Below, piece by piece: positions 1 through 64,000 of a stretch of 64,000 bases of DNA. The stretch is taken from the IMG/VR virus record IMGVR_UViG_3300028593_000005. One strand, 5' to 3'. Under the pieces are notes generated by a model. It saw nothing but the letters and a program-made list of their open reading frames with translations, made no database searches and was not told the origin of the DNA. This DNA is from an uncultured virus (IMG/VR IMGVR_UViG_3300028593_000005). Its lineage: Duplodnaviria > Heunggongvirae > Uroviricota > Caudoviricetes. Positions within the stretch are counted from its first letter, which is position 1. The number at the start of each line of letters is the position of its first letter. The translations under genes and the position numbers were made by a program.

Positions 1-4
1 CCCC

Positions 5-427
5 TTATCTGAAATCCTTGATATCTCTTATAACTTCAAAGTCCTGTCCAGGAGCATAGGTTAATCTGATATCACGAATGTCACATACATTGATGCTGGT
101 AACACCAGCTTTGCCGTCCTCGGAGTAGTCTATCTTGATAGTGTCTACTTCCGCAAGCTTAGCCTGGTTAGTTTCTTTATCGTAGTTAACAAAGCCCTTA
201 TAGTCAGGACGATTCCTCATAGTGAATCCTACGATTCTACAGTTGTATGTCTTCAGACCAGGTGCTTCATCACTGATGACATCGATCTGATATTCATTGT
301 TAGAGCTTATCTGGAAGATTGTTCCTTTAGCTCCCTTAGTTGTCTGGTTCCATACTGTTAACTGAAGCTGAAAGAAACACTGAGCGTCAGTCTTCAGAAA
401 GGTTAAACTACCTTTTTCGTTTACCAT
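5..427 (-). CDS. Hypothetical protein; paralog of ORFs 8727..9410 and 9466..9798
   Basis: 140-aa ORF ending an operon. C-terminal IKIDYSEDG..INVCDIRDIR resembles IMIDCSNEDG..IIIKDIRTL (9466) and IIVDSSD..IRMENIERM (8727). Confidence 0.6.
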   Translation of the reverse strand: MVNEKGSLTFLKTDAQCFFQLQLTVWNQTTKGAKGTIFQISSNNEYQIDVISDEAPGLKTYNCRIVGFTMRNRPDYKGFVNYDKETNQAKLAEVDTIKIDYSEDGKAGVTSINVCDIRDIRLTYAPGQDFEVIRDIKDFR

Positions 428-473
428 TAAAGTGAACCTCCTATTCTTAGTTTATAGGATAGTTTGGGAAGCA

Positions 474-2159
474 TTAACGCTTCCCTTTCTTACCCTTCTT
501 CTTTTTGCCGCCGTACTTGGAGTCCTTCATTCTTCTGTTGAGGAACTGACGAACTTCCGATACGAGGATAGCAATGTTGTTTCTGATCTCACGGATAGTA
601 TCACTAGTATCAGCAGACATAGCGATATTCATTACACCAGTGAGAAGATAGAATGCATAGACGTTTCCTACGAGTGAACCCTTAGGCTGTTCGTAGCAAG
701 AATCACCGAGCATTACTACGAGTGTCTCTGCTACCTCTTCATCCACCATCAACTGACGGAATGGGATAGCAAGCGATTCGATGTCTCTGATCTTCGGTAC
801 AGTACCTTCATAGTAAGCATTGAAGGATGCTGTGTACTGCTTGATCTTACGAGACTTCTTATAGCAGCGGTTAAGATAGGTGTCTCCACCATTCTCGATG
901 TGTTTCTTGACGAGTTCGAGTGTGTGAGTGTAACAAAAGTACTTAGCGATCTCTCTGAGCTCTTCTGCTTTCTCAGGATTAGACTCCTGGATCTTGTCAG
1001 CAGTCTCAAGAAGACCAGTCTCGAACTTCTCCTTTACTTCATCAGTATAAGAGTCAACGATAACGCCAGTTACATTACCTGCAGCTTTAGCATATGTGTT
1101 TAACTCTTCCTGGAAGTTATTGATCTCGGTGCTCATGAAAGCATCAGAGATGATATCATTGATAAGGTTCTTAGCGAAGAACTCAAGTATTGCATGTCTC
1201 GGAGCTTCTCCAGTCTCCGAAGCCGACTTACGGATCTGTATCTTGATAGCCTCAGGAAGAGCATTGAATACAGAGAACTTCTCTCCTGCTTTGTAGCGTC
1301 TCATAATATCTATGAGAGCCATAGCATCATTGTCAGAGATTCCTTCGCCGACGATGTTATGCATGTTTGTAAGAACCTGATCGTCTGTAACTTCGAGTGT
1401 AGATACAGGAACGTCCTCAAGGTCTTCATCTGTTATAGGAGCTTTCTGCTCTTCAGCAACCTTTACGGGTTCCATATCATCATTCATCTGAACAGCTTCG
1501 CCAAGACTCTCAACAGTACCGACTTCAGGAGTATACTCAGTAGCTTCAGTGTTGACTGCTTCTGCAGGAAACACTTCGGACTCATCCTCCTTTACCTCCT
1601 CTACGTCTGACTCAACTATTGCTGCGTTGGGATCTTCTGCATCACGGATTCTTGATTCTACTTTGCCAAGGTCAGCCATTATACTGGCTTCCATATAGCC
1701 CTCCATAGTATCATATCCCTGAGCATTGATCTGGTTCTGAATGTTCTGTTCCATTTCGGCCATTGCCATGTCCTCCTTATTGTATTGTGCATTTGCTTTC
1801 TGTATTTTGGTGAAGTAGTCAAGATCCTCTATAGACATTCCATCAGGGTTTCTGAGAAGGCCCTTCACTATTCCGTTAGTGAGAGCTCCCATCTCATCCA
1901 TTTCAGTGATTCTCTCAGCCTCTAAAGGATCAGCACTGGCAGCAAAGCCATTGTATCTTCCTTTCATCTCTGGAGCTTTTCCGAGTATAGGATCCAGTAC
2001 CTGATTATCAGCATTCTGTTTCCTCTGCTCGTCAAGAACTCCAATGATCATATCTACTTCAGCACCATGGTCAGCACCATCGTATAGAGTCTTATCTCCA
2101 GTAGTATATGCACCCTCATGAGATAAGTCTATTTCATAACCTCTCTTGCTAGTAGGCAT
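474..2159 (-). CDS. Hypothetical acidic phage protein (561 aa)
   Basis: Long ORF with AAGGAGG RBS, genome-typical codon usage and a basic C-terminal tail. No motif recognised. Confidence 0.7.
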   Translation of the reverse strand: MPTSKRGYEIDLSHEGAYTTGDKTLYDGADHGAEVDMIIGVLDEQRKQNADNQVLDPILGKAPEMKGRYNGFAASADPLEAERITEMDEMGALTNGIVKGLLRNPDGMSIEDLDYFTKIQKANAQYNKEDMAMAEMEQNIQNQINAQGYDTMEGYMEASIMADLGKVESRIRDAEDPNAAIVESDVEEVKEDESEVFPAEAVNTEATEYTPEVGTVESLGEAVQMNDDMEPVKVAEEQKAPITDEDLEDVPVSTLEVTDDQVLTNMHNIVGEGISDNDAMALIDIMRRYKAGEKFSVFNALPEAIKIQIRKSASETGEAPRHAILEFFAKNLINDIISDAFMSTEINNFQEELNTYAKAAGNVTGVIVDSYTDEVKEKFETGLLETADKIQESNPEKAEELREIAKYFCYTHTLELVKKHIENGGDTYLNRCYKKSRKIKQYTASFNAYYEGTVPKIRDIESLAIPFRQLMVDEEVAETLVVMLGDSCYEQPKGSLVGNVYAFYLLTGVMNIAMSADTSDTIREIRNNIAILVSEVRQFLNRRMKDSKYGGKKKKGKKGKR

Positions 2160-2161
2160 TG

Positions 2162-2971
2162 TTATTCCTCCTTACTTACATCATCTCCATTCTCTTCTGG
2201 CTGAGGAATGAGCATGGAGATATCATTCTGAGTACACAGAGCATTGTGTATCTTGAGCTTGATGTCAGTCACTACAGAAGGTATGTCTATAGCAGATGCT
2301 ATAAACATCGCATAGAAATTCTCTCCCTTTACATGATCTGCTAAGAGTTGAGCATACTCTATAGGATAGCATGTCTGGAGGTATGTGGGAAGGTCAATGT
2401 CGAGTCCCTTAAGGTAATAAAGGACTTCATTCATCTTCGCACAGATGATAGCCATCTTAACGTCATCGTATGCTTTCTTACCATAGACTGTAGTAACGTC
2501 CTTGTCTTTCTTATAGTTCACCAGCTCAAGTGCATCCCACAGAGCATCCTTGTTAAGCATGATAAAGTTTGCATAGAACTGAGAAACAAAGAAGTCGAAC
2601 TTGGAGACAAAGCATTCATACATGTAGAGAGCTATAGTAAACAAGTTAGTATCCTCTGCTGGAGGAATGAACTGAAATCCATAGAACTGACAGATTGTAT
2701 CTATGATCTCCTGATACGAGGCCTGCTCAACCTCTCGTATGTTCTGTGCATCGAGAGGATAAGTCTGTTCAAGGTTTCTGAAGGTCATATTGTATGATAC
2801 AACTATGTTTGGCTTTGTCATCACGGCACTAGAATAGGTAAACCTATTAACCAGGTGATCACGTATTACAGTCATCACATAATCGGAATCGAAATGCGAT
2901 AAGATATTAGCAACTTCACCCTCTGCTACCATTGAACAGATCTGAGAGTTGCGAAAGAGATCTTGCGGCAT
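2162..2971 (-). CDS. Hypothetical phage protein (269 aa), probably late
   Basis: AAAGGAG RBS; AACG-N6-TAA late-type motif at 2997..3008. Confidence 0.7.
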   Translation of the reverse strand: MPQDLFRNSQICSMVAEGEVANILSHFDSDYVMTVIRDHLVNRFTYSSAVMTKPNIVVSYNMTFRNLEQTYPLDAQNIREVEQASYQEIIDTICQFYGFQFIPPAEDTNLFTIALYMYECFVSKFDFFVSQFYANFIMLNKDALWDALELVNYKKDKDVTTVYGKKAYDDVKMAIICAKMNEVLYYLKGLDIDLPTYLQTCYPIEYAQLLADHVKGENFYAMFIASAIDIPSVVTDIKLKIHNALCTQNDISMLIPQPEENGDDVSKEE

Positions 2972-3054
2972 ATGGCACGCTCCTTTCTTCTTTGATTACT
3001 GTATCGTTGGTGTTTGGGTAGAGATGTACATATGTAAAAGTATCCATGAACAAC

Positions 3055-3064
3055 TGTATACTAT
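3055..3064 (+). promoter_or_regulatory. Putative early (virion RNAP) promoter motif TGTATACTAT
   Basis: The same motif recurs upstream of 7 small-gene, nvRNAP or polymerase units. Resembles the phiKZ early consensus TATATTAC. Confidence 0.6.
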
Positions 3065-3112
3065 AGTGGTGTACGTATAAACAATCTACTCATCTTGAAA
3101 GGAGAATGAGAA

Positions 3113-3568
3113 ATGACTAGTACTTTAACTTATTCACAGAAGAAGACTGTAGACGCACTGGTAAATGCACTGACTTATGCCAGTGAGCTTATCGAGTATA
3201 GGGACAGCTATGTATATGGTCCCGAAGACTCAATCAGAGTAAGACTGTATACAGTTGAATGTCCAGACGAAACTGTAGTAAGACTTGCTATCTTCACCAA
3301 CGACAATGGCGAGTATTACGCCGCAGTAAGAACTCTTACAGGAGACTGGACAGAGTTCACACTTCTTAACAACACTAAGCAGTGCGATACAATTCGCTTC
3401 AACACTGAAGAGGGAGAACACTTCTATGCAGATGATTACATTCTTCGTGAATGTGGCCAGACTCCACTCGCAGCTATGCTTCTTGGAACAATTGAGTATA
3501 CACGTCATATCGGAGAAGGCGTAGTATACGAATCAATTAAGCTGGCAAAGCAGCAGGGACTCTTATGA
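3113..3568 (+). CDS. Hypothetical early protein (151 aa)
   Basis: GAAAGGAG RBS; early motif upstream. Confidence 0.75.
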   Translation: MTSTLTYSQKKTVDALVNALTYASELIEYRDSYVYGPEDSIRVRLYTVECPDETVVRLAIFTNDNGEYYAAVRTLTGDWTEFTLLNNTKQCDTIRFNTEEGEHFYADDYILRECGQTPLAAMLLGTIEYTRHIGEGVVYESIKLAKQQGLL

Positions 3569-3609
3569 GTCCCTGCATTCTTCTCTTCCATCACATTCTT
3601 TCTTTTTTC

Positions 3610-4392
3610 TTATACACAGTACAGCAGAGGCTGGTTGGTGTTTGCTGCAGAGACATGAGTCTCATCAAGATATCTTACACAGTCATCTCTATCAGCAGCA
3701 AACTGTTCGAGTCTACTCATAACCTTGTTGATGTCTACACTGGCGAATACAGTTTCAAGATCTGAATAGTTATTCAGGAAAGCCACCAGTGTATTTGCTA
3801 CATCGTCTATAGCCAACCTTTCGAATGTCTCCATCATTGTAGGAGATATAGTCATCAGATTGTCTGGATGGGGAACGAAGATATCTATAGGGATGTCCTT
3901 CAGACCTCCAGTGATATCACCATTCGTTACAGAACACAGCTTAACCATGTTAGGCTCTTTGAACTCCACGAAGATACTGTTGTTGAATACAGATGTCATG
4001 TCTGCTCTAGCCTGCAGCAGCATAACGTCATCCATGCTGTAGTTATTGTATGCTCCGAGATAGTCGTACATACCGATACCAGACTGCTGGACAAGTCCAT
4101 CGTTTCCGTAGACATCCCATGCTATATCCTTTACTCCCAAGATCTCTACTCCTCCTACTAATGAACTGTCGATCATATAGTAGCCGTTCCTCTTGTTCTC
4201 AGGTCTAGCATCTATCATGATACGGACTTCATGAGGGAAGAATCTAGAGAACGTTACCAGTGTATCTGGCTTGATGATCTCTTCTGCCCAAGAGTCCTTG
4301 TCGATTCCTTCTCCCTTTGGCAGATTGAGAGGTTTTGTACCAAGTCTTCTTTCTATCTTATCAAGAAGAAGTCTCATCTTATTCATAGGCAT
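3610..4392 (-). CDS. Putative neck/head-completion protein (T4 gp13-like)
   Basis: N-terminal IERRLGTKPLNLP resembles the T4 gp13 ILRRLGAPIINV motif; size fits; late promoter at 4423..4434. Confidence 0.45.
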   Translation of the reverse strand: MPMNKMRLLLDKIERRLGTKPLNLPKGEGIDKDSWAEEIIKPDTLVTFSRFFPHEVRIMIDARPENKRNGYYMIDSSLVGGVEILGVKDIAWDVYGNDGLVQQSGIGMYDYLGAYNNYSMDDVMLLQARADMTSVFNNSIFVEFKEPNMVKLCSVTNGDITGGLKDIPIDIFVPHPDNLMTISPTMMETFERLAIDDVANTLVAFLNNYSDLETVFASVDINKVMSRLEQFAADRDDCVRYLDETHVSAANTNQPLLYCV

Positions 4393-4422
4393 AGGCCCAC
4401 TCTCCTTTCGGGTGTTATATAT

Positions 4423-4434
4423 TACTCAGATGTT
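4423..4434 (-). promoter_or_regulatory. Late promoter AACA-N6-TA
   Basis: AACAtctgagTAA on the minus strand, identical to the core at 31783. Confidence 0.65.
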
Positions 4435-4455
4435 TCACCACTATTTGAGCACCTG

Positions 4456-4467
4456 AACATTTCTATA
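4456..4467 (+). promoter_or_regulatory. Late promoter AACA-N6-TA
   Basis: AACAtttctaTAA just before the RBS of 4492. Confidence 0.65.
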
Positions 4468-4491
4468 ATCTAAGAAAGGAGGAGAGTACAC

Positions 4492-5361
4492 ATGTCGTTG
4501 ACTCCACAAGAGATACTTGATAGAGTAGACCCTACTAGACAACACGAGAACGATACAAGCTTTCCGCATTGGTATATCGTAGATGGCGAATTGGTAAACA
4601 TCTACAACTTTGAACCAGCAGATGATCCTCTTCTCGGTAGCACTGATCTATGGTATATTAAAGAGACTGAAGATCCAGACACTCATGAGGTGGTTAAAGA
4701 ACTCGATCATCCAATGCTCCCGTCTCTTGATACTTCTGTCGATAAGCCTGGCTATTGGTATATAAAGGAAACTGTTGATCCAGTTACTGGAGAGGTTACT
4801 AAGGAACTCACTAACCATGGTATTCCTCTGATAGGTCTCGAGGTAAACGGTATATGGTACGTCAAGGATGGCTCCTTGACACATGCCGCTTTCCCTGAGT
4901 TGGTTGAGTATGGATCATATATGAGTAACCAAGTTGTAAACAAAGCTATCATCTTCCCCTCTGTAATGGAGGTAGGAGAATGGGCATTCAAAGATACTCC
5001 TTCAATGCTTGAGGTGTATCTGAATCCAGAGTGTAAGAGATATGATACTTCCTTCCCCGAAGAGTGTGTAGTAAAGGATTGGCCATTGAGTGCAAGGGTT
5101 ACCCAAATGCCGACGAAGACTACATACAATGTGGGAGAGGACTTTGATGTTACTGGTATGAAAGTATTGGTGACATTAGACATGACTGTTATGGGCAAGG
5201 ATTATGGCAGTTATGCATATGAAGCAAACAATGACTACTTTACAGTAGTACAGTTTGATAATACATCTCCAGGTGAGAAGGTAGTTATACTAAGATACAA
5301 AACACCCTATTCAGTCGGACAGTATAGTGTAGTACTGCCTGAGCCTGTAATAGTAGTGTAA
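4492..5361 (+). CDS. Virion accessory protein with WYI repeats, a short LRR_5 unit and a C-terminal Big_3 Ig-like domain
   Basis: PTKTTYNVGEDFDVTGMKVLVT...FDNTSPGEKVV is a typical Big_3 sequence; IFPSVMEVGEWAF is LRR-like; WYIKET.DP.T.EV.KEL is repeated. Confidence 0.7.
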   Translation: MSLTPQEILDRVDPTRQHENDTSFPHWYIVDGELVNIYNFEPADDPLLGSTDLWYIKETEDPDTHEVVKELDHPMLPSLDTSVDKPGYWYIKETVDPVTGEVTKELTNHGIPLIGLEVNGIWYVKDGSLTHAAFPELVEYGSYMSNQVVNKAIIFPSVMEVGEWAFKDTPSMLEVYLNPECKRYDTSFPEECVVKDWPLSARVTQMPTKTTYNVGEDFDVTGMKVLVTLDMTVMGKDYGSYAYEANNDYFTVVQFDNTSPGEKVVILRYKTPYSVGQYSVVLPEPVIVV

Positions 5362-5377
5362 GAAAGGAGAGATATAA

Positions 5378-6490
5378 ATGGCAGTATGGGGAAGTGGAAC
5401 ATTAGAAGATCCTTGGAAAGTGACAGACTGGGATAACTTTGTGTCAAAATGTAATGAGACACAGAGTGTAATTTCAGATAGAACATACATAGAGTTTCCT
5501 ACTCATGATCAGAACGGTAACTTAATACCAGTAGAAGAACGTGTTATAGATCTACGTCATCATGAATGGTTTGTTGGCAATGATGCTGCTGATGTTATAA
5601 TCGATGTATATCGATTCAAAACTATAGAAGGTAATGGATGGACTATCTTAGGATTGAGTATCAGGAATATGACTTTGTTCAGTATAAAGATAGACAGTGA
5701 TGGTAATAGTAAAAGGAATCGTAACAGAAACTTTGAAATGATCAATCTCAACTTTCAGAATATATATGTACACGGTAAATGTATACTTTTCAAAACCTAT
5801 TATAATGGATCCAGGTATTCAATCACTGGTTGTAAGTTCTCTGGAGTGTTTGATGCTTCTATTACCGATATATATAGTAATTATACTTGTGCTATAACAT
5901 ATGGAGCAATCAACCAAGGATGGAATGTATTCACAGCTTGTTCGTTCAACTTCAAATTCGTTTCAGGTATGAGAATTGAATTTACATCATATTACAGCAG
6001 CATTTATAATTCATCCGAGTTCAATAACTGTATCTTCAATATAGAGGGTAAACCTAAACCATTCAATATTAGTATTCTTGTTGCTGGTTATGAAGCTGGA
6101 AGATATCATTTGTGGTATGGTACATTCTACTTCTGCAAGTTCACTGGTAAGTTGCTGTTAGATTGCGCAGATTCGGAAGCGCAAGAGACGTGGTTAGGAA
6201 CATATTTTAATGTAAATGGCTCTTTAAACGTTATAGATATTACACTTAAGAAGGTAACTGCACAATATGACCTCTTTACATATTTCTACAATCTATGCTA
6301 TGGAAGTTCGAATGACAACGAAGTTACCATTAGATACTTTGATAGATCGGACATTCCTGATACTGACGGATTCAGATTTGCTACTAGAAAAGCAAATGTA
6401 TTCAAGATACCAGCAGACAGAGCTCAGATGACAAATAAAGACTGGCTTGAAGATCAAGGTTTTGTAATCGGTACAGCACCGACAACCTAA
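5378..6490 (+). CDS. Putative receptor-binding/beta-helix protein, paralog 1
   Basis: GSGTLEDPW N-terminus, NGWTILGLS, CKFS/CSFN/CIFN repeats and the C-terminus are shared with the next two ORFs. Confidence 0.6.
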   Translation: MAVWGSGTLEDPWKVTDWDNFVSKCNETQSVISDRTYIEFPTHDQNGNLIPVEERVIDLRHHEWFVGNDAADVIIDVYRFKTIEGNGWTILGLSIRNMTLFSIKIDSDGNSKRNRNRNFEMINLNFQNIYVHGKCILFKTYYNGSRYSITGCKFSGVFDASITDIYSNYTCAITYGAINQGWNVFTACSFNFKFVSGMRIEFTSYYSSIYNSSEFNNCIFNIEGKPKPFNISILVAGYEAGRYHLWYGTFYFCKFTGKLLLDCADSEAQETWLGTYFNVNGSLNVIDITLKKVTAQYDLFTYFYNLCYGSSNDNEVTIRYFDRSDIPDTDGFRFATRKANVFKIPADRAQMTNKDWLEDQGFVIGTAPTT

Positions 6491-6505
6491 GAAAGGAGAG
6501 ATTGT

Positions 6506-7537
6506 ATGAACTATGGAGGTTCAGGAGCGTCTAAAGACGATCCTATTGTAATAGACACACTGCAAGATCTTGCCCCTCTTATGCAGAAGAGTGCTGGAAG
6601 TGTTCTTCATATAGCATTCCCAGAGACATATAATGGTCCAAAGGTTATAGATCTTCGTTCCGCTGGATGGAATCCTAACGGAAGGATAAATATCGATTGG
6701 ACTACAGATGGTATCCAAACTATAAGAAGATACGTATACTTCAACGGATGGACCATCTTGGGACTATCTATCATGGGTTCGTTTTTTTTAAATCTCGTAA
6801 TAAATGGTAGAACGAACGCTAACGAGAAGCAGATCTATTTCTATGATCTCACCATTAAGAATGCATACATTCTCGGAGGAGAAGGCGAAGCGTGGTTATT
6901 CCGTACAGAGGCATCTTACGGATGTAGAATATACTTCTATAGATGTAAGTTTTCTATGATGCTTGACTCACAAACGGCATCGACATATGCATTCGCTTCG
7001 ACTGTTGACGAAGAGGAGTTTTACTTTCTCCAATGCTCTTTCAATATACGGCTTAACAGTAATAATGCATCTTATTCTTATAAGACTTGGATCATGAATG
7101 ATTTTCGACAATATAGATGGCTTATGAGAAACTGTATAATGAATATAAGAAGTAACAACTTCCGCGCATGGGGTACTTCCGATAATGATAGTCTGGTGAC
7201 CTGTACCAATATGCAGTTCTCCAAGATTGTTGGAGATATTAAATGTACTGCTAGCGGAAGTACCGAAGTTAAGCTTCTATTTAGTAAATCAGGATGCTTC
7301 TATAATGTTGTAGACATGGCATATAGACACTATACAGAAGAAGGTGTAGTACGCATTAGTTTCGGTACTGGAATGAATATAGTAAACAAGGACAACTTTA
7401 AGTTTAGTAATGGTAATGCTATGGCAGATTCTGAAATCACTGGAAACAACAAAAGTGTTATCACTACCGAACAAATGCTAGATGCCGACTATCTTAACAG
7501 CATAAACTTCATTGTAGGAGACCCTCCGAGTGACTGA
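6506..7537 (+). CDS. Putative receptor-binding/beta-helix protein, paralog 2
   Basis: GSGASKDDPIVI, NGWTILGLS, C-terminal QMLDADYLNSINFIVGDPP. Confidence 0.6.
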   Translation: MNYGGSGASKDDPIVIDTLQDLAPLMQKSAGSVLHIAFPETYNGPKVIDLRSAGWNPNGRINIDWTTDGIQTIRRYVYFNGWTILGLSIMGSFFLNLVINGRTNANEKQIYFYDLTIKNAYILGGEGEAWLFRTEASYGCRIYFYRCKFSMMLDSQTASTYAFASTVDEEEFYFLQCSFNIRLNSNNASYSYKTWIMNDFRQYRWLMRNCIMNIRSNNFRAWGTSDNDSLVTCTNMQFSKIVGDIKCTASGSTEVKLLFSKSGCFYNVVDMAYRHYTEEGVVRISFGTGMNIVNKDNFKFSNGNAMADSEITGNNKSVITTEQMLDADYLNSINFIVGDPPSD

Positions 7538-7538
7538 T

Positions 7539-7564
7539 AGGGAGAGGGAATCATCCCTCTCCCT
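7539..7564. terminator. GC-rich hairpin (putative terminator)
   Basis: AGGGAGAGGGA-atca-TCCCTCTCCCT. Confidence 0.55.
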
Positions 7565-7581
7565 TCATTCTCGTTCACCCG

Positions 7582-7593
7582 AACATTCTAGTA
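7582..7593 (+). promoter_or_regulatory. Late promoter AACA-N6-TA
   Basis: AACAttctagTAA. Confidence 0.65.
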
Positions 7594-7620
7594 ACAATAC
7601 ACATCAAAGGAGGAATTCAT

Positions 7621-8649
7621 ATGGCTATACAGGGAAGTGGAACTTCCAGTGATCCATACATTGTAACAACTTACGACGATTTAGTAAGCACAATTAACTC
7701 TTATCCTCAGAATGGAGGAACTAAGCATATAGCATTCCCAGCTATCTATGATGGCTCGAAAGTTATGGATATGAGAGATAGAGGATGGATGCCAAAATTA
7801 TCTGCTAACCCTCCAAGTACAACTAGTAACCCAGTGAGCTTATATTTACATTGCAATGGATGGACTATACTTGGTTTGTCATGTATGAGCAATAGCTGGT
7901 GGGATACTAGCAACAACGAACCACGATGTAGCCATGTTACTATAGATGATCTGATAATCAAGAATTTCTACCTTCTCAGTACGACTGATGATGAGATAGC
8001 TCTCTTTCAACATAGTACTAGAATAGAAGGTTCTAGACTGACACTAAACAGATGTAAGATGTCTGGTTGCTTGGATGCTATGCAAGGCTATGTTAATATC
8101 GAAATGTATGCTATTGGAACAAATCCATTTTATGCTAACTCTTGCTCATTCAACGTGAAGTTTATCAATCACAATAATCCTGCTGGATTCAATATGCACC
8201 ATATCGATTCTTCTACTGCGGACTTCTTCTACAACTGTATATTCAATATCACCGACCAGAATAATAATAATATAAATGAACGTAGTAACATGTATTGGGA
8301 CTACCTCCTCAGCGGCGAATTGTACTTCTGTAAAATTGTAGGCTTCATAAAGAGGAATCCAAACCATTCATCTGAATCAGGATACTATTATTTCATCCAT
8401 CCAAAAGAGCCATCATGCTATAATGTATTCGACTTTGAAGTTATCGACATGTATAAACGTCTCTGGATAGATAATCAAGAAGGCTATATGTTTGGCGTAT
8501 ATAATAAGGATAAGACCACTGTTGGCGGAAATGATATGTTCAATCCATGCCAACCAAATTACTTCCGCGGTTTAACGTCTGCTCAGATGGTGGATAAGGA
8601 TTACCTCAACTCTATAGACTTCATCTGCGGAGACACACCAAGCTCTTAA
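7621..8649 (+). CDS. Putative receptor-binding/beta-helix protein, paralog 3
   Basis: GSGTSSDPYIV, NGWTILGLS, C-terminal QMVDKDYLNSIDFICGDTP. Confidence 0.6.
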   Translation: MAIQGSGTSSDPYIVTTYDDLVSTINSYPQNGGTKHIAFPAIYDGSKVMDMRDRGWMPKLSANPPSTTSNPVSLYLHCNGWTILGLSCMSNSWWDTSNNEPRCSHVTIDDLIIKNFYLLSTTDDEIALFQHSTRIEGSRLTLNRCKMSGCLDAMQGYVNIEMYAIGTNPFYANSCSFNVKFINHNNPAGFNMHHIDSSTADFFYNCIFNITDQNNNNINERSNMYWDYLLSGELYFCKIVGFIKRNPNHSSESGYYYFIHPKEPSCYNVFDFEVIDMYKRLWIDNQEGYMFGVYNKDKTTVGGNDMFNPCQPNYFRGLTSAQMVDKDYLNSIDFICGDTPSS

Positions 8650-8653
8650 GTTA

Positions 8654-8677
8654 GGTGGTGGGAGGTTTCCCACCACC
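8654..8677. terminator. GC-rich hairpin (putative terminator)
   Basis: GGTGGTGGGA-ggtt-TCCCACCACC. Confidence 0.55.
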
Positions 8678-8688
8678 CTTCTATGCTC

Positions 8689-8700
8689 AACATCTATGTA
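8689..8700 (+). promoter_or_regulatory. Late promoter AACA-N6-TA
   Basis: AACAtctatgTAA. Confidence 0.65.
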
Positions 8701-8726
8701 ACAATAATCTCGAAAGGAGGAGAGTT

Positions 8727-9410
8727 ATGGCTAACAATTGTTGTTTCCCCTATGGAAACGAAGTCTATACTCCTGATATGACTACACATCCTGGTTGGAC
8801 TAAAGTGGTTGCTTGTCCTGCTGCTACTTGTCCCCCTAAGCAGTATATCGTTCCTGGTCATCATCCCTATTGTCCTCCCCCTCATAAGGTAGGAAGAGTT
8901 AAGATAGACGGTACTATCCGACTTTCTGTAACTTATACTGATCATCATGGTCATGTACAGAAGTTCGACATCATACCTGGAGTATCATATGAGATCGATG
9001 CCTTCTCCAACACCCGTGGTATTTGTCACTTCGTCGGCAAGATTGTCGACTTTGAGACAGTCGAAGGTGTACAAGAGATTCTGAAGGCTCCTCACTGCAT
9101 CACTATTTCTGCTATCATAGTAGATTCTAGTGATATGTATGAAAGCCGTCTTCTCAGAATCAGAATGGAGAACATCGAGAGGATGCTTCCTATACTGGGA
9201 CCTGAGCAGCTTAATCCAGTACAGCAGAGCAATGTCTGCATTGAAGATCCATTTGTAGAGAGAGAAGTAGATGTATTCGTCTCACTCCACGATGTAGGAA
9301 CACCTGTTGGTGAAGATGGATCTACGACAAACAACACATCGTCGTCAAGCACTAGTCAGAGTGGCGATACCAATTTTGGTTCAAGTCTTCACGACTATCT
9401 TGACCTGTAA
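8727..9410 (+). CDS. Hypothetical late protein with a Cys/His/Pro-rich N-terminus (start corrected to ATG 8727)
   Basis: AAAGGAGG RBS before ATG 8727; shares a domain with 5..427 and 9466..9798. Confidence 0.7.
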   Translation: MANNCCFPYGNEVYTPDMTTHPGWTKVVACPAATCPPKQYIVPGHHPYCPPPHKVGRVKIDGTIRLSVTYTDHHGHVQKFDIIPGVSYEIDAFSNTRGICHFVGKIVDFETVEGVQEILKAPHCITISAIIVDSSDMYESRLLRIRMENIERMLPILGPEQLNPVQQSNVCIEDPFVEREVDVFVSLHDVGTPVGEDGSTTNNTSSSSTSQSGDTNFGSSLHDYLDL

Positions 9411-9415
9411 TCATC

Positions 9416-9439
9416 GGCTAGGGTGGCAACGCCCTAGCC
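9416..9439 (+). terminator. Hairpin (putative terminator/processing site)
   Basis: GGCTAGGGTG-gcaa-CGCCCTAGCC followed by ttaactttt. Confidence 0.55.
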
Positions 9440-9465
9440 TTAACTTTTGAAAGGAGGAAAACCTA

Positions 9466-9798
9466 ATGTCATATACTATAAAGACTAAGGGTATAACTAC
9501 TGTACATCTGGACATAGAGCTGGATGTGTATAAGGATGATGGCTCTAAAGAGACTATCACTGTATCTATGAAGCCTGGTACAAAATACAAGGTGATCGCT
9601 GTAGATAGAGTTGACAATATGCTTCGTACTATCACAGGTGTGTACTCTCACTTTGGTACTAATCATCCTTGTGGTGGTCATCTCAAGGCAGACTGGATCA
9701 TGATAGACTGTTCTAATGAAGACGGTCGTCATAGAGCTAAGCTCTGTAAGATTATAATAAAAGACATTCGTACACTTGAAGAGATCGTTGATTTCTAA
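9466..9798 (+). CDS. Hypothetical protein (110 aa), paralog family
   Basis: Strong RBS; motif similarity to 5..427. Confidence 0.7.
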   Translation: MSYTIKTKGITTVHLDIELDVYKDDGSKETITVSMKPGTKYKVIAVDRVDNMLRTITGVYSHFGTNHPCGGHLKADWIMIDCSNEDGRHRAKLCKIIIKDIRTLEEIVDF

Positions 9799-9812
9799 TA
9801 GGAGGTGCTAGT

Positions 9813-10616
9813 ATGGCTAAAATATCAGAACACTTCGACACTTATGAATTCCGCTGTAAGTGCGGATGTGGTAAAGGAATACCGTCTACCTTACTGGTAT
9901 CTATGCTCGAACAGCTCTTCGCCTATATGGATGCTAAGGAGATATGGATAAGTAGTGGTTATCGTTGCGATGCTGCTACTCTTGCTATACCTGGCGCATT
10001 CTTAGGCGATGGTCATAACTGCAATGTTAACGGTTCTATTGCTGCAGATCTTTGTGTAATCAAACAAGATGGTGAAAAGTATACTTCTTGGGACATCGCT
10101 GAAGCAGCAGAGAGAATCGGCTTCAATGGTATTCTTCTGATCGATGATTTCTATTGTCATCTCGACACAAGAGGATACGAGCCTTATTCGAATAACCATT
10201 GGTTCGGCAATGAGAGAACTGGAGAGGGATATGAAACCTTCGAGAGAGGTACTGTATTCCCTGGACAAGATGGCTACGATCCTGATAAGGGTATAAGTCT
10301 GGCTTCTCTTGAACTGGAACTTCAGACTATACTGAAGGAGAAAGGTTACGATATCAATACTGATGGTATCATCGGAAACATTACTCTCTCCAAGCTTAGA
10401 GACTTCACTATTGAACCTGGAGATTCTGGAAAGCTTACACTCTGGACTCAGAAGAAGCTTAAGAGTCTTGGTTACGATGTAAATCTTAATGGCATTGCAG
10501 ATCAGAAGATGATGGATGCTATTCATCAGTTCCAGTCTGATAACAAACTCGGTGTAGGTAAGATACTCTCTGGTGGAGATTGGGCTGTACTGGCTAGTAA
10601 GAAAGTAAAGACGTAA
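9813..10616 (+). CDS. Endolysin: peptidase M15 (Zn) domain plus C-terminal peptidoglycan-binding domain
   Basis: SEHF..EFRCKCGCG, ISSGYRC, H..(N)..AAD and HLDTR are M15 motifs; LQTILKEKGY..DGIIG..T and QKKLKSLGY..G..AIHQFQ are PG_binding-like repeats. Confidence 0.85.
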   Translation: MAKISEHFDTYEFRCKCGCGKGIPSTLLVSMLEQLFAYMDAKEIWISSGYRCDAATLAIPGAFLGDGHNCNVNGSIAADLCVIKQDGEKYTSWDIAEAAERIGFNGILLIDDFYCHLDTRGYEPYSNNHWFGNERTGEGYETFERGTVFPGQDGYDPDKGISLASLELELQTILKEKGYDINTDGIIGNITLSKLRDFTIEPGDSGKLTLWTQKKLKSLGYDVNLNGIADQKMMDAIHQFQSDNKLGVGKILSGGDWAVLASKKVKT

Positions 10617-10630
10617 TAGGAGGTTTAAGT

Positions 10631-12215
10631 ATGGCTAATAGCAAGAATTGGCCTTTCAAACCACTTCTTGGTTCGCAACAGGCTATCAATAACCATCCTA
10701 TCAAAAAAAGGACAGTTCCTCATCCGAAAGGATGGGGGTGCTGTCTATTTCGATCAGGATGATGAAACACGAGTTCTCTTAGCCGATGTAGGCGGAGGAG
10801 ATAAGAGCCGCTACACTATACAGAAGTTCACTGATAATGAGACTGGTGAGGTTACTGAGATGCCAGAGAATCCAGATCATACGCATGAATGGCTGGTAGC
10901 TCAAGGCTGGAACTGGTCGTTACAAGACGCAAAAGCCTATGTTACTAAGTATGGCGCACTCAATATCGGACAGCATTATATAACTCCAGATGATAAGACC
11001 GCTATCAATGTCCATCTTCCAGAAGGTTGTCTGAATCCTCAACTTGGACTGTTTGTAGATGGATCAGTTCTTGTAGAATGGGGAGATGGCACAGAAGACA
11101 CTCTCACTAATACTGGAATGGAGTACACTTATGCTTCACATCAGTATGCTGAACCTGGTCAGTACTATATACTTCTTACTGTAACTGGTAATGCAGAGAT
11201 CAAGAGCACCAATGGTGCTAATGTATTCTTCTGTAAGGGCGGTAAGGGTACTAGTAAGCCAGGTAATGAGTCTAGAGCTTACAGCAACTGTATCGTTGAT
11301 GTTCATCTTGGAGCTAACATCGACATCGGCGAGTTTGCATTCTATAGATGCTACTCAATGAAGCATATATCGATTCCCTCCACAATACGATCTATCAATG
11401 AATCATCATTCAAATGGGACTCTACTCTTGAGTCTATAGTTATACCTCATGGTGTGACCGAGCTTGGGGCTAATACATTTGAAGGATGCTATGGAATGAG
11501 ATTCCTTTCTGTTCCTAACACATTAAAATCTATAGGAGATTGTTGCTTTGCACAATGCTATTCGCTCGTATGTGCTACATTTCCAGAAACTATGACATCT
11601 ATAGGTAGCTCAGCATTTGCTGATAACCCTTCATGTGATGTGCTTCTGACTCCTGGGGCTAAAAATATTCCATTTGAATTCATAATACGTAACCGTACTA
11701 TGGCGGCATTCTCTATTCCAGAGGGTGTAACAGCTTTAGGTGGCTATGCATTTGCATTATGTTACGGACTTAAAGATATCACATTACCATCTACTCTTCT
11801 GTCTGCTGGAGCTTCTTGTTTCACAGACTGCCAAGCTCTTAACTCTATAAGACTCCCTGATACTTTCACTACTTTGGGTGAGAGTATGTTCAACAACTGC
11901 ACTGCTCTTCAGCAAGTTAATATACCTTCTAGTGTGACTACAATACCTACTAAGTGCTTTAGACAGTGCTACTCGATGACTAAGATAGAGATTCCCTCTT
12001 CAATAGAGACTATAGCTGCAGAAGCATTCACTACTTGTTCTGGATTGGGAATCATAAAGTTCCTTGGTTCTACTCCACCTACAGTGGCTAATGCCAATGC
12101 ATTCACTAGTCTGGAAAATTCATGTAGGATACTTGTACCTGAAGGAAGTCTTGCTGCATATACATCAGCTCAGAACTATCCAGATCATACTAAGTATACA
12201 TATGAAGAGTACTAA
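10631..12215 (+). CDS. BspA-type leucine-rich-repeat (LRR_5) protein with a PKD-like domain; frame broken by an A7 run at 10703..10709
   Basis: GGAGG RBS and ATG at 10631, but that frame stops at 10762. The LRR frame (IP.SVT.IG..AF..C repeats, VEWGDG) is +1; removing one A gives a 527-aa fusion. Confidence 0.75.
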
Positions 12216-12224
12216 AAAATAAAG

Positions 12225-12247
12225 GCGGTGGGAATGAATCCCACCGC
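12225..12247. terminator. Terminator between convergent genes
   Basis: GCGGTGGGA/TCCCACCGC stem with an A-tract on the left (U-tract for the minus strand). Confidence 0.65.
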
Positions 12248-12254
12248 TATCCGT

Positions 12255-13370
12255 TTAACCTCTGTACATGATGAGCGTATGACATACCTCACATCTTTCA
12301 CCGACATGATCACTATCAGTATCAGTACCAGCAACAACACACTGTCCACACTCGCAGCGGACCTTCTCGTAATATGAAGGGTCCACGAAGAGACGTCTTG
12401 CGGGCTCTTTAGGCTTCTGAATTCTCTCTTTCGGGAGATCATCCTCATCCAGAACAAGTTCTCTCTGTCTTGTTTCAGCTTCGATCCCAGAGAACCTACC
12501 TTCACCCTTCCAGTAGCCCTGGATGAAGATTCTTTTGCCATTCTTATACCGTCTCCAGTGGCCTGTAACGTACCACATAAGGCAGTGATAATGGGTCTTT
12601 CCGTTCTCATCTTCTCTCTTATCAAAGAATTGATCAAGTTGTTCTGATTCGATGTAGATGGTTCTATAGTACTTAACCTTAGGCGATTTCTTCTTTCCAC
12701 TTCTGCTTTTCCGTTGAACTGGGATCTTACCTTCTTTAGTTCTAAACTGGATCAACGGATTGAACAATGTAACCTGAATAGCATACCAGATATTAAGGTA
12801 CCAAACTACATCTCCAAGCAATCCAGAAAATAGATGTATGTATACTTTGCTGTCGTAAGCATGTTTTGTAATCTTACCATACTTATATATGAAACTATTG
12901 CTAAGTTCTATTCCGAGTTCTGTTTCCGTCATTACTATAGGAAACACATATGTATATGCATTTACATATCCAAGTACAATTCCGATTATAGTTGTCGTTT
13001 CATTCATGGTTATCCAGTTTGTATCTTCGAAGATAACTAAACGATACTTACCATTACTTAGATCATGCTTCAATGTGATATCCTTTATCGGAATAGTATT
13101 CTCAATCACAATACCATTAGGGATTATTGTAGCGTTTAGCTGATCTCTCGCTTCTGTCATCTCTTCTTCTGTCATACATGATGCAAGTTTTGAATACTTT
13201 GAATCAATGACACCAGCTACTGAGAGTAGTTTGAATCTATCATCATGAACGAAATCTACCACATCGATTGATTCTTCTGGAAGTTTCTTGATCATCTCAT
13301 TTAGACGATCTGTTATTATCTCTCTAGGTATCATTACATTTCCTGCGTTGTTTATAAAATTATCTGCCAT
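12255..13370 (-). CDS. Hypothetical protein with a W.V.GHWR motif and C-terminal Zn ribbon (start likely ATG 13370)
   Basis: WYVTGHWRRYKNGKRIFIQGYWKG; CECG..CEVC; AAGGAAAGGA RBS. Confidence 0.7.
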   Translation of the reverse strand: MADNFINNAGNVMIPREIITDRLNEMIKKLPEESIDVVDFVHDDRFKLLSVAGVIDSKYSKLASCMTEEEMTEARDQLNATIIPNGIVIENTIPIKDITLKHDLSNGKYRLVIFEDTNWITMNETTTIIGIVLGYVNAYTYVFPIVMTETELGIELSNSFIYKYGKITKHAYDSKVYIHLFSGLLGDVVWYLNIWYAIQVTLFNPLIQFRTKEGKIPVQRKSRSGKKKSPKVKYYRTIYIESEQLDQFFDKREDENGKTHYHCLMWYVTGHWRRYKNGKRIFIQGYWKGEGRFSGIEAETRQRELVLDEDDLPKERIQKPKEPARRLFVDPSYYEKVRCECGQCVVAGTDTDSDHVGERCEVCHTLIMYRG

Positions 13371-13410
13371 AGTATCATTCCTTTCCTTCTCTCGCCATCT
13401 ATTCCTAAGC

Positions 13411-13422
13411 AACACTCTAATA
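13411..13422 (+). promoter_or_regulatory. Late promoter AACA-N6-TA
   Basis: AACActctaaTAA. Confidence 0.65.
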
Positions 13423-13448
13423 ATACTACACCTAAAGGAGGTTTAGAT

Positions 13449-14333
13449 ATGTCGAATAATCTTTACGACGAAAGAATACATTGTATTCCTGGTCCGTACC
13501 CGACAGATCCCATGTGGATCCCAGGTAGACCGCCATACGAGCATCCTGGTGGATGCTGTCCAGATGCACCTGTTGTAAATCCTTACAATCCTGGTGTACC
13601 TAATCCTGTTCCTACTCGTTACTTCTATCCTGTACCGCCTTGTGGTCCTTGGCCTCATCATCCTGAGAAGTTCTTCGTTCTGAAGAGACAACTCAATGAA
13701 ATACTCAAGAACATCGCTAAGGCTGATATCTATCAGGATAAGAGCGAAACAGGTACTACTATCAGAGTCGGCGGTATTGCTAAGGGTACTAAGCTCGGCG
13801 ACATCACATTCTCAGAACTTGTTGCTAAGCTTCTCTTCCCCTCTGGTGATCAGCCTGTAGACCCTGAAGAGTATGTTAAAATGGGCGAGTTGGAAGATCT
13901 TGTTAAGGCATTCCTTACTACTGTAGCAGTATCTGGTTCCTATAACGATCTTACAGACCAGCCTACTATCCCAAGTGTTGAAGGTCTCGTAACTATAGAG
14001 GCTCTTACAACAGCACTTGGTGATTATGTAGCTAAGACTGACATGGCAACATACCTGTCAGGCTATGATTATATTAAAATGGGCGAGTTGGAAGATCTTA
14101 TTAAGGCATTCCTTATGGTCGAGTTGGAAGATCTTGTTAAGGAATTCCTTGCTACTGTAGCAGTATCTGGTTCCTATGACGATCTTACAGACACGCCTAC
14201 TATCCCTAGCCTTACATGGCCAGAGGATAAACTCCACGATGTAGTAAACGGCGTGGGTGGATTCAAAGTTGGAGATAATCTTGCTGGAATGAGCATCGTT
14301 GATATCATCGAAACTCTTCTCTGTAAACCCTAA
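13449..14333 (+). CDS. Putative fibre/decoration protein with SGSY(N/D)DLTD.P repeats
   Basis: LATVAVSGSY.DLTD.PTIPS repeats are typical of phage fibre proteins; Pro/Cys/His-rich N-terminus; late promoter. Confidence 0.6.
   Translation: MSNNLYDERIHCIPGPYPTDPMWIPGRPPYEHPGGCCPDAPVVNPYNPGVPNPVPTRYFYPVPPCGPWPHHPEKFFVLKRQLNEILKNIAKADIYQDKSETGTTIRVGGIAKGTKLGDITFSELVAKLLFPSGDQPVDPEEYVKMGELEDLVKAFLTTVAVSGSYNDLTDQPTIPSVEGLVTIEALTTALGDYVAKTDMATYLSGYDYIKMGELEDLIKAFLMVELEDLVKEFLATVAVSGSYDDLTDTPTIPSLTWPEDKLHDVVNGVGGFKVGDNLAGMSIVDIIETLLCKP
13872..14206 (+). repeat. Intragenic ~100-bp direct repeat with a nested ~33-bp duplication
   Basis: 13872..13972 is near-identical to 14070..14206; GAGTTGGAAGATCTTRTTAAGG occurs three times. 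Confidence 0.85.
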
Positions 14334-14346
14334 TCCTTAACAGACA

Positions 14347-14368
14347 GAGGGTGGAGAAATCCACCCTC
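14347..14368. terminator. Terminator between convergent genes
   Basis: GAGGGTGGA-gaaa-TCCACCCTC. Confidence 0.6.
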
Positions 14369-14372
14369 CTTT

Positions 14373-15158
14373 CTACTGCTGTAATATCTGTAGTGGGAAG
14401 TTGAACTGAAACTTGTTGTTTGAGTTAGCATATCCACGAACTGGAAAGTTGTAGATATCAACTTTAGACAGGATACTCTTATCCACGGTATCATCATCAT
14501 TGATATCGTAGTTATACCAATGTCCTGCCATATTCTTAGAGAAGACATGATACTGAAGGATGATCTCTAATCCATCCCTCCAGTTACGGCCATTTCTAGA
14601 TGGTTCCATATTCACCGAACAGAGCTCGTGAATAAGATCAGTAACTGCCCAGCAGACATCCTGATTATTCAAGCGAGATTTATCTCTATGAGTTATACAT
14701 CCTTCGTCAGTCGGTTTCGATGAAGCATACATTGTACGTGTGATATACTCGAAGTAGTTTGCTGGTTTGATCTTTGTCTGATCTTTGTTGAGCAGGAGAG
14801 GTCTCATAAACTCAAATTCTATCATAGTAGATGACACATTATCTCTGGCCATTACTACGATGGCATAGATTCTGTTATGCACATTTAAAGAAACAGGGTC
14901 TTCCTGTCCACATATATACAGAATACTAGGTCCTATGTCCTTATAAGGCTTTCCTATGTAATCAGTGCAGTTTATATAGTTCCTACTACCATTGAAGGAG
15001 CTAAAGAATCTCCTTTGGTCCTTCTTGATATGTCTGTAGTCTGACATGCACTTGACCAGATTAGAGTATCCATCAGGATGTGAGTACTTTGTTTCTTCTC
15101 TATTCAAAAACAGTTTGATTCTGTCTTTAGCATCATCCTTCTTCATAAGTAGGCACAT
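14373..15158 (-). CDS. Hypothetical early protein
   Basis: 261-aa ORF in an overlapping minus-strand operon. Confidence 0.7.
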   Translation of the reverse strand: MCLLMKKDDAKDRIKLFLNREETKYSHPDGYSNLVKCMSDYRHIKKDQRRFFSSFNGSRNYINCTDYIGKPYKDIGPSILYICGQEDPVSLNVHNRIYAIVVMARDNVSSTMIEFEFMRPLLLNKDQTKIKPANYFEYITRTMYASSKPTDEGCITHRDKSRLNNQDVCWAVTDLIHELCSVNMEPSRNGRNWRDGLEIILQYHVFSKNMAGHWYNYDINDDDTVDKSILSKVDIYNFPVRGYANSNNKFQFNFPLQILQQ

Positions 15159-16146
15159 CCTTCTTTACAGTAACAAAGTAATATCCTCCAGTGACCTTCT
15201 GGCGATAGTCGTAAGTCATCATTGCTGACTCCTTGAAGAACTTCTCTTCAAGGATACTTTCATCAAGCTCTTCATCCTCTGACCAAGGAATGAAGTAGCT
15301 CTGATCAACCTGGTAGTATTTGTGGTTTACCCAGTCTATGACAAGGGTAGTAATTCCATCGTCGTAGATTGTAAAGTCACTATCACTAGCAGCATAATTG
15401 ACCTTGCCGATTCTGATAACCTTCTCTTCTTTAGTTGTGGAGTTGTCGCTGTCGCATATGTTCTCTAGATGACGTTCAATGATCTCATCTGGTACGTATA
15501 CGAGTTCTGCAAAACTGAGGTATTTTAAAGTTTCGATCATACTTCCTATACTATCGTACTGATCTGTATTATATACCTCCCCATCAAATTCATACGTGAT
15601 CTTGAAATCTATGAGATCTGCAGTGGCCTGTACATCTAACTCGTAATCAGTCAATGTAGTATATGCAAGTCCTATATTATGAAGATCAGAGAAGTCAGAC
15701 TCCTGCTCGTATTCCGCAACAGTGAATTCGTTGATAAGACGTTTAGCTTCTTCGAGCTCCTTATCATTATCATTCTTTACCTCTTCCTCAAGCTCTTTCT
15801 CTTTAGCCTTCTTCTCCTCGTCTTCAGTGAGGTTTCTGATCGTTTTATTCACGAAGTCGATGTAGTATCTTTCGCTAGTTTCGAGAAGACGGAATTCGCA
15901 TCCGATACAGTAAGTATCATTTCCGACTACATTAAGGTTCTTATTTGTTATTTCGTAGAAGACTTCGTTGTCTTTTGTAATGAGATTATTGATAGAGTCA
16001 AGTTCTTCTTGGTGAAAGAAGAGATCGTAAAGTGGTGATGGAGTCTCTTTTGCTACTTTATGAATCACCATACTATATGGTGCGTATGGATTCCACTGTA
16101 CTATCATCTTTCCTAACTTCTTACTGTTTGCTATTATTGCGTACAT
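15133..16146 (-). CDS. Early protein containing a domain resembling Firmicute conjugative-element polyvalent proteins
   Basis: LEEAKRLINEF..EY...DFSDLHNIGLAYTTLTD.E..VQ..ADL segment, recalled from ICE helicase/methylase polyproteins; GGAGG RBS. Confidence 0.55.
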   Translation of the reverse strand: MYAIIANSKKLGKMIVQWNPYAPYSMVIHKVAKETPSPLYDLFFHQEELDSINNLITKDNEVFYEITNKNLNVVGNDTYCIGCEFRLLETSERYYIDFVNKTIRNLTEDEEKKAKEKELEEEVKNDNDKELEEAKRLINEFTVAEYEQESDFSDLHNIGLAYTTLTDYELDVQATADLIDFKITYEFDGEVYNTDQYDSIGSMIETLKYLSFAELVYVPDEIIERHLENICDSDNSTTKEEKVIRIGKVNYAASDSDFTIYDDGITTLVIDWVNHKYYQVDQSYFIPWSEDEELDESILEEKFFKESAMMTYDYRQKVTGGYYFVTVKKDVPTYEEG

Positions 16147-16167
16147 AACGCATTACCTCCTCTTCAT

Positions 16168-17109
16168 TTAGTTTGCCGTCTGATAGATGAAACGATTATG
16201 ATCAAAACTGCGTCCAACCTTGAACTGTTTGATTTCTCCGCTGACTACATCATTCAGCTCGGCGTGCCAATAAATTCTTATGTCTGGATCGTTAACAAAT
16301 GCTACATTCTGACTATAAGTTTCTATATAGATCTCTTTACCGTCAGAACCCTTAACAACTACCTCATTCATATAGTCGTATGCTACATGATCAAGCTTAG
16401 CTATGAGCTCACATTCGTTAGCAGCCTTTACAGGAAGCGGCTTATCATCTAGTGTCAGACCATCATATACCTGCTGGAGAATAGATCCCTTGATACGTGC
16501 ATAGTCTACACAGATATGAATCTGTTTAGATGACGCATCATCATTCAGCATGTATTCAAACACCTTACCCATGAATGGAAGGTGATACATAAGTATTCTG
16601 TCGTTCAGTATGATGAATACCTCTTTCTTTATGAAGCTCGGTTCATTACCTCTATTGCCTTCTCTCAGTATAAGGGTATCCTCTTCCTCTACTTTCTTCT
16701 CCGAATATCTAGATATGAGTGCTAATTCACCTGTGGATCTGAGCTCTATCGAACCGTTATCATCACGCTTTACGAACTTACAGTTATTAGGATTCTCGTA
16801 ATCGACAAATATCCTCTCATTACGCCTGTTAGAGAATACGACAAACTGTTTGTCATAATCAGATATAGCTTCAACTATAAAATCATTGATCGGTTTGAAA
16901 TCGAGAAATATCGGCTTTCTATTTGTCGATTCATTAGAAACCATCTGCTGACGCATTTTGCTGAAAATACCTTTCAGTTCTTCCACTTCTTTTCTATCTC
17001 TATCATCCGATAGAGTAAAGGACTCGATTCCACGACACTCATCAATCTCGATGGTATAGTGATCGATTACAATTGTTATGAGTGATCCATTGCGTTCTGA
17101 TTTGATCAT
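16168..17109 (-). CDS. Hypothetical early protein
   Basis: 313 aa, GGAGG RBS. Confidence 0.7.
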   Translation of the reverse strand: MIKSERNGSLITIVIDHYTIEIDECRGIESFTLSDDRDRKEVEELKGIFSKMRQQMVSNESTNRKPIFLDFKPINDFIVEAISDYDKQFVVFSNRRNERIFVDYENPNNCKFVKRDDNGSIELRSTGELALISRYSEKKVEEEDTLILREGNRGNEPSFIKKEVFIILNDRILMYHLPFMGKVFEYMLNDDASSKQIHICVDYARIKGSILQQVYDGLTLDDKPLPVKAANECELIAKLDHVAYDYMNEVVVKGSDGKEIYIETYSQNVAFVNDPDIRIYWHAELNDVVSGEIKQFKVGRSFDHNRFIYQTAN

Positions 17110-17112
17110 TGC

Positions 17113-17616
17113 TTATTCCTCCCTAAGTTTCTTGTACCAGACCATCTTGAGTTTGTTGATTGACTGGAAGACATAGTCATACTTTACTCCAGCCTTCTTA
17201 GCATACTCATCATCAGGTCCGCCCTCAAATTTCTTTATATGTCCAAGCAGATAGTCATCCATCTGATTCTTCAGGATGTCTTCTACATGGGGCTTTAACT
17301 TTCTCATGTAGTCACCAAACGGTACAGTCAGTACCATTTCAACGACATAGATCTCGTTAGCTCTATAATCGAGCAGGAAACGAGCACCTTTCGAAAGGAT
17401 GACACAACCATCCTCCTCAAGCTCTGACTCCAATGCATAAGGAGTCGCCATTCTACCTCCTAAAAGATGTCTTCTTGTATAACATATGAGGTTTGATTTG
17501 AGCTGATCAGCCAGCTCTTTTACAGAATCTGTCTCTGTTGTATAGCCTATTGCTTTACAGAAATTAGATACATCCATATCCAAGTCCTCCCATATTATGT
17601 ATTGTGAAAGCCTCAT
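17113..17616 (-). CDS. Hypothetical early protein
   Basis: 167 aa, part of the operon. Confidence 0.65.
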   Translation of the reverse strand: MRLSQYIIWEDLDMDVSNFCKAIGYTTETDSVKELADQLKSNLICYTRRHLLGGRMATPYALESELEEDGCVILSKGARFLLDYRANEIYVVEMVLTVPFGDYMRKLKPHVEDILKNQMDDYLLGHIKKFEGGPDDEYAKKAGVKYDYVFQSINKLKMVWYKKLREE

Positions 17617-17887
17617 TGTGTAAGATTATCTCTTCTCCTGCGACTTTCAAGTCTATTGCTGCAGCTAATGTTACACATGCTACAACAAGTACAACTACTG
17701 TAATATTCTTCAGCGATCTGAAGATCTTCTTTGCTCTCTTAGAAGTAACCTTCCTTGGAGCAGACTTATTTACGATGTCGTTTGCGACATCTACGAGCTG
17801 AATAAGTCTTATTATAGCGAGTAGAAAGCATACCGATACTATCGGATACGCTACTGCTATAATGAACTTTGCCAATGACAGAATCAT
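17564..17887 (-). CDS. Small membrane protein (2 TM helices)
   Basis: Two hydrophobic stretches; AAGGAGG RBS before ATG 17887. Confidence 0.65.
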   Translation of the reverse strand: MILSLAKFIIAVAYPIVSVCFLLAIIRLIQLVDVANDIVNKSAPRKVTSKRAKKIFRSLKNITVVVLVVACVTLAAAIDLKVAGEEIILHNEAFTIHNMGGLGYGCI

Positions 17888-18311
17888 TATTTCTTTCCTC
17901 CTTAAGTTCATCGAGATCGAGGTATCTGCTACCCCAAGAGTCTAGATAATGTATATGACGTCTTACATCCAGCATCGCCTTCAGTCTATCATAGTCTACG
18001 GATTGAATAATATCTACTACATCTGTCTCTGGCGGTTCTGGTAAGTTGTAGTAGAAGTCATCTACATACATATGTGCAACTGTCATACCTCTAAGGTTTT
18101 TGTCTACACCATCGTGATGTATGGATATACTGAGTTTGGTAAGATCTTCTGCAGAAGTCTCATCTACGCATGGTGGTCTAAGCATTATTAGTTCTACAGG
18201 TTTTAGTTCTAATCTAAGAAGAGACTTCTTATAATCTTTCTCCATATCGCTGAGCACTTCGGGATCGATACGATCATAATATACTTTGCGTTTGTTCTTT
18301 TCTTCATACAT
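17766..18311 (-). CDS. Hypothetical early protein
   Basis: 181 aa, AAAGGAGG RBS. Confidence 0.65.
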   Translation of the reverse strand: MYEEKNKRKVYYDRIDPEVLSDMEKDYKKSLLRLELKPVELIMLRPPCVDETSAEDLTKLSISIHHDGVDKNLRGMTVAHMYVDDFYYNLPEPPETDVVDIIQSVDYDRLKAMLDVRRHIHYLDSWGSRYLDLDELKEERNNDSVIGKVHYSSSVSDSIGMLSTRYNKTYSARRCRKRHRK

Positions 18312-18354
18312 AGCTCATTCCTCCTTTTTTGTAGAGCCATAATCTATATGTCAT
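18304..18354 (-). CDS. 16-aa leader micropeptide MTYRLWLYKKGGMSYV
   Basis: Perfect AAAGGAGG RBS; first ORF after the early motif; its stop lies just past the ATG of 18311. Confidence 0.45.
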   Translation of the reverse strand: MTYRLWLYKKGGMSYV

Positions 18355-18424
18355 GTGTACTCCTCCTTTCATATCCCGACCTGTTAATATAGTGTAAGTG
18401 GTCAGGTACACATGTACTACATAT

Positions 18425-18434
18425 ATAATATACA
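18425..18434 (-). promoter_or_regulatory. Putative early promoter TGTATATTAT
   Basis: Heads the 18354->14373 small-gene operon. Confidence 0.6.
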
Positions 18435-18467
18435 GCCAAACCATCTATTAAAAGGAGAGTGATATCT

Positions 18468-19193
18468 ATGTCGACAATGCCTAAGTTCATCAAAGAGAAA
18501 GATGGCGGCTATGCATTCAACTCTGAGGGAACGTTCGTTTTCTATGTTCCTGAGAAGTTCTTTGATACTAAGCTGGCTATCTTCAATGGTGAGTACATCT
18601 CATTGTTCGGTATATGTACCTATGCTATTCTGAACAAAGAAGGCAAGCCGACAACTGGCTTGCACAACTTTAACTTCCCAGCAATGTTTGTCACTAAACC
18701 TGATGACATTGAAATAGTGAAAGGATTGAAGCTTACAAAGAATACTGATGTACAAGACTATCGTCTTCTCAAGTACAATAAGGATGCTATGATAGTAGTA
18801 TCCTCTGAAGTAGTTGTAGATGGCGGAAATCTTGATACTTGGTATAGAGCTTTGCAGTTTGGAAACATACCTAACACTATACCCTACGATCAGCTTCAGG
18901 AGTACTTCCTCAGAAACATTGAGCTTACAGAGAACAGCTATGATGTATCTCTTCAGCTTATCGGTATAGTAGTTTCTGAGTGTGCTAGATCAGCAGCTGA
19001 CACTTCAGTCCCATTCAGGCTTTCTGGATCAAGGGATATGAATGAATACCGTATGGTAAACATACGTGACATTCCTCGTGAAGTATCACCGTTCACAGCC
19101 TTCACTTCAGAGACTTGGGACAAGGCTTTAGTATCGTCTATTGTGGTCGGTAATAACGGTGAATCTCCGCTTGAAAAGATCATGATGGACTAA
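18468..19193 (+). CDS. Putative RNA polymerase beta' extreme C-terminal fragment (virion RNAP subunit)
   Basis: IGIVVSECAR and SPFTAFTSETWDKALVSSI..SPLEKI resemble the beta' C-terminal H.EIIV.QM and SF.SAASF.ET..VL regions; late-type AACC-N6-TAA at 18439..18450. Confidence 0.5.
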   Translation: MSTMPKFIKEKDGGYAFNSEGTFVFYVPEKFFDTKLAIFNGEYISLFGICTYAILNKEGKPTTGLHNFNFPAMFVTKPDDIEIVKGLKLTKNTDVQDYRLLKYNKDAMIVVSSEVVVDGGNLDTWYRALQFGNIPNTIPYDQLQEYFLRNIELTENSYDVSLQLIGIVVSECARSAADTSVPFRLSGSRDMNEYRMVNIRDIPREVSPFTAFTSETWDKALVSSIVVGNNGESPLEKIMMD

Positions 19194-19215
19194 TCAACGA
19201 AGCTGGGCTCGATCT

Positions 19216-19227
19216 AACATCAGTATA
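19216..19227 (+). promoter_or_regulatory. Late promoter AACA-N6-TA
   Basis: AACAtcagtaTAA upstream of the sheath gene. Confidence 0.7.
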
Positions 19228-19297
19228 AAGATCTAATTGCTTAGATTAGATTAGACAATCCTTATCTTACTATAAATCTATAAAGGAGGAATAACTA

Positions 19298-22027
19298 ATG
19301 GCAAGATATCCTGGCACACAATTTGTCCTGAGAGATCGTTCTGATGCTAGTGCCGCTGTACCGCTTCAGCAGGTCAGCAACTCAGCACCTGTCTTTATGA
19401 CATCTTTCAGAGCACCTAAGGGACCAGAAGATATGCTTCTTGTTGAAGGTCAGCGTTTCTATAACCTTTACGGTTCACAGGACAAGATCAAGTTCAACAC
19501 ATATAAGCAGCCTCTTCTCCAGGCTTCCATGGACATCAATGAAGGAGCAAGGCTCATCGCAAAGAGAGCAGTTCTTGACTCCGCTATGCTTGGCAACGCT
19601 ACAGTCGGCGTTGTACTTTCAAAGCAGGTAGACGTTACATTCACTAAGAATGATAACGGCTATATCAAGGACGCTACTTTCGGAAATACTACAAAGTACG
19701 TTCTTCGTCCCGTAGTTGTATCTATAAAGGACACTGCTAACACACCTGGCGACTCTTCATTTGTAGAGAGCAAGTTCATGTACAAGACTCATAAGGATAC
19801 TATTTCTAATGAGATTGAGATGAAGGAAACTCTTGCAATGAATACTGGTCTCGTTGGTGTATATACTAGCGGCACTACAACAGAAAACATCCCTCTCGAT
19901 AACGGTACATGGTCTGGAGATGAGTATACCGCTGGTTCAATCCTCAATGGTAACTCCAACGAGGTTGAGTTCAGAGCACCTAGCGGTACTAATACAATAA
20001 ACGCTGATTACAGCGGTGCTGATACAGTTGAACAGAGAGCCAAGATCCAGGCTAAGTTCCTTTCTACAGTTTACGCTGCAGCTAACGGCGGTGAGTACTT
20101 CTTCCCGCTCTTCTCAATCTTCGATAACGGACGTGGTGCTTCTCTGAAGAACTATGCTATCGTTTTCGATGTAAACACATCTAAGTCTATCGGTAAGGCT
20201 GTATATACTCTCAAGGTTGCTGATTCTGTAACAGGAAGAACACTTGAGACATATGCATTCACAGTTAACCCTTACTCAAGAAACACAAACACAGGCTATA
20301 CATTCGATATCGAGTCAGCTGTTAACCTGAAGTCTGATCAGATCAAGGTTAAGTACTACTACGATTCTTATGATAAGCTTATGCAGACAATCAACGATGA
20401 GCTCAGCATCACAAATGAGTATCTCTTTGACGATGCAGACTGCCTCTTCGATCATGATCTGTCTGGTAATACACTCGTCGATAACCGCATTGCAAGAGGT
20501 GCTACAGCAGACCTCTACAGCCTTGCTAACTCAAGCACTAACAACCTTGACAGCGGTGATAATAATATCACATACTACTACTATAACTACAAGACCCGCT
20601 CAAAGCAGAATATCTTTGAGAATCTTCGTTATGGTAGCGACGGTGTAATCGACAACAATGTATATACAACCACTGTAACTACCAAGGTTAACGTCGGCGA
20701 TATAGCTCAGGTATACGATAGCTCTGCACAGGCTATCACTACATTAGCTCCTAATGCTACTGCTAACCTCGGATTCATGTTTACAGGAGATAATGCAACT
20801 GCACACCCGAAGTGTACTGCTGCTATCAACCTTCTGAAGCTTATTCCTGAGCTTGGTATCAACTTCAGTGGTGCAGACTTTGAGATAGGTGATGATCATT
20901 CATCTGCTACAAAGCTCAAGGTTGCTACTACTGGCGGCGGATACTACTATGTATCAGCTGTAATCAATAATGTTCAGGCTGGTACAAGTGATTCTACATA
21001 CAAGTATAACCTGACTGTTACAGTTCAGGAGTACTCATGGGATCTCTCTTACCAGAATCAGTACAGAAAGTTCTTCGACGGTCAGTTCGACAGAGACATC
21101 TTCAATCTTGACGTATGGTTCCCGAACTGCGTATTCGATGCTAACTACGATAAGAAGGTTAAGCTCGCTATTCAGAAGCTTGCTGCATACAGAGGCGACT
21201 TCTTCGTTTACCTTGATCTCAATACTGACGTTAAGGCATATGAAGACGTTGAGCGTCTTATCAATGTAGTAGGTGATGACAACGAGTTCCCGCCTGATGA
21301 GGAAGCAACAAACTTCTACATCCATGATCGTAACTGTGCTGTTACTTCTATCTACGGCGATATCCGTGATCCTTATTCAAATAAGCAGATCACTGTTACA
21401 GCTACATATGCTCTGTCAAGACTCATGGTTAAGCACTTCATCAATGGTGTTGGCCGTCCGTTCGCTGGTCAGGGCTATGGTATCATCTTTACAGACTTCA
21501 TCGAGGGTACTGTAAACTACATTCCTAAGATCTATCCTTCTTCTGCAATGACATCACGTTCATACATTGGCGATACTTATCCTTCAGACGATGAGACAAT
21601 CGTTAATGAGAAGCAGCAGATGACAGACCTTAAGGTTAACTACGGCTCATACTACAACGGAGTCTTCACTATGGATACAGAGTTCACACTCAATCCTAAG
21701 GATTCAGACTTCTCATACATCAACAACATCATGCTTGTTCATCAGGTAATGCAGGCTGTAAGAAAGGCTTGCCCTGCTTCAAGATACAAGTTCATCGATA
21801 ACAACGACCTGTCTACTTACCAGCGTTCAGTAGAGGAAGTCCTCAAGGTATTCCGTTCTAAGTTCGCTGCTCTGAGATTCAAGTACGTTCAGGACGAGAA
21901 CTCTGTAGCAAACAAGATCTACTATGCAGCTATCGAAGTTGTATTCAGACCGTTTGCACAGGCTGAAATCTTCACAATCACAGCACTCAACTACTCAACA
22001 CTGAGTAGCGATGTGACTACATTATAA
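19298..22027 (+). CDS. Tail sheath protein
   Basis: 909 aa. N-terminal YPGT.F...D.S and KGP; C-terminal YKFIDN..Y..IEVVFRP sheath-like end; strong high-expression codon bias. Confidence 0.8.
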   Translation: MARYPGTQFVLRDRSDASAAVPLQQVSNSAPVFMTSFRAPKGPEDMLLVEGQRFYNLYGSQDKIKFNTYKQPLLQASMDINEGARLIAKRAVLDSAMLGNATVGVVLSKQVDVTFTKNDNGYIKDATFGNTTKYVLRPVVVSIKDTANTPGDSSFVESKFMYKTHKDTISNEIEMKETLAMNTGLVGVYTSGTTTENIPLDNGTWSGDEYTAGSILNGNSNEVEFRAPSGTNTINADYSGADTVEQRAKIQAKFLSTVYAAANGGEYFFPLFSIFDNGRGASLKNYAIVFDVNTSKSIGKAVYTLKVADSVTGRTLETYAFTVNPYSRNTNTGYTFDIESAVNLKSDQIKVKYYYDSYDKLMQTINDELSITNEYLFDDADCLFDHDLSGNTLVDNRIARGATADLYSLANSSTNNLDSGDNNITYYYYNYKTRSKQNIFENLRYGSDGVIDNNVYTTTVTTKVNVGDIAQVYDSSAQAITTLAPNATANLGFMFTGDNATAHPKCTAAINLLKLIPELGINFSGADFEIGDDHSSATKLKVATTGGGYYYVSAVINNVQAGTSDSTYKYNLTVTVQEYSWDLSYQNQYRKFFDGQFDRDIFNLDVWFPNCVFDANYDKKVKLAIQKLAAYRGDFFVYLDLNTDVKAYEDVERLINVVGDDNEFPPDEEATNFYIHDRNCAVTSIYGDIRDPYSNKQITVTATYALSRLMVKHFINGVGRPFAGQGYGIIFTDFIEGTVNYIPKIYPSSAMTSRSYIGDTYPSDDETIVNEKQQMTDLKVNYGSYYNGVFTMDTEFTLNPKDSDFSYINNIMLVHQVMQAVRKACPASRYKFIDNNDLSTYQRSVEEVLKVFRSKFAALRFKYVQDENSVANKIYYAAIEVVFRPFAQAEIFTITALNYSTLSSDVTTL

Positions 22028-22044
22028 GAAGGGAGGAATAGATT

Positions 22045-23190
22045 ATGGCAGCAGATAACAACGTTAAATCCACTGCGACTGGTGTTGGCCAGGAAGTCTT
22101 CAAGGGCCTTAAGACTCCTCGTAACCTTCTTGAGTATAACCTCATGAGAGGTGTTACTGACTTCTCACAGCTCGAGCAGTTCGACCTCTACGAGAAAGGC
22201 TATCCTTGGCTCGTAGTAATCAGCATCCCTGACTTCATGCGTGACCTCGCTCTCAACAGTGAGGAGATGCAGAACATCGTAGGAAACTACATTCATATCA
22301 TGGAGCATGACTTCAAGGGTATCGATAATATCGAGAACATCACTGGTGAACCTAACGGCGAAATCAGCAACGGTATCAGATCTATTCAGCTCATCAACAG
22401 AGTAACTCAGGGTGCTTCTACAACGTTCACCATGAGATTCTATGAGCGTTCTGGTTCTGTAATGACAAAGTTCAACGAGCTTTATCTTACAGGTATCAAG
22501 GATAAGGATACACAGGCTAAGACATATCACGGTCTTATCGACTGGTATACATTCGGTACTGGTCCCGACACACCTTCTGGTCGTGATCCTGGACCTCACC
22601 GTGAGGTATTCAGCTTCATGTACTTCCTTACTGATAACACAATAACTAAGATCGAGAAGGCATTCCTTATCTGTGCTGCACAGGCTACAACAGCTGAGTT
22701 CAGCACACTCTACGACGGCGAGAAGGGTGAAATCGGTTGGGGTGAACTCTCAATGACCTTCAACGGATTCTTCATCAACAACGACCAGGTATCACTCGCT
22801 GCTCAGAGAATGCTTCTTGCTATGCGTAATCCTCAGAACACAACTGGTAGCCGTCTCATCGTTGACTCTACTAACTTCACATACGAAGCTCTTAAGAGAG
22901 TTAATGAGAACCTCGGTCTCAATGCTGAAAGCTTCAACACAGAGGGTAGTGACAACAATCCTTATGCAGTTGGTGCTACATCATGGACTGACACTAACGG
23001 TGTTGTTACAGATGCGTTCAAGAACAGAGGAGCAAACGAAGTTGGTAAGGTTGGTTCCGCATTCGACGAGACAACAGCTTCAAGCTATGGTCTTGGAAGA
23101 AGCAACGGAATCTACTCACAGCAGGTTCAGGCAATTGGCGAAGCAGAGCATATTGCCAACAAGTTTGCAAACGTTCAGAACCAGCAGTAA
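22045..23190 (+). CDS. Tail tube protein
   Basis: Directly after the sheath; TFTMRFYERSG..Y and ELSMTFNG resemble tube strands; high-expression codon bias. Confidence 0.65.
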   Translation: MAADNNVKSTATGVGQEVFKGLKTPRNLLEYNLMRGVTDFSQLEQFDLYEKGYPWLVVISIPDFMRDLALNSEEMQNIVGNYIHIMEHDFKGIDNIENITGEPNGEISNGIRSIQLINRVTQGASTTFTMRFYERSGSVMTKFNELYLTGIKDKDTQAKTYHGLIDWYTFGTGPDTPSGRDPGPHREVFSFMYFLTDNTITKIEKAFLICAAQATTAEFSTLYDGEKGEIGWGELSMTFNGFFINNDQVSLAAQRMLLAMRNPQNTTGSRLIVDSTNFTYEALKRVNENLGLNAESFNTEGSDNNPYAVGATSWTDTNGVVTDAFKNRGANEVGKVGSAFDETTASSYGLGRSNGIYSQQVQAIGEAEHIANKFANVQNQQ

Positions 23191-23229
23191 GTATAATAGC
23201 TCTACTAGCAATAAATACAACAAGAGGTA

Positions 23230-23253
23230 CGGACTGGGATTATTCCCAGTCCG
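23230..23253. terminator. Terminator between convergent genes
   Basis: CGGACTGGGA-ttat-TCCCAGTCCG. Confidence 0.65.
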
Positions 23254-23266
23254 CATTCTCTGTCGT

Positions 23267-25660
23267 TTACTTTTCTTCTTTGTTTCTGAGCTTTGATGCT
23301 TCTTGCTTTGCTCTTGTGATTACCTCTTCTATTGCTGGGAGATCGAGATACGATCCTAAGAAGTGGAGAGTCAGAGCCTTTACAGCAAGGCGCTTGATCA
23401 TCTCATCCTCTTCATCAGCCAGCTCTATTTCAGCTATGCTGTTTGCATAGTCCTGAACGTTTGTAACCATCTGGTTAGTGTTAGTGATGTTCAGGAACAT
23501 AGGCGGTGGCAGAGTAACCTCAAGACAAACATCATCGTCCTGATACTCGTTTCTATAAAGCTTAGAGAAGATTCTAGTAAGATTCTTCTGGTACTTAGCC
23601 TGACGGTTGTATACCTTTCTGAGGAATTTACTAGATGTCATAGTAAGCTGTGTAGCATACTCAACAGACTGTCTCATCTGAATCATCTCAAGTGGTACAT
23701 CTGTAGAATTGACTGCCATCTCTTCCAGTACTGTCATCAGTTCTGTCTTGAACTCTACCTGCTGACCCTGCATTACTTCAAAGTCTATAGGAGACTCACC
23801 TGATGAGTTTCTAGGAATGATGTAGTCATTGAATCGACCAGTGATATTGAGAATGTTGTTGATGTTCTCAATCTGTCGAATGTTCATGTTACCCTTCTTA
23901 ATCTGGTTGATAGTATTCAGAAGAGTCTTCGAGATGTTTGTATCTACGTTCTGCTTGACATAGTACACTCTCTTATCCTGAGAACGTGTCATTGTCATGA
24001 TACAGTTAGTGATATACATTGCAGAATAGAGAGTTGCAGGGAAGAGAGCCTCATGGAGATCTGATATACCTCTATGAGTTTTCTTGTTCATTCTGAAGTA
24101 GACATGCTCCATATCCTCAGGAGGTATGAATGTAACCTTTACCTTACTGAGTTTATGGCCGTTCTCCATATCGTTATTCTTCAGTACCATATAGATCTCA
24201 TCTCTCAGATCCTGGTTAGAGTTAACGAAGTTAGCGTCAATATACTGAGCTATCTGAGAGGAAAGGAATCTAGTGATATTGTTCTGTCTACCTGTAGCAT
24301 CTGTAACTGAATTGGTAGAGAGAATAGAGTTAGATCCCTTGAGTGACATTGTAGGATCCTGCATCCTATCATAGTCTCTCATAGGATCATATCTGTAATC
24401 TGTCTCGATATAGTAGTATCCGAAACAGTGTGTTTCGATGTAGATAGGAATGATGTGTTCACGATCCAGGAGTTTTACGATGCTTCCTGGGATATCGACT
24501 ACGTCTCCTTTATTAGAGTGCTTCTGACCAGTTATGAGTCCCTCAGTGCCCCTGTAGTCGAAGTTGTCGAACTTAAGGTCATCCTTTACTGTATCATCAA
24601 ACTTAGTCTTGTTATTAGACTTAGCTTTCTTACCAGTATCGAAGTTAGAGATCTCTGGAGTGTTCTTGATTCTGTCTGCCTCTGGATCAGTAATCTTCTT
24701 ATCAGTAGCTTCATTGATAACCTGACCTACTGGATCACTAAGAGCCATCTCATTGATTGCTCCAATCTCCTTGTAGAACTTGTACTCATTCTCTACAGTC
24801 TCAGTGAGAAGACCAGAGCAATTGAACTCAATTTCTACTTTATCTATATCTCCGAAGTCTTCCTGCTTAAGCCCATAGCTTTTCATATCAGCTTCGAACT
24901 TCTCTCTACTGAAGTCACCAGACTCAGAGATTATACAATGCTCATGAATGTCAATGTCACCTCTGATGCCAGGCTTGTTTTTGTTAGCAAGAAGTTTAGC
25001 TATAGCCTTCTTAGCTGGTACAATGTATACGAACTGCTCACCATACTTAGAAGCGTTGTCATAGATCTCTCCAGCGATATCGATGAAGTTGTATCTCTCT
25101 TTGATTTCTTTGATATGCTCCTGTACTGATGCCTGTACACCAGCAACTGTAGTGTTAGTTACATTGATGAAGTCCTTACTGAAGTGGTCAGCAGAAAGGA
25201 CATTGTCCTTTCTAGTGTCTAACGCTTCCTTCAGTTTAGGCATGTACTTTACGATAGTATCTATCTTAGCATCATAGTCAGCTACAGTAGTAGTATCGTT
25301 CATGAAACCAAGCACACCAGTATCCAGTATGTTTGTATCGTTGAGGAGAGACTCAAGATCCTTGTTCATGTCTCTCATCTTGATAGCTTCTGGATTGTTA
25401 GCCTGCTGTCTCAAGGCTCTATTATACAGAGCACTTAAGTTACCCTGACCAGTCTGAGCCTTATTGGAACTCACTATACCATCTATAGAGGCGTCCAGCT
25501 TAGACTTTATAGTATCGAGGTCATGTTTGTTAGAGGGTTGTGTATAGTATATGCTTTGATAAAGCCTGTCAATGTTTGTCTGGACGAATGACGCCAGACG
25601 ATTAGCTTTACGATTAGCAGAAGCAACTTTGCGTTCACGCTGCTTTTGGTTTGAAGCCAT
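23267..25660 (-). CDS. Portal protein (T4 gp20-like)
   Basis: RSQDKRVYYV, DYIIPRNSSGESPIDFEVMQG, DVP and KFLRKVYNRQ parallel gp20 RAPERRVFYI/DYW.PR..G/VP/KF..FI motifs; AAAGGAGG before ATG 25660. Confidence 0.8.
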   Translation of the reverse strand: MASNQKQRERKVASANRKANRLASFVQTNIDRLYQSIYYTQPSNKHDLDTIKSKLDASIDGIVSSNKAQTGQGNLSALYNRALRQQANNPEAIKMRDMNKDLESLLNDTNILDTGVLGFMNDTTTVADYDAKIDTIVKYMPKLKEALDTRKDNVLSADHFSKDFINVTNTTVAGVQASVQEHIKEIKERYNFIDIAGEIYDNASKYGEQFVYIVPAKKAIAKLLANKNKPGIRGDIDIHEHCIISESGDFSREKFEADMKSYGLKQEDFGDIDKVEIEFNCSGLLTETVENEYKFYKEIGAINEMALSDPVGQVINEATDKKITDPEADRIKNTPEISNFDTGKKAKSNNKTKFDDTVKDDLKFDNFDYRGTEGLITGQKHSNKGDVVDIPGSIVKLLDREHIIPIYIETHCFGYYYIETDYRYDPMRDYDRMQDPTMSLKGSNSILSTNSVTDATGRQNNITRFLSSQIAQYIDANFVNSNQDLRDEIYMVLKNNDMENGHKLSKVKVTFIPPEDMEHVYFRMNKKTHRGISDLHEALFPATLYSAMYITNCIMTMTRSQDKRVYYVKQNVDTNISKTLLNTINQIKKGNMNIRQIENINNILNITGRFNDYIIPRNSSGESPIDFEVMQGQQVEFKTELMTVLEEMAVNSTDVPLEMIQMRQSVEYATQLTMTSSKFLRKVYNRQAKYQKNLTRIFSKLYRNEYQDDDVCLEVTLPPPMFLNITNTNQMVTNVQDYANSIAEIELADEEDEMIKRLAVKALTLHFLGSYLDLPAIEEVITRAKQEASKLRNKEEK

Positions 25661-25680
25661 TATAACTCCTCCTTTCAAGT

Positions 25681-25692
25681 TACTATAATGTT
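25681..25692 (-). promoter_or_regulatory. Late promoter AACA-N6-TA
   Basis: AACAttatagTAA upstream of the portal gene. Confidence 0.65.
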
Positions 25693-25711
25693 TCGTGAGA
25701 CAAAGAATAGC

Positions 25712-25732
25712 CCAGAGAGTAGACCTCTCTGG
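25712..25732 (-). terminator. Hairpin ending the polymerase operon
   Basis: CCAGAGAG/CTCTCTGG. Confidence 0.5.
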
Positions 25733-25739
25733 ACTAATC

Positions 25740-26426
25740 TCATATCTTGAAGAAACAAACGATACAGTTGTATGTATATATCCTCTTGGTCTCCTTCTTA
25801 GTTATCTTCCACTTTGTCACTTCAAAGTTTGTCATGAAGTAACTATATCTAGGATTATCCAAGATAAGAAGATTGACTTGGTCATTCTTCACTGTTGGTA
25901 CTACACCACTGAAGAGATACATTGTATATTTGCCATCAACATTGACGTACTTTGCTCCGTCAGATGCTTTGAGGTTTACATATGTATTCCACTGTGGAGT
26001 TGCTTGGAAGTCTCTGTACGCTGATACAACTCCTTCTGGGTCATTCATGTATCTAAGTACAGTATTCACTGTTACCATTAAGTCACGATAACGAGCATCT
26101 GCTACATAGTCTGATACAGATGTCTTTCCGAATACTAACAGACCTTTACCTGGTATATAACACTCCGAGAACTTCATCATTCTCTGACTCTCTTCTACTT
26201 GTTCTAGTGATGCTAACACATCTACCAGAAAGATTTGGTCATTGAACCGATCGAACTCTGGAATGATTGCGTCTCTAGTGTAACGAATGTAGTTGTTACC
26301 TACTATAAGATACGCATACATCTCACCACTTATAATGTCCTTGTGGAAGTATAATGCGTCTCCTGCCTTACCCTTCATCAAGGCTATGACATTCTTCATA
26401 GCCTCGAGTATCTCTAATATACTCAT
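25740..26426 (-). CDS. Hypothetical protein translationally coupled to the DNA polymerase N-half
   Basis: ATGA overlap with the polymerase stop; 228 aa. Confidence 0.7.
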   Translation of the reverse strand: MSILEILEAMKNVIALMKGKAGDALYFHKDIISGEMYAYLIVGNNYIRYTRDAIIPEFDRFNDQIFLVDVLASLEQVEESQRMMKFSECYIPGKGLLVFGKTSVSDYVADARYRDLMVTVNTVLRYMNDPEGVVSAYRDFQATPQWNTYVNLKASDGAKYVNVDGKYTMYLFSGVVPTVKNDQVNLLILDNPRYSYFMTNFEVTKWKITKKETKRIYTYNCIVCFFKI

Positions 26427-28420
26427 ACCTCTACTACCTCTCTACTATAACAGTTCTCTTCTCTTGACTCTATCTTGTTGTAGAACTCTGAGAAAGTTCT
26501 GACTTCGTCACTGAACGGGAACTGCTTATGTGGATACTCAGTTCTCTCATCCATTATCTTCTGCTCCCACTCTGGAACAAATGGAGATGTCTGAGTAGTA
26601 CTGTTCGGTACCTTATAGAATAGATATCTTCCATCTGTACAATGGAGATCAAGCTTACCTCTCGGATGTACAATATCTGAGAAGTAGGTTATGACATCAT
26701 CATACATCTCTTCATATGAAGCAAGGTGGAACCATCTATGATAGAACTCAAGCCACTGATGAGACTGATAGTCCTCAAGGAACTGTCCTTCTCTCTTATA
26801 CTTGTATTCCTCTCTTGCAAATCTATTCTCGTTCTTATATACCTGAGTTGGTATAATGATACGAGCAATGATTGTGTTAGCCGCAAGATTGAGTTCTGAT
26901 GTGATAGACGGATAAAGGCTCTTATAGTCATAGTCATTCAGGTTTCTGAATACCATGATAGGCTTACCGTTTACTATCATCTTAGAGTAAGGTCCGAGCT
27001 TTGTAGGATCTGATACCCAAGCACCTGGGAACTTCGTCTTGGTGTTGTTCTTGTTAGTGTTGTTACCCATTACGAAGCCCTGTCTCCAGTATGACTTGAA
27101 GGCTCTGTTCTTCAGATATACTGTCTGACGATATATCTTACTGATACGAGTGTTGTTCAGAAGAACGTTGTTGTATGCATTACCCACATCGTTCACCTTG
27201 TTCTCGATACAGTACTGAGAGATAACGTCCATGATATTGTACAATACGAATGTCAAGTAATCCTTCTGAGGAAGATCTTCAAGCTTCTCACAGATATGAT
27301 GATAGTCAAGCTTACCGAAGCCTACTGTCATCTCAGCTATACTGTCGAGTCTGAAGTTCGGAATTGCTGAACGTCCCTTACGTCTACTAGCAAAGTGAAT
27401 TAACTGGTCAAGATATACGGTCTTACTGCTTATCTTGCAGAAGTCATTTCTCTCAGCAAACTCATTGAAGTTCTTATCATCGATGAAGTAACTTACTTCC
27501 TTATACTTAAAGTCTGGATGACACATTACCCTTTTTGGATCCATATCCAACTTCTTGCATCTCTCGATGATGTATGGGATATCGAACGCCATGTTCCATG
27601 CCAACAAGAAGTCTGGTTCAAGTTTGTTAATGACATTGAACAGAGTCTTGATTAACTCCTTCTCATCAGTATACATAACCGTCGAGAACTGAAGAGTATC
27701 TACACGATACTTCTTAGCTTTCTCTGGCCCGCCAACTGACTTTATGATGAAGTCTTTAGCTATAACTTCGAACTTACCGCTATTCAATAACTTCTCAAAC
27801 TCCAGACATAAGGGATTGTATGGATCTCTGAGAAGTAAAGTGAATACAGTCTGAGTTCTGTCATCTATGAATGTCACCGCATTGATTGGACACTCACCTG
27901 GTTCTACGAAGTCACCCTTCGCAGTTCTTGAGTCAACCTCGATATCGAGATAGCTCTTGTTTATAGGTCCGAAAGCATTCTTATAAGACTCACCAAACTG
28001 GAATCTGTAGAAGTCTTCGATGTTCATATCCGAACCCATAACTCTTACATGCTCATGAAGTCTCTGATTGTTTCTGTAGTCTCCATTCTCTGCATTGTTA
28101 TCAAAGAATGTCTCATTACCAGTAGCTTCTGCTATGCTCTTAAGAAGCTTTCTGTATGGAACGGTTATCTCGTCGCACTTCTCTTTCTCTATGAAAGCAA
28201 GATTGTAGTCTACGAATACCTCGTTCTTTATTCTATACCAAGTATACTCTGGATTTTCTATTGTCTCAATGAACTTCTCACCAGTAACATTGTCTTTGAT
28301 TACAAGATCCATTGAGTCAGGAATATCAGTGTAACTGTTCTTACTCCTGTTAGGCCTATGATAGATTGTCTGCAATAACGATAAGTCGTACTGCAATGGG
28401 TAGTTTCCTATCTGTATCAT
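26423..28420 (-). CDS. polB: Split family B DNA polymerase, N-terminal subunit (3'-5' exonuclease plus motif A)
   Basis: ExoI YLDIEVD, ExoII AWNMAFDIPYI, ExoIII YNIMDV, FPGAWV and motif A DYKSLYPSI; motifs B and C absent; AAAGGAGG before ATG 28420. Confidence 0.9.
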   Translation of the reverse strand: MIQIGNYPLQYDLSLLQTIYHRPNRSKNSYTDIPDSMDLVIKDNVTGEKFIETIENPEYTWYRIKNEVFVDYNLAFIEKEKCDEITVPYRKLLKSIAEATGNETFFDNNAENGDYRNNQRLHEHVRVMGSDMNIEDFYRFQFGESYKNAFGPINKSYLDIEVDSRTAKGDFVEPGECPINAVTFIDDRTQTVFTLLLRDPYNPLCLEFEKLLNSGKFEVIAKDFIIKSVGGPEKAKKYRVDTLQFSTVMYTDEKELIKTLFNVINKLEPDFLLAWNMAFDIPYIIERCKKLDMDPKRVMCHPDFKYKEVSYFIDDKNFNEFAERNDFCKISSKTVYLDQLIHFASRRKGRSAIPNFRLDSIAEMTVGFGKLDYHHICEKLEDLPQKDYLTFVLYNIMDVISQYCIENKVNDVGNAYNNVLLNNTRISKIYRQTVYLKNRAFKSYWRQGFVMGNNTNKNNTKTKFPGAWVSDPTKLGPYSKMIVNGKPIMVFRNLNDYDYKSLYPSITSELNLAANTIIARIIIPTQVYKNENRFAREEYKYKREGQFLEDYQSHQWLEFYHRWFHLASYEEMYDDVITYFSDIVHPRGKLDLHCTDGRYLFYKVPNSTTQTSPFVPEWEQKIMDERTEYPHKQFPFSDEVRTFSEFYNKIESREENCYSREVVEV

Positions 28421-28440
28421 TGTAAGTCCTCCTTTAATCG

Positions 28441-28484
28441 TAATCGTCCCAAACACGTACGATTACTTGATTATTTAATGGTTG
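28441..28484 (-). promoter_or_regulatory. Polymerase leader element copy 1 (AACC-N6-TAA promoter plus TAATCGT/ACGATTA hairpin)
   Basis: 43/44 identical to 55432..55475. Confidence 0.8.
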
Positions 28485-28551
28485 CTACTACTTTTAATAG
28501 CTACAAGATAACGCAATATGGTACAAGATAACACAACCATGAAATGGCACA

Positions 28552-28687
28552 AGAAGGACTGGTAGGGACGATCCCTACCAGTCTTCTAGAGAGGTTAATT
28601 GTTCTTGTACTAGGATCAGCCAAATCGCTAGTAACTAGGAGGACTATGACACCATGAAAGGAAACACCACCCGTTTTATGCTCCCTT
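28552..28687 (-). ncRNA. Candidate late small RNA
   Basis: Perfect late promoter at 28688..28699(-); no credible ORF; 12-bp hairpin at 28557..28583; contains anti-SD CAUAGUCCUCCU. Confidence 0.35.
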
Positions 28688-28710
28688 TACCAATATGTTC
28701 TGATACAGCC

Positions 28711-28722
28711 AACACTCTTATA
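28711..28722 (+). promoter_or_regulatory. Late promoter AACA-N6-TA (back-to-back with 28688..28699)
   Basis: AACActcttaTAA. Confidence 0.65.
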
Positions 28723-28747
28723 AATTTAACAGAAGGAGGTATGATTC

Positions 28748-29722
28748 ATGTTTGAATCTGTAAAACCCAGTTTAGTTGACATCGGGATTGTCGAAGAGCC
28801 GACAGTCGAAACGTCGACATCAGAACCAAAAGCAGAGCCCGAAAAACGAAAGAGAGGACGTCCTCCAAAGAAGAAGCCTGAAGAGCAGACAGCTAGTGCA
28901 GTAACACTCCCAGTTACTCAGACTATCTCAATTCCTGCTGAGGCTCCTAAGGCACAGCCTTATGTTCCTCTCTGTACATCTAATGAGCCTTACGAAATGA
29001 CCTATGCTGAAGGTGTGGGTATGATTCGCGGCACTATCCAGCAGATGGATACAATGGCATTAGAGCTCAAGAATGAGTTCGATGCTATCAGACACAACAA
29101 GCAGATGAAAGGTAGATATACCTACATCAGCAATCTTGGTGAGTCTATCTGTGGCATCCTTGGTAACAAGCTTGCTGCTATCAAAGAGCTCAATGCAGTA
29201 ACAACTAAGTCTCATGAACTTGAGATGAAACGTTATCAGGCTACTAAGGAACAGCAGTTGGCAGAAGATGATGATAGAAGCATGGCAGCAATGTACAATG
29301 CTTACATCAACACTCCTATCAATGCTGGTAATCTTCCTCCATTCCTTCAGCAGACATCTCAGAACGCTATAGCCAATCCTGGTATGATGGGTTCTGGTAC
29401 AATGATAACTCCTTCTGGAGATATCGTGGATGCTGGTTATGGTAATTACGTGCAGTCTATCTCTCCAGAGCAGAATCGTATGATACTTGAGCACAACCCC
29501 AATATCAAGGAGGTCGTAGTTCTTGACGATGCTACTGGAGCGGCATCATTCGACGTAATCGATACAACAACTGGACAGTCAGTTCCTAATTACCCAAGAC
29601 CAAACCCAGAGCTTATCGCAGAAACTATTATAGATCGTTCTACTGGTAGAGCGACTAACAGTAATCTTGGTAAGAGCTGGGACGTAATCACCATTAACGC
29701 TGGTGCTATATCAAAGTTCTAA
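28748..29722 (+). CDS. Hypothetical protein with an AT-hook
   Basis: KRKRGRPPKK AT-hook; central coiled coil. Confidence 0.7.
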   Translation: MFESVKPSLVDIGIVEEPTVETSTSEPKAEPEKRKRGRPPKKKPEEQTASAVTLPVTQTISIPAEAPKAQPYVPLCTSNEPYEMTYAEGVGMIRGTIQQMDTMALELKNEFDAIRHNKQMKGRYTYISNLGESICGILGNKLAAIKELNAVTTKSHELEMKRYQATKEQQLAEDDDRSMAAMYNAYINTPINAGNLPPFLQQTSQNAIANPGMMGSGTMITPSGDIVDAGYGNYVQSISPEQNRMILEHNPNIKEVVVLDDATGAASFDVIDTTTGQSVPNYPRPNPELIAETIIDRSTGRATNSNLGKSWDVITINAGAISKF

Positions 29723-29727
29723 CAAGT

Positions 29728-29737
29728 TATATATTAT
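29728..29737 (+). promoter_or_regulatory. Putative early promoter TATATATTAT
   Basis: Heads the 29798..31748 small-gene operon; followed by a hairpin at 29745..29769. Confidence 0.5.
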
Positions 29738-29797
29738 AGAGGTACCAGGAAGTCGTTTCGGCTTCCTGGCAATCTAAAATAAAAGGAGGTACAGACA

Positions 29798-30073
29798 ATG
29801 GACGATACAGTCTACATACTGTACAAGAAGAACAGCACAGAAGAATGGTTGAAAACTTCCGATAAGAAGGAACTGATTGGTACTATCTTTATGGATGCCA
29901 TCACCTTTTGGGAGAAAGAGACCATAGGCATCAAACAACTCAATCTCAAGATAGCAAAAACAAAATGTAACGATGGCTCCATACTCGAAGTATACAATAT
30001 CGTGTATGACGCATCGCCAGAATCATACTTTGACATAGCTTACAACGTCAAAGTTATCAAAGGAGGAAAATGA
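29798..30073 (+). CDS. Hypothetical early protein
   Basis: AAAGGAGG RBS. Confidence 0.7.
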   Translation: MDDTVYILYKKNSTEEWLKTSDKKELIGTIFMDAITFWEKETIGIKQLNLKIAKTKCNDGSILEVYNIVYDASPESYFDIAYNVKVIKGGK

Positions 30074-30074
30074 T

Positions 30075-30236
30075 ATGAGTGATCTTACTAGACTTTTACA
30101 AGAAAGAGAGCAGATAGAAGTGATGATGGAAGTAATGCAGCTTCCTTCCTCTCAGGATGAGCTCAGAAAACGTTTAGATGAAGTAAACAGAAAGATTACC
30201 ATGCTTGAAAACGAACAGGAGGACAATGATGAATAA
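30075..30236 (+). CDS. 53-aa coiled-coil protein (below the ORF-track cutoff)
   Basis: AAAGGAGG RBS; MSDLTRLLQEREQIE...NEQEDNDE. Confidence 0.65.
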   Translation: MSDLTRLLQEREQIEVMMEVMQLPSSQDELRKRLDEVNRKITMLENEQEDNDE

Positions 30237-30939
30237 GTTTGACTATGAAAAGACAGGCTATACTGAGCCTACAGAGGAAGATGAAAAGAGAATCTTCACA
30301 GAAGAGTACTTACTAAAAGATGTCTTCGGAACGAAAGTTCTGATGACTACAGGTCGTGAGTTCAATGAACTCTACAAAACACTCCCAGAAGGTGTACATT
30401 ATTTCGCCATCAGAGGACGTGACGATGATCCTTCTATACCTGCTACAGTTGAAGATAAGGTCTTTGTCAACAGATGCGGAAGCATGCTTAGCAAGGAAGA
30501 TCTCATAGCTCCTGAAAGAAAGACATGTAATCCCAACGACATCTACAAAATCCTTAATGAAGAAGAAAGTAGGAGATTCTATGATATGCTTTGGGACTGC
30601 GACAATGTGGCTAATATCCCTGAGGAGAAAGATCAGGAATCTATGACAATCTCAGACTTCATTCATAAAGATGATGAAGAGTTTGAACTCTGTATCAAAG
30701 AGATCGTTCATCATATTGTAAAAGTTAAAGCTAAAGACTCTGAAGAGGCTACAATCTTAGCTGCTAAGAAGTATATACATGATGATAACTTCTGCGACAC
30801 AACAACAAACACTGGGTCAATAGACGATGTCTTAATCTCGGTTAAGGAGAACTCTGGCCCTTCCGCTGGAGAATATGCAGAATTCAAAGATCTCTACGAC
30901 TATGCTAGGGATAAGATAAACGGCAAGACAGTATTATGA
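30226..30939 (+). CDS. Early protein with an LPD28-like (large polyvalent protein) domain and a DpnD/PcfM-like C-terminus
   Basis: TLPEGVHYFAIRGRDDDPSIPATVEDKVFVNRCGSMLS fits the LPD28 pattern; IKEIVHHIVKVKAKDSEEA. Confidence 0.6.
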   Translation: MMNKFDYEKTGYTEPTEEDEKRIFTEEYLLKDVFGTKVLMTTGREFNELYKTLPEGVHYFAIRGRDDDPSIPATVEDKVFVNRCGSMLSKEDLIAPERKTCNPNDIYKILNEEESRRFYDMLWDCDNVANIPEEKDQESMTISDFIHKDDEEFELCIKEIVHHIVKVKAKDSEEATILAAKKYIHDDNFCDTTTNTGSIDDVLISVKENSGPSAGEYAEFKDLYDYARDKINGKTVL

Positions 30940-30949
30940 GGATAGTATT

Positions 30950-31348
30950 ATGAGTAGCAACACATCGAAAAAGGTTGAAGGTACTAACACCACTATAAGA
31001 ATCAGTTCTGGATACATCGTGAAATTCTCCAAGATAACAATCTTTGAAGAAGACAAAAATAAAAGCAAGATTATTTACATGCACGGACCATATGAGTATA
31101 CTATCGAATACTTCGAATCAGAAGATCATCGAGACAACCAGTATCTCAGCGGTCCTAATTCTGTAAAGATCGTAAAAGAGATTGTCGAATCGGCAAACAA
31201 ACGCAATCTCGACATTATAGCTTCTGGTATCATAAGAGGTATAATACCTTATAACGAAATATCCGAGTTCGCAGCTTATCCTGGTGGAGATGTTGCAGAA
31301 ATCAGGATAATGAAAGAGGAGAATAATAATGAGAAAGAAAACCCCTAA
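30950..31348 (+). CDS. Hypothetical early protein
   Basis: 132 aa, part of the operon. Confidence 0.65.
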   Translation: MSSNTSKKVEGTNTTIRISSGYIVKFSKITIFEEDKNKSKIIYMHGPYEYTIEYFESEDHRDNQYLSGPNSVKIVKEIVESANKRNLDIIASGIIRGIIPYNEISEFAAYPGGDVAEIRIMKEENNNEKENP

Positions 31349-31748
31349 TCCATTCCAGTTCGTATACAACGCTTCTAAGAGTGTTATACAGAAGGGCAAC
31401 GATAAGACTCCTATCAATCTTAAGGTAGGAGATCTTGTAACTTACTATGACAGAAACACCATCAATCCCAATTCTGGTGAAGTATGTAAAGCTCTCTGTC
31501 AAGTGATTCATGTGGCGCAGGACTTCATGGGATACGGAATCCTCTTCTTCTATACTTTGAAGTGCTATGATGAAAGCTTCAACAATTTGGAGGATCCTCA
31601 GACACTCCCTGGACAGAAGTTTATGGCGATAGTATCATACATCGAAACTGAAAAGTTTGTCCCCTGGCAGCCTGCTGAGGACGATTATGACAGACTGATC
31701 GGTTATGAAGAGTTCTGCACAGCCATGCAGAATCATGAAGAACAGTAG
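31329..31748 (+). CDS. Hypothetical early protein (SH3/KOW-like LKVGDLV)
   Basis: 139 aa, GAGGAG RBS. Confidence 0.65.
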   Translation: MRKKTPNPFQFVYNASKSVIQKGNDKTPINLKVGDLVTYYDRNTINPNSGEVCKALCQVIHVAQDFMGYGILFFYTLKCYDESFNNLEDPQTLPGQKFMAIVSYIETEKFVPWQPAEDDYDRLIGYEEFCTAMQNHEEQ

Positions 31749-31765
31749 CTGAAGTAAGAAAAATG

Positions 31766-31807
31766 ACTGGTGGTAGAGCTCGAACATCTGAGTAAACTAC
31801 CACCAGT
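31766..31807 (+). terminator. Terminator hairpin whose loop contains a late promoter (31783..31794)
   Basis: ACTGGTGGTAG/CTACCACCAGT 11-bp stem followed by ttattttt; loop holds AACAtctgagTAA. Confidence 0.65.
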
Positions 31808-31835
31808 TTATTTTTACTAGAAAGGAGAATTGTAT

Positions 31836-33131
31836 ATGTCACATAGATACACTCCTGTACAGTTCCATAGGTATAAGCAGGAACATATCCTGAATCACTA
31901 CTGTACTGTAGCTCCACTATCTCACAATCATGCTATCTGTATAGAGTATGTGAAGAAGTGGTTCCTCGAGAAGTTCCCTAAGGACTTCTTCTCTTACTTT
32001 TTTGTCGACGGAAGTAATGTCTTTGGTGAGACTATAAGACTTCCTAAGGATAAAGTTATCGTTAAAGGAAGCGATGATACATGTACATGTACTATGTCTT
32101 GTCAGCTTGACGATACTTATGATCGTGCTATGATCGATACTAACCTCTTTGGTCTGGAGATGTTTGTAAATACTACTCCTATAGACCGTTCATTCATCCA
32201 AGATCCAGTCAATCATCGTTACGTAATGATGAAGATGGAGATGGAACTCATGAACTTCACCTTCAGAATCAAGTGTCCTACCAGAGCAAAGCAGCTTGAT
32301 CTGTTCAAGTTCATGAAACTCGCTTTCAGAATAGGTCTTTCGGAGACCAGAGATGCTACTAATGACTATCTTATCCCTTATAGTCTGATGCTGAGTGTGG
32401 CATCAGATGCTGGTTTTAAGATAGATTGTGAGAATGCCAGAATCAAGAACCCTATAGAGTTCCTTACATGGCTCAATCGCCATTCTTTTTTGCCGATTCT
32501 CTTCAGATTCAACAATATGACTGGTAGAGAAGACTACTATGTGCGTATGGATGACCTTCCTATCAGAGTAGGATTTGAGTCTATCTCTAAGGATGACGGT
32601 AATAGAACAGGACATCTTCTCACAGACTTCGGTATAGAGATGAATATCAACGTTCGTTTCCCTGGTATGCAGCTTTATGTATACCATACTAAGACAGAAC
32701 AGATCTATTCTACTCAGACTAAGTCTGCTTATGCTATAGACGGAGCTCTCATGATAGCATTCAAACAGGGCACACCTCCTCCCGATATGAATGAGAGGGG
32801 ATGGCTCAAGTACATAGAGTCTGATTATCAGGCTGATGCTCCAGGACCATTCGAGATTAACATGGGAGAACTGTTTGAGGGTGAACTTCTCAAGTTTATC
32901 AACGAACACAAGAATCGTTTCATTTCTCCAGAGGTATTCATGGACATCAGAGTCTATTGTGATGACGCATTTCTTGAGACTGAGATGAATTGGAAGACTA
33001 TGATGCTCTCGGTAAAGGGTTATCCTCCTAAACTTATTACAAGCATAGTCATCTACATCGATACTCTCTACCTGAATGACCAGCGCGTCATAGATGGAGG
33101 CTTCAACAAGTCCAGAACTACCATTCAGTAA
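31836..33131 (+). CDS. Probable virion structural protein (431 aa)
   Basis: Late promoter and AAAGGAG RBS; no catalytic motif recognised. Confidence 0.6.
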   Translation: MSHRYTPVQFHRYKQEHILNHYCTVAPLSHNHAICIEYVKKWFLEKFPKDFFSYFFVDGSNVFGETIRLPKDKVIVKGSDDTCTCTMSCQLDDTYDRAMIDTNLFGLEMFVNTTPIDRSFIQDPVNHRYVMMKMEMELMNFTFRIKCPTRAKQLDLFKFMKLAFRIGLSETRDATNDYLIPYSLMLSVASDAGFKIDCENARIKNPIEFLTWLNRHSFLPILFRFNNMTGREDYYVRMDDLPIRVGFESISKDDGNRTGHLLTDFGIEMNINVRFPGMQLYVYHTKTEQIYSTQTKSAYAIDGALMIAFKQGTPPPDMNERGWLKYIESDYQADAPGPFEINMGELFEGELLKFINEHKNRFISPEVFMDIRVYCDDAFLETEMNWKTMMLSVKGYPPKLITSIVIYIDTLYLNDQRVIDGGFNKSRTTIQ

Positions 33132-33185
33132 GCAATAACAGGACCCACAACCCTCTTATAATATAATTAAAGGAGGAATTCTAGC

Positions 33186-36100
33186 ATGACAAAGAATCTT
33201 GAAAGTGTCACTGTTGAAAAGCGTGACGGTAAGGAAGTTCCCTTCAATAGGGTGAATATCTCTGTTGCTGTTACAAAAGCAGTGAAAGCATCTCACCAAT
33301 CATTTGACCCAACCAAAGACCCCATGTATGACGCTAAGAACAACGAAGTTGTTGATGCTGTAATAGATGAGGTAGACACTTTCCTTAACCATGAACCTGG
33401 AAGGATACATGTAGAACGTATACAGGATCTTGTTGAACGGGTTCTTATCAAGAAAGGATATGCTGATACAGCCAAAGAGTATATCCTCTATCGTAAGAAG
33501 CGTGACGAGATCCGTAACACTCGTAACAAGACTGCTGAGTGTATGGAAGAGATCCTCGGCAAGAGCTCCGAAGACAGCAATCTTAAGCGTGATAACGCTA
33601 ATGTAAACGGCGATACTGCTATGGGTACTATGCTTCAGATTGGAGCTAATGTATCTAAGGAGTATTATCTTGACAATCGTATCAATCGTACAGCGACTAC
33701 AGCTCATAGAGATGGTCATATACATATACATGACCTCGACTTCTATGACCTTACTGTTACTTGCTGTCAGATCGACGCTAAGAAGATCCTCGAGGGCGGT
33801 TTCAATACTGGCCACGGTTATCTCAGAGAACCTGCTAGTATACTGTCAGCAGCTGCATTGGCTGCTATAGCTATACAGAGTGACCAGAATGACTGTCACG
33901 GCGGACAGAGCATTCCTAACCTCGACTATGGTCTTGCTAAGTATGTAGAGAAGAGTTTTGCAAAGCACTTCAAAGACAACTTCAGCAAGCTCTTCGACTT
34001 CGCATTCTCGTACTATATAGCTCCTGGAGAGGAAACACGAAAGAAGTTAGACGAGTTAATGCCAGAGATGGAGAAGTCTATACTCGATAGCCTCAACGGA
34101 CAGCTCAGTACCAAGATGGTAAAACCTACTTACAATGCTATCTATGAGATGGCTAAGAAGCTTGAGGAGAAGAACATTGTATCTAGCGATGATGTCAATG
34201 TAGTATCATATCTCGAGAAGATTATTCAGACTGCATTGGATGATTCATTAAGAGAAACAGACAAGGAAACACATCAGGCTATGGAAGCATTCGTGCACAA
34301 TCTCAATACAATGCACAGCAGATGTGGCGCACAGGTAGAGATGCCTAGTATAAGGGAAACCTTATACGGAGCTCGGGTAATATCGGTGGAGACTTACATG
34401 TATCATAAAAGCATGATTCGTGTAAGCTAATACCGAGATAACTGATGCTTTAACAAGTATCAGTATCGTAACGCGTAGTGGGTGAAACCTCAACACCGAG
34501 AGGAATATAATCCCACCAAGAGTATCCGATACAATGTCTATAGGGCATTGCTACGGGAGTTGCGCCCCGTGGTCCTAACGTAATGACGAGGGTAGAAATG
34601 TACGCTGAGCTGGTCTGAATTGACAGACGTATCGATTCTTAGTAAATCGTATGAGGGTGACCTCCAGAAGTATAGGATAAAAAGCCTATACGATAACATA
34701 ACTGACCTTTCTCTAGTGTAAATCTTGGAACCGATACTTCTCCTGCGGGAAGAATGGTTACTAAGAATCTCCTCAAGGCTATGAACGAAGGTCTTGGACA
34801 TGGAGAAACAGCTATCTTCCCGATTGTTATCTTCAAGGTAAAAGAGGGAGTCAACTACAATAAGGAAGATCCTAACTACGACCTCTTCAAGCAGGCTTGT
34901 GAAGTTACATCTCGTAGACTCTTCCCTAACTTCTCATTCATCGACGCTCCATTCAACAAGCAGTACTATGTTGAAGGTCGTCCTGAAACGGAGATAGCTT
35001 ACATGGGATCTGTTACAGGAGACCATGAAGTATACTATCGTTATAATGACAAAGAGTACAAGCATACATTCAAAAAGATGTATGAGAAGCTCTCTGCTCA
35101 TTTCAAGATTGAAACATTCGGAATCTCTAAATACATCGATGTCGACGGCGACGTTGATATCTATGATACATCCAGTGGAGGATTCGTTCCTTGTAGAAAG
35201 GTAATGGTTACTCCTAAGATGACTAACTGGGTTCGAATCAAACTTGCCAATGGAAGAATCATTACTGCTACAGATGACCATCCGCTTCCTGTACTGTCCA
35301 AGACAGAAGACAAGACATTCGTAAGAACACCAGTAGCAGATATCGAAATCGGCGATAAGATCGCTGTAGTGGGTCCTGCTAACGTTGTATTCGATTCTGA
35401 GTATTGGGATGGATCGGACTTCATGACTACACTCAACTCTTCAGAAGTCGTAGAGTACTCCGCCCTTGATATGGAGGAAGATGGATATGATGTAGAGACT
35501 GCATCAGATAGATTCGATGTCTCTGGTATTGTATCACATAACTGCCGTACAAGAGTTATCGGTAATCACTATGATCCTAATAACGAAATCACTCACGGTA
35601 GAGGTAACCTCTCATTCACCTCTATCAATCTCCCTAGACTCGCTATAGAGTCTGGTGGTTCAGAAGAGAAGTTCTTCAACGATCTCAGATACTATATGGA
35701 AGTTGCTAAGTCTCAGCTTCTTGAGAGATTTGAGATTCAGGCTAAGAGACATGTCTATAACTTCCCATTCCTTATGGGACAGGGAGTATGGATTGGCTCT
35801 GATAAACTCAAGTGGACAGATGAAGTAAGAGAGGTTATCAAGAACGGCACACTCTCTATCGGATTCATCGGTATTGCTGAAACTATGAAGTGTCTCTACG
35901 GCCACCATCATGGCGAAGGCGAGGAGTATGAACAGAAGGCTATCAATATCGTTAAGTTTATGCGTAATATAACTGACCAGATAGCCGAAGAGACTGGACT
36001 CAACTTCTCACTCCTTGCTACTCCTGCAGAAGGACTTTGCGGTAGATTCCTCAGAATCGACAGAAAGAAGTTCGGCGTTATCGAGGGAGTAACAGATAAG

Positions 36101-37323
36101 GAGTTCTATACTAACTCATTCCACATTCCTGTAAACTTCAAGATCTCTGCATTCGATAAGATCAGGCTTGAAGCTCCTTTCCATGAGCTTACTAATGCTG
36201 GTCATATATCATACATCGAATTTGATGGCGATACATCAGAGAATGTAGCTTCTATCGAAAAGGTAGTACGTTGCATGCATGACATGGGAATCGGTTACGG
36301 CGCTATCAATCACCCTGTAGATAGAGATCCTGTATGTGGATACACAGGTATCATCGGCGATACTTGCCCATGCTGTGGACGTAAGGAATCAGAAGACCAT
36401 ATCAGATTCGAGAGAATCAGACGAATAACGGGTTAACCTACACGATAAGCCCTAAAACTAACACAAACCTATCATAGATAGGCTTTCCATGATTGGACTC
36501 AGAGTATGGGTCAGAAATCAAATAATGATTATGGAGGGATCAAGAGATGGATGTAGTTACAACCTACAATTCAAACCTTGAGTTTAGAAAGATACCATCA
36601 TTACAGTTCCTATACGAGGTAAACTCTAATGGAACTATCTTTAGGAATGTCAAGTCTAAGAAGCAACTTCACATCAAACTTGACTACCATCATTCAAAAG
36701 CTGGTTACTATTGTACTTTTGTCAATATCAAGGGTCAATGTATAAGAGTCATGATACATTCTGTTGTAGCAGAGTGTTGGCTTGGACCAAGACCTGAAGG
36801 ATATGAAGTAGATCATCGAGATAGAAACAGTCATAACAATGACTATAGGAATCTCCGCTATGTAACTCATAGCGAACAGATGAAGAATAGAGTACTTGGA
36901 GATCATGTCATTGCAGCTGCTACAGCTAATTGTGCAGCTTACGTGAAAGATATCTCCATAAGATGTGTAGTGATAGATTCAAGAACTAATGACACATATC
37001 ACTTTAGATCAGCTACTCAAGCAGCTTACTTCATCGCATATGAGACTGGTAAGAGTCCAGAGCAAGTTAGAGGTAAGCTGAAACAAAGAAGAAGTCACAT
37101 ATACTTCTATGATATAGTATATGTGAACAACAAGAACTTCTGGCCAGACAGTATCTTTCGAAATGCAGAGACTAGACGTGTTGGCTCTACGGAGCAAGGA
37201 ATAGTCCACTTATACGAACAAGATGACGAGTAAGTGTATCTTGTAGGTGATGTAGTCACATGGAATGACGCAAAGAGGGCCGAAGAGAGCATGAGACGTC
37301 CTCATGACGCTTCAGGCAACTAA
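33186..37323 (+). CDS. nrdD: Anaerobic (class III) ribonucleotide reductase; exons 33186..34336, 34705..36433 and 37237..37323; contains an intein
   Basis: ATP cone (VEKRDG..PF), HIHDLD, GGQS. Splicing restores HSRCGAQV|PFSSVNLG and the glycyl-radical motif RRITG|YLVG; intein removal restores AYMG|CRT. 988 aa precursor, 810 aa mature. Confidence 0.95.
34337..34704 (+). mobile_element. Group I intron 1 in nrdD (368 nt, no ORF, IA-like with P7 extension)
   Basis: 5' exon ends in U; P1 AGGU/GCCU with U.G wobble and GAGA loop; terminal G; P4 UCGGU/ACCGA; P7 GCGUA/UACGC; removal restores frame and conserved sequence. Confidence 0.92.
35009..35542 (+). mobile_element. Mini-intein (178 aa, Ser1, no homing endonuclease) at the NrdD active-site Cys
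   Basis: SVTGD start, block B TATDDHPL, block F YDVET, terminal SHN, +1 Cys of CRTR. Confidence 0.92.
36434..37236 (+). mobile_element. Group I intron 2 in nrdD (803 nt) splitting the RITG|YL glycyl-radical motif
   Basis: P1 GGGU/GCCC; extended P10 (36436..36447 is 11/12 complementary to the exon 3 start); P3 CUAACAC/GUGUUGG; P7 GACUA/UAGUC; P8; terminal G. Confidence 0.92.
36547..37233 (+). CDS. Intron-encoded HNH homing endonuclease (NUMOD4/I-HmuI-like)
   Basis: YEVNSNGTIFRN; HSVVAECWLG...VDHRDRNSHNNDYRNLRYVT..EQM; NUMOD1-like FRSATQAA. Confidence 0.9.
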   Translation: MDVVTTYNSNLEFRKIPSLQFLYEVNSNGTIFRNVKSKKQLHIKLDYHHSKAGYYCTFVNIKGQCIRVMIHSVVAECWLGPRPEGYEVDHRDRNSHNNDYRNLRYVTHSEQMKNRVLGDHVIAAATANCAAYVKDISIRCVVIDSRTNDTYHFRSATQAAYFIAYETGKSPEQVRGKLKQRRSHIYFYDIVYVNNKNFWPDSIFRNAETRRVGSTEQGIVHLYEQDDE

Positions 37324-37355
37324 AAAGAAAAAAAAACAATGTGATGCAAAGATGC

Positions 37356-37380
37356 GAGGGAACCCTTAACGGGTTCCCTC
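37356..37380. terminator. Hairpin between convergent genes
   Basis: GAGGGAACCC/GGGTTCCCTC. Confidence 0.55.
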
Positions 37381-37668
37381 TCCCTCAATCTTCTTTTTTA
37401 ATTCATCAATAGTTGCCTCACAACTATTGATGTTGTCATTGACGAGTCTAACTAACTCTGACTTAATAGCCTCGTCAATATCCTCTTCGAGAAGATGATT
37501 TCTCAGATCCTCGAACTTAGATCTCTGCTGAATCAGATGAGAGATGAAAAGTTCTCCTTTCTCTCTCTTCAGCTTTGGAAGCAACTCACAAATTTCAATC
37601 TCTGCGAGCGCCACGAGACAGTAACACATGTCTTGCAAAAAATTCACATTATACTTTTCCATAGCCAT
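37366..37668 (-). CDS. Hypothetical early helical protein
   Basis: GAAAGGAG RBS; early motif at 37708..37717. Confidence 0.7.
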   Translation of the reverse strand: MAMEKYNVNFLQDMCYCLVALAEIEICELLPKLKREKGELFISHLIQQRSKFEDLRNHLLEEDIDEAIKSELVRLVNDNINSCEATIDELKKKIEGEGTR

Positions 37669-37707
37669 TCTCCTTTCAAGATGGATTTTTGTATTGCGTA
37701 CACTACG

Positions 37708-37717
37708 ATAGTATACA
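37708..37717 (-). promoter_or_regulatory. Putative early promoter TGTATACTAT
   Basis: Same motif and similar downstream context (..GTGTACG) as 3055. Confidence 0.6.
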
Positions 37718-37805
37718 ACTCTAATTTCTCACATTTACAATCGCCCCCAACTCAATCCGTTCAGAGTCAACTTTATAATAAATTCAATACCAAAAAGGAG
37801 GAATC

Positions 37806-40445
37806 GTGATGCCTAAACTTACTGCCAGGGATATCAAAGAGCGTAGTAACAATCTCCGTATCATCTCGGAGACTCCCGCTAGCGTGAACATCAAGACCCT
37901 GTTCAGACACGTTAAGAGTCAATACTCTTACAACAACGCTAAGATAGTCCTTGAGAACTGGAGAGGTCTATCTAGAGATGAGTCTGTTGCTTTTCAGGAA
38001 GTTCTTGAACTATTCCAGCTGATATGTGATAATGACTCACCTTCCCACATCAGAAACGCTTCAGAGCTTATAGAGGGCAAAATACTTCACAAAGTTCGTG
38101 ATGGTAAAGCTCTTCGTCATCTAAACAACTACAAGATGGGTAAGCATAAGATAGCAAACACTAAGATCGAGAAGCAGACTCATGCTAATGCTACTGTAAC
38201 TACTCGTGACCTTGAGAATAAGGGTCACCACGTTAACACCCTTCACCCTAACCGTAAGTATAAGTATGACATGTTCAATCAGCGTAAGGATGAAGCTGTC
38301 AAGAAGAATACTCCCGAAGGAGAAGAAGGACAGGAAGAGAAGACTCCTAAGGAGAAAACGATTGAAGAGTGCTATGATAGAATGATCGAGTGTGTTCAAA
38401 AGAATCAGCAATGTGATCGTGTCATAGACAACCATGATAAACTCTCAAAGAGATTCAATCTTGATAAGATTGTCAGAGAATGTCGTAGAGAAGATGGTTC
38501 TTATAGAGACTGCATCTTTGAGTTGTGTTCGCTTATAGATTCATATGACATTGCCGTTGGTGCTAAGTATGGTATAGCACTGGAGAATATCATGTATCTG
38601 ATGAACAAGAACTGTATACCTCTTGAGAACAGCTTCATTGCTGAGGCTGTTACTGATTACTTCTTGCTTAACAATCAAGACTCAGAAGAGTTCTCTATGA
38701 ATGATCTCATTCATGATATGAAATACGTTGTAGAGAACTCTAAGTTCTACGACGATAACGACTTCGCTCCGATCTCTTATATCTTCGATGAAGACTACGA
38801 GCCAATCACCACTACAGAAGAGGCTATCGATACTATCCTTGAGTTCCATTCAGATAAGCATAAAGAGCTTATAAGAAAGGATGAGAATGGTAAGAAGATT
38901 AAGCCTACTGTGACTAAGGTGAAGTTGAATGGTGATAAGAAAAATACCATTAAGGGAGACCTTAATGCTTTCAAGATGTCTCACAACAAATCTATCCAGA
39001 CTCTGAAGAAGTGTCTCCATAGAGTCTTCTGTAACTCACCAGAGAATATCGTCAAGGAACTTCCTGATATCTTCGCTGTAGTAAGAGGAGCAGCAATCAT
39101 CGGCATGTTTGCCTTCTCACCATTCCTCGGAATTTTCGGTCTGATTACTGGCGCTTTCCTTAAGATGGATATCTCTCGTAAGCAGATGAAAGAAGTTGTT
39201 GATGCTTATGATAAAGAGATTTCTCGCTATCAAGAGAAACTTAACAAGACTAAAGATGAAAAGTCCAAACAGCGCTATAAGGAGTACATTAAGAAACTCG
39301 AAGCTGACAGAGATAAGCTTGAAGCTAGAGAGGATACTCTCTATACAGAAGAAGAACTCGAGAAGAAGAGAGATGAGCGTTACGAGAAGAGAAATAAGAA
39401 CTCTTCTTCAGATGACGACGACTTCGACTTCGGATCATGGGATGAGATGTATAAGTATCTCGATGACACTTCTATCCTGGTAGAATCTATGAACTGGGAT
39501 AAGAACGAGCTCATGAACACTATAAGACGTTCCATCAACTATGTCACTGCAGATTGCATTCCTGTACTTACAGAAGCAGTCATCCTTAACAGAGACATCT
39601 TTGATGTGAAGGAGTATGCTTCTATACTTGAATACGAGAGACATCGTCTCCGTTCTGAGAATGGCTATGGTAAGTATGCTAAGATAGATCCTATCAATCT
39701 AGCTCTTGCAGATATAGCTGCTCTTAAGGAACAGGAGGAAGACGACTCTATTCCAGATCTTGATATCGTCTCTACTAATGAGTATACCCACTATGTCCAG
39801 GAGACTGTACAGGATGTACTTGAACTTCTTGACATCAGTAGAACAGAAGCTCTTAACGAGGGTAGCCTGTCTAACAAGATCAAACTCGCTGCAGACAAAC
39901 TTGGTAAGACTGCTGTTAAACTCAAAGACAAAGATCGTAAGATCTCTAAGGATATCGACGTTACTATGGGTCACTTTGCTCAAGCTGCAGAGAGGGCTCT
40001 TACTAACGACAGAAGAGAAGCTATCATCAAGGGTTCTCTCTTACCTTCTGCTTCAAAGACAATCAAGGCTGCACTCGTTACTGGTGCTGCTTGGTTAGTA
40101 TCTCCTGCTATTGCAGTAATTGGTGTACTCGGTGCTATAGGAACTTCTAAGAAGCTCCAAAAGAAAGAGCGTCAGATAATTCTTGACGACATCGAGATAG
40201 AGCTTAAGATGTGTGATAAGTATATGCGTCTTGCTGAAGATAGGAATGACCTCAAGGCTGTAAGATCTATCATGCAGACTCAAAGGGCTCTTGAAAGACA
40301 GAGAAGTAGACTTCGCTATAACATGAAGGTTAACTGGAACGAGAAGGCTCCTACAACCGCTGGTGATAAGAGTTATGACGAAGCCGTAAACTTCGAAGAA
40401 AAGTATATCGGACTCCCTGGAGTTGTCGATATCAAAGAAACGTAA
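37806..40445 (+). CDS. Probable internal head/virion protein (879 aa) with two hydrophobic hairpin segments
   Basis: In the head module upstream of the capsid gene; AACT-N6-TAA at 37769; duplicated hydrophobic-helix plus coiled-coil unit. Confidence 0.6.
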   Translation: MMPKLTARDIKERSNNLRIISETPASVNIKTLFRHVKSQYSYNNAKIVLENWRGLSRDESVAFQEVLELFQLICDNDSPSHIRNASELIEGKILHKVRDGKALRHLNNYKMGKHKIANTKIEKQTHANATVTTRDLENKGHHVNTLHPNRKYKYDMFNQRKDEAVKKNTPEGEEGQEEKTPKEKTIEECYDRMIECVQKNQQCDRVIDNHDKLSKRFNLDKIVRECRREDGSYRDCIFELCSLIDSYDIAVGAKYGIALENIMYLMNKNCIPLENSFIAEAVTDYFLLNNQDSEEFSMNDLIHDMKYVVENSKFYDDNDFAPISYIFDEDYEPITTTEEAIDTILEFHSDKHKELIRKDENGKKIKPTVTKVKLNGDKKNTIKGDLNAFKMSHNKSIQTLKKCLHRVFCNSPENIVKELPDIFAVVRGAAIIGMFAFSPFLGIFGLITGAFLKMDISRKQMKEVVDAYDKEISRYQEKLNKTKDEKSKQRYKEYIKKLEADRDKLEAREDTLYTEEELEKKRDERYEKRNKNSSSDDDDFDFGSWDEMYKYLDDTSILVESMNWDKNELMNTIRRSINYVTADCIPVLTEAVILNRDIFDVKEYASILEYERHRLRSENGYGKYAKIDPINLALADIAALKEQEEDDSIPDLDIVSTNEYTHYVQETVQDVLELLDISRTEALNEGSLSNKIKLAADKLGKTAVKLKDKDRKISKDIDVTMGHFAQAAERALTNDRREAIIKGSLLPSASKTIKAALVTGAAWLVSPAIAVIGVLGAIGTSKKLQKKERQIILDDIEIELKMCDKYMRLAEDRNDLKAVRSIMQTQRALERQRSRLRYNMKVNWNEKAPTTAGDKSYDEAVNFEEKYIGLPGVVDIKET

Positions 40446-40458
40446 GGGAGGTTACAGT

Positions 40459-41442
40459 ATGGGCATATTTAGTTCATATAGACATCCGCTCAATGAAGCG
40501 GAAGTAGATGACGGTACTAATAAGCCACAAGCTAATCAGGATGATGAAGACTATACAGCTGGTGCAGATACTGCGGCAGATGATGAGTCTAACGATCCTG
40601 CACCCGACGATGCTGGTGGAGACGACGATGTCGACTACACTGACGGAGCTGATGAAGCAGGAGATGATGAATCCAATGATGACAACCAAACAACTGAAGA
40701 AGGCCAGGATGACCAGGACGATTCAGAAGGTGATGACGTTGACTACACTGATGGGGCTGACGATGCTGCTGACGACGAATCTAATGATACTGGTGACGAT
40801 ACTGGTGCTGATGACGAAGGGTCAGATGGAGATGTCGACTACACCGATGGTGCTGATGGCGGTGACGATTCTGAATCAGATGATGCTGATGAAACTGGCG
40901 AAGAAGGAGAAGAGTCTGAAGGCGATGAAGAGGAAACTGAAGACAACACTTACGAGGACCTCCGAAAGATAGAAGCAGAACTCTTCTCAAACCTTTCACC
41001 CGAACAGATTGATATCAAGAACAAGGAACTTAAGCAGCGCTTCATAGACATCTATGGAACGATCTCTTCAGTCATCCTTCGTATCAATGATATCCCTAAG
41101 ACTGATACCAATGTAGACATACTCCACTTTGTTACTGACAAGCTGATGGAACTCAAGGATCTTGTAGACTTCACTGTTCAGAAGTCTTTTGATACAAAGA
41201 CCTACATAGAGAACTCTATCAACTATCAGATCTGTCTCTCTACTCTTTATAGTATCTCAGACATTATAGCATCTGCTCAACTGGCTGAGGATAATCCTAC
41301 TCAGGAGGAAGAAGAGGACCAGGATGGTGTAATCGTAGGCGGTGCCGATGATTCCGAAGTAAATCCTGGTGATGAAGTAGTTGCTTATGGAGATAAGATG
41401 ATTGAATCAGCAGATTCAGGAAGATTCAACTCTTTCTTCTAA
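40459..41442 (+). CDS. Highly acidic prohead/scaffold-like protein with DVDYTDGAD repeats
   Basis: AAGGGAGG before ATG 40459; D/E-rich; immediately upstream of the capsid gene. Confidence 0.6.
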   Translation: MGIFSSYRHPLNEAEVDDGTNKPQANQDDEDYTAGADTAADDESNDPAPDDAGGDDDVDYTDGADEAGDDESNDDNQTTEEGQDDQDDSEGDDVDYTDGADDAADDESNDTGDDTGADDEGSDGDVDYTDGADGGDDSESDDADETGEEGEESEGDEEETEDNTYEDLRKIEAELFSNLSPEQIDIKNKELKQRFIDIYGTISSVILRINDIPKTDTNVDILHFVTDKLMELKDLVDFTVQKSFDTKTYIENSINYQICLSTLYSISDIIASAQLAEDNPTQEEEEDQDGVIVGGADDSEVNPGDEVVAYGDKMIESADSGRFNSFF

Positions 41443-41474
41443 GACAAAGTTGCCCGAATCGTACGATCGGACAC

Positions 41475-41486
41475 AACAATATATTA
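41475..41486 (+). promoter_or_regulatory. Late promoter AACA-N6-TA
   Basis: AACAatatatTAA upstream of the capsid gene. Confidence 0.7.
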
Positions 41487-41579
41487 AATATAGCCCCTAT
41501 CCGTATGGCGGTCAGTGTGGCTATTAGTTTTCCAAGGTAAACTCTTACTATCATAAATCTAAAAAGGAGGAAATGAATT

Positions 41580-43580
41580 ATGCCTATCTCAGGTACAAGA
41601 GAAGTTAGGACTGCTGGTTCTAACTATTCCAAGGACGCTTTAGCACCCCTTGCAAAAGCATACCTTGATATAACAAACTCAATACTTCATGAGAACGGTC
41701 TTTCAATGTATGAAGACACAACAAAGGTTCACATGAATCCAATCACAGACAGCACAATCAAGGACTTCTTTGTCGAGAACTGCTTCGACAGAAATGATCC
41801 TATGTTCCGCGACGACGCAGAGGCTCAGGAAGATCAGATTCAGATGATGGAGGAGATGTACATCAATGATAAAGAAGCTATCCTCGAGCACTCAGCAGGC
41901 GGTCAGCACAACCCCGTAATCGGTATGACATTCCCTATCCATAAGAATATCATGCTGAACAATATCTTCGACAAGGGAGCAATCCCGAAGTTCGTTGCTA
42001 CTTCACCTAAGTTCACAGTTTCTATGGAGACCAGATGGCTCATCGACCCTGTAACAGGTGAGAAGATCGATATGTGGAAGGATCAGTGGAAGATGACTGA
42101 TGCTATCCTCAAGGCAGCTCCTCTTAAGAGCATGTACATTCCTCTTCCTGAGGATGGTACAACAAACGTACTTGCTACACTGTTCGGCGCTACAGATCCT
42201 GAGGATCACCTTTCAATCGAGTCATTCGTAAGCGGTATCGTTGGCAGCCGTGTTGTATTCCCTGGCCAGAGCATCCAGCTCGTAACCAGCACAACAAGCG
42301 GCAGCGTTACTACATATCAGATCGAAGACTATACAAACGACACAGCTAACGCTGAGGTTATCACTCAGGGTGTTACACCTGCTGGTTCTACACGTCCCGT
42401 TGGTACTGTTGTCGGCGCTATCTTCCCATTCGAGGGTAAGTTCACTCCTGCATACGGCGAGTATGACAGACAGATCGTAGAGAGCTTCTCAGTTCCTATG
42501 GTTACATCAGTTGCTCCAGGTACACTTGATGGCACATGGAATCTTACAGCAGCTAACGGCGGTCCGCCGTATGATAACTGCACAAGCGAAGACAGCATTC
42601 CCGCTGCAGCAAGAATTAAGGGATTCCTCTCAGGCTTCTCTAAGGATGATCGCTTCGGTCTTTCTTCTTCAAACGCTGCTGTAGGCGGTATCATTCTTAC
42701 TTCAAGAATCGATACATCTTCTGCTAAGCTCAGAACTGCTTCAGTATCTTGGGATGTTCGTACAGACATCATCGAGATTCCTAACGCTATCCCGATCAAC
42801 GTTACAATCTCTCCTGAAGAGGTTAAGGATATCTCTGCTCTGTATCAGATCAACCAGCTGACAAAGGTTCTCTCACTTATCAAGACATCCCTCAACAACT
42901 ACAAGGATGATCTTATTCGTAGAGCACTTGACGAAGACTTCGTTAAACTTCCGAACTCACAGAAGATCGGTCGTTACTTCGACTTTGCTCCTACAACTAA
43001 CTACGCTCTCGATCCTCTCGAGTGGCGCTACAAGATGTTCATGGATGCTATGGATACTCATGTAACACAGCTTCTCCATGTTCTCAATGATCCTAACATG
43101 ACAATCAACGTAATCGGCCGTGATGATCTCATCAGAAAGATTACTCCTACTGAGTACACATATCAGACACCTACAAACATCGGCCCTGTTGAGCTCGACT
43201 TTGTAAAGACTGTTGTTACATCAGACAGAAGAACATACCAGTTCATCAGCTCTGATAAGCTCCGTGATACAAACAACCTGATCGTACTTCTCTGCCCAAG
43301 AAACACAGATCGTTTCATCTACAGAATCTACGATTACCAGATGTATCTCAGCAACGAGATCAGAAACTACAATAATCCTTCACTCCCTGCAGTACATGCA
43401 TTCGAGCGTTGGAAGTTCGAGAAGTATCAGCCTGTACAGGGACGTATCGGCATACTCAATCCTACTGGCCTCCGCAACTATGGTCAGAACTACGCATTCA
43501 ACAATGATCCTGTTGGACGTGGTGATGGTCAGGGCGTTGCTAGCGTTGGTAAGAACGACTTCGATATCGACGCTCGCTAA
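41580..43580 (+). CDS. Major capsid protein
   Basis: 666 aa; very strong codon bias; own promoter and terminator; acidic N-terminal propeptide ending near ILE|H; (S)PEEVKDISALYQIN..LS recalls the T4 gp23 E..QDL.A.HG..A..EL region. Confidence 0.75.
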   Translation: MPISGTREVRTAGSNYSKDALAPLAKAYLDITNSILHENGLSMYEDTTKVHMNPITDSTIKDFFVENCFDRNDPMFRDDAEAQEDQIQMMEEMYINDKEAILEHSAGGQHNPVIGMTFPIHKNIMLNNIFDKGAIPKFVATSPKFTVSMETRWLIDPVTGEKIDMWKDQWKMTDAILKAAPLKSMYIPLPEDGTTNVLATLFGATDPEDHLSIESFVSGIVGSRVVFPGQSIQLVTSTTSGSVTTYQIEDYTNDTANAEVITQGVTPAGSTRPVGTVVGAIFPFEGKFTPAYGEYDRQIVESFSVPMVTSVAPGTLDGTWNLTAANGGPPYDNCTSEDSIPAAARIKGFLSGFSKDDRFGLSSSNAAVGGIILTSRIDTSSAKLRTASVSWDVRTDIIEIPNAIPINVTISPEEVKDISALYQINQLTKVLSLIKTSLNNYKDDLIRRALDEDFVKLPNSQKIGRYFDFAPTTNYALDPLEWRYKMFMDAMDTHVTQLLHVLNDPNMTINVIGRDDLIRKITPTEYTYQTPTNIGPVELDFVKTVVTSDRRTYQFISSDKLRDTNNLIVLLCPRNTDRFIYRIYDYQMYLSNEIRNYNNPSLPAVHAFERWKFEKYQPVQGRIGILNPTGLRNYGQNYAFNNDPVGRGDGQGVASVGKNDFDIDAR

Positions 43581-43609
43581 TTGTACGGCCAAGATCGAAA
43601 GAATAAAGA

Positions 43610-43633
43610 GCCTGGTACCTAAGGGTGCCAGGC
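43610..43633 (+). terminator. Intrinsic terminator after the capsid gene
   Basis: GCCTGGTACC/GGTGCCAGGC followed by ccttctttt. Confidence 0.7.
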
Positions 43634-43669
43634 CCTTCTTTTACAATCTTTAGAAAGGAGTAAGAGACA

Positions 43670-44878
43670 ATGATCAAGTATGACTTTGGTGATCTCTTTG
43701 ATGCTTGTGCTCTTGTGATCGCTAACCCTGAAAGAGCTTCTGCTTATCAGAGTCTCAGAAAAGAGCTTAACAAGTTCTTCAGAGACTCTAAGTGTACAGA
43801 TATAATCTACACAAGAAACGACGGTCTGTTCTTCGGTATGTGTGTATATCCTGTAATCAACAAGCTTGATGTAAAGATGATTGTTCAAGATGACGGCAAA
43901 TACCGTTTCAAGAACTATGTCATAGAGATTGACTCTAAGATATTCAATCCTATCATCGACATCACTCCTAGAGAGCTGCTCGCTATGCTGCTTCATGAAG
44001 TAGGTCATATCATCAACGATCCTAACCCTGTTGAACAGGTAAGAGACGCAATCAATGTTTCTCTTGCTAAAGAGAATACTACACTCTCTATCATTGATAC
44101 TGTACAGTACTATCAGATTCTTGCATATGGTATCAAGAACACTGTAAGAAAGATGAACAGTATGTTCTTCATCTACAGAGATGGAGAGGTTCTTGCGGAT
44201 GAGTTCGTTATGATGTGCGGCTTCCAGGATGAGCTTAACAATATCTTCAGAAAGCTGTGCAAGAACGGCATGAAGGTCAACGACGACGTTAATAAGCTCG
44301 CTGCCTTGACGTGGACACTGAATCTGTATAAGAACGTGGAATTGAGAAGGATACCTGCTCTCAAGTTACTCAGACGGGCGTCTTCAATATCCTCATCTGC
44401 GCTTGACAAAAAAGAATACGAGATTGTCGCTAATGCTCTGAAGAGTATAGACACTTCTGCTATCAAGGAAGCTGCCAAGCCCTTCAAGGATTGTGACTTC
44501 TACTATATACTCGTACAAGAGGGAGCATCTCTTAAGAAGAAGGACACTAAGTTCGCTATTCTGAGGAAGATGGTTACCAGTAACAAGCTCAGAGAGTTCG
44601 AGAGTGATATCTATGAGTATACACTCAGATCTCGTCACGTTGCTACAGAAGAGGATGCACTCTATCTTATGCGTCAGATCAATCTCAGAATTACTGCTAT
44701 CGAGGATGCTCTTAATAAGGAGCGCTTCGATGAGTATGAGAGAGATCGTTGGTTCGCACTGCATGATAAGTACTGCTCACTCAGAGCAGAGATGGCTGCG
44801 AATACTAAGTACAGATACGACTACAGTGGTAGCGTAATCACTGTTCAGTATCCAGAGATAGTTGAGAATCGTTACTAA
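43670..44878 (+). CDS. HEXXH zinc-metallopeptidase-like protein
   Basis: ELLAMLLHEVGH and downstream EVLADEF..CGF..EL. Confidence 0.65.
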   Translation: MIKYDFGDLFDACALVIANPERASAYQSLRKELNKFFRDSKCTDIIYTRNDGLFFGMCVYPVINKLDVKMIVQDDGKYRFKNYVIEIDSKIFNPIIDITPRELLAMLLHEVGHIINDPNPVEQVRDAINVSLAKENTTLSIIDTVQYYQILAYGIKNTVRKMNSMFFIYRDGEVLADEFVMMCGFQDELNNIFRKLCKNGMKVNDDVNKLAALTWTLNLYKNVELRRIPALKLLRRASSISSSALDKKEYEIVANALKSIDTSAIKEAAKPFKDCDFYYILVQEGASLKKKDTKFAILRKMVTSNKLREFESDIYEYTLRSRHVATEEDALYLMRQINLRITAIEDALNKERFDEYERDRWFALHDKYCSLRAEMAANTKYRYDYSGSVITVQYPEIVENRY

Positions 44879-44889
44879 AAATAAACAGG

Positions 44890-44912
44890 GAGGGTAGGCA
44901 TTGCCTACCCTC
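44890..44912. terminator. Palindromic hairpin, identical to 52657..52679
   Basis: GAGGGTAGGCA-t-TGCCTACCCTC. Confidence 0.65.
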
Positions 44913-45390
44913 TTCTTCTATTCATGTCGTTATCTGCAGCATAGTAGATAGCATCAATGATATCATCTATAACAGCCTGCTCGTCGATGTTTCTGAGATG
45001 GAGAACGAACATTCTTCTACCATCCTTCCTTTTCCTTACCTTGATACAACTATCGATGTCATTCTTTAGATACTGCCGAATGTCCTCTATAACCTTTCTG
45101 ATAGGGGTAATGAACTTAAGTTCGTAGAGTACGGTAAGATCAGCATTGATCTCTCTGCCGAGCAGTGGTGACATAGACTTGTTCACCTTGAGATCAAGTA
45201 ACTGATTATCTACCATATCCTTATTGATGGCGGACATAGTAATCTTCATCGGTATCCTAAGAAGTTCATAGTATCTATTGAGAAGGTTTATCGACTCTTG
45301 CTCTACTGAGATAATCTCAGTTCTCTTATCGAGATAGTCATAGTATGCTTCCTTCTGTTTGAATGTATATATGCGAATGTTGTCTGACAT
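44905..45390 (-). CDS. Hypothetical protein
   Basis: 161 aa, AGGAG RBS. Confidence 0.7.
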   Translation of the reverse strand: MSDNIRIYTFKQKEAYYDYLDKRTEIISVEQESINLLNRYYELLRIPMKITMSAINKDMVDNQLLDLKVNKSMSPLLGREINADLTVLYELKFITPIRKVIEDIRQYLKNDIDSCIKVRKRKDGRRMFVLHLRNIDEQAVIDDIIDAIYYAADNDMNRRRG

Positions 45391-45401
45391 AATATCATCT
45401 C

Positions 45402-46112
45402 CTATATAATATCCTTTGTCTTTCCTGCGAAAGTTCTACCCTTCCTTACCACATTCTTCTGTTGTTTGAGTTCCTGTATTCTATCCATTGGTGCGGATGT
45501 AGCTCCCTCCAATGGTCCTATAGCAGCAAGCATAGAGTTTGCATACATAGTACCATTGAATGAGTTCATCATATTGGCTAAGTATATAAACTCTAAGTCT
45601 GTTATATCACCCATACATTCTGTATTGCCTATTATCAAAGTTGCTCCAGCTTGTTGATATCCTGTATGGTTTATGATAGTAGGGAGTATCTTAAAGATCT
45701 TGTTCTTTGGATATCTATCCGAAACAACAGGAAGAGTGCTGTTCATTCGCATACAATCGTTCTCCACAACGAACACATTTTGTCCTTGCGCAAACAGACA
45801 ATTAGATGCTACTTTCAGCGAGTTAACGAACTGATAGTGTCTGTCGTTAGGAATGAATATGGAGTCATCCATATTCGCTCTATAGTTCTTAAGCTCTAAT
45901 GTCATGAAGTAATCTATCTTACGCTTGACGAGTACGTTAGCGTTACTAGGTCTTGTTTTGGTTCTATATTCTCCCCAATAGTGAATTGTACGTTCTTCAT
46001 ACATCTCAGTCTCTGGGAGAACCCAACTTAAGTTGAGATTGAAGTTAAGTTTGATAGGACCAGACTCAAAGATGGTATCGACCATACGATACATCTGGTT
46101 GTTGTTAGTCAT
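45402..46112 (-). CDS. Hypothetical protein
   Basis: 236 aa, GGGGG RBS; TACA-N6-TA variant upstream. Confidence 0.7.
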   Translation of the reverse strand: MTNNNQMYRMVDTIFESGPIKLNFNLNLSWVLPETEMYEERTIHYWGEYRTKTRPSNANVLVKRKIDYFMTLELKNYRANMDDSIFIPNDRHYQFVNSLKVASNCLFAQGQNVFVVENDCMRMNSTLPVVSDRYPKNKIFKILPTIINHTGYQQAGATLIIGNTECMGDITDLEFIYLANMMNSFNGTMYANSMLAAIGPLEGATSAPMDRIQELKQQKNVVRKGRTFAGKTKDII

Positions 46113-46203
46113 TCTAACACCCCCTGTATTATGATGTATGACCTAGAGTAAAAAAGAAAGGGAGTCGCCAGGACTCCCCTCCCTTTCTATTGGTTCGATA
46201 AGC

Positions 46204-47067
46204 TTAGTCGGTTATAGTCGTAATCACGAATTCAGTGTATTCTGGTTCCGAAGCACGATTGCATATTACTCTATCTTTCGGAGCTCCAGGAGTATGTTGA
46301 GCATTACCAGTAACCACATTTGCTATATCACACATATAGTCTCTTATTATATCGAGGTTACGTGACGACTGTATTCTGAATGTTTCTTTTCCACCACATA
46401 CGTGCGACACAGCTATTTCCATCAGTAATACTGATGCTAGTACTGACATAATGTGAATACGCTTATCTAAAAGAAGATCGAACTTGTATGGGTCGAACTT
46501 CAAAGTATAAAATCTATTGTTTACGCTATCGATTATATCCAAAGTTTCCTTGGTTTTGAAAGCATAAGAGAGCTTAAATATGTACACTAATCTTTGTTCG
46601 TATACGGTATCCATATGACCATATCCGAATAAGGTCATATATTCATCAAGAGTTCTTTTAAACTCTTCATTGAAGTTCTCTGCTCTGCTGAAGTCTATCA
46701 TAAAGATATCAGGTACACTGCAAGGAGTATTAGGTTTCAGTATATTACGAATGTTTCCTTCATCATCGTACTCCATTATCGTGTGCCAACCAAATGGATG
46801 AATATTGTAGATTGATGCTCCTGCGAGTACAGTAATCAAAGTCACCACGTCGATGATGCTATCGTTTGCATCGAGACAGAAGCCAGATACTGTAAAACCA
46901 TCGAGATATTCTTCAGCCATCTGGTCAAATACCTGTTCAATCTCTCCGTTTTCGTATTCTTTGTTGAGTCTGTCATCATCTGCCGCAAAGATGCTAAGCA
47001 GAACGTCTCTTAAGAACTTCCAGTTCTTAGTGGTTCCAAGATTGTCTTTGTTTAAGATTGAGTTCAT
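46204..47067 (-). CDS. Hypothetical early protein
   Basis: AAGGAGG before ATG 47067; terminator hairpin at 46160..46178. Confidence 0.7.
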   Translation of the reverse strand: MNSILNKDNLGTTKNWKFLRDVLLSIFAADDDRLNKEYENGEIEQVFDQMAEEYLDGFTVSGFCLDANDSIIDVVTLITVLAGASIYNIHPFGWHTIMEYDDEGNIRNILKPNTPCSVPDIFMIDFSRAENFNEEFKRTLDEYMTLFGYGHMDTVYEQRLVYIFKLSYAFKTKETLDIIDSVNNRFYTLKFDPYKFDLLLDKRIHIMSVLASVLLMEIAVSHVCGGKETFRIQSSRNLDIIRDYMCDIANVVTGNAQHTPGAPKDRVICNRASEPEYTEFVITTITD

Positions 47068-47080
47068 AAAAATTTCCTCC

Positions 47081-47395
47081 TTAAATTGATGCCATTCCAT
47101 ATGTTACATTGTGGAACAGCTTTTCTTCTGCTCTCCTCTCTGCTAACCACCGCAGAGTTTCATATGAGAGCTTTCTTTCGAACAACACTTCTTCAGTGCC
47201 GTCCTTTACAACTACTGCTTTTATAACATGGTCAAGATCGACCTTGTTAACGTAATGATTCCAAAGAGTGCTTCCATCTATAACTATGCCGAAGATAGCT
47301 GGATAGAGAAGATAGTTACCTCTAGTAGCTTTCTTTCCATCTATGTAGATGTCAGCATAGTCGTACTCTTTAACTATCGGTGTAACAATCTGCAT
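47081..47395 (-). CDS. Hypothetical early protein
   Basis: 104 aa, part of the operon. Confidence 0.65.
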   Translation of the reverse strand: MQIVTPIVKEYDYADIYIDGKKATRGNYLLYPAIFGIVIDGSTLWNHYVNKVDLDHVIKAVVVKDGTEEVLFERKLSYETLRWLAERRAEEKLFHNVTYGMASI

Positions 47396-47398
47396 GAA

Positions 47399-47842
47399 TT
47401 ATCTCCCTTTCCTATCGATTGCTATACCTACAAACGGATCATAGGGTATAGTAGCTTTTCCTCCACCAACAACAAAGTCAAGATCTTCTCCTTCTGGAGT
47501 GACTCTGATATAATAGTCATGACCGTTTCTAACGATTCTTGCTTCTGAGTTGATATAGAAGAGGATGAGATCCGCATAACCTGTGTAGATGATATCGTTG
47601 TCTTTACACAAGGTTAAGTTCTTTCTGGTTTTGAGAGCTTGTGGAGTCGGAGTTACTCTTACGAGATGATCGCCGTTGGTTTTCTGAAGGATCTCATCGT
47701 AAGCTTCAATGAAGTCCTTTCTGCTTATGTCTCTGATGAAAACGTCTCTGAAGAATATGAATCCGAGCTCGTCTTCAGCGTACTTACGACATTCGTTTAG
47801 AATATAGTCTACGAAGTCTTTCTTGTTATCTACGATTTGCAT
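47399..47842 (-). CDS. Hypothetical early protein
   Basis: 147 aa, GAAAGGA RBS. Confidence 0.7.
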   Translation of the reverse strand: MQIVDNKKDFVDYILNECRKYAEDELGFIFFRDVFIRDISRKDFIEAYDEILQKTNGDHLVRVTPTPQALKTRKNLTLCKDNDIIYTGYADLILFYINSEARIVRNGHDYYIRVTPEGEDLDFVVGGGKATIPYDPFVGIAIDRKGR

Positions 47843-47869
47843 AGTATCATTCCTTTCTCTTCACTGATC

Positions 47870-48736
47870 TTAAACCGCCTGCTGCTGAGGCTGTACTGTC
47901 TGGATACTGCTCTGCATGATTGTAGGAATGCCATTGAGCTCATTGACGAAGTTGTCTTCAAAGAACTCAAGATTACATATGAATGGTGTTTTAACTATTT
48001 CGCTTGTGCCGAGCTTCGTCACCATATCATCATGAGACGAGAAGCTATATACTTCATAAAGATCTGTCATTACAGAGAATATAGATGGGCTCATATAGTC
48101 ATTCACTTCTCCAGTTATATACTTTTTCATCAGTGAATAGTCATGAGTAGATGTACATAACCAGAAAGCGGTGTTCTTCTTGATGTTCTGCTCTAAACGA
48201 TTCCACCAATCAGCGATTGTGCATGGGAATGGTATCGGCGATGGTATCGACTTTACTGCTTCATAAAATGCTTTGAACTCTTCCCACATCTGTTCAGGTG
48301 AAGGGAAGTTCTTAGGAACCACATACTTATCATAGACAAGCTTTTCAAAACTCTTCAGAACCTGATGAGTCTTGATCTGATCGTACAGCATCATTGCGAT
48401 ACTTGTGTTTGTCTTTGCGATCTGAGCGTCCACCGCATCCTGTCTCTGCTGAGGCGTTAAGCTCGGATCCTTGATCAAATCAAGAGTTGTCTTGTATGTT
48501 GTACTGAACTCCTTTTCTCTCTTGAAAACGGATCCAGTATAGAACAGTATCTCCACAGGATAACCGATGTGGGTTATCTGAAATGAGATCCTCATGTTTG
48601 GAACGTCGAATTCAGTGCATACTACGCTGTATCCCTGAATTCCTGTTGTTGCCATTGCGTTGGTTACGTTGAACGTAATGTTCTGTATAACCTTAGTGTC
48701 ATCAACTTTGTTTGTGTTTGCATCATAATAGATCAT
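47870..48736 (-). CDS. Hypothetical early protein
   Basis: 288 aa, AAAGGAGG RBS; early motif at 48800..48809. Confidence 0.75.
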   Translation of the reverse strand: MIYYDANTNKVDDTKVIQNITFNVTNAMATTGIQGYSVVCTEFDVPNMRISFQITHIGYPVEILFYTGSVFKREKEFSTTYKTTLDLIKDPSLTPQQRQDAVDAQIAKTNTSIAMMLYDQIKTHQVLKSFEKLVYDKYVVPKNFPSPEQMWEEFKAFYEAVKSIPSPIPFPCTIADWWNRLEQNIKKNTAFWLCTSTHDYSLMKKYITGEVNDYMSPSIFSVMTDLYEVYSFSSHDDMVTKLGTSEIVKTPFICNLEFFEDNFVNELNGIPTIMQSSIQTVQPQQQAV

Positions 48737-48799
48737 AATGTGATCCTCCTTTAAAAATTTTTATTACGAGAGCTGATCAGCTTGCTCTCTTACACCTAT

Positions 48800-48809
48800 A
48801 TAATATACA
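48800..48809 (-). promoter_or_regulatory. Putative early promoter TGTATATTAT
   Basis: Heads the 48736->46204 operon. Confidence 0.6.
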
Positions 48810-48848
48810 TTCATCTGCTCGTTTAGGCAATGGAAAACAGCCTTGGGA

Positions 48849-50375
48849 TCACCCAAGGCTTTTGTATCCCATGATGAATGGATTGATGCCTTTGGCTCTC
48901 TCTTCCAAGATAGCCTTAGTCACTTTATCAAGTTGTCTGTCATTGAACTTCATTGTCTTGATATCCATAGCATACTCTTCATACATTACCAGATTAGTCT
49001 CATAGTACTTCCTGATTGTATGTACTGAGTCATCTATGACATCTATAAAGTAGCTTCCCCTTATTCGAGTTCTTCCAAGTCTCTGTCTACACTTAGGTCT
49101 ACTCTTCATAGGTTCTGCCAATTGAACAGAGCAAATAGCGTCCGACACATCTAATGCTTCTCCTGCCGATATAGATGTAGTCAGAATGATCTTATGATCT
49201 AATGCACTTCTCTTATCCTTATTCAAGGATGTATAGATGCCTACACTGTAAGTATACTCTGGATAGTTTTCGAGTATCCAATCATATACCACTTGTATAG
49301 CTTCATTGCTCGCCATAAAGATAAGTATCCTTCCAGCCATCTTACTAATCAAATCCATTACGATATGACAGATCTTCTGAAAGTTTGGATACTTTGTCAC
49401 TATAGCGGCATAGTTTATCTTGTTGAACCCGTAGAAGTTTCCACAGTTACTGATATCTTGTGGTGTCATTCTACTATTGTAACGGATAGAGATATAGTGA
49501 GTTCTCGGATCCTTATCTGGATCAAAGAGCTTTATAGTAGGTACATTCTTGAAGTAGAGTTGGAAGATCTTGTTATCTCCCTCATCTCCTCGTTCTGGAG
49601 TTGCTGTCATATAGATAGTCTTATAAGTGTCACTAAAGTAATCTATATGCGACATTGCATCAAAGTAAAGATGAGCTTCATCAAAGATCTTAACACCTAT
49701 ACCTAGATACTTAAACAACTCTCCAATTGCTCCCCATCCCTGTCTACTAGCCAGAGATGTTAGAGTAGAGTGAGTTACTAGATAGACTTTCACCTTATCT
49801 AGATTAGCTTGATTCTTCTTATATAGACTGGCTATGGACGGAGAACCAGTGATTGTATAGACTTCTTTACTATCTATATTACAATGCTCTAAGATTCTTT
49901 CCTTCCACTGTTTCAACCAATCTACAGAAGAAGCTATAACTATTCCCTTGATGTTCATGAATGCCATATATGCTATACCAAGATATGTTTTACCTGCACC
50001 AGTGTTAAGCGCAAGCAACATCTGCGAGGCATTCTTGGTGTACGAGTATTCATTCATACCTAAGAGAAACCTGATACTCTCTTTTTGTACGTCATCTTTG
50101 GGTCCATACTTTAAAAGTGTTTGAGTAAGGTTCACACGATACCCATCACACGTAGTCTGGTAATGGGCCTTAACCTCAAACGTGTTCTCTAAAGTCCTTA
50201 TACTTATACCTCTCGGGAGATAGAGTTTCCGTGCATGCTCGTCATATATGATGTGCTCAAACGTTACTGATCTCGTAGCTTTGTTCCATACACGGAATTT
50301 GTTCTCTATCTTAGGTGCATCTCCCCATGTATAATCATTGATGATTACACAAGTAGGTCGTACTTCAATCTTCAT
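48849..50375 (-). CDS. Superfamily 2 helicase (DEAH, UvsW/phiKZ gp75-like)
   Basis: Walker A NTGAGKT, IFDEAH, MTATPER, QRLGRTR. Confidence 0.88.
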   Translation of the reverse strand: MKIEVRPTCVIINDYTWGDAPKIENKFRVWNKATRSVTFEHIIYDEHARKLYLPRGISIRTLENTFEVKAHYQTTCDGYRVNLTQTLLKYGPKDDVQKESIRFLLGMNEYSYTKNASQMLLALNTGAGKTYLGIAYMAFMNIKGIVIASSVDWLKQWKERILEHCNIDSKEVYTITGSPSIASLYKKNQANLDKVKVYLVTHSTLTSLASRQGWGAIGELFKYLGIGVKIFDEAHLYFDAMSHIDYFSDTYKTIYMTATPERGDEGDNKIFQLYFKNVPTIKLFDPDKDPRTHYISIRYNSRMTPQDISNCGNFYGFNKINYAAIVTKYPNFQKICHIVMDLISKMAGRILIFMASNEAIQVVYDWILENYPEYTYSVGIYTSLNKDKRSALDHKIILTTSISAGEALDVSDAICSVQLAEPMKSRPKCRQRLGRTRIRGSYFIDVIDDSVHTIRKYYETNLVMYEEYAMDIKTMKFNDRQLDKVTKAILEERAKGINPFIMGYKSLG

Positions 50376-50423
50376 TGGTCGTCCTCCCTAAAAAGAATGG
50401 GGAGGAAAAGTCCTCCCCACTCG

Positions 50424-52568
50424 TTAGTTGTTTAAGTCCTCTGGCTTCTCAATGATTTCGAAGAGAGGTTTAGTCTGTACTTCACTCTCTACCTTCTCTG
50501 CCATGTAAACCTGCGGCTGAACATGAGCAAACATGTCGAGCTTACTAGGTGCTGTCTTTCTGAAGGAGATTGGTTTGTACAGTGTACGAGCAAGGTTCTC
50601 ATACTGCATGGTAACCTGAATGCTCGGATTAGTCTCAAGAGCCTGACGAAGAGTAAGTATTCTATACTCCTGATCTGGATAGTCCCAGTCTGGCTTTAGA
50701 AGTACATCATCTACAGCTCTGATCTGGTTCATGATTATGATTTCTGCATGGACGGAACGGATACCACCCATACCGCAATCGATAAGCTTATTGATGAAGT
50801 CCCTAAGAATCTCATGTCTTGTATAGTTACAAGTCTTTGTCTTGAGATTGATGATAGACATAACCTCTTTCAGATTCTTACCAAGATCGTCATTATAAAT
50901 ACCTACACCAAAGACAGGTATTCTAGACTGCTGAAGATCTGTGATAGGAATGAAGATGTCTGTCTCATCCTCATACTGTTTAGAGTTTATCAGCTTACAG
51001 AACTCATCCTGGAGATACAGACATTCATTGTTAGTACCATGAATCTCTATCACTTCTCCCTCTGGAGTTATGATCTCAAACTGAGTAATGTAATCTCTGA
51101 GTATATCGAAGTCGTCACCATCACCATCGCTATCACTCATAGATACAACTGTTTCTGTATCTACGCTGTCTCTATCGATATGAATCAACCACTTCTTACC
51201 ACCAAGAAATTCACTGTTTACATAGATATCCTCATCGTCGAACGTAAAGAACTGATCGAACTGCTCCTGAGGAGTACTCCACTCAATCTTACTAATCTTA
51301 GCCTCAAGAAGATGCTTAGCAGACAGCATAAGCTGAGTGAGAGTCTGTGAGATTAACTCTGCGGCAATCTTACCGATGTTTACGATGCGATTGCCCATGA
51401 AGAGATTTCCATAACACTTCCTACAAATGCCCTGTCCTCTGGCTGCACTTGCACAAGTGATAGGAGATCTCAGATAGATTGTCTTACCAACAAGATCATG
51501 TCTAAGAGTATTGAGACAACCAGTGTTATACTCCATTCCGTCAGGATGAAGTCTGAAGTATCTATCCTGATACATCTCGATATTCTCTTCAGTGAGAGTT
51601 ACTTCAACGAAGTTCTTGGTATGACAATCATAGTCAGGATCAACGTTGCCGAACTCATCTGTATAGAGATTCGTATCTATCTGGTTCAGACCAAGTACTC
51701 TGGCGAAAGCACCTGAATCTGCTGTGTTCTGTTTGGACAGAATCTGAGCCTGACGTCCAATACCTGCTTCAGCTACCATCCATTCAAAACGGTTAAGACC
51801 ACCTCTCATATAAGAAGCGTCTATAGAGTGTGGGAAGATTCCTCCCTCACCGTTAGGCTTGATACCAATGTTAGAGATCATCTCTCTAAACTGCTTTGGC
51901 TTTACACCTACCTTAGCCCTGAAAGCATCTGCAAGACAGTGGTCTCTTCCAATCCACTTCTTACTCTCAAGGATAAGCTCAATGATTCTATTACAATCCT
52001 TCATTGCCTCGGCGTTCATCTGATCAGCAGGAAGGTTTGAATAGTCTTTATGCATCAGCTCATCAAACTCAGGACAAGCATTAGCCATGAGAATGAAGTC
52101 CTCATGATTGATTGAGTTGTTGTAGAACAGAGCAAACTTCTCTGCGAACTTAAGAGTCTTATGGTTAGTATAGATCATCTCATTAAGTCTCTTAGGATCC
52201 ATCGTTTCTCTGTTAGGAATGATAGCGTACTTGTTGATGTAGTTTGCTATAGCCTTCTTATCTATTCCCTTCTTACAGAAGAACAGATGCCAAGGCTTAA
52301 GTGTATGTCCTGCTTCAAGAACGAAGCCCCACATACAAAGATTGACCATAAGATCTGGTAATGTGAGTCTTACACTCTTCTTATAGTCTCTGAATGTGAC
52401 TGTTACTTTAGTCTGCATTAGCGGTTGTTCGACGTTATCTGTAATCAGATTCTGCAGACCTATACGATAGTCATTAAGTTTTGTGTTGTCGAGATTTTCA
52501 GCTACGATCTCAACAGGTTGATTCTGAAGTAAGCATGTCCATACTCCATATAAATCGGTTCGTGTCAT
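50424..52568 (-). CDS. rpoC: Split multisubunit RNA polymerase beta' C-terminal subunit (likely non-virion RNAP)
   Basis: Bridge helix KQNTADSGAFAR; Zn site RSPITC..GICRKCYG; trigger loop IGKIAAELISQTLTQLMLSAKH; HAEIII..QIR; no DFDGD; early motif at 52630..52639. Confidence 0.9.
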   Translation of the reverse strand: MTRTDLYGVWTCLLQNQPVEIVAENLDNTKLNDYRIGLQNLITDNVEQPLMQTKVTVTFRDYKKSVRLTLPDLMVNLCMWGFVLEAGHTLKPWHLFFCKKGIDKKAIANYINKYAIIPNRETMDPKRLNEMIYTNHKTLKFAEKFALFYNNSINHEDFILMANACPEFDELMHKDYSNLPADQMNAEAMKDCNRIIELILESKKWIGRDHCLADAFRAKVGVKPKQFREMISNIGIKPNGEGGIFPHSIDASYMRGGLNRFEWMVAEAGIGRQAQILSKQNTADSGAFARVLGLNQIDTNLYTDEFGNVDPDYDCHTKNFVEVTLTEENIEMYQDRYFRLHPDGMEYNTGCLNTLRHDLVGKTIYLRSPITCASAARGQGICRKCYGNLFMGNRIVNIGKIAAELISQTLTQLMLSAKHLLEAKISKIEWSTPQEQFDQFFTFDDEDIYVNSEFLGGKKWLIHIDRDSVDTETVVSMSDSDGDGDDFDILRDYITQFEIITPEGEVIEIHGTNNECLYLQDEFCKLINSKQYEDETDIFIPITDLQQSRIPVFGVGIYNDDLGKNLKEVMSIINLKTKTCNYTRHEILRDFINKLIDCGMGGIRSVHAEIIIMNQIRAVDDVLLKPDWDYPDQEYRILTLRQALETNPSIQVTMQYENLARTLYKPISFRKTAPSKLDMFAHVQPQVYMAEKVESEVQTKPLFEIIEKPEDLNN

Positions 52569-52629
52569 TGTCCTCTACCTCCTTAGTATTGGATAGTTTC
52601 AGTATAGGTAAACCTCTACTGTCGCTCCT

Positions 52630-52639
52630 ATAATATACA
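52630..52639 (-). promoter_or_regulatory. Putative early promoter TGTATATTAT
   Basis: Upstream of the beta'C-helicase operon. Confidence 0.6.
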
Positions 52640-52656
52640 ACGAAAGGCATGATTGA

Positions 52657-52679
52657 GAGGGTAGGCATTGCCTACCCTC
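52657..52679. terminator. Palindromic hairpin, identical to 44890..44912
   Basis: GAGGGTAGGCATTGCCTACCCTC. Confidence 0.65.
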
Positions 52680-52686
52680 CATTCGA

Positions 52687-53133
52687 TTAGTCTCTGTGAG
52701 AGATGTCTGCAGCCTTAAGCATCTTAGGCTTGTTGACATTCTTGAGATACTCCTTCTGGCCGATTCTTGCAACCTTCTGAGCTCTTGAGTTGTACTTCTT
52801 CTCAATAGCTGCGAGAAGCTTACGCTCTCTGATACGGTTGACCTTAAGAGCCTTCCAGAGAGGATCGTTGTTATCCTTAGCAAGCTGAAGAGCAGCCATA
52901 GTTGTACGTCTGCTGATGTCATCGTTCTTGTTAAGTCTAACCAGTGTCTTGCGGTTAGTGATGTTCTTCTTCTCGAGAAGAGCGATCTCTGCTGATTCGA
53001 AGAGAGCTTTCTTTTCCTCATCGCTGCAGTTAGCGAAATCATCGTAGAAGAAAGCTTCCATGAGTGCATCCATGTCTACGTCGATAGCTTCGACCTCAGG
53101 ACTTACTCCAGTTGACTGTGAATATATTCCCAT
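52687..53133 (-). CDS. Probable small internal head protein (acidic propeptide plus basic mature part)
   Basis: Acidic N-half with LME/LFE/LLE sites; very basic C-half; high codon bias; AACT-N6-TAA at 53188..53199. Confidence 0.55.
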   Translation of the reverse strand: MGIYSQSTGVSPEVEAIDVDMDALMEAFFYDDFANCSDEEKKALFESAEIALLEKKNITNRKTLVRLNKNDDISRRTTMAALQLAKDNNDPLWKALKVNRIRERKLLAAIEKKYNSRAQKVARIGQKEYLKNVNKPKMLKAADISHRD

Positions 53134-53225
53134 GTTTGGATTCCTCCTTGTTTAGTATATCTGAGTGGTGTAATTGCCACTACTGATTATATAATAGTTC
53201 TGTCAGAACGACTAAAAAGAAGGAA

Positions 53226-53252
53226 ATGGGTAGGGAAGAACTCCCTACCCAT
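53226..53252 (-). terminator. Terminator after the polymerase C-half
   Basis: ATGGGTAGGGA/TCCCTACCCAT with a pyrimidine tail on the minus strand. Confidence 0.65.
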
Positions 53253-53256
53253 AGCC

Positions 53257-55413
53257 TTACAGGGATACAATGTTTGTGAAGTTCACATTCTTCTTCTCTC
53301 GTCTGTCTATGCCGAGAGCTTCTACTGGGAATGTAGCAATGTTATCATTGATAACCTGAGTGTAGTTGATGAATGGCTTAACCCACTCTGGTACATCTTC
53401 TTCAGAAAGTATAGCAATATTACCACACTCTCCCTTGAAGTCCTTTGATGCGAGCATCTTTACTGCTCTTTCGTATACATCTGGGAATGTGTCCTTGATC
53501 TGGTCGATATTCTTTTCTGTCATATCTGTCTTGATGATCAGAACAGTGTTACGTGTAGTAAGATCAATGATTGGCTCATTGTCTCTTCTGAGCAGATTAT
53601 ACGCTACAGCCGCCTTGATGGTATACTGCCCCATAGGATCTGCATAACCAGACGATGCCTTTATACGCTGTGGCTTAAAGTAACTCTTATCACCTGCCAT
53701 GAGAGAGTCGTAGATCATCTTCTCAAGAGCAGCGAGCTGTTTGATGATATCTATCTGAGAAATATTCTCTGCATTGAGCACGAAGTACCATAGGATTTCT
53801 TCAATTCTTCTTGCTGTCTTCTCAGGTATACCAACCTTACGGATAGGCATACCTTTAACATCAAGAGCTTCCTCAAGAGGAATGAATGCATTCTCCTGAC
53901 GTTCCTGATAACAACAGTAGTTCTTCTTCACCATTGTAACGAGAGCCTGCTTAAGCTGGAACTCATTCTTGAGTATGAAGAATGACTTACGTATCTTACC
54001 GTCTGCTGTTTTGATAGCATTAGAGTTAGTAGAATACCTTGTCATATAATCAATCGACAAACGTCCCATGATATGAGCAAGTACATTGATGAGAGAACAA
54101 CGATATCCTGCTGTAGGACCTACAGAGTTATCATCACTCAGAGTCTGCTGAAGATCAATAACTTCATCCTTGAAGAAGTCGTAGTCATATGAATGAACGT
54201 CTGCTCTCCATACCTTACCCTCATTGTTCTGCTCGATTTCCTTAATCCTCATCGGGATCTTGTATGTCTTATCAAGAAGATAACGATACCATCCATCGAA
54301 GCTAATGAAGCAAGAGTCAGTATCTGTAAGGATAGATACAGAACGAACCATGTTCTCTGCTCTATCGAGACGATCCATATACTGATGTCCATAGTATACA
54401 TACTCTTTAACGAGTTCATATACTTCATCAAGAGCTGCTTTGATCTGATCTGCAAGATGACTAGCTTCTTCTTCAGTCATCGGGTTATCAGTATCCTTAA
54501 GAGCATCATAGATGTCCTTAGCATTAGGAGTCTTGTTCGGATCCATGAAGTGTATCGGAAGCAAACTGAGGAAGTATACAACCTTATCCATAACGTACTT
54601 ATTGTCGAAGAAGTAGAAGAGGTTATTCTTGAAGAAGATACGGTTAAGATCTTCCTGGTCAAGCTGATTGATGATATCCCATACAATCATCAGATCCTTC
54701 TCTGAAGGTCTGTAGTAGAAACCACATGTACAGATAAGCTGACAGAATACATCGTATGCTGATACTGGCATATCAATGACATCATAGTCATTATACTTAC
54801 GAGTAGGTCTCTCACGACGAACGTTATTGATGAACTGTATGATCTCATTGAGTGAGCCGAACTTAACGTTATTGTTGAGTGTAGCTTCAAACAAGAGAAG
54901 TGCTGTAGCAATACAGTTCTGACCCTGCATCGTGATAGACGAAGCAACGTTAACGTTGTAGAAGATAGATGTATGATTACCACTAGCTCCATAGATAGCA
55001 TTTGCAGATACTTTCTCTGAAAGCTGAAGAAGATTATACTTCTCATACATCTCTGATCCCTTAGGATACTTAAGCATCATATCCTTATACTCAGCTCTCT
55101 TAGTCAGGAACTCCTGAATGAGGTCTACGTATGGGTTAGGACAAGTATCATGCTTCTTAAAGAGAACACCAGATACAGTTACTATCGGTTCTCGTTCTAT
55201 GATATATTTCAGGACGTTATACAATGTAGTGTCCTGCTGATTGTGTGTGTAATTGTTATCCAGTTTCACTGGTGTATCAGAAAATCTTTTAGCTATAGAG
55301 TAATCTATAGCTGCATCGATATCCGCATCGAACAGTCTTGGGAATGACAGTCTCAATGCTTCTTTCATTTCGGTCTTATAGATGGTAAGACCTTTGTTTG
55401 ATATAGGTATCAT
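53257..55413 (-). CDS. polB: Split family B DNA polymerase, C-terminal subunit (motifs B and C)
   Basis: R..YK..M, Q..EKVSANAIYG (motif B), TDTDS (motif C), KKNY, VKG. Confidence 0.9.
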   Translation of the reverse strand: MIPISNKGLTIYKTEMKEALRLSFPRLFDADIDAAIDYSIAKRFSDTPVKLDNNYTHNQQDTTLYNVLKYIIEREPIVTVSGVLFKKHDTCPNPYVDLIQEFLTKRAEYKDMMLKYPKGSEMYEKYNLLQLSEKVSANAIYGASGNHTSIFYNVNVASSITMQGQNCIATALLLFEATLNNNVKFGSLNEIIQFINNVRRERPTRKYNDYDVIDMPVSAYDVFCQLICTCGFYYRPSEKDLMIVWDIINQLDQEDLNRIFFKNNLFYFFDNKYVMDKVVYFLSLLPIHFMDPNKTPNAKDIYDALKDTDNPMTEEEASHLADQIKAALDEVYELVKEYVYYGHQYMDRLDRAENMVRSVSILTDTDSCFISFDGWYRYLLDKTYKIPMRIKEIEQNNEGKVWRADVHSYDYDFFKDEVIDLQQTLSDDNSVGPTAGYRCSLINVLAHIMGRLSIDYMTRYSTNSNAIKTADGKIRKSFFILKNEFQLKQALVTMVKKNYCCYQERQENAFIPLEEALDVKGMPIRKVGIPEKTARRIEEILWYFVLNAENISQIDIIKQLAALEKMIYDSLMAGDKSYFKPQRIKASSGYADPMGQYTIKAAVAYNLLRRDNEPIIDLTTRNTVLIIKTDMTEKNIDQIKDTFPDVYERAVKMLASKDFKGECGNIAILSEEDVPEWVKPFINYTQVINDNIATFPVEALGIDRREKKNVNFTNIVSL

Positions 55414-55431
55414 AGTTTTCCTCCTTGTTCA

Positions 55432-55475
55432 TAATCGTCCCAAACACGTACGATTATTTGATTATTTAATGGTTG
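55432..55475 (-). promoter_or_regulatory. Polymerase leader element copy 2
   Basis: 43/44 identical to 28441..28484; an additional early motif lies at 55487..55496. Confidence 0.8.
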
Positions 55476-55518
55476 AGTGTTCTCTAATAGTATACAATCG
55501 TACCAATTTGGAGGGAGG

Positions 55519-55530
55519 AACATCTTAGTA
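55519..55530 (+). promoter_or_regulatory. Late promoter AACA-N6-TA
   Basis: AACAtcttagTAA. Confidence 0.65.
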
Positions 55531-55554
55531 ATCTGACAGAAAGGAGGGAACCTT

Positions 55555-58500
55555 ATGCTCAATAAGGTAGCTCAATATGCTAAGAACGTTGGTAAGTCAG
55601 TTATCTATTCTGCTGCTGATGTAGCAGGAGAGATGTTTACCAACCCTAAATCATTCGTTGAAGAGAATAAGGAATCCTTAAAGGGTGTGTATAATTCGGT
55701 GCGAGACTATCGTACCACTTTTAAACGTGTCAAGGATAGGATTCAGAAGAGCGACGTTTATGTAGCTGCTTCTGTAGGTGTAAACTCACTCATAGAAGAT
55801 ATCAAAACTGGCGACTGGTATGCTAAGGATCGTGAAACTAGACTCACCGAGAAGTTTGGCGGACTTGGTATCGGTGACGACTGGGATATGGATGGAGCTG
55901 AGTTCGACTGGGATAAAGAAGGTATGGATGTAAGTGATGGTGATAAGATCATTGCTACAGCTATCAAGAAGAATACTAAGCTCAATACGATGATGACTAC
56001 TGATGCTATTGTCACAGTTGGCAAAGCTCAGATAGACGCATCTAGAGAGAATACTACTCTTCTCTTTATGCAGAACGAGAAGCTCATGGGATCAGTCAAC
56101 AATGGATTCGAAAGAATCACTAGACTGCTTACAGACTCAGCTAACGCCAATATCAAGAACCAGCAGAAGACTTGGGAGAAGACTGCCAAGTTCTATGAGA
56201 AGATCGAGAAGAACACCAATACTATAGTCGCTCAACTCGATGAACTGCTTAAGATGCAGAGAAATCTGTATGAAGACCAACGTCAGAGTCAGAAGAAGGG
56301 GAACAAAACCACTGTCACTAGCGTAGTCAATGCTAATGGTATGCTTAACCTCAGAGATTATAAGAATGCCATCAGAAAAAACCTCAGTGATACTATCACT
56401 GAAGCTACTGGTCTTTCTATGGATTCGTTTAAAATCGGCGATGGTAATACTCTTGCTCTCATGTTAGCTAACCCGATGAGAGAACTTACCCAAGGTTTTC
56501 TTAAGAAAAACATCAACAAGTCCTTTAAAGCTTCAGCAAACAATCTGAACGAGGTTTTGGGCGGTCTCGCCTATACTCTCTTTGGTCAGTTGAACAACAT
56601 GAAACTCAATGGTACTGGAATGAATAAGCTTATGGGGTCCATCTTCGGTATGAAGATGGATAGAGAAGGCAACTTTGATACTTCCAAGTACACTAAGGGT
56701 CCAGTTCCATTCGACGGTATCACTAAGAAAGCTATCACTGAAGTTATGCCACATCACCTCGCTAAGATCGCTTCTGCATTGACAGGAGAAGACGAGGAGA
56801 TCTTCGACTATAACAGTGGTAAGTGGACTACAAAGAGAGCTAAGTACAACGAGATTCTTAAGAATGAGAAGAATAAAGCTATGTCTGCTATGGGAGACTT
56901 CTTCTCTTATATGAAACAGGGTGTTGGAGGAGACTTCAACAAGATCATGAAAAGTAAGCAAGACGCAGATAAGTTCATCAAGGGACTCACTGCATTTGCT
57001 AATGCTTTCTATGAAAACCCAGACTTCAATATGCTTCGTAATCCTAGAGAGTACGGTATTGATGAAGATGTAGCTAAGTTCATTCAGAAGAGTTTCCAGG
57101 AGACTAAGTATAACTATCGTTACACTAAGAAGAGAGACTGGAGATATGGTAATGGTACAGCCGTAAAGGACAGAGAACAGCAGAGAATTGCTGGTCTTGA
57201 TTGGTCTAAGGGCAATCCTATACTGACTAGTAGAGACGATGTAACAGTTGTTCTCGCTAATACTATCAAGAGTGTCTTCGAGTCTCGTAAGAGAAATGCA
57301 GACAAGAGAAAGGACATAGGAAACAATCCTCTGTCACTTGAACTTCTGTTTGCTTCAGAGGGTATCGATATCAACAAGAACAGCGGAGAATGGCTCGAAC
57401 GCTTTAAGAAGAAGCACGGTGAATACGACCAGAAGTCTATAATGAACTCACCTACTGCTAAGGCTATAGCTATGACCGCTGATAAGTACGGTTATACTAT
57501 CTTCGATTACCTTAAGAATATCAAGCTCGACCTTGCTGGAATCAGAAGCAATGGCCTCTTCTCTATCGCACTTGGCGGTGGAGATCTTAACGATGCTAAT
57601 ACTTCTAACTCATCAGAAATGTCATTTGAAGTGAAGGAGAAGTATGATTGGAAAAGACTCCAAGAAGGTGATAAACGTAAGCGTCATGATGAAGAAGCAT
57701 TCGAAAGACGTTATCAGGAAGAGCAAGCTAAATGGGAACAAAATGAAAGGTATCGTAAGTCTGGTGATAAGCGTTATAACAAGAGACTCAGACGTCCTAA
57801 CAGAGTTGACCTTAGTAGTGACAATGTAAAGGGTCAGTTTGGTTCTATCCTCAATGACATCACTGAAGAGTTCAAGAGAGATGAAGTTGAGCGTCAGAAG
57901 CAAGAGAAAGCTAATCAGAAGGACATGTTCGATGTACTTGAAGAGTGGGGCCTTATTTCATCTGATGAAAAGAGAAATGCTCAGGCTGTCAAGTATGATA
58001 AGGAGAAAGACCTTAAGGAACAGATGAAGGCAGCTCAGGGTGGTAAGGCTAAACTCTTACTTGCTAGAGCATACATGAAGAGTATCGCAGATAAGCCATG
58101 GCAGTATGCTACAGATGCTATGGTAAGCACTGAGGCTCTGATTCATGATATCTTCTTCAAGCATGCTTTTAAGATGAAGAATAACGACGGCGAGACTGTA
58201 GAAGAAAAGGGTCTGTTCGGAATGCTCCAGGAGAGCTTCAAGGGCGGGTTCGATTCTCTTACAAATATGATCGGCACTAAGCTCGAGAACTTCTTTACCA
58301 AGGAAGATGGATGGTGGCAAAAGAATGTCGTTAAGAAGATCTTTGCTCCAGACAGTTTCTTTGGTCAGCTTAAGGAATCCATTATCGGCAAATCTGATGG
58401 CGAAGGTTTCAGAACTGGCGGTGTATTAGGTTCATTATGGGATTCTCTCAAGAGAAATGCTAACGATGTATCAGAGATAATTAAACGTGATGCTAGATCT

Positions 58501-61500
58501 CTCACTGGCAAGAAAGATGAAGATCAAGAGTCATCTGGCGGTTCTTCTGATTCGTCATCTGGTGGAAGCAATTCTAATAATCCTGCCGATTGGCAAGGGG
58601 TTAGAACCTTCTTAATCAGTGCATTCAGCTATAACATGTCACTCGACATGAAATATAATTATGCTGACGAATACATTGCATGGGCTCAGAAGAAGAGATA
58701 CAATCCTACTGCTGCTAAGAATCCTACTAATGTAATCAGGTACTTCACCAAGATCAGAAAACCAGTATTCGACCAGACTATGTTTAACAGCAACAACAAC
58801 TCACTCTTCAATGCAGCAAGACTTGGAGAAGAGAGAAGAGTTGCTGATATTCTATCTAGCAGAGCCGAATTCAATCAGTCTCATGGAAAGTCTAGAGCTG
58901 ATAAGAAGAACTATAAGTTCTATACAGAGTGTGAGAATGCTATAAGCGGACTCGGACATCCTGAAATGAAGGATGAGTTCATAAAGTTCCTCAAGCAGAA
59001 TAATATCACCAGAGAGTCTATAGCTAAGGAAATAGGCGCTGTTGATTTCAAGAACACTACTCAGATTACTGAGTATGCTAAACTCTTTATTGCTAAGCTT
59101 ACTGAAACTCATAAAGCGAAGTATGCTATGGAGCAGAAGAGACTCTATCGTATAAACAATGTCATTTCTGGTGATAGAAGATCAACTAGAGAACTTAAGG
59201 CTGAATATACTTCTAACCAGATCAAGGCTAACGAAGAGGCAGCTAAGGCAGCTAAAAGAGAAGCTGCAGAGAATAGAGTTCATGAGTCTATAGAAAAGGT
59301 TATCGGACCTTCACTTCAGAAGATAGTAGAACCTATCAAGAAGATCGCTGATTCACTTACAAGACCTATAGGTTCCAATACTCCAGATGAAAATTCTCTG
59401 AAACCACTCAATTCTAGCGGAAGATATAACGCTGGTTATAACGAAAGATTTGGGTCTGGACTTCCTGGTTCTGCTTACGGTGGTGTGGCTAAGAGCAACA
59501 TGACATCTATCCTCTCTCCTGGCGAAATCGTTATGGGACGTGGAGGTTCTGGTGTAGTACCTAAGATGGGAGTTTATGGACTCTCTAAGGGTGATGTAGT
59601 AATCAACCCTGCATCTCCTTCTAAAGCATCTAAACAGTATGCTGCAGAGCGTAAGTATCGTAACAAGCTTATGGCTAACGCTACTGTATCTGAAGGAACT
59701 GCTACAGATGAAAAGTCTATTAGACAATCTATCCTCGACTTCTTCAACAACGGAGAAAAGGTAGACGTTGCTACAGATTATCTTGCTAAGGCTGGTATCG
59801 GTGGAATTGCTGGTGCACTTCTCGGTATGCCGCTTCTCGGTGCTGGTCTTGGAATAGCTACAGGACTCTCTAAGAGATCTAACGGATTCGCTAATGCTAT
59901 ATTCGGTGATCTTGGAGAGAATGGCGAGAGAGCTGATAATGGACTCATCTCCACAGAGCTCCAAAAGGCATTCCCAAGTATGCGTAAAGGGGCACTCCTG
60001 GGAGGAGCACTTAGCCTTGTTACACCGCTTGGACCTCTTGCAGGTATACTCCTCGGAGGAGCTGCAGGAATCGCTGAGCACGAGGGAATGTTTGATGGTC
60101 TTATCTTCGGTGAGGATAGTCTTCTTGGAGATAAGGAGAAGTTCAAGCAGAAACTTCCTAAGATAGGATTAGGAGCACTTGCTGGTGCTGTCTTCAGTCC
60201 TATAGGAATACTGCCTGGTGCATTACTTGGTAGTGCTGCAGGTATGGTAGCATCAACTGACAAGTTCAAAGAGTTCATCTTTGGTAAGGAAGTTGATGGT
60301 AAGAAACAGGGCGGCGTAGTAGGTACTATCAAGAAAGCCATCAATCCTCTTAAGAACTTCGGTCAGGATCTTATCGAAAGCACTATGAGTGCAGTATTCG
60401 GTGAAAAGGTTCAGGACGAGAATGGTAAAGAGAAACGTGAAGGCGGACTTATGGGAGAAGTTAAGGATTGGGTAATCAAACCTTTCAAGGAAGGCGCAGA
60501 GTCTATAGCTCAGTCCTTTAAGAACGTTGCTCAGGATATCAAGGATACATTCGCTGAGAAGATAGGACAGCACTTTGAGAATGTATTCGGAGAGAATCTT
60601 GCTGCTCGTATAACAGACTTTCTTAGGAATCCTCTTAAGAAGATGATAGGCGGAGCAGTTAAGGTTGGTGGTACTATAGCACTGTCTCCATTCATGGCTG
60701 GAGCTCACATGGTTAAGAGTGTGGGCAATAGACTTGAAAGAGGACGTATACGTAGAGGTACTGCTTTCAATAGGTCTGCTGAAGAGAGACTTCAGTATAG
60801 AGATCAGCACAAGTTCGGATTTGGCTTCGATGCTATTATGAGAGGTAGAGGATTCAAGAACGCAGAAAGTCTTGAGTTCGATACTAATATAGCAGACGTT
60901 GCTAGAGATAGAACTTCTACTCAGATAGGTGATATAGAAGCTCAGCTTGCTGCACTGACTACTGGTGATCCTTACAGAGATCGCTATAATCAGGCTAAGA
61001 ATGACTTCTCTAACTCACTTCTTGAGTATATGAATACTGCTGATGCTGGTAGAGTAACTAAGATGCTCAGATATCCAGCTCCAGATTTCAAGGCTGCACA
61101 GAAGTTTATCAAGAGCAAGGCTAAAGGTAAAGATGGAAGAACTCTTCTCGATAGGGCAGATCAAGAGATTATACTTAAGGCTCTCGATCAGTTTAAGAAG
61201 GATACTCAGCGTATCATGCAACAACAGCAAGTGTTCAAGAACACTAGCAAGGAGCAGATGCTTGAGAATCTTAAGAAGGCTGGTATAAGCGAGAAGTTCC
61301 TTAAGAACAAGAAGGGTCTCGAGAAGCTTAAGAAGAACTTCCATACAGAATATAAATCTAAGTATCATCAGGAAGCTGAAGATGGTATAGCTACACCACA
61401 GGGTAAGATTGAAAACAATGTGGCAGTTATTTCTGATCAGATTGCAGATCTCCCTGAGAAGATTGGTAAGGCTATATGGGATGCTTACTATCAGTATAAA

Positions 61501-64000
61501 AATACTGATGAACAGTTCAACGCAGAGAAATCTAAGCGCGATGCTAGCTTCAGAAAAGCTAAGGCAGACTATGCTAAGGCTAAAGGCTATGCTAACGAAA
61601 ACATGCTTACTGATTATGAGATTGAAACTATCAAGTCTCAGGTAGGTTATACAGACGATGAAGCTCTTCTGAGCAGAATTCGTCACGACAGATCTAAGGT
61701 TACTAGCGGATTGGCATCGGCTAGCGGTCTCAGAGGAGACGTTAGTGAAAGATTATCTGCTATAAGAGAACAAAATCCAGGCATGAGTAATGATGAAATC
61801 AGACTTCAAGCTCTGGAGAGTCTCGAAAGAGATCATGATCTCAGAAATGCTTCTGCAGGAGGAAATGCTAACGCTAGAAACTTCGGCGGATTTAAGCATC
61901 AAAACAACTTCCTTGCTCGTAGAAGTATAGGAGTTGCTAAACTTGGTGCTAGAGCTGTAGGTGTCGTAGGTGCTGTCGGTTCTCATGTACCTCTTGTAGG
62001 AGGTCTGTTTAATAAAATCGGTACTGGTGCTAACGCATTGGCTGGATGGCTTGGTGATAACCAGAAGTATTCAGCTGGTCGTAAGGCTAAACAGGGCGAT
62101 ATCAATAAGAGAGGTAACATACTCACTGTTACTGATGATGCATATATAACTAAGCGTCGTAGAACTCTTGGAAAGATCATATCAGAGATGTATGAGAAGT
62201 TCAAGAACAGCTACAAGCCTAGACATAAGGGAGTAAAGTATAAGGGTACTGTTTATCCATTCACTGTAGATGGTTTTAAGGAGTACATAAAAGCCGCATT
62301 CCCCGAGTTTGAGAAAGAAGGAAGTTTCTCTAAGGAACTTTCTCTCATGCAGAAGAAGAGAAAGAAGGACTATGCTGACCTGATCGACAGAATCCTCAAT
62401 CTCAAGATCAATCAGAAGCTTCTTGGCGAGGCTGAGAAGTACTTCGATACTAATAAACCTGTAGAGGGAGACGGTGAGATTCACACCAACGCATTCCTCT
62501 CAGACGGATTCCATCCTATCAGAGCTGTCAAGAACTTCTTTTCAGGCAACAAGAACTCAGAGAAGGGTTCAAAGGATGCTCAGGACAATGAAAAGAACAG
62601 TGTATTCACCAAGATGCTTGCAGAACTTAAGGGTATCAAGGATAACACCAAAGAGAGCCTTAAGGATAAGACAGGCAATATCAAGGAGAAAGGCGGCTCT
62701 CTGATTCAGAAGATCATCAAGGGTGCAGTTAAGGTTGCTATCTTTGCTCCTCTGTTCACTGGAATCTATAAACAATTCGTTCAGCCTTGGGTTAAGGAAC
62801 ACCTTATGCCTTTCTTTAAGGATAAGCTTGGTCCTCTCTTCCTGGGCAAGAAGAGCACATATCAAGATGAAGATGGAAGCACTGTAGAGAAGTGGGAAGG
62901 TGGTATGTTCAGCGGTCTCGCTAACATGATATCTCCTGCACTTGCTAAAGTGAAGAACTTCTTCAAGGGAGTTAAAGACTGGATATTCAATCAGGGCAAA
63001 TATGCTTCACCAGATAAGGGTAGTTCTGGACTCCTTCATACACTCGTAGATCTCTGGAAACTTGGTGCTGACTCTATATTGGCTAAACTTCCTAAGGTAC
63101 TGGAAGGAGTTAAGAATGGTGTTGGTAGTATAGTAACTAAGGGATTTGAAATCGTAACCACTAATGCTATTCCTGCTCTCTTCAAGGGTGTAGGATATGC
63201 TGTTAAGGGTATAGTCAATGCCATCAAGAAGCCTGATAGTACAGAGGTTGGACAGGGTGATCCTTCTAGCTTAGTCGATGTGGCTAACAATATTGATGCA
63301 TATAACCAGTTTAATGCAGCTGATCAGGCTATAATATCTAATGCTAAGTCAGTTCATACCGTGACTAACCCATTCACTGGTGCTAAGAATATCTTCGCAG
63401 TATCCAATGAAGGTGAAATCAATCAAGTAGGTTCTGGTTCAGGTTATCAGGTTGGCTCTGATATGGCTAAGCTTAATAGTTCTCTCGGTGTTCTTAACAG
63501 TGGAAACAAAGTTACTGCTGTAGGAACTTCTGAAACAATCAATGCTACCAGCACAAGAACAGATATAGCTGGTGATGCTGTATACTATGCTGATAATGAT
63601 ACTGAGCACAAGAATCCTCTCAGAATGGATGCTAATGGCAACTACTACAAGGCTAAAGATCTTATAGAAGTTCAGAATCCAAACTATAAAACCAACAATG
63701 TATGGAACAGCATGCATGCTGAAGAGAACCTTATCAATGCTGAAGAGGCTGATGCCTCTGGAGCAGCTCAAGCTAGTCTTGGTAACAGACTTGCTACAGG
63801 ATATGGCAAGAGAGCACTTATAAGTAATAAGAGCTATAAGGGTCTCTATTCACTTAGTTCTAGACTGTTCGGCAAAGGAACTCAGAAAGTTGCTGTCGGA
63901 GTTAAGAAAACTCTTGGTAGAATACCTGGAGTTGGCGGTAAAGTATTCAAGGGTATTGGTACTGTAGCTGAAAAGGAAGGTAAGGCAATCGAAAAACTCA
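55555..64000 (+). CDS. Giant tape-measure-like tail protein (at least 2,815 aa, truncated by the window end; absent from the ORF track)
   Basis: AAAGGAGG plus ATG 55555. The frame is open at both ends read and is missing from the track, as expected if it has no stop. Helical, with Gly-zipper hydrophobic repeats near 59790..60250. Confidence 0.75.
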   Translation, partial: MLNKVAQYAKNVGKSVIYSAADVAGEMFTNPKSFVEENKESLKGVYNSVRDYRTTFKRVKDRIQKSDVYVAASVGVNSLIEDIKTGDWYAKDRETRLTEKFGGLGIGDDWDMDGAEFDWDKEGMDVSDGDKIIATAIKKNTKLNTMMTTDAIVTVGKAQIDASRENTTLLFMQNEKLMGSVNNGFERITRLLTDSANANIKNQQKTWEKTAKFYEKIEKNTNTIVAQLDELLKMQRNLYEDQRQSQKKGNKTTVTSVVNANGMLNLRDYKNAIRKNLSDTITEATGLSMDSFKIGDGNTLALMLANPMRELTQGFLKKNINKSFKASANNLNEVLGGLAYTLFGQLNNMKLNGTGMNKLMGSIFGMKMDREGNFDTSKYTKGPVPFDGITKKAITEVMPHHLAKIASALTGEDEEIFDYNSGKWTTKRAKYNEILKNEKNKAMSAMGDFFSYMKQGVGGDFNKIMKSKQDADKFIKGLTAFANAFYENPDFNMLRNPREYGIDEDVAKFIQKSFQETKYNYRYTKKRDWRYGNGTAVKDREQQRIAGLDWSKGNPILTSRDDVTVVLANTIKSVFESRKRNADKRKDIGNNPLSLELLFASEGIDINKNSGEWLERFKKKHGEYDQKSIMNSPTAKAIAMTADKYGYTIFDYLKNIKLDLAGIRSNGLFSIALGGGDLNDANTSNSSEMSFEVKEKYDWKRLQEGDKRKRHDEEAFERRYQEEQAKWEQNERYRKSGDKRYNKRLRRPNRVDLSSDNVKGQFGSILNDITEEFKRDEVERQKQEKANQKDMFDVLEEWGLISSDEKRNAQAVKYDKEKDLKEQMKAAQGGKAKLLLARAYMKSIADKPWQYATDAMVSTEALIHDIFFKHAFKMKNNDGETVEEKGLFGMLQESFKGGFDSLTNMIGTKLENFFTKEDGWWQKNVVKKIFAPDSFFGQLKESIIGKSDGEGFRTGGVLGSLWDSLKRNANDVSEIIKRDARSLTGKKDEDQESSGGSSDSSSGGSNSNNPADWQGVRTFLISAFSYNMSLDMKYNYADEYIAWAQKKRYNPTAAKNPTNVIRYFTKIRKPVFDQTMFNSNNNSLFNAARLGEERRVADILSSRAEFNQSHGKSRADKKNYKFYTECENAISGLGHPEMKDEFIKFLKQNNITRESIAKEIGAVDFKNTTQITEYAKLFIAKLTETHKAKYAMEQKRLYRINNVISGDRRSTRELKAEYTSNQIKANEEAAKAAKREAAENRVHESIEKVIGPSLQKIVEPIKKIADSLTRPIGSNTPDENSLKPLNSSGRYNAGYNERFGSGLPGSAYGGVAKSNMTSILSPGEIVMGRGGSGVVPKMGVYGLSKGDVVINPASPSKASKQYAAERKYRNKLMANATVSEGTATDEKSIRQSILDFFNNGEKVDVATDYLAKAGIGGIAGALLGMPLLGAGLGIATGLSKRSNGFANAIFGDLGENGERADNGLISTELQKAFPSMRKGALLGGALSLVTPLGPLAGILLGGAAGIAEHEGMFDGLIFGEDSLLGDKEKFKQKLPKIGLGALAGAVFSPIGILPGALLGSAAGMVASTDKFKEFIFGKEVDGKKQGGVVGTIKKAINPLKNFGQDLIESTMSAVFGEKVQDENGKEKREGGLMGEVKDWVIKPFKEGAESIAQSFKNVAQDIKDTFAEKIGQHFENVFGENLAARITDFLRNPLKKMIGGAVKVGGTIALSPFMAGAHMVKSVGNRLERGRIRRGTAFNRSAEERLQYRDQHKFGFGFDAIMRGRGFKNAESLEFDTNIADVARDRTSTQIGDIEAQLAALTTGDPYRDRYNQAKNDFSNSLLEYMNTADAGRVTKMLRYPAPDFKAAQKFIKSKAKGKDGRTLLDRADQEIILKALDQFKKDTQRIMQQQQVFKNTSKEQMLENLKKAGISEKFLKNKKGLEKLKKNFHTEYKSKYHQEAEDGIATPQGKIENNVAVISDQIADLPEKIGKAIWDAYYQYKNTDEQFNAEKSKRDASFRKAKADYAKAKGYANENMLTDYEIETIKSQVGYTDDEALLSRIRHDRSKVTSGLASASGLRGDVSERLSAIREQNPGMSNDEIRLQALESLERDHDLRNASAGGNANARNFGGFKHQNNFLARRSIGVAKLGARAVGVVGAVGSHVPLVGGLFNKIGTGANALAGWLGDNQKYSAGRKAKQGDINKRGNILTVTDDAYITKRRRTLGKIISEMYEKFKNSYKPRHKGVKYKGTVYPFTVDGFKEYIKAAFPEFEKEGSFSKELSLMQKKRKKDYADLIDRILNLKINQKLLGEAEKYFDTNKPVEGDGEIHTNAFLSDGFHPIRAVKNFFSGNKNSEKGSKDAQDNEKNSVFTKMLAELKGIKDNTKESLKDKTGNIKEKGGSLIQKIIKGAVKVAIFAPLFTGIYKQFVQPWVKEHLMPFFKDKLGPLFLGKKSTYQDEDGSTVEKWEGGMFSGLANMISPALAKVKNFFKGVKDWIFNQGKYASPDKGSSGLLHTLVDLWKLGADSILAKLPKVLEGVKNGVGSIVTKGFEIVTTNAIPALFKGVGYAVKGIVNAIKKPDSTEVGQGDPSSLVDVANNIDAYNQFNAADQAIISNAKSVHTVTNPFTGAKNIFAVSNEGEINQVGSGSGYQVGSDMAKLNSSLGVLNSGNKVTAVGTSETINATSTRTDIAGDAVYYADNDTEHKNPLRMDANGNYYKAKDLIEVQNPNYKTNNVWNSMHAEENLINAEEADASGAAQASLGNRLATGYGKRALISNKSYKGLYSLSSRLFGKGTQKVAVGVKKTLGRIPGVGGKVFKGIGTVAEKEGKAIEKL

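Follow-up and report, generated by a model that had tools for sequence, protein, structure and literature searches.

A repeated AAC(A/T/C)-N6-TAA word as the very probable late promoter of a jumbo phage with AR9-type RNA polymerase homologs and, most probably, thymine DNA

Genes and late-type sites in the window

The window, a 64,000-nucleotide stretch of DNA from an uncultured virus, is part of a ~229-kb jumbo phage genome. In total, 54 genes were called in it, including those for virion proteins, the major capsid protein, DNA polymerase, NrdD and one RNA polymerase subunit. A complete record that is 95% identical to the window (G001) was used as a proxy for the remainder of the genome, and 195 of its upstream regions were scanned. 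The GC content of the phage is 41%, whereas 72.25% A+U is reported for AR9 (PMC5449584).

The initial annotation described AACA-N6-TAA at 12 places as a window-wide late promoter, accompanied by six variants with another base at the fourth position. All 12 exact sites are present, with those on the minus strand offset by 1 (corrected to 4422-4434, 25680-25692 and 28687-28699), as are all six variants (2997 minus, 18439, 28472 minus, 33149, 37769 and 53188 minus). Two further exact matches, at 30986 and 39268, are intragenic and were not listed, and two late-type sites were overlooked, namely 452-464 and 55462-55474, both on the minus strand, the latter belonging to the second DNA polymerase gene. 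The late-type sites, given with their distances to the following gene and, for some, matrix scores, are as follows.

452..464, minus strand: late-type promoter AACTATCCTATAA with its putative +1 at 453, which is 26 nt upstream of gene 5-427; 17.0 bits
2996..3008, minus strand: late-type promoter (variant) AACGATACAGTAA, putative +1 at 2997, 26 nt before gene 2162-2971; 14.9 bits
4422..4434, minus strand: late-type promoter AACATCTGAGTAA, 31 nt before virion-protein gene 3610-4392
4456..4468, plus strand: late-type promoter AACATTTCTATAA, 25 nt before gene 4492-5361; 22.6 bits, the best match of the window
7582..7594, plus strand: late-type promoter, 28 nt before gene 7621-8649, preceded by a terminator-like hairpin at 7544-7561
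8689..8701, plus strand: late-type promoter, 27 nt before gene 8727-9410
13411..13423, plus strand: late-type promoter, 27 nt before gene 13449-14333
18439..18451, plus strand: AACC variant, 18 nt before virion-protein gene 18468-19193; matrix-weak, <9 bits
19216..19228, plus strand: late-type promoter, 71 nt before the 909-aa gene 19298-22027; 10.9 bits
25680..25692, minus strand: late-type promoter, 21 nt upstream of gene 23267-25660; the gene product matches the AR9 region annotated as portal vertex protein g128
28471..28483, minus strand: AACC variant with a conserved hairpin in the leader that follows, 52 nt upstream of the gene for the exonuclease part of DNA polymerase (26423-28420)
28711..28723, plus strand: late-type promoter, 26 nt before gene 28748-29722
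31783..31795, plus strand: late-type promoter, 42 nt before gene 31836-33131
33149..33161, plus strand: AACC variant, 26 nt before the first NrdD ORF, 33186-34430
37769..37781, plus strand: AACT variant, 29 nt before the 878-aa gene 37809-40445
41475..41487, plus strand: possible late promoter AACAATATATTAA, comparatively weak (11.0 bits) and distant, 94 nt upstream of the start of major capsid gene 41580-43580
53187..53199, minus strand: AACT variant, 55 nt before ORF 52687-53133 (start as in the G001 ortholog)
55462..55474, minus strand: AACC variant, 50 nt before DNA polymerase catalytic gene 53257-55413, with the same leader as at 28471
55519..55531, plus strand: late-type promoter, 25 nt before the giant tape-measure-like ORF 55555->64000

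Position and form of the late motif

Counted over the whole window, the bare AACA-N6-TAA showed no enrichment, as 14 matches were found against 10.9 expected and 21 of 100 shuffles reached 14. Within 80 nt upstream of genes, by contrast, it occurred at 9 of the 54 genes compared with 0.64 in shuffles (maximum 4 in 300), and AAC[CGT]-N6-TAA occurred at 8 of the 54 compared with 1.26. The signal is one of position, not of bulk abundance. Among the 25 weight-matrix matches of at least 9 bits in the window, 20 lie no more than 120 nt upstream of a same-strand start, where ~1.3 would be expected (binomial P = 5e-22), a test that is not fully independent because the matrix was trained on the 95% identical relative.

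An unbiased 4-N(4-8)-3 scan of the 195 G001 upstream regions ranked ACAT-N5-TAA (37 regions) and AACA-N6-TAA (40 regions, 1.9 expected) as the top two patterns, which are pieces of one motif. The matrix of 71 G001 sites reads A-11 A-10 C-9 (A/T/C)-8 ... W-3 R-2 T-1 A+1 A+2, with frequencies of.92 for A-11 and.98 for A-10, C-9, T-1 and A+1. Position -8 is A in 61%, T in 23%, C in 13% and G in 3% of the sites, position -2 is a purine, and position +2 is A in 92%, so that the motif ends in TAA. In 1,290 upstream regions of relatives, AAC-N7-TAA was again the top pattern (265 versus 66).

The AR9 late promoter is reported as AACA-(6N)-TA/G with the last base as the start site (PMC5312081, PMC5449584), and that of AR9/PBS1, 5'-A(-11)ACA-N6-T-A/G(+1), is used by an nvRNAP holoenzyme of gp270, gp154, gp105, gp089 and gp226. 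The 71-site matrix agrees with this published promoter, bearing out the match to the AR9 nvRNAP consensus claimed by the initial annotation; the AAC core, the 6-nt spacer and the TA at the putative start are common to both phages. The script recovered the motif of AR9 itself (66 of 281 regions versus 16.5) and gave median distances from +1 to the start codon of 28 nt in G001 and 29.5 nt in AR9. The two differ at position -8, which is relaxed here (A>T>C), whereas AAC[CGT] variants are not enriched in AR9 (18 versus 21.6).

At 9 of the 12 exact sites, the A of TAA lies 21-42 nt upstream of the start codon, while the sites at 19216 (71 nt) and 41475 (94 nt, capsid gene) are farther away. The site at 28688 on the minus strand, at <9 bits and 268 nt away from the next gene, may be a chance match. 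Terminator-like hairpins directly 5' of many late-type sites create terminator-promoter-RBS cassettes.

Early-type sites and the polymerase genes

A second type of site was found upstream of several genes of the window.

52623..52637, minus strand: early-type promoter TATATTAT-N6-G, putative +1 at 52623, 55 nt before the nvRNAP beta'-C gene
48793..48807, minus strand: early-type promoter before gene 47870-48736
29730..29744, plus strand: early-type promoter before gene 29798-30073
18418..18432, minus strand: early-type promoter before gene 17766-18311
55480..55494, minus strand: early-like site TATACTAT-N6-A, directly upstream of, and in tandem with, the late-type site of DNA polymerase gene 53257-55413
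50424..52568, minus strand: nvRNAP beta'-C subunit gene, homolog of AR9 gp154 (28% identity)

TATA[CT]TAT-N6-R was found upstream of 6 of the 54 window genes (0.35 expected) and of 19 of the 195 G001 genes (1.29 expected), and as its antisense counts were also high (5 in the window and 11 in G001), the pattern alone is less specific. The early promoter of AR9, AAATATATATTAT-(6N)-G(+1), which is used by the virion RNAP, resembles the TATA(T/C)TAT-N6-G/A found here before nvRNAP subunit genes, and homologs of the AR9 virion-polymerase subunits are present as well. The conserved core here falls short of the AR9 13-mer, accepts C at position 5 and lacks a long A/T run in front of it.

The distribution of the two types over gene classes follows AR9, with late promoters on virion-polymerase genes and early promoters on nvRNAP genes. 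Early-type sites precede the beta'-C, beta-C and gp226-like genes of the nvRNAP and some replication genes, and late-type sites precede virion-protein, portal-like, tape-measure-like and virion-RNAP genes, including all four virion-polymerase genes at distances of 26-31 nt. An early-type site upstream of a late-type one was seen for DNA polymerase gene 53257-55413 and for GyrA and DnaB of G001, which corresponds to the 'continuously expressed' arrangement of AR9. The suggestion in the initial annotation that AACC marks a separate 'middle' class was not supported in that form: position -8 is simply degenerate in the 71 G001 sites and AACC also precedes virion-protein gene 18468-19193, so AACC usage is better explained by this degeneracy together with tandem early and late promoters.

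The beta'-C gene is the sole polymerase subunit gene inside the window, and the other subunits were identified in G001, which encodes homologs of all five AR9 nvRNAP subunits (gp154, gp089, gp105, gp270 and gp226). The gp226-like specificity subunit, for which the initial annotation had recommended a search, is thus among them. Its family profile matches PDB 7s01_A (E 7.7e-69), its AF2 model (pLDDT 86.5) gave 7s01_A as the best Foldseek match (E 1e-14) and phiKZ gp68 (8que_B) as the next best (E 5e-7), and the gene order primase / gp226 / g227 / GroEL is conserved as in AR9. The homolog is only 22% identical to AR9 gp226, and AR9 Val206, the residue that selects for uracil, aligns with Asp274, an alignment anchored by the near-invariant Trp208, which is conserved in 89 of 92 family members. 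The AR9 beta-N residues that contact the -10 base by stacking and hydrogen bonding, R363 and K375, correspond in pairwise BLAST to R399 and K411 of the G001 gene 121426-123231.

By polymerase subunit, the closest isolated relatives are PBS1/AR9, BpSp, phiR1-37, the Staphylococcus S6 group and Listeria LPJP1. The phiKZ nvRNAP is a homologous split beta/beta' polymerase with a fifth subunit of the gp68/gp226 type and is reported to read thymine DNA (PMC9209446). It differs in its late promoter, T(-3)ATG(+1), in which TATG lies at the start site and a -10-like AACA is lacking (PMC7598289). AR9-group phages were also the best matches in the beta'-C search, and phiKZ was absent from the 37 records with a match.

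Reading of the promoter and the base of the DNA

It is very probable that the recurring AAC(A)-N6-TAA word serves as a late promoter for the phage's own RNA polymerase, as in Bacillus phage AR9. The fuller reading, that AAC(A/T/C)-N6-TAA sites are AR9-type late promoters of the jumbo phage's own nvRNAP and that its DNA is most probably thymine DNA, is the one we consider likely. In this scheme, the injected virion polymerase would read TATA(T/C)TAT-N6-G promoters, from which the five-subunit nvRNAP would be produced early. Its sigma-like gp226 homolog would bind AAC at positions -11 to -9, and RNA synthesis would begin at the A of TAA, yielding leaders of about 25-30 nt that carry only the ribosome-binding site. 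The DNA would be thymine (C5-methylated), unlike that of AR9, and the polymerase would therefore have to accept T across from the two A's. In one study, four RNA runs contain the phage as contigs only, whose ends lie near, not at, the predicted starts and do not resolve 5' ends.

As sequencing cannot tell U from T, the base is judged from gene content. A putative ThyX with the RHR...SQRY motif is encoded at 100484-101854 of G001 (E 1e-39); it carries an insertion of ~150 residues, its motif is shorter by one residue than that of the solved ThyX aligned with it, and the AR9 genome has no match to it. None of Ugi (g104), dCMP deaminase (g221) and 5'(3')-deoxyribonucleotidase (g151) of AR9 had a G001 match better than E 0.07 by blastp, phmmer and six-frame tblastn, a search that a fast-evolving small inhibitor could escape, and G002, a second label for the G001 record, lacks PF00383. 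Thymidylate synthase was found in 39 of 42 large related records (ThyX in 27 and ThyA in 12, without overlap) and dUTPase-family matches in 21 of the 42. This ThyX evidence was drawn from relatives, G001 among them, and not from the genome to which the window belongs. The gene content suggests that the phage DNA is probably thymine DNA, not AR9-like uracil DNA. The initial annotation had left the choice between a dU genome and an nvRNAP reading thymine, and proposed searches for Ugi, dCMP deaminase, dUTPase and thymidylate synthase; the thymine-reading branch is now favoured and the dU branch disfavoured, a thymidylate synthase being counted as refuting the latter by that annotation itself.

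An AR9-type late promoter on a dU-substituted genome, as in AR9/PBS1, with ThyX inactive, briefly used or otherwise employed, is nevertheless the strongest alternative, although an unlikely one. The nearest isolated polymerase relatives include the phages listed as having uracil DNA, namely PBS2/AR9, BpSp, phiR1-37 and S6 (PMC7598289), the AA at -11/-10, where AR9 requires template-strand uracils, is the most conserved element together with C-9, and no dUTPase match was found in G001. Against these stand the ThyX with its motifs, the synthases and dUTPase-family genes of the relatives and the Asp in place of gp226 Val206, which is reported to be absolutely conserved in dU phages (PMC9209446). 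The traits of the uracil-DNA jumbo phages PBS1/AR9, phiR1-37, S6 and BpSp, that is, absence of thymidylate synthase, homologs of Ugi, dCMP deaminase and deoxyribonucleotidase, and gp226 Val206, are unmatched here, whereas the five nvRNAP subunits and the conserved beta-N R363/K375 are shared with AR9.

A further-modified thymine, that is, a C5-substituted pyrimidine other than T on which the promoter is read, is very unlikely. Base modification is frequent in large phages, and the ThyA family, found in 12 of the 42 relatives, also includes dUMP hydroxymethylases; G001, however, carries ThyX, not ThyA, and the proteins examined, most of which fall into no family, gave no glucosyl-, kinase- or aminotransferase-type modification genes by Pfam/PHROGs. 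Just as improbable is an RNA-level signal (a processing site or leader translation element) or a host-polymerase promoter with an unrecognised phage factor, since the near-fixed distance before the RBS that favours it is not rigid (18 to about 70 nt, with some sites before long leaders), terminator-like hairpins stand immediately before many sites, sigma-70-like matches show no enrichment (45 versus 57.4), no sigma-factor Pfam match was found among 188 proteins, and motif, spacing and gene classes agree with the experimentally mapped AR9 promoter.

Thymine tolerance and the gp226 family

To our knowledge, the AR9 polymerase is the only multisubunit RNA polymerase that reads a -10-like element on the template strand. 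The literature searched gave no report of an AR9-type late promoter in thymine-DNA phages. It seems somewhat more probable than the contrary that jumbo phages of 180-310 kb, forming a large and mostly uncultured clade, retain the -10-like AAC word and the gp226/beta-N pocket of AR9 while making thymidylate. If so, template-strand promoter reading by a sigma-like subunit would not be tied to uracil, and the uracil dependence of AR9 would be a derived specialisation. The uracil need of AR9 has been proposed as a way of avoiding initiation on host DNA (PMC5449584); with relatives using the same word on thymine DNA, this self/non-self explanation could not be general, and the short AAC...TAA word would have to gain specificity some other way. 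The late promoter can be read straight from sequence in the clade, which aids the annotation of hundreds of metagenomic jumbo phages.

In AR9, the exclusion at the -11 uracil position is reported to come from the backbone of the bound DNA itself, not from a side chain (PMC9209446), so that a T-tolerant enzyme would need a different hold on the DNA. The engineered gp226 mutant V206G accepts T at -10 according to the same source, providing an AR9-type holoenzyme that uses template-strand thymine there; it is laboratory-made and reported only for -10, whereas natural enzymes would need to accept T at both -11 and -10. Asp274 has a C-beta like Val, so the substitution alone predicts no room for the methyl group. 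If the clade reads thymine, nature would already hold many thymine-tolerant solutions for both the -10 and -11 pockets, and natural gp226 variants, of which the family has 416 clusters at 50% identity, serve as test cases for two base pockets accepting or excluding a C5 methyl group. At the position of Val206, the 92 aligned members vary (V 18, T 14, G 13, K 9, the remainder including Asp and gap), and the Gly of the engineered mutant is among the natural residues; the residue there does not track thymidylate synthase, as several ThyX/ThyA relatives carry Val.

Putative late-type promoter sites upstream of genes

Genes are tightly packed in the window (64 kb, ~41% GC), which shows strong AAGGAGG ribosome-binding sites. 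PHROGs and Pfam assign virion proteins, a major capsid protein, a helicase, and a family-B DNA polymerase and an NrdD, both split. Neither Rfam nor a tRNA scan gave a match in the window. No close isolate was found in the phage collection, where the capsid protein matched only Listeria phage LPJP1 at 24% identity, and near-identical DNA to window 1-20000 occurs in runs labelled soil, wastewater and activated-sludge metagenome. All gene statements outside the window rest on the full sequence of the relative G001 (IMG/VR record, 229,448 bp, CheckV 100%) or on other relatives. G001 is circularly permuted relative to the window and matches most of it at 87-97% identity, with unmatched stretches such as 5373-7506.

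Each of the 12 exact AACA-N6-TAA sites in the initial annotation, and each of its six variants, was found in the window, together with two additional exact matches at 30986 and 39268, both intragenic. The bare AACA-N6-TAA word is not enriched window-wide (14 versus 10.9 expected, with 21 of 100 shuffles reaching 14). The enrichment is positional and oriented: within 80 nt upstream, AACA-N6-TAA precedes 9 of the 54 called window genes versus 0.64 when dinucleotides were shuffled (no more than 4 in any of 300 shuffles), and AAC[CGT]-N6-TAA precedes 8 of 54 versus 1.26. The corresponding counts for G001 are 35/195 versus 2.43 and 31/195 versus 4.56. An unbiased scan of all 4-N(4-8)-3 patterns in the G001 upstream regions ranked ACAT-N5-TAA (37) and AACA-N6-TAA (40/195 versus 1.9) as the top two, which are parts of one motif.

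The matrix built from 71 G001 sites reads A-11 A-10 C-9, then A (.61), T (.23) or C (.13) at -8, then t t t n W-3 R-2 T-1 A+1 A+2. When it was applied to the window, 20 of the 25 hits of at least 9 bits had a same-strand start within the next 120 nt, versus 1.3 expected, a test that is only partly independent since the matrix derives from a 95%-identical relative. The putative +1 A lies at a median of 28 nt upstream of the start codon, and several late-type sites are located directly 3' of terminator-like hairpins, such as that at 7544-7561. In total, 78 related loci were collected. With the G001-like ones set aside, the remaining 73 supplied 1,290 non-identical upstream regions, in which an unbiased 3-N-3 scan again ranked AAC-N7-TAA first (265 versus 66), although this enrichment is absent in a few loci. 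Chance as the source of the motif is ruled out by the upstream enrichment in the window, G001 and the relatives, as well as by the placement of the matrix hits.

The AR9 genome, processed by the same procedure as a positive control, carried AACA-N6-TA upstream of 66/281 called genes versus 16.5 expected, and the distance from +1 to the start codon had a median of 29.5 nt; AAC[CGT] variants were without enrichment (18 versus 21.6). The matching motif and distance indicate that promoter word and geometry are the same in the window lineage and AR9, for which excerpts of PMC5312081 report AACA-(6N)-TA/G as the late consensus, transcription starting at its last base; a review (PMC7598289, in extract) was also used for comparison. 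Different from AR9, the window lineage is relaxed at -8 and almost always has A at +2.

Four RNA-Seq runs from one activated-sludge study matched 46-74% of the words sampled from window 1-10000. The RNA contigs over window 1-20000 showed fairly even depth and no pile-up of molecule starts, these being contigs only, with DNA carry-over possible. Some contigs terminate in adapter sequence close to predicted starts: three begin at 7610, 8732 and 3089, compared with predicted +1 positions at 7593, 8700 and 3060/3071, and one contig end at 18270 adjoins an intragenic early-like site with a predicted +1 at 18269; the offsets are 1-32 nt, in runs all of one study. The start sites are putative.

A terminator and late-promoter cassette lies upstream of gene 7621-8649 (window 7507-7630). 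Two copies are present in G001 (1476-1570 and 2583-2706), each ahead of a different gene; promoter and leader are identical in both, which indicates that the regulatory cassette was duplicated. A strong late-type promoter also precedes a giant ORF (window 55555-64000, open end; G001 57196-70443, 4,415 aa in G001), which weakly matches the AR9 tape-measure gene region and whose C-terminal region in G001 carries C39-like peptidase, phage tail lysozyme and M23 peptidase domains.

RNA polymerases and gene classes

Homologs of each of the five AR9 non-virion RNA polymerase (nvRNAP) subunits are encoded in G001, and virion-polymerase subunits likewise.

Homologs of AR9 nvRNAP subunits
G001 52065-54209 (window 50424-52568, minus strand): gp154 homolog, a phiKZ/AR9-type RNA polymerase subunit by PHROGs/Pfam
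G001 127546-129774: gp089 homolog
G001 121426-123231: gp105 homolog
G001 184051-185604: gp270 homolog
G001 209296-210975: gp226 homolog (22% identity, E 1e-11)

The gp226-like promoter-specificity subunit, which the initial annotation suggested seeking in the rest of the genome, is present in G001, and its neighbourhood (primase, g227-like, GroEL) keeps the AR9 gene order. A PDB sequence search with the single protein gave no match, and in the phage collection it matched only BpSp and phiR1-37. A profile of 42 family members matched AR9 gp226 (chain 7s01_A) along its full length (E 7.7e-69), and the AF2 model (pLDDT 86.5) gave 7s01_A as the best Foldseek match (E 1e-14), followed by phiKZ gp68. 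The family comprises 416 clusters at E up to 0.001 in a 50%-identity protein library. An nvRNAP of this type would be the enzyme reading the late-type sites, presumably on the template strand.

The early-type pattern TATA(T/C)TAT-N6-G/A, which resembles the AR9 early consensus AAATATATATTAT-(6N)-G reported in excerpts of PMC5312081, was found upstream of 6/54 window genes versus 0.35 and 19/195 G001 genes versus 1.29; with antisense counts of 5 and 11, respectively, the pattern alone is less specific. Early-type sites precede the nvRNAP beta'-C, beta-C and gp226-like genes, and late-type sites lie 26-31 nt upstream of all four virion-polymerase genes, the same gene-class logic as in AR9. Sigma-70-like promoters showed no enrichment (45 versus 57.4), and no sigma factor was found among the 188 proteins scanned.

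Uracil or thymine in the DNA

The AR9 nvRNAP requires uracils at template -11 and -10, and promoter binding requires gp226 (PMC5449584, in part). According to the portion of PMC9209446 consulted, gp226 Val206 blocks the C5 methyl at -10 and the V206G mutant accepts T, a methyl at -11 is kept out by the backbone of the DNA, and the -10 base is held by beta-N residues R363 and K375. Both beta-N residues are kept in G001 as R399 and K411. The Val206 column holds Asp274 in G001, adjoining the near-invariant Trp208, and among 92 full-length family members it reads V in 18, T in 14, G in 13, K in 9 and others. Val206 was rejected as a uracil/thymine predictor in this clade, as the column varies freely and Val occurs alongside ThyX or ThyA in several relatives.

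The initial annotation had left open a dU-substituted genome, for which thymidylate synthase and dUTPase should be absent and Ugi, dCTP/dCMP deaminase and a dTMP phosphatase present. The gene content favours thymine over uracil as the DNA base. G001 encodes a ThyX of 456 aa (100484-101854; PF02511, E 1e-39) with GHDSIVEH and RHR...SQRY motifs and ThyX enzymes as best PDB matches; the AR9 genome gave no match to it, and the AR9 annotation lists no thymidylate synthase. Searches of G001 with blastp, phmmer and six-frame tblastn detected no homolog of AR9 Ugi, dCMP deaminase or 5'(3')-deoxyribonucleotidase.

Records were searched for 42 of the related loci (contigs of at least 183 kb, including some near-duplicates, with G002 being the same record as G001). 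Of these, 27 have ThyX and 12 others ThyA, giving 39/42 with a thymidylate synthase and leaving G024, G027 and G043 without one. dUTPase-family matches occur in 21 of the 42 and dCMP-deaminase-family matches in five. G024 (record of L073, 200,990 bp) lacks ThyX/ThyA, has dCMP-deaminase-family and dUTPase-family matches, and its gp226 homolog has NAVIW in place of the AR9 DVVIW; it is a candidate for uracil DNA inside this clade.

The G001 ThyX contains a ~150-residue insertion between its conserved N- and C-terminal parts. It is followed by a 492-aa ORF (region G001 100484-103332, L009:484-3332) with a P-loop GPDACGKGT and no family match, which could be a nucleotide kinase.

The AACC variant and replication genes

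The proposal that replication genes use AACC as a possible 'middle' class does not stand in that form. In the window, both polymerase genes (28471 and 55462, minus strand) and NrdD (33149) carry AACC, but so does a virion-protein gene (18439), and in G001 AACA occurs at GyrB, DnaB and SbcC and AACT at GyrA. At replication genes, an early-like site frequently lies upstream of the late-type one, e.g. 55480-55494(-), an arrangement that matches the continuously expressed gene class of AR9 described in part of PMC5312081.

Over ~46 nt, a single mismatch separates the leaders of both DNA polymerase genes, window 28424-28483(-) and 55417-55474(-). The common stretch comprises the AACC word of the promoter together with a hairpin (stem TAATCGT/ACGATTA, 11-nt loop) directly 5' of the ribosome-binding site; the hairpin's folding energy is not unusual (z about -1). 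The stretch may serve both polymerase halves as a common operator at the translational or transcriptional level.

Two ORFs, 33186-34430 and 34754-36436 (region 33186-37233), make up the split NrdD; the second has a weak intein-domain match and is followed by an HNH endonuclease gene at 36547-37233. G001 has an additional 275-aa ORF (35189-36016) in the gap. The arrangement resembles an intron or intein whose homing-endonuclease content varies, and Rfam detected no group I intron there.

Elsewhere in G001, a 445-aa protein (131242-132579; L010:11242-12579) weakly matches the tubulin/FtsZ GTPase domain (E 6e-4, below the Pfam cut-off), and 221667-222512 (L015:1667-2512) encodes a protein with a domain like Tad2 (Thoeris anti-defence 2; E 2.8e-6), neighboured by a WDGH domain protein.

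What the first reader, a model, noticed from the sequence alone, without database searches (positions are those of the whole stretch)
28441..28484. Both halves of the split DNA polymerase, 27 kb apart, carry the same 44-nt leader: a candidate shared translational operator
Seen: 28441..28484 and 55432..55475 are 43/44 identical and the flanks are unrelated. On the coding strand each reads promoter-like AACC-attaaa-TAA, then a 7-bp hairpin UAAUCGU-acguguuuggg-ACGAUUA, then the SD 5 nt later. The 11-nt loop is fully conserved, which suggests sequence-specific recognition. Known: T4/RB69 gp43 represses its own translation through a hairpin operator next to its SD. Inference: the assembled heterodimeric PolB, or another factor, binds both leaders to keep two unlinked subunits stoichiometric. 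I am not aware of this being described for split jumbo-phage polymerases.
Basis: partly seen in the sequence, partly recalled or inferred. Interest (0 to 1): 0.85.

Follow-up and report, generated by a model that had tools for sequence, protein, structure and literature searches.

The report
Shared promoter-hairpin leader of split polymerase
Both genes of a jumbo phage's two-piece DNA polymerase sit behind the same short control cassette, a phage-type promoter followed by a small hairpin, which probably lets one factor regulate the two halves together, although how it works is not yet shown.

Summary
Window 28441-28484 and 55432-55475 are 43/44 identical with unrelated flanks. [quoted passage not shown] - **Promoter part.** AACCATTAAATAA is one copy of a genome-wide motif, AAC-N7-TA. 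The window holds 17 motif+SD+start arrangements against about 2 expected. The motif matches the late promoter of the non-virion RNA polymerase (nvRNAP) of Bacillus phage AR9, the nearest cultured relative.
- **Hairpin part.** The 25-nt hairpin has a 7-bp stem and an 11-nt loop. It spans predicted +8 to +32 and ends 5 nt before the SD. In two complete relatives it occurs intact only in the two pol leaders. One further stem-less copy sits beside an SbcC-like gene's promoter.

The cassette is invariant where the polN flanks diverge. More distant relatives carry other hairpins in both pol leaders, with compensatory stem changes. In about five clades the two leaders resemble each other; in 20 of 28 lineages they do not. 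One relative has a third copy before the DnaB-like helicase gene.

Best reading: a shared cis-operator that co-regulates the polymerase halves. An RNA-level translational operator is favoured, a DNA-level operator is not excluded, and autoregulation by the polymerase itself is untested.

The parts
28471..28483 (-). Promoter-like box AACCATTAAATAA of the polN gene (AAC-N7-TA class). Predicted TSS is the A at 28472, using AR9 late-promoter numbering.
   Evidence: The sequence was read. The motif class is enriched upstream of SD+start: 17 in the window vs a mean of 2.2 in random sequence, and 57 of 155 AAC.{7}TAA sites in G002. The AR9 consensus is A(-11)ACA-6N-T-A/G(+1), from passages of PMC7598289. 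The TSS itself is inferred, not mapped.
28441..28465 (-). polN leader hairpin: 5' arm 28465-28459, 11-nt loop 28458-28448, 3' arm 28447-28441. This is predicted +8 to +32 of the mRNA.
   Evidence: It is invariant in the window and three relatives while the flanks diverge.
28418..28435 (-). SD AAAGGAGG (28435-28428) and the ATG start (28420-28418) of polN.
26423..28420 (-). [quoted passage not shown]
   Evidence: Pfam PF03104 at 2.2e-9 and PHROG 3011 at 3.3e-51.
25740..26426 (-). 228-aa ORF whose start overlaps the polN stop by 4 nt. It probably lies on the same transcript. Function unknown.
   Evidence: Searches gave no family or Atlas match, and no BLASTP match to AR9 g131.
55462..55474 (-). 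Promoter-like box AACCATTAAATAA of the polC gene. Predicted TSS is the A at 55463.
55432..55456 (-). polC leader hairpin, identical to the polN copy: arms 55456-55450 and 55438-55432, loop 55449-55439.
   Evidence: One relative has a loop G>A change plus a 3'-arm A>G change that turns a U-A pair into U.G.
55411..55426 (-). SD AAGGAGG (55426-55420) and the ATG start (55413-55411) of polC.
53257..55413 (-). [quoted passage not shown]
   Evidence: Pfam PF20286 at 2.6e-29, PF00136 at 9.9e-13, and PHROG 2927 at 2.1e-56.

Best explanation
The 44-nt repeat is a two-part control cassette placed in front of each half of the split DNA polymerase.

**Part 1 (13 nt)** is an ordinary copy of this phage's AR9-type nvRNAP promoter, AAC-N7-TA. 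It predicts transcription starts at 28472 and 55463.

**Part 2** is a 25-nt inverted repeat. It would be transcribed as nucleotides +8 to +32 of each mRNA and can fold into a 7-bp stem with an 11-nt loop, ending 5 nt before the Shine-Dalgarno sequence.

I read part 2 as an operator. One trans-acting factor recognises the same element on both messages and sets expression of the two subunits in parallel, most likely by controlling ribosome access at the adjacent SD, that is, translational repression.

- **Shown:** the repeat, its position, its near-exclusivity to the two pol leaders, purifying selection on it, and a conserved hairpin-in-leader architecture with compensatory changes in relatives.
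- **Inferred:** the TSS, folding in vivo, the existence and identity of the factor, and the level (RNA or DNA) at which it acts.

The confidence given is for the RNA-level operator reading. That the element is a functional shared cis-regulatory site at some level I hold at about 0.85.
For: 1. **The promoter part is generic and the hairpin is an insert.**
   - AAC-N7-TA[AG] followed by SD and a start occurs 17 times in the window, against a mean of 2.2 and a maximum of 7 in 100 random sequences.
   - The distance from motif to ATG clusters at 35-46 nt. The pol leaders are 64 and 66 nt.
2. **Near-exclusivity.**
   - TAATCGT-N11-ACGATTA with up to 2 mismatches gives two exact sites in each complete relative, G002 and G003, both at the pol leaders.
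   - Each genome has one further 2-mismatch site inside a coding region.
   - The 13-mer CGTACGTGTTTGG occurs exactly 3 times in each genome.
3. **Constraint.** In the polN alignment of the window plus 3 relatives, promoter and hairpin are invariant apart from a 1-nt spacer insertion. The roughly 30 nt upstream and the 5 nt between hairpin and SD vary or cannot be aligned.
4. **The pol pair stands out among all leader pairs.** By 5'UTR similarity it ranks 2 of 2556 (G002), 2 of 1830 (G009), 2 of 2278 (G011) and 85 of 2145 (G010).
5. **The nearest outgroup shows the same phenomenon.** G014 (about 60% aa identity) has a different hairpin shared by both pol leaders across a roughly 60-nt homologous leader.
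6. **Covariation.** For 13 distinct clade-B/B' leaders and 8 base pairs:
   - 86.5% of cells are paired, against 22-36% when the partners are slid.
   - 4 pairs change on both sides.
   - 0 of 500 shuffles reach the observed score.
7. **Variable loop length.** In clade-B polC leaders the conserved arms AGATTAC/GTAATCT enclose loops of 5 to 16 nt. That suits a folded strand better than a fixed-spacing duplex site.
8. **Position beside the SD** resembles the T4 gene 43 operator (passages of PMC3014915).
Against: - **No mapped TSS.** RNA-library contigs cover the locus but cannot show a start or a strand.
- **Modest stability.** Leader z-scores are -1.3 and -1.7.
- **Leader hairpins are not rare.** 12-18 of 66-74 motif-bearing leaders per genome fold at -5 kcal/mol or better.
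- **Similarity between the two leaders is patchy.** Only 8 of 28 distinct paired lineages reach the 95th percentile of mismatched pairs, one of them only just.
- **The third copy argues for duplex recognition.**
  - In G002 and G003 it keeps the loop sequence, but 3 of 7 stem pairs are broken.
  - It lies in inverted orientation against the promoter of an SbcC-like gene.
- **The G.U versus A.C count does not separate the strands.** In the A7 alignment it is 3 vs 1.
- **AR9 differs.** Both its pol halves have annotated early promoters and no shared hairpin was seen.
- **No RNA-binding regulator was identified.** None of the 184 called G002 proteins had a PHROG match described as a translational repressor.
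Confidence: 0.5

Rival explanations
1. DNA-level operator. The inverted repeat, or its CGTACG-containing core, is a duplex binding site for a phage transcription regulator. Bound at +8 to +32 it would block the phage RNA polymerase at the two pol genes. The same factor would also act at sites next to other promoters.
For: - The third copy in G002 and G003 is inverted and stem-broken, yet it keeps 13 of 13 nt of the core.
- That copy ends where conservation between the two genomes ends, at about -35 to -11 of the SbcC-like gene's AAC promoter.
- CGTACG occurs 3 times in the window, all intergenic: the two hairpins, and 41460-41465, 9 nt upstream of an AAC motif before the major head gene. In G002 it is 4 of 7 in the 15% of DNA without a called gene.
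- In G010 the 11-mer ACGTATTACGT sits directly upstream of an AAC promoter.
- Elements in G014 and clade B have 5-N5/6-5 palindrome geometry.
- G002 encodes a 94-aa XRE-type HTH protein close to the primase gene.
- The polN element of locus L064 resembles the window's element better when read inverted. That is my reading of the output; the loop matches 6 of 8.
Against: - In the window's clade the half-sites are 18 bp apart centre to centre, which is not a whole number of helical turns.
- In clade-B polC leaders the arm spacing varies from 5 to 16 nt.
- In every clade examined the pol elements lie between the predicted TSS and the SD.
- Several stem deviations are G.U on the sense strand, though the count is not significant.
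Confidence: 0.27
2. Passive structural element with no dedicated factor. The hairpin simply stabilises the 5' end of the mRNA, or tunes ribosome loading, equally for both genes.
For: - Leader hairpins are fairly common behind this promoter class, for example in the DnaB-like, UvsX-like and 156-aa gene leaders.
- The hairpin starts only 8 nt from the predicted 5' end.
Against: - A passive stem would not need an 11-nt loop kept identical in two genes and across four lineages.
- It would not explain a stem-less copy that preserves the loop sequence.
- It would not explain the same hairpin at three replisome genes in G014.
Confidence: 0.12
3. Autogenous control in the strict sense proposed by the first reader. 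The assembled PolB heterodimer itself binds both leader hairpins, as T4/RB69 gp43 binds its own operator. This is a special case of the best explanation.
For: - Precedent: gp43 binds a hairpin plus the RBS region of its own mRNA, and the RB69 operator RNA cross-links to the palm domain (passages of PMC3014915).
- In phiKZ the split lies within the palm domain (passages of PMC13648687), so RNA binding could require both halves.
- In the window's clade the intact hairpin is limited to the two pol leaders.
Against: - Relatives carry the same or related hairpins at genes for other proteins: DnaB-like helicase, UvsX-like, SbcC-like and dCTP deaminase.
- The loop is unrelated to the gp43 operator loop.
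Confidence: 0.18
4. Functionless relic. The identity reflects only a recent duplication or gene conversion of a promoter cassette between the two genes.
For: - Other leader pairs in G002 share long identical tracts through duplication or a strong consensus promoter.
- Similarity between the two leaders is patchy across the family.
Against: - The element is invariant where its flanks have diverged or been replaced.
- The same arrangement recurs with different sequences in several clades.
- Stems keep pairing through double changes.
Confidence: 0.04

Closest known systems
Translational operator of T4/RB69 DNA polymerase gene 43
   Same: It is a small hairpin in the 5' leader of a family-B polymerase mRNA, next to the ribosome-binding site. 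In T4 it serves autogenous translational repression (passages of PMC3014915).
   Different: - Here there are two unlinked genes with the same element.
- The stem and loop differ in size and sequence: 7 bp and 11 nt with loop ACGUGUUUGGG, against a 16-18-base hairpin with a UAAC loop.
- The binding factor is unknown.
- Relatives carry the element at non-polymerase genes.
- A duplex-level reading is not excluded.
T4 RegA regulon (one repressor, about 30 early and middle mRNAs, many for replication proteins)
   Same: One factor could coordinate several replication-gene messages at their translation initiation regions. In relatives the related elements precede DnaB-like, UvsX-like and SbcC-like genes.
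   Different: - RegA sites are unstructured, AU-rich, and overlap or lie immediately 5' of the AUG. These elements are GC-containing hairpins upstream of the SD.
- None of the 184 G002 proteins had a PHROG match described as a translational repressor.
AR9 non-virion RNA polymerase late promoter, 5'-A(-11)ACA-(6N)-T-A/G(+1)
   Same: - The first 13 nt of the repeat fit the spacing and the AAC and TA anchors.
- The motif is genome-wide and sits a fixed short distance before the SD.
- The genome encodes RNA polymerase beta-like subunits.
   Different: - Position -8 is C in the pol copies, and A, C or T elsewhere in the genome.
- In AR9 itself both polymerase halves have annotated early promoters, not late ones.
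- Uracil dependence could not be tested.
Palindromic operators of small HTH (XRE/Cro-type) phage repressors
   Same: The element is an inverted repeat with a palindromic CGTACG core. Copies lie beside promoters in either orientation, and an XRE-type gene is present in the related genome.
   Different: Half-site spacing is unusual in the window's clade and variable in relatives. The pol copies always lie in the transcribed leader next to the SD.

Membership tests
T4/RB69 gp43 translational operator | Hairpin in the 5' leader of the polymerase's own mRNA, close to the ribosome-binding site | tested here: met
   The predicted hairpin ends 5 nt before the SD in both leaders. Pairing is conserved with double changes in relatives. 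Transcription of the hairpin is inferred from the promoter motif only.
T4/RB69 gp43 translational operator | Conserved apical sequence with a -UAAC- type loop | tested here: not met
   The loop here is ACGUGUUUGGG. Loops in relatives are UAUUA, UAAUA, CAAUA and UAAUUA. The reference feature comes from passages of PMC3014915.
T4/RB69 gp43 translational operator | Specific binding and repression by the polymerase itself | not testable with these tools
   No tool here models RNA-protein binding. It needs EMSA, toeprinting or reporter assays.
AR9-type nvRNAP late promoter | AACA at -11 to -8, six free positions, then T(-1) and A/G(+1) | tested here: inconclusive
   AACC-ATTAAA-T-A has the right spacing and anchors but C at -8. 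The genome-wide consensus here is AAC[A/C/T]-N6-TA.
AR9-type nvRNAP late promoter | Motif recurs upstream of many phage genes at a fixed distance | tested here: met
   There are 17 in the window against a mean of 2.2 expected. The distance to the ATG peaks at 35-44 nt in four related genomes.
AR9-type nvRNAP late promoter | Phage encodes multisubunit RNA polymerase subunits | tested here: met
   PHROG RNA polymerase beta-subunit families match window 50424-52568 and several G002 genes.
AR9-type nvRNAP late promoter | Recognition of the uracil-containing template strand, and an experimentally mapped start | not testable with these tools
   The DNA modification is unknown. The RNA contigs show no starts.
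T4 RegA-type operator | Unstructured AU-rich site overlapping or immediately 5' of the AUG | tested here: not met
   The element is a GC-containing hairpin that ends 20 nt (polN) and 18 nt (polC) before the AUG.
Rho-independent terminator | GC-rich stem followed by a U run | tested here: not met
   The hairpin is followed by CGAUUAAAGG (polN) or UGAACAAGG (polC) and then the SD, and it lies upstream of the gene.
Any curated RNA family (Rfam 15) | Match at the gathering threshold | tested here: not met
   The whole window gave 0 matches.

The most novel reading that the evidence does not exclude
AR9-like jumbo phages possess a co-evolving operator system. A single factor, possibly the assembled N+C polymerase itself, reads identical 5'-leader hairpins on the two unlinked subunit mRNAs, and in some lineages on the helicase or recombination mRNAs as well. 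This would hold the parts of the replisome in proportion, giving trans-coordinated translational control of a split enzyme.
Probability: 0.2. Interest if true: 0.8.

Novelty: new variant of a known kind. Interest (0 to 1): 0.6.

Why it matters
- **An unasked question.** Split family-B polymerases are a core trait of jumbo phages that encode their own RNA polymerases. How two unlinked genes are kept in step has apparently not been addressed. One search (listing of 12 of 118 papers) and passages of the phiKZ split-polymerase preprint gave nothing on it; one search was aimed only at the gp43 operator literature.
- **A testable handle.** The element is short and defined, with a predicted promoter, a predicted start and natural variants. 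That gives a direct way to study gene regulation in an uncultured AR9-like lineage.
- **An evolutionary example.** It would show a regulatory element evolving in concert at two loci.
- **If it is only a promoter plus a passive stem,** the finding is ordinary annotation.

Tried and rejected
- **Whole genome of the window.** Not held. I used the 229-kb relative G002, which is about 87-98% identical in nucleotide sequence across the aligned blocks.
- **DNA search of the GenBank phage collection.** No match.
- **Rfam.** No match.
- **TSS from public RNA runs.**
  - Four runs recorded as activated-sludge or wastewater RNA libraries hold the locus.
  - They are kept only as contigs. One contig spans the whole stretch and another extends about 105 nt upstream of the predicted start.
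  - No start, strand or expression level can be read from them.
- **Metagenome scan anchored on the promoter and SD, leaving the hairpin free.** It returned only the contigs of two relatives already in hand, so no new variants.
- **Thermodynamics alone.** Not significant for the whole leaders.
- **G.U versus A.C counts to choose the strand or level.** 3 vs 1 in A7, too few to decide.
- **Replication-origin idea.** The cumulative GC-skew minimum in G002 lies about 1.2 kb from the polN leader. However, the skew follows gene orientation and its amplitude is small, so I give it no weight.
- **Hairpin leaders as a mark of replication genes in G002.** The 16 structured leaders include virion genes and genes of unknown function, so this was rejected.
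- **The 228-aa ORF behind polN.** No Pfam or PHROG match, no usable Atlas hit, and no BLASTP match to AR9 g131.
- **AR9 itself.** No shared hairpin was seen in its two pol leaders.

Full report
**What is there**

- Window 28438-28484 and 55429-55475 form a 47-nt direct repeat, 96% identical.
- Sequence outside the repeat does not align, apart from the SD and the first codons.
- The 25-nt core matches twice in the window with up to 3 mismatches allowed. None of 100 shuffles gave a match.
- Both copies lie on the minus strand directly upstream of long ORFs:
  - 26423-28420 encodes 665 aa with a family-B exonuclease domain and the start of the polymerase domain.
  - 53257-55413 encodes 718 aa with the rest of the polymerase domain.
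- So the "split polymerase, 27 kb apart" part of the finding is correct.

**What kind of phage**

- The window carries a multisubunit RNA polymerase beta-like gene, a major head gene, virion genes, a split NrdD gene and an ORF of more than 2,800 aa.
- The nearest cultured relatives of both polymerase halves are Bacillus phages AR9 and PBS1, at 31% and 27% amino-acid identity.
- Uncultured relatives exist in IMG/VR:
  - Three contigs plus one fragment at 94-99% amino-acid identity. I call these clade A: G002 (229 kb), G003 (232 kb), G004 (77 kb) and L008.
  - A large family at 34-60% identity, with 77 polN loci and 80 polC loci.
- G002 aligns to most of the window in blocks of about 87-98% nucleotide identity. 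I used it as a stand-in for the whole genome, which is not held.

**The first 13 nt are a generic promoter**

- AACCATTAAATAA is one instance of AAC-N7-TA[AG].
- In G002, 57 of 155 AAC.{7}TAA sites are followed by an SD and a start codon.
- In the window, 17 motif+SD+start arrangements occur. First-order random sequences gave a mean of 2.2 and a maximum of 7 in 100 trials.
- In four related whole genomes the distance from motif to ATG peaks at 35-44 nt.
- The motif fits the AR9 late-promoter consensus for the non-virion RNA polymerase, 5'-A(-11)ACA-(6N)-T-A/G(+1) (passages of the review PMC7598289).
- By that numbering the predicted starts are the A at 28472 and the A at 55463. This is an inference; no start was mapped.
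- A second, AT-rich motif (TTATATATTATAGAG and variants) precedes other genes, including an RNA polymerase subunit gene. It resembles the early-promoter class.
- In AR9 both polymerase halves have annotated early promoters. Here they sit behind the late-type motif.

**The remaining 25 nt are an insert special to the two pol leaders**

- Most leaders behind this promoter are 35-46 nt from motif start to ATG. The two pol leaders are 64 and 66 nt, and the extra length is the inverted repeat TAATCGT-N11-ACGATTA.
- With up to 2 mismatches this pattern gives two exact sites in each of the complete genomes G002 and G003, both at the pol leaders. Each genome has one other 2-mismatch site inside a gene.
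- The hairpin would span +8 to +32 and ends 5 nt before the SD.
- Its predicted stability is modest: -9.4 kcal/mol in isolation (z -2.8; 2 of 200 shuffles fold as well), and z -1.7 and -1.3 for the whole leaders.
- Hairpins in leaders are not rare in these genomes: 12-18 of 66-74 motif-bearing leaders fold at -5 kcal/mol or better.
- So the special feature is the identity of the two elements, not the presence of a stem.

**Constraint**

- In the polN alignment (window, G002, G003, G004), promoter and hairpin are invariant except for a 1-nt insertion in the spacer.
- The roughly 30 nt upstream differ heavily or are replaced. The 5 nt between hairpin and SD exist in three versions.
- The polC intergenic region is 97% conserved throughout and gives no contrast.
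- The G004 polC copy carries a loop G>A change and a 3'-arm A>G change that turns a U-A pair into U.G.
- A metagenome scan anchored outside the hairpin found no further variants.

**Relatives**

- *Nearest outgroup, G014* (about 60% amino-acid identity). Both pol leaders share a homologous tract of about 60 nt: AAC-type promoter, hairpin GTRCC-TRATTA-GGYAC, then GTTTAGGAATTAGGAGG. A third copy of this hairpin lies about 85 nt upstream of the DnaB-like helicase gene.
- *The 55% clade.*
  - Both leaders carry promoter, hairpin and SD with yet other sequences. Examples are GAACG-TATTA-CGTTC, GTACG-CAATA-CGTAC and AGATTACG-TATTA-CGTAGTCT.
  - In G009 the 11-mer ACGTATTACGT occurs exactly twice in 214 kb, once in each pol leader.
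- *Covariation.* On 13 distinct leaders of this clade an 8-bp helix is 86.5% paired, against 22-36% when the partners are slid. Four pairs change on both sides, and 0 of 500 shuffles reach the covariation score. Two caveats apply: the sequences are related, and I derived the structure from them.
- *Rank of the pol pair.* Among all pairs of motif-bearing 5'UTRs it ranks 2 of 2556 (G002), 2 of 1830 (G009), 2 of 2278 (G011) and 85 of 2145 (G010). The top pairs are a duplication or contain embedded early-type motifs.
- *Against a universal rule.* Of 28 distinct lineages with both leaders, only 8 have an own-pair score at or above the 95th percentile of mismatched pairs, one of them exactly at it. 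The other 20 do not.
- *Motif enrichment.* ACGT-containing words are enriched in pol leaders across the family: TACGT occurs in 25 of 107 distinct pol leaders against 19 of 700 leaders of four genomes. Those 107 leaders are not independent of one another.

**Not only polymerase**

- In the 55% clade, related GTAC-containing hairpins or palindromes sit in the leaders of the SbcC-like, UvsX-like and dCTP deaminase genes.
- In clade A there is a third copy of the window's element at G002 114958-114982.
  - It is 20 of 25 identical, with the 13-mer CGTACGTGTTTGG intact and 3 of 7 stem pairs broken.
  - It lies in inverted orientation and overlaps the upstream edge of the AAC promoter of a gene whose N-terminus carries a Walker A ATPase motif (my reading) and whose downstream part matches the SbcC family.
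  - G003 has the same copy, and similarity between the two genomes breaks down immediately beyond it.
- CGTACG occurs only 3 times in the 64-kb window, all intergenic: the two hairpins, and 41460-41465, just upstream of an AAC motif before the major head gene.

**How it most likely works**

- The element is a functional cis-regulatory site shared by the two polymerase genes. I hold this with high confidence.
- I favour an RNA operator next to the SD through which one factor sets translation of both subunits. The reasons are:
  - its constant position between predicted start and SD;
  - pairing kept through double changes;
  - conserved arms with loop lengths of 5 to 16 nt in polC leaders of the 55% clade;
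  - the gp43 precedent.
- A duplex operator for a transcription regulator is a serious rival. The reasons are:
  - the inverted, stem-less copy beside the SbcC-like promoter;
  - the palindromic core;
  - the promoter-adjacent sites;
  - the XRE-type gene in G002.
- Counts of G.U against A.C mismatches are too few to decide.
- Strict autoregulation by the polymerase is possible but untested. It is weakened by the helicase, UvsX-like and SbcC-like sites.

**Comparison with what is known, and novelty**

- It works like the gp43 operator in position and gene class, but it fails the sequence criterion and the binding criterion is untestable here.
- It is unlike RegA sites, which are unstructured.
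- The promoter part is a member-like variant of the AR9 late promoter.
- One search (split DNA polymerase / jumbo / hairpin; 12 of 118 papers listed, judged from the listing), passages of PMC7598289 and PMC3014915, and passages of the 2026 phiKZ split-polymerase preprint PMC13648687 turned up no description of shared leaders for split polymerases. One search was aimed at the gp43 operator literature.
- The supplements of these papers were not consulted.

Noticed in passing
G002 114958-114982 (outside the window); G003 149877-149889: A third, degenerate copy of the pol hairpin: 20 of 25 identical, the 13-nt core exact, the stem broken. It is inverted and abuts the AAC-type promoter of an SbcC-like ATPase gene. 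It is conserved between two genomes, and their similarity ends right beyond it.
   Followed up: partly
window 41460-41465: The only other CGTACG in the window. It lies inside an imperfect palindrome (CCGAATCGTACGATCGG), 9 nt upstream of an AAC-N7-TA motif about 100 nt before the major head gene.
   Followed up: partly
window 33186-34430, 34754-36436, 36547-37233: The anaerobic ribonucleotide reductase (NrdD) gene is in two ORFs, with an HNH endonuclease ORF downstream. Relative G002 has an extra endonuclease ORF (PHROG 4645) in an insertion of about 870 nt between the NrdD parts. This suggests an intron or homing-endonuclease presence/absence polymorphism.
   Followed up: no
window 55555-64000 (+): A giant ORF that runs off the window (more than 2,814 aa; 4,415 aa in G002). 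It is transcribed divergently from polC, has its own AAC-type promoter at 55519, and matches no PHROG family.
   Followed up: no
window 29727-29741 (+) and 52626-52640 (-): An AT-rich motif, TTATATATTATAGAG and variants, recurs upstream of a subset of genes, including an RNA polymerase beta-like subunit gene. It is probably the early promoter class for the virion RNA polymerase. Its 3' part resembles the reverse complement of the late-type motif.
   Followed up: partly
window 28561-28579 and 28502-28532: In the polN/divergent-gene spacer there is a GC-rich hairpin (GGTAGGGACGATCCCTACC) conserved in all four genomes. There is also a tandem repeat of GTTATCTTGTA (coding strand) just upstream of the polN promoter. 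The function of both is unknown.
   Followed up: no
window 53164-53199 (-): The 156-aa gene downstream of polC also has an AAC-type promoter followed by a leader hairpin (AGTGG-CAATTACA-CCACT). Its sequence is unrelated to the pol hairpin.
   Followed up: no
G014 polN (L242), G007/G008 polC (L030, L035), G006 polC (L032/L034): In several relatives the polymerase halves are interrupted further. There is an in-frame stop and a gap of about 360 nt in G014 polN, an insertion of about 1.5 kb between polC parts in G007 and G008, and a TAA inside G006 polC. These may be introns, inteins or further splits.
   Followed up: no
G002 118045-120651 and 152074-153189: Two genes share at least 126 identical nt covering the leader and the first codons. 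This is a recent segmental duplication of a gene's 5' end.
   Followed up: no
AR9 KU878088.1, leaders of g132 and g152 (L037 1402-1506, L038 1078-1158): By eye, the two AR9 pol leaders share an ATTGAT-AATA-TTG-GGAGG-like stretch just before the start. This was not tested against other AR9 leaders.
   Followed up: no
window 13869-14209 and 40540-40884: Internal tandem repeats within ORFs: units of 95 nt and 49 nt in 13449-14333, and acidic 57-nt units in 40423-41442.
   Followed up: no
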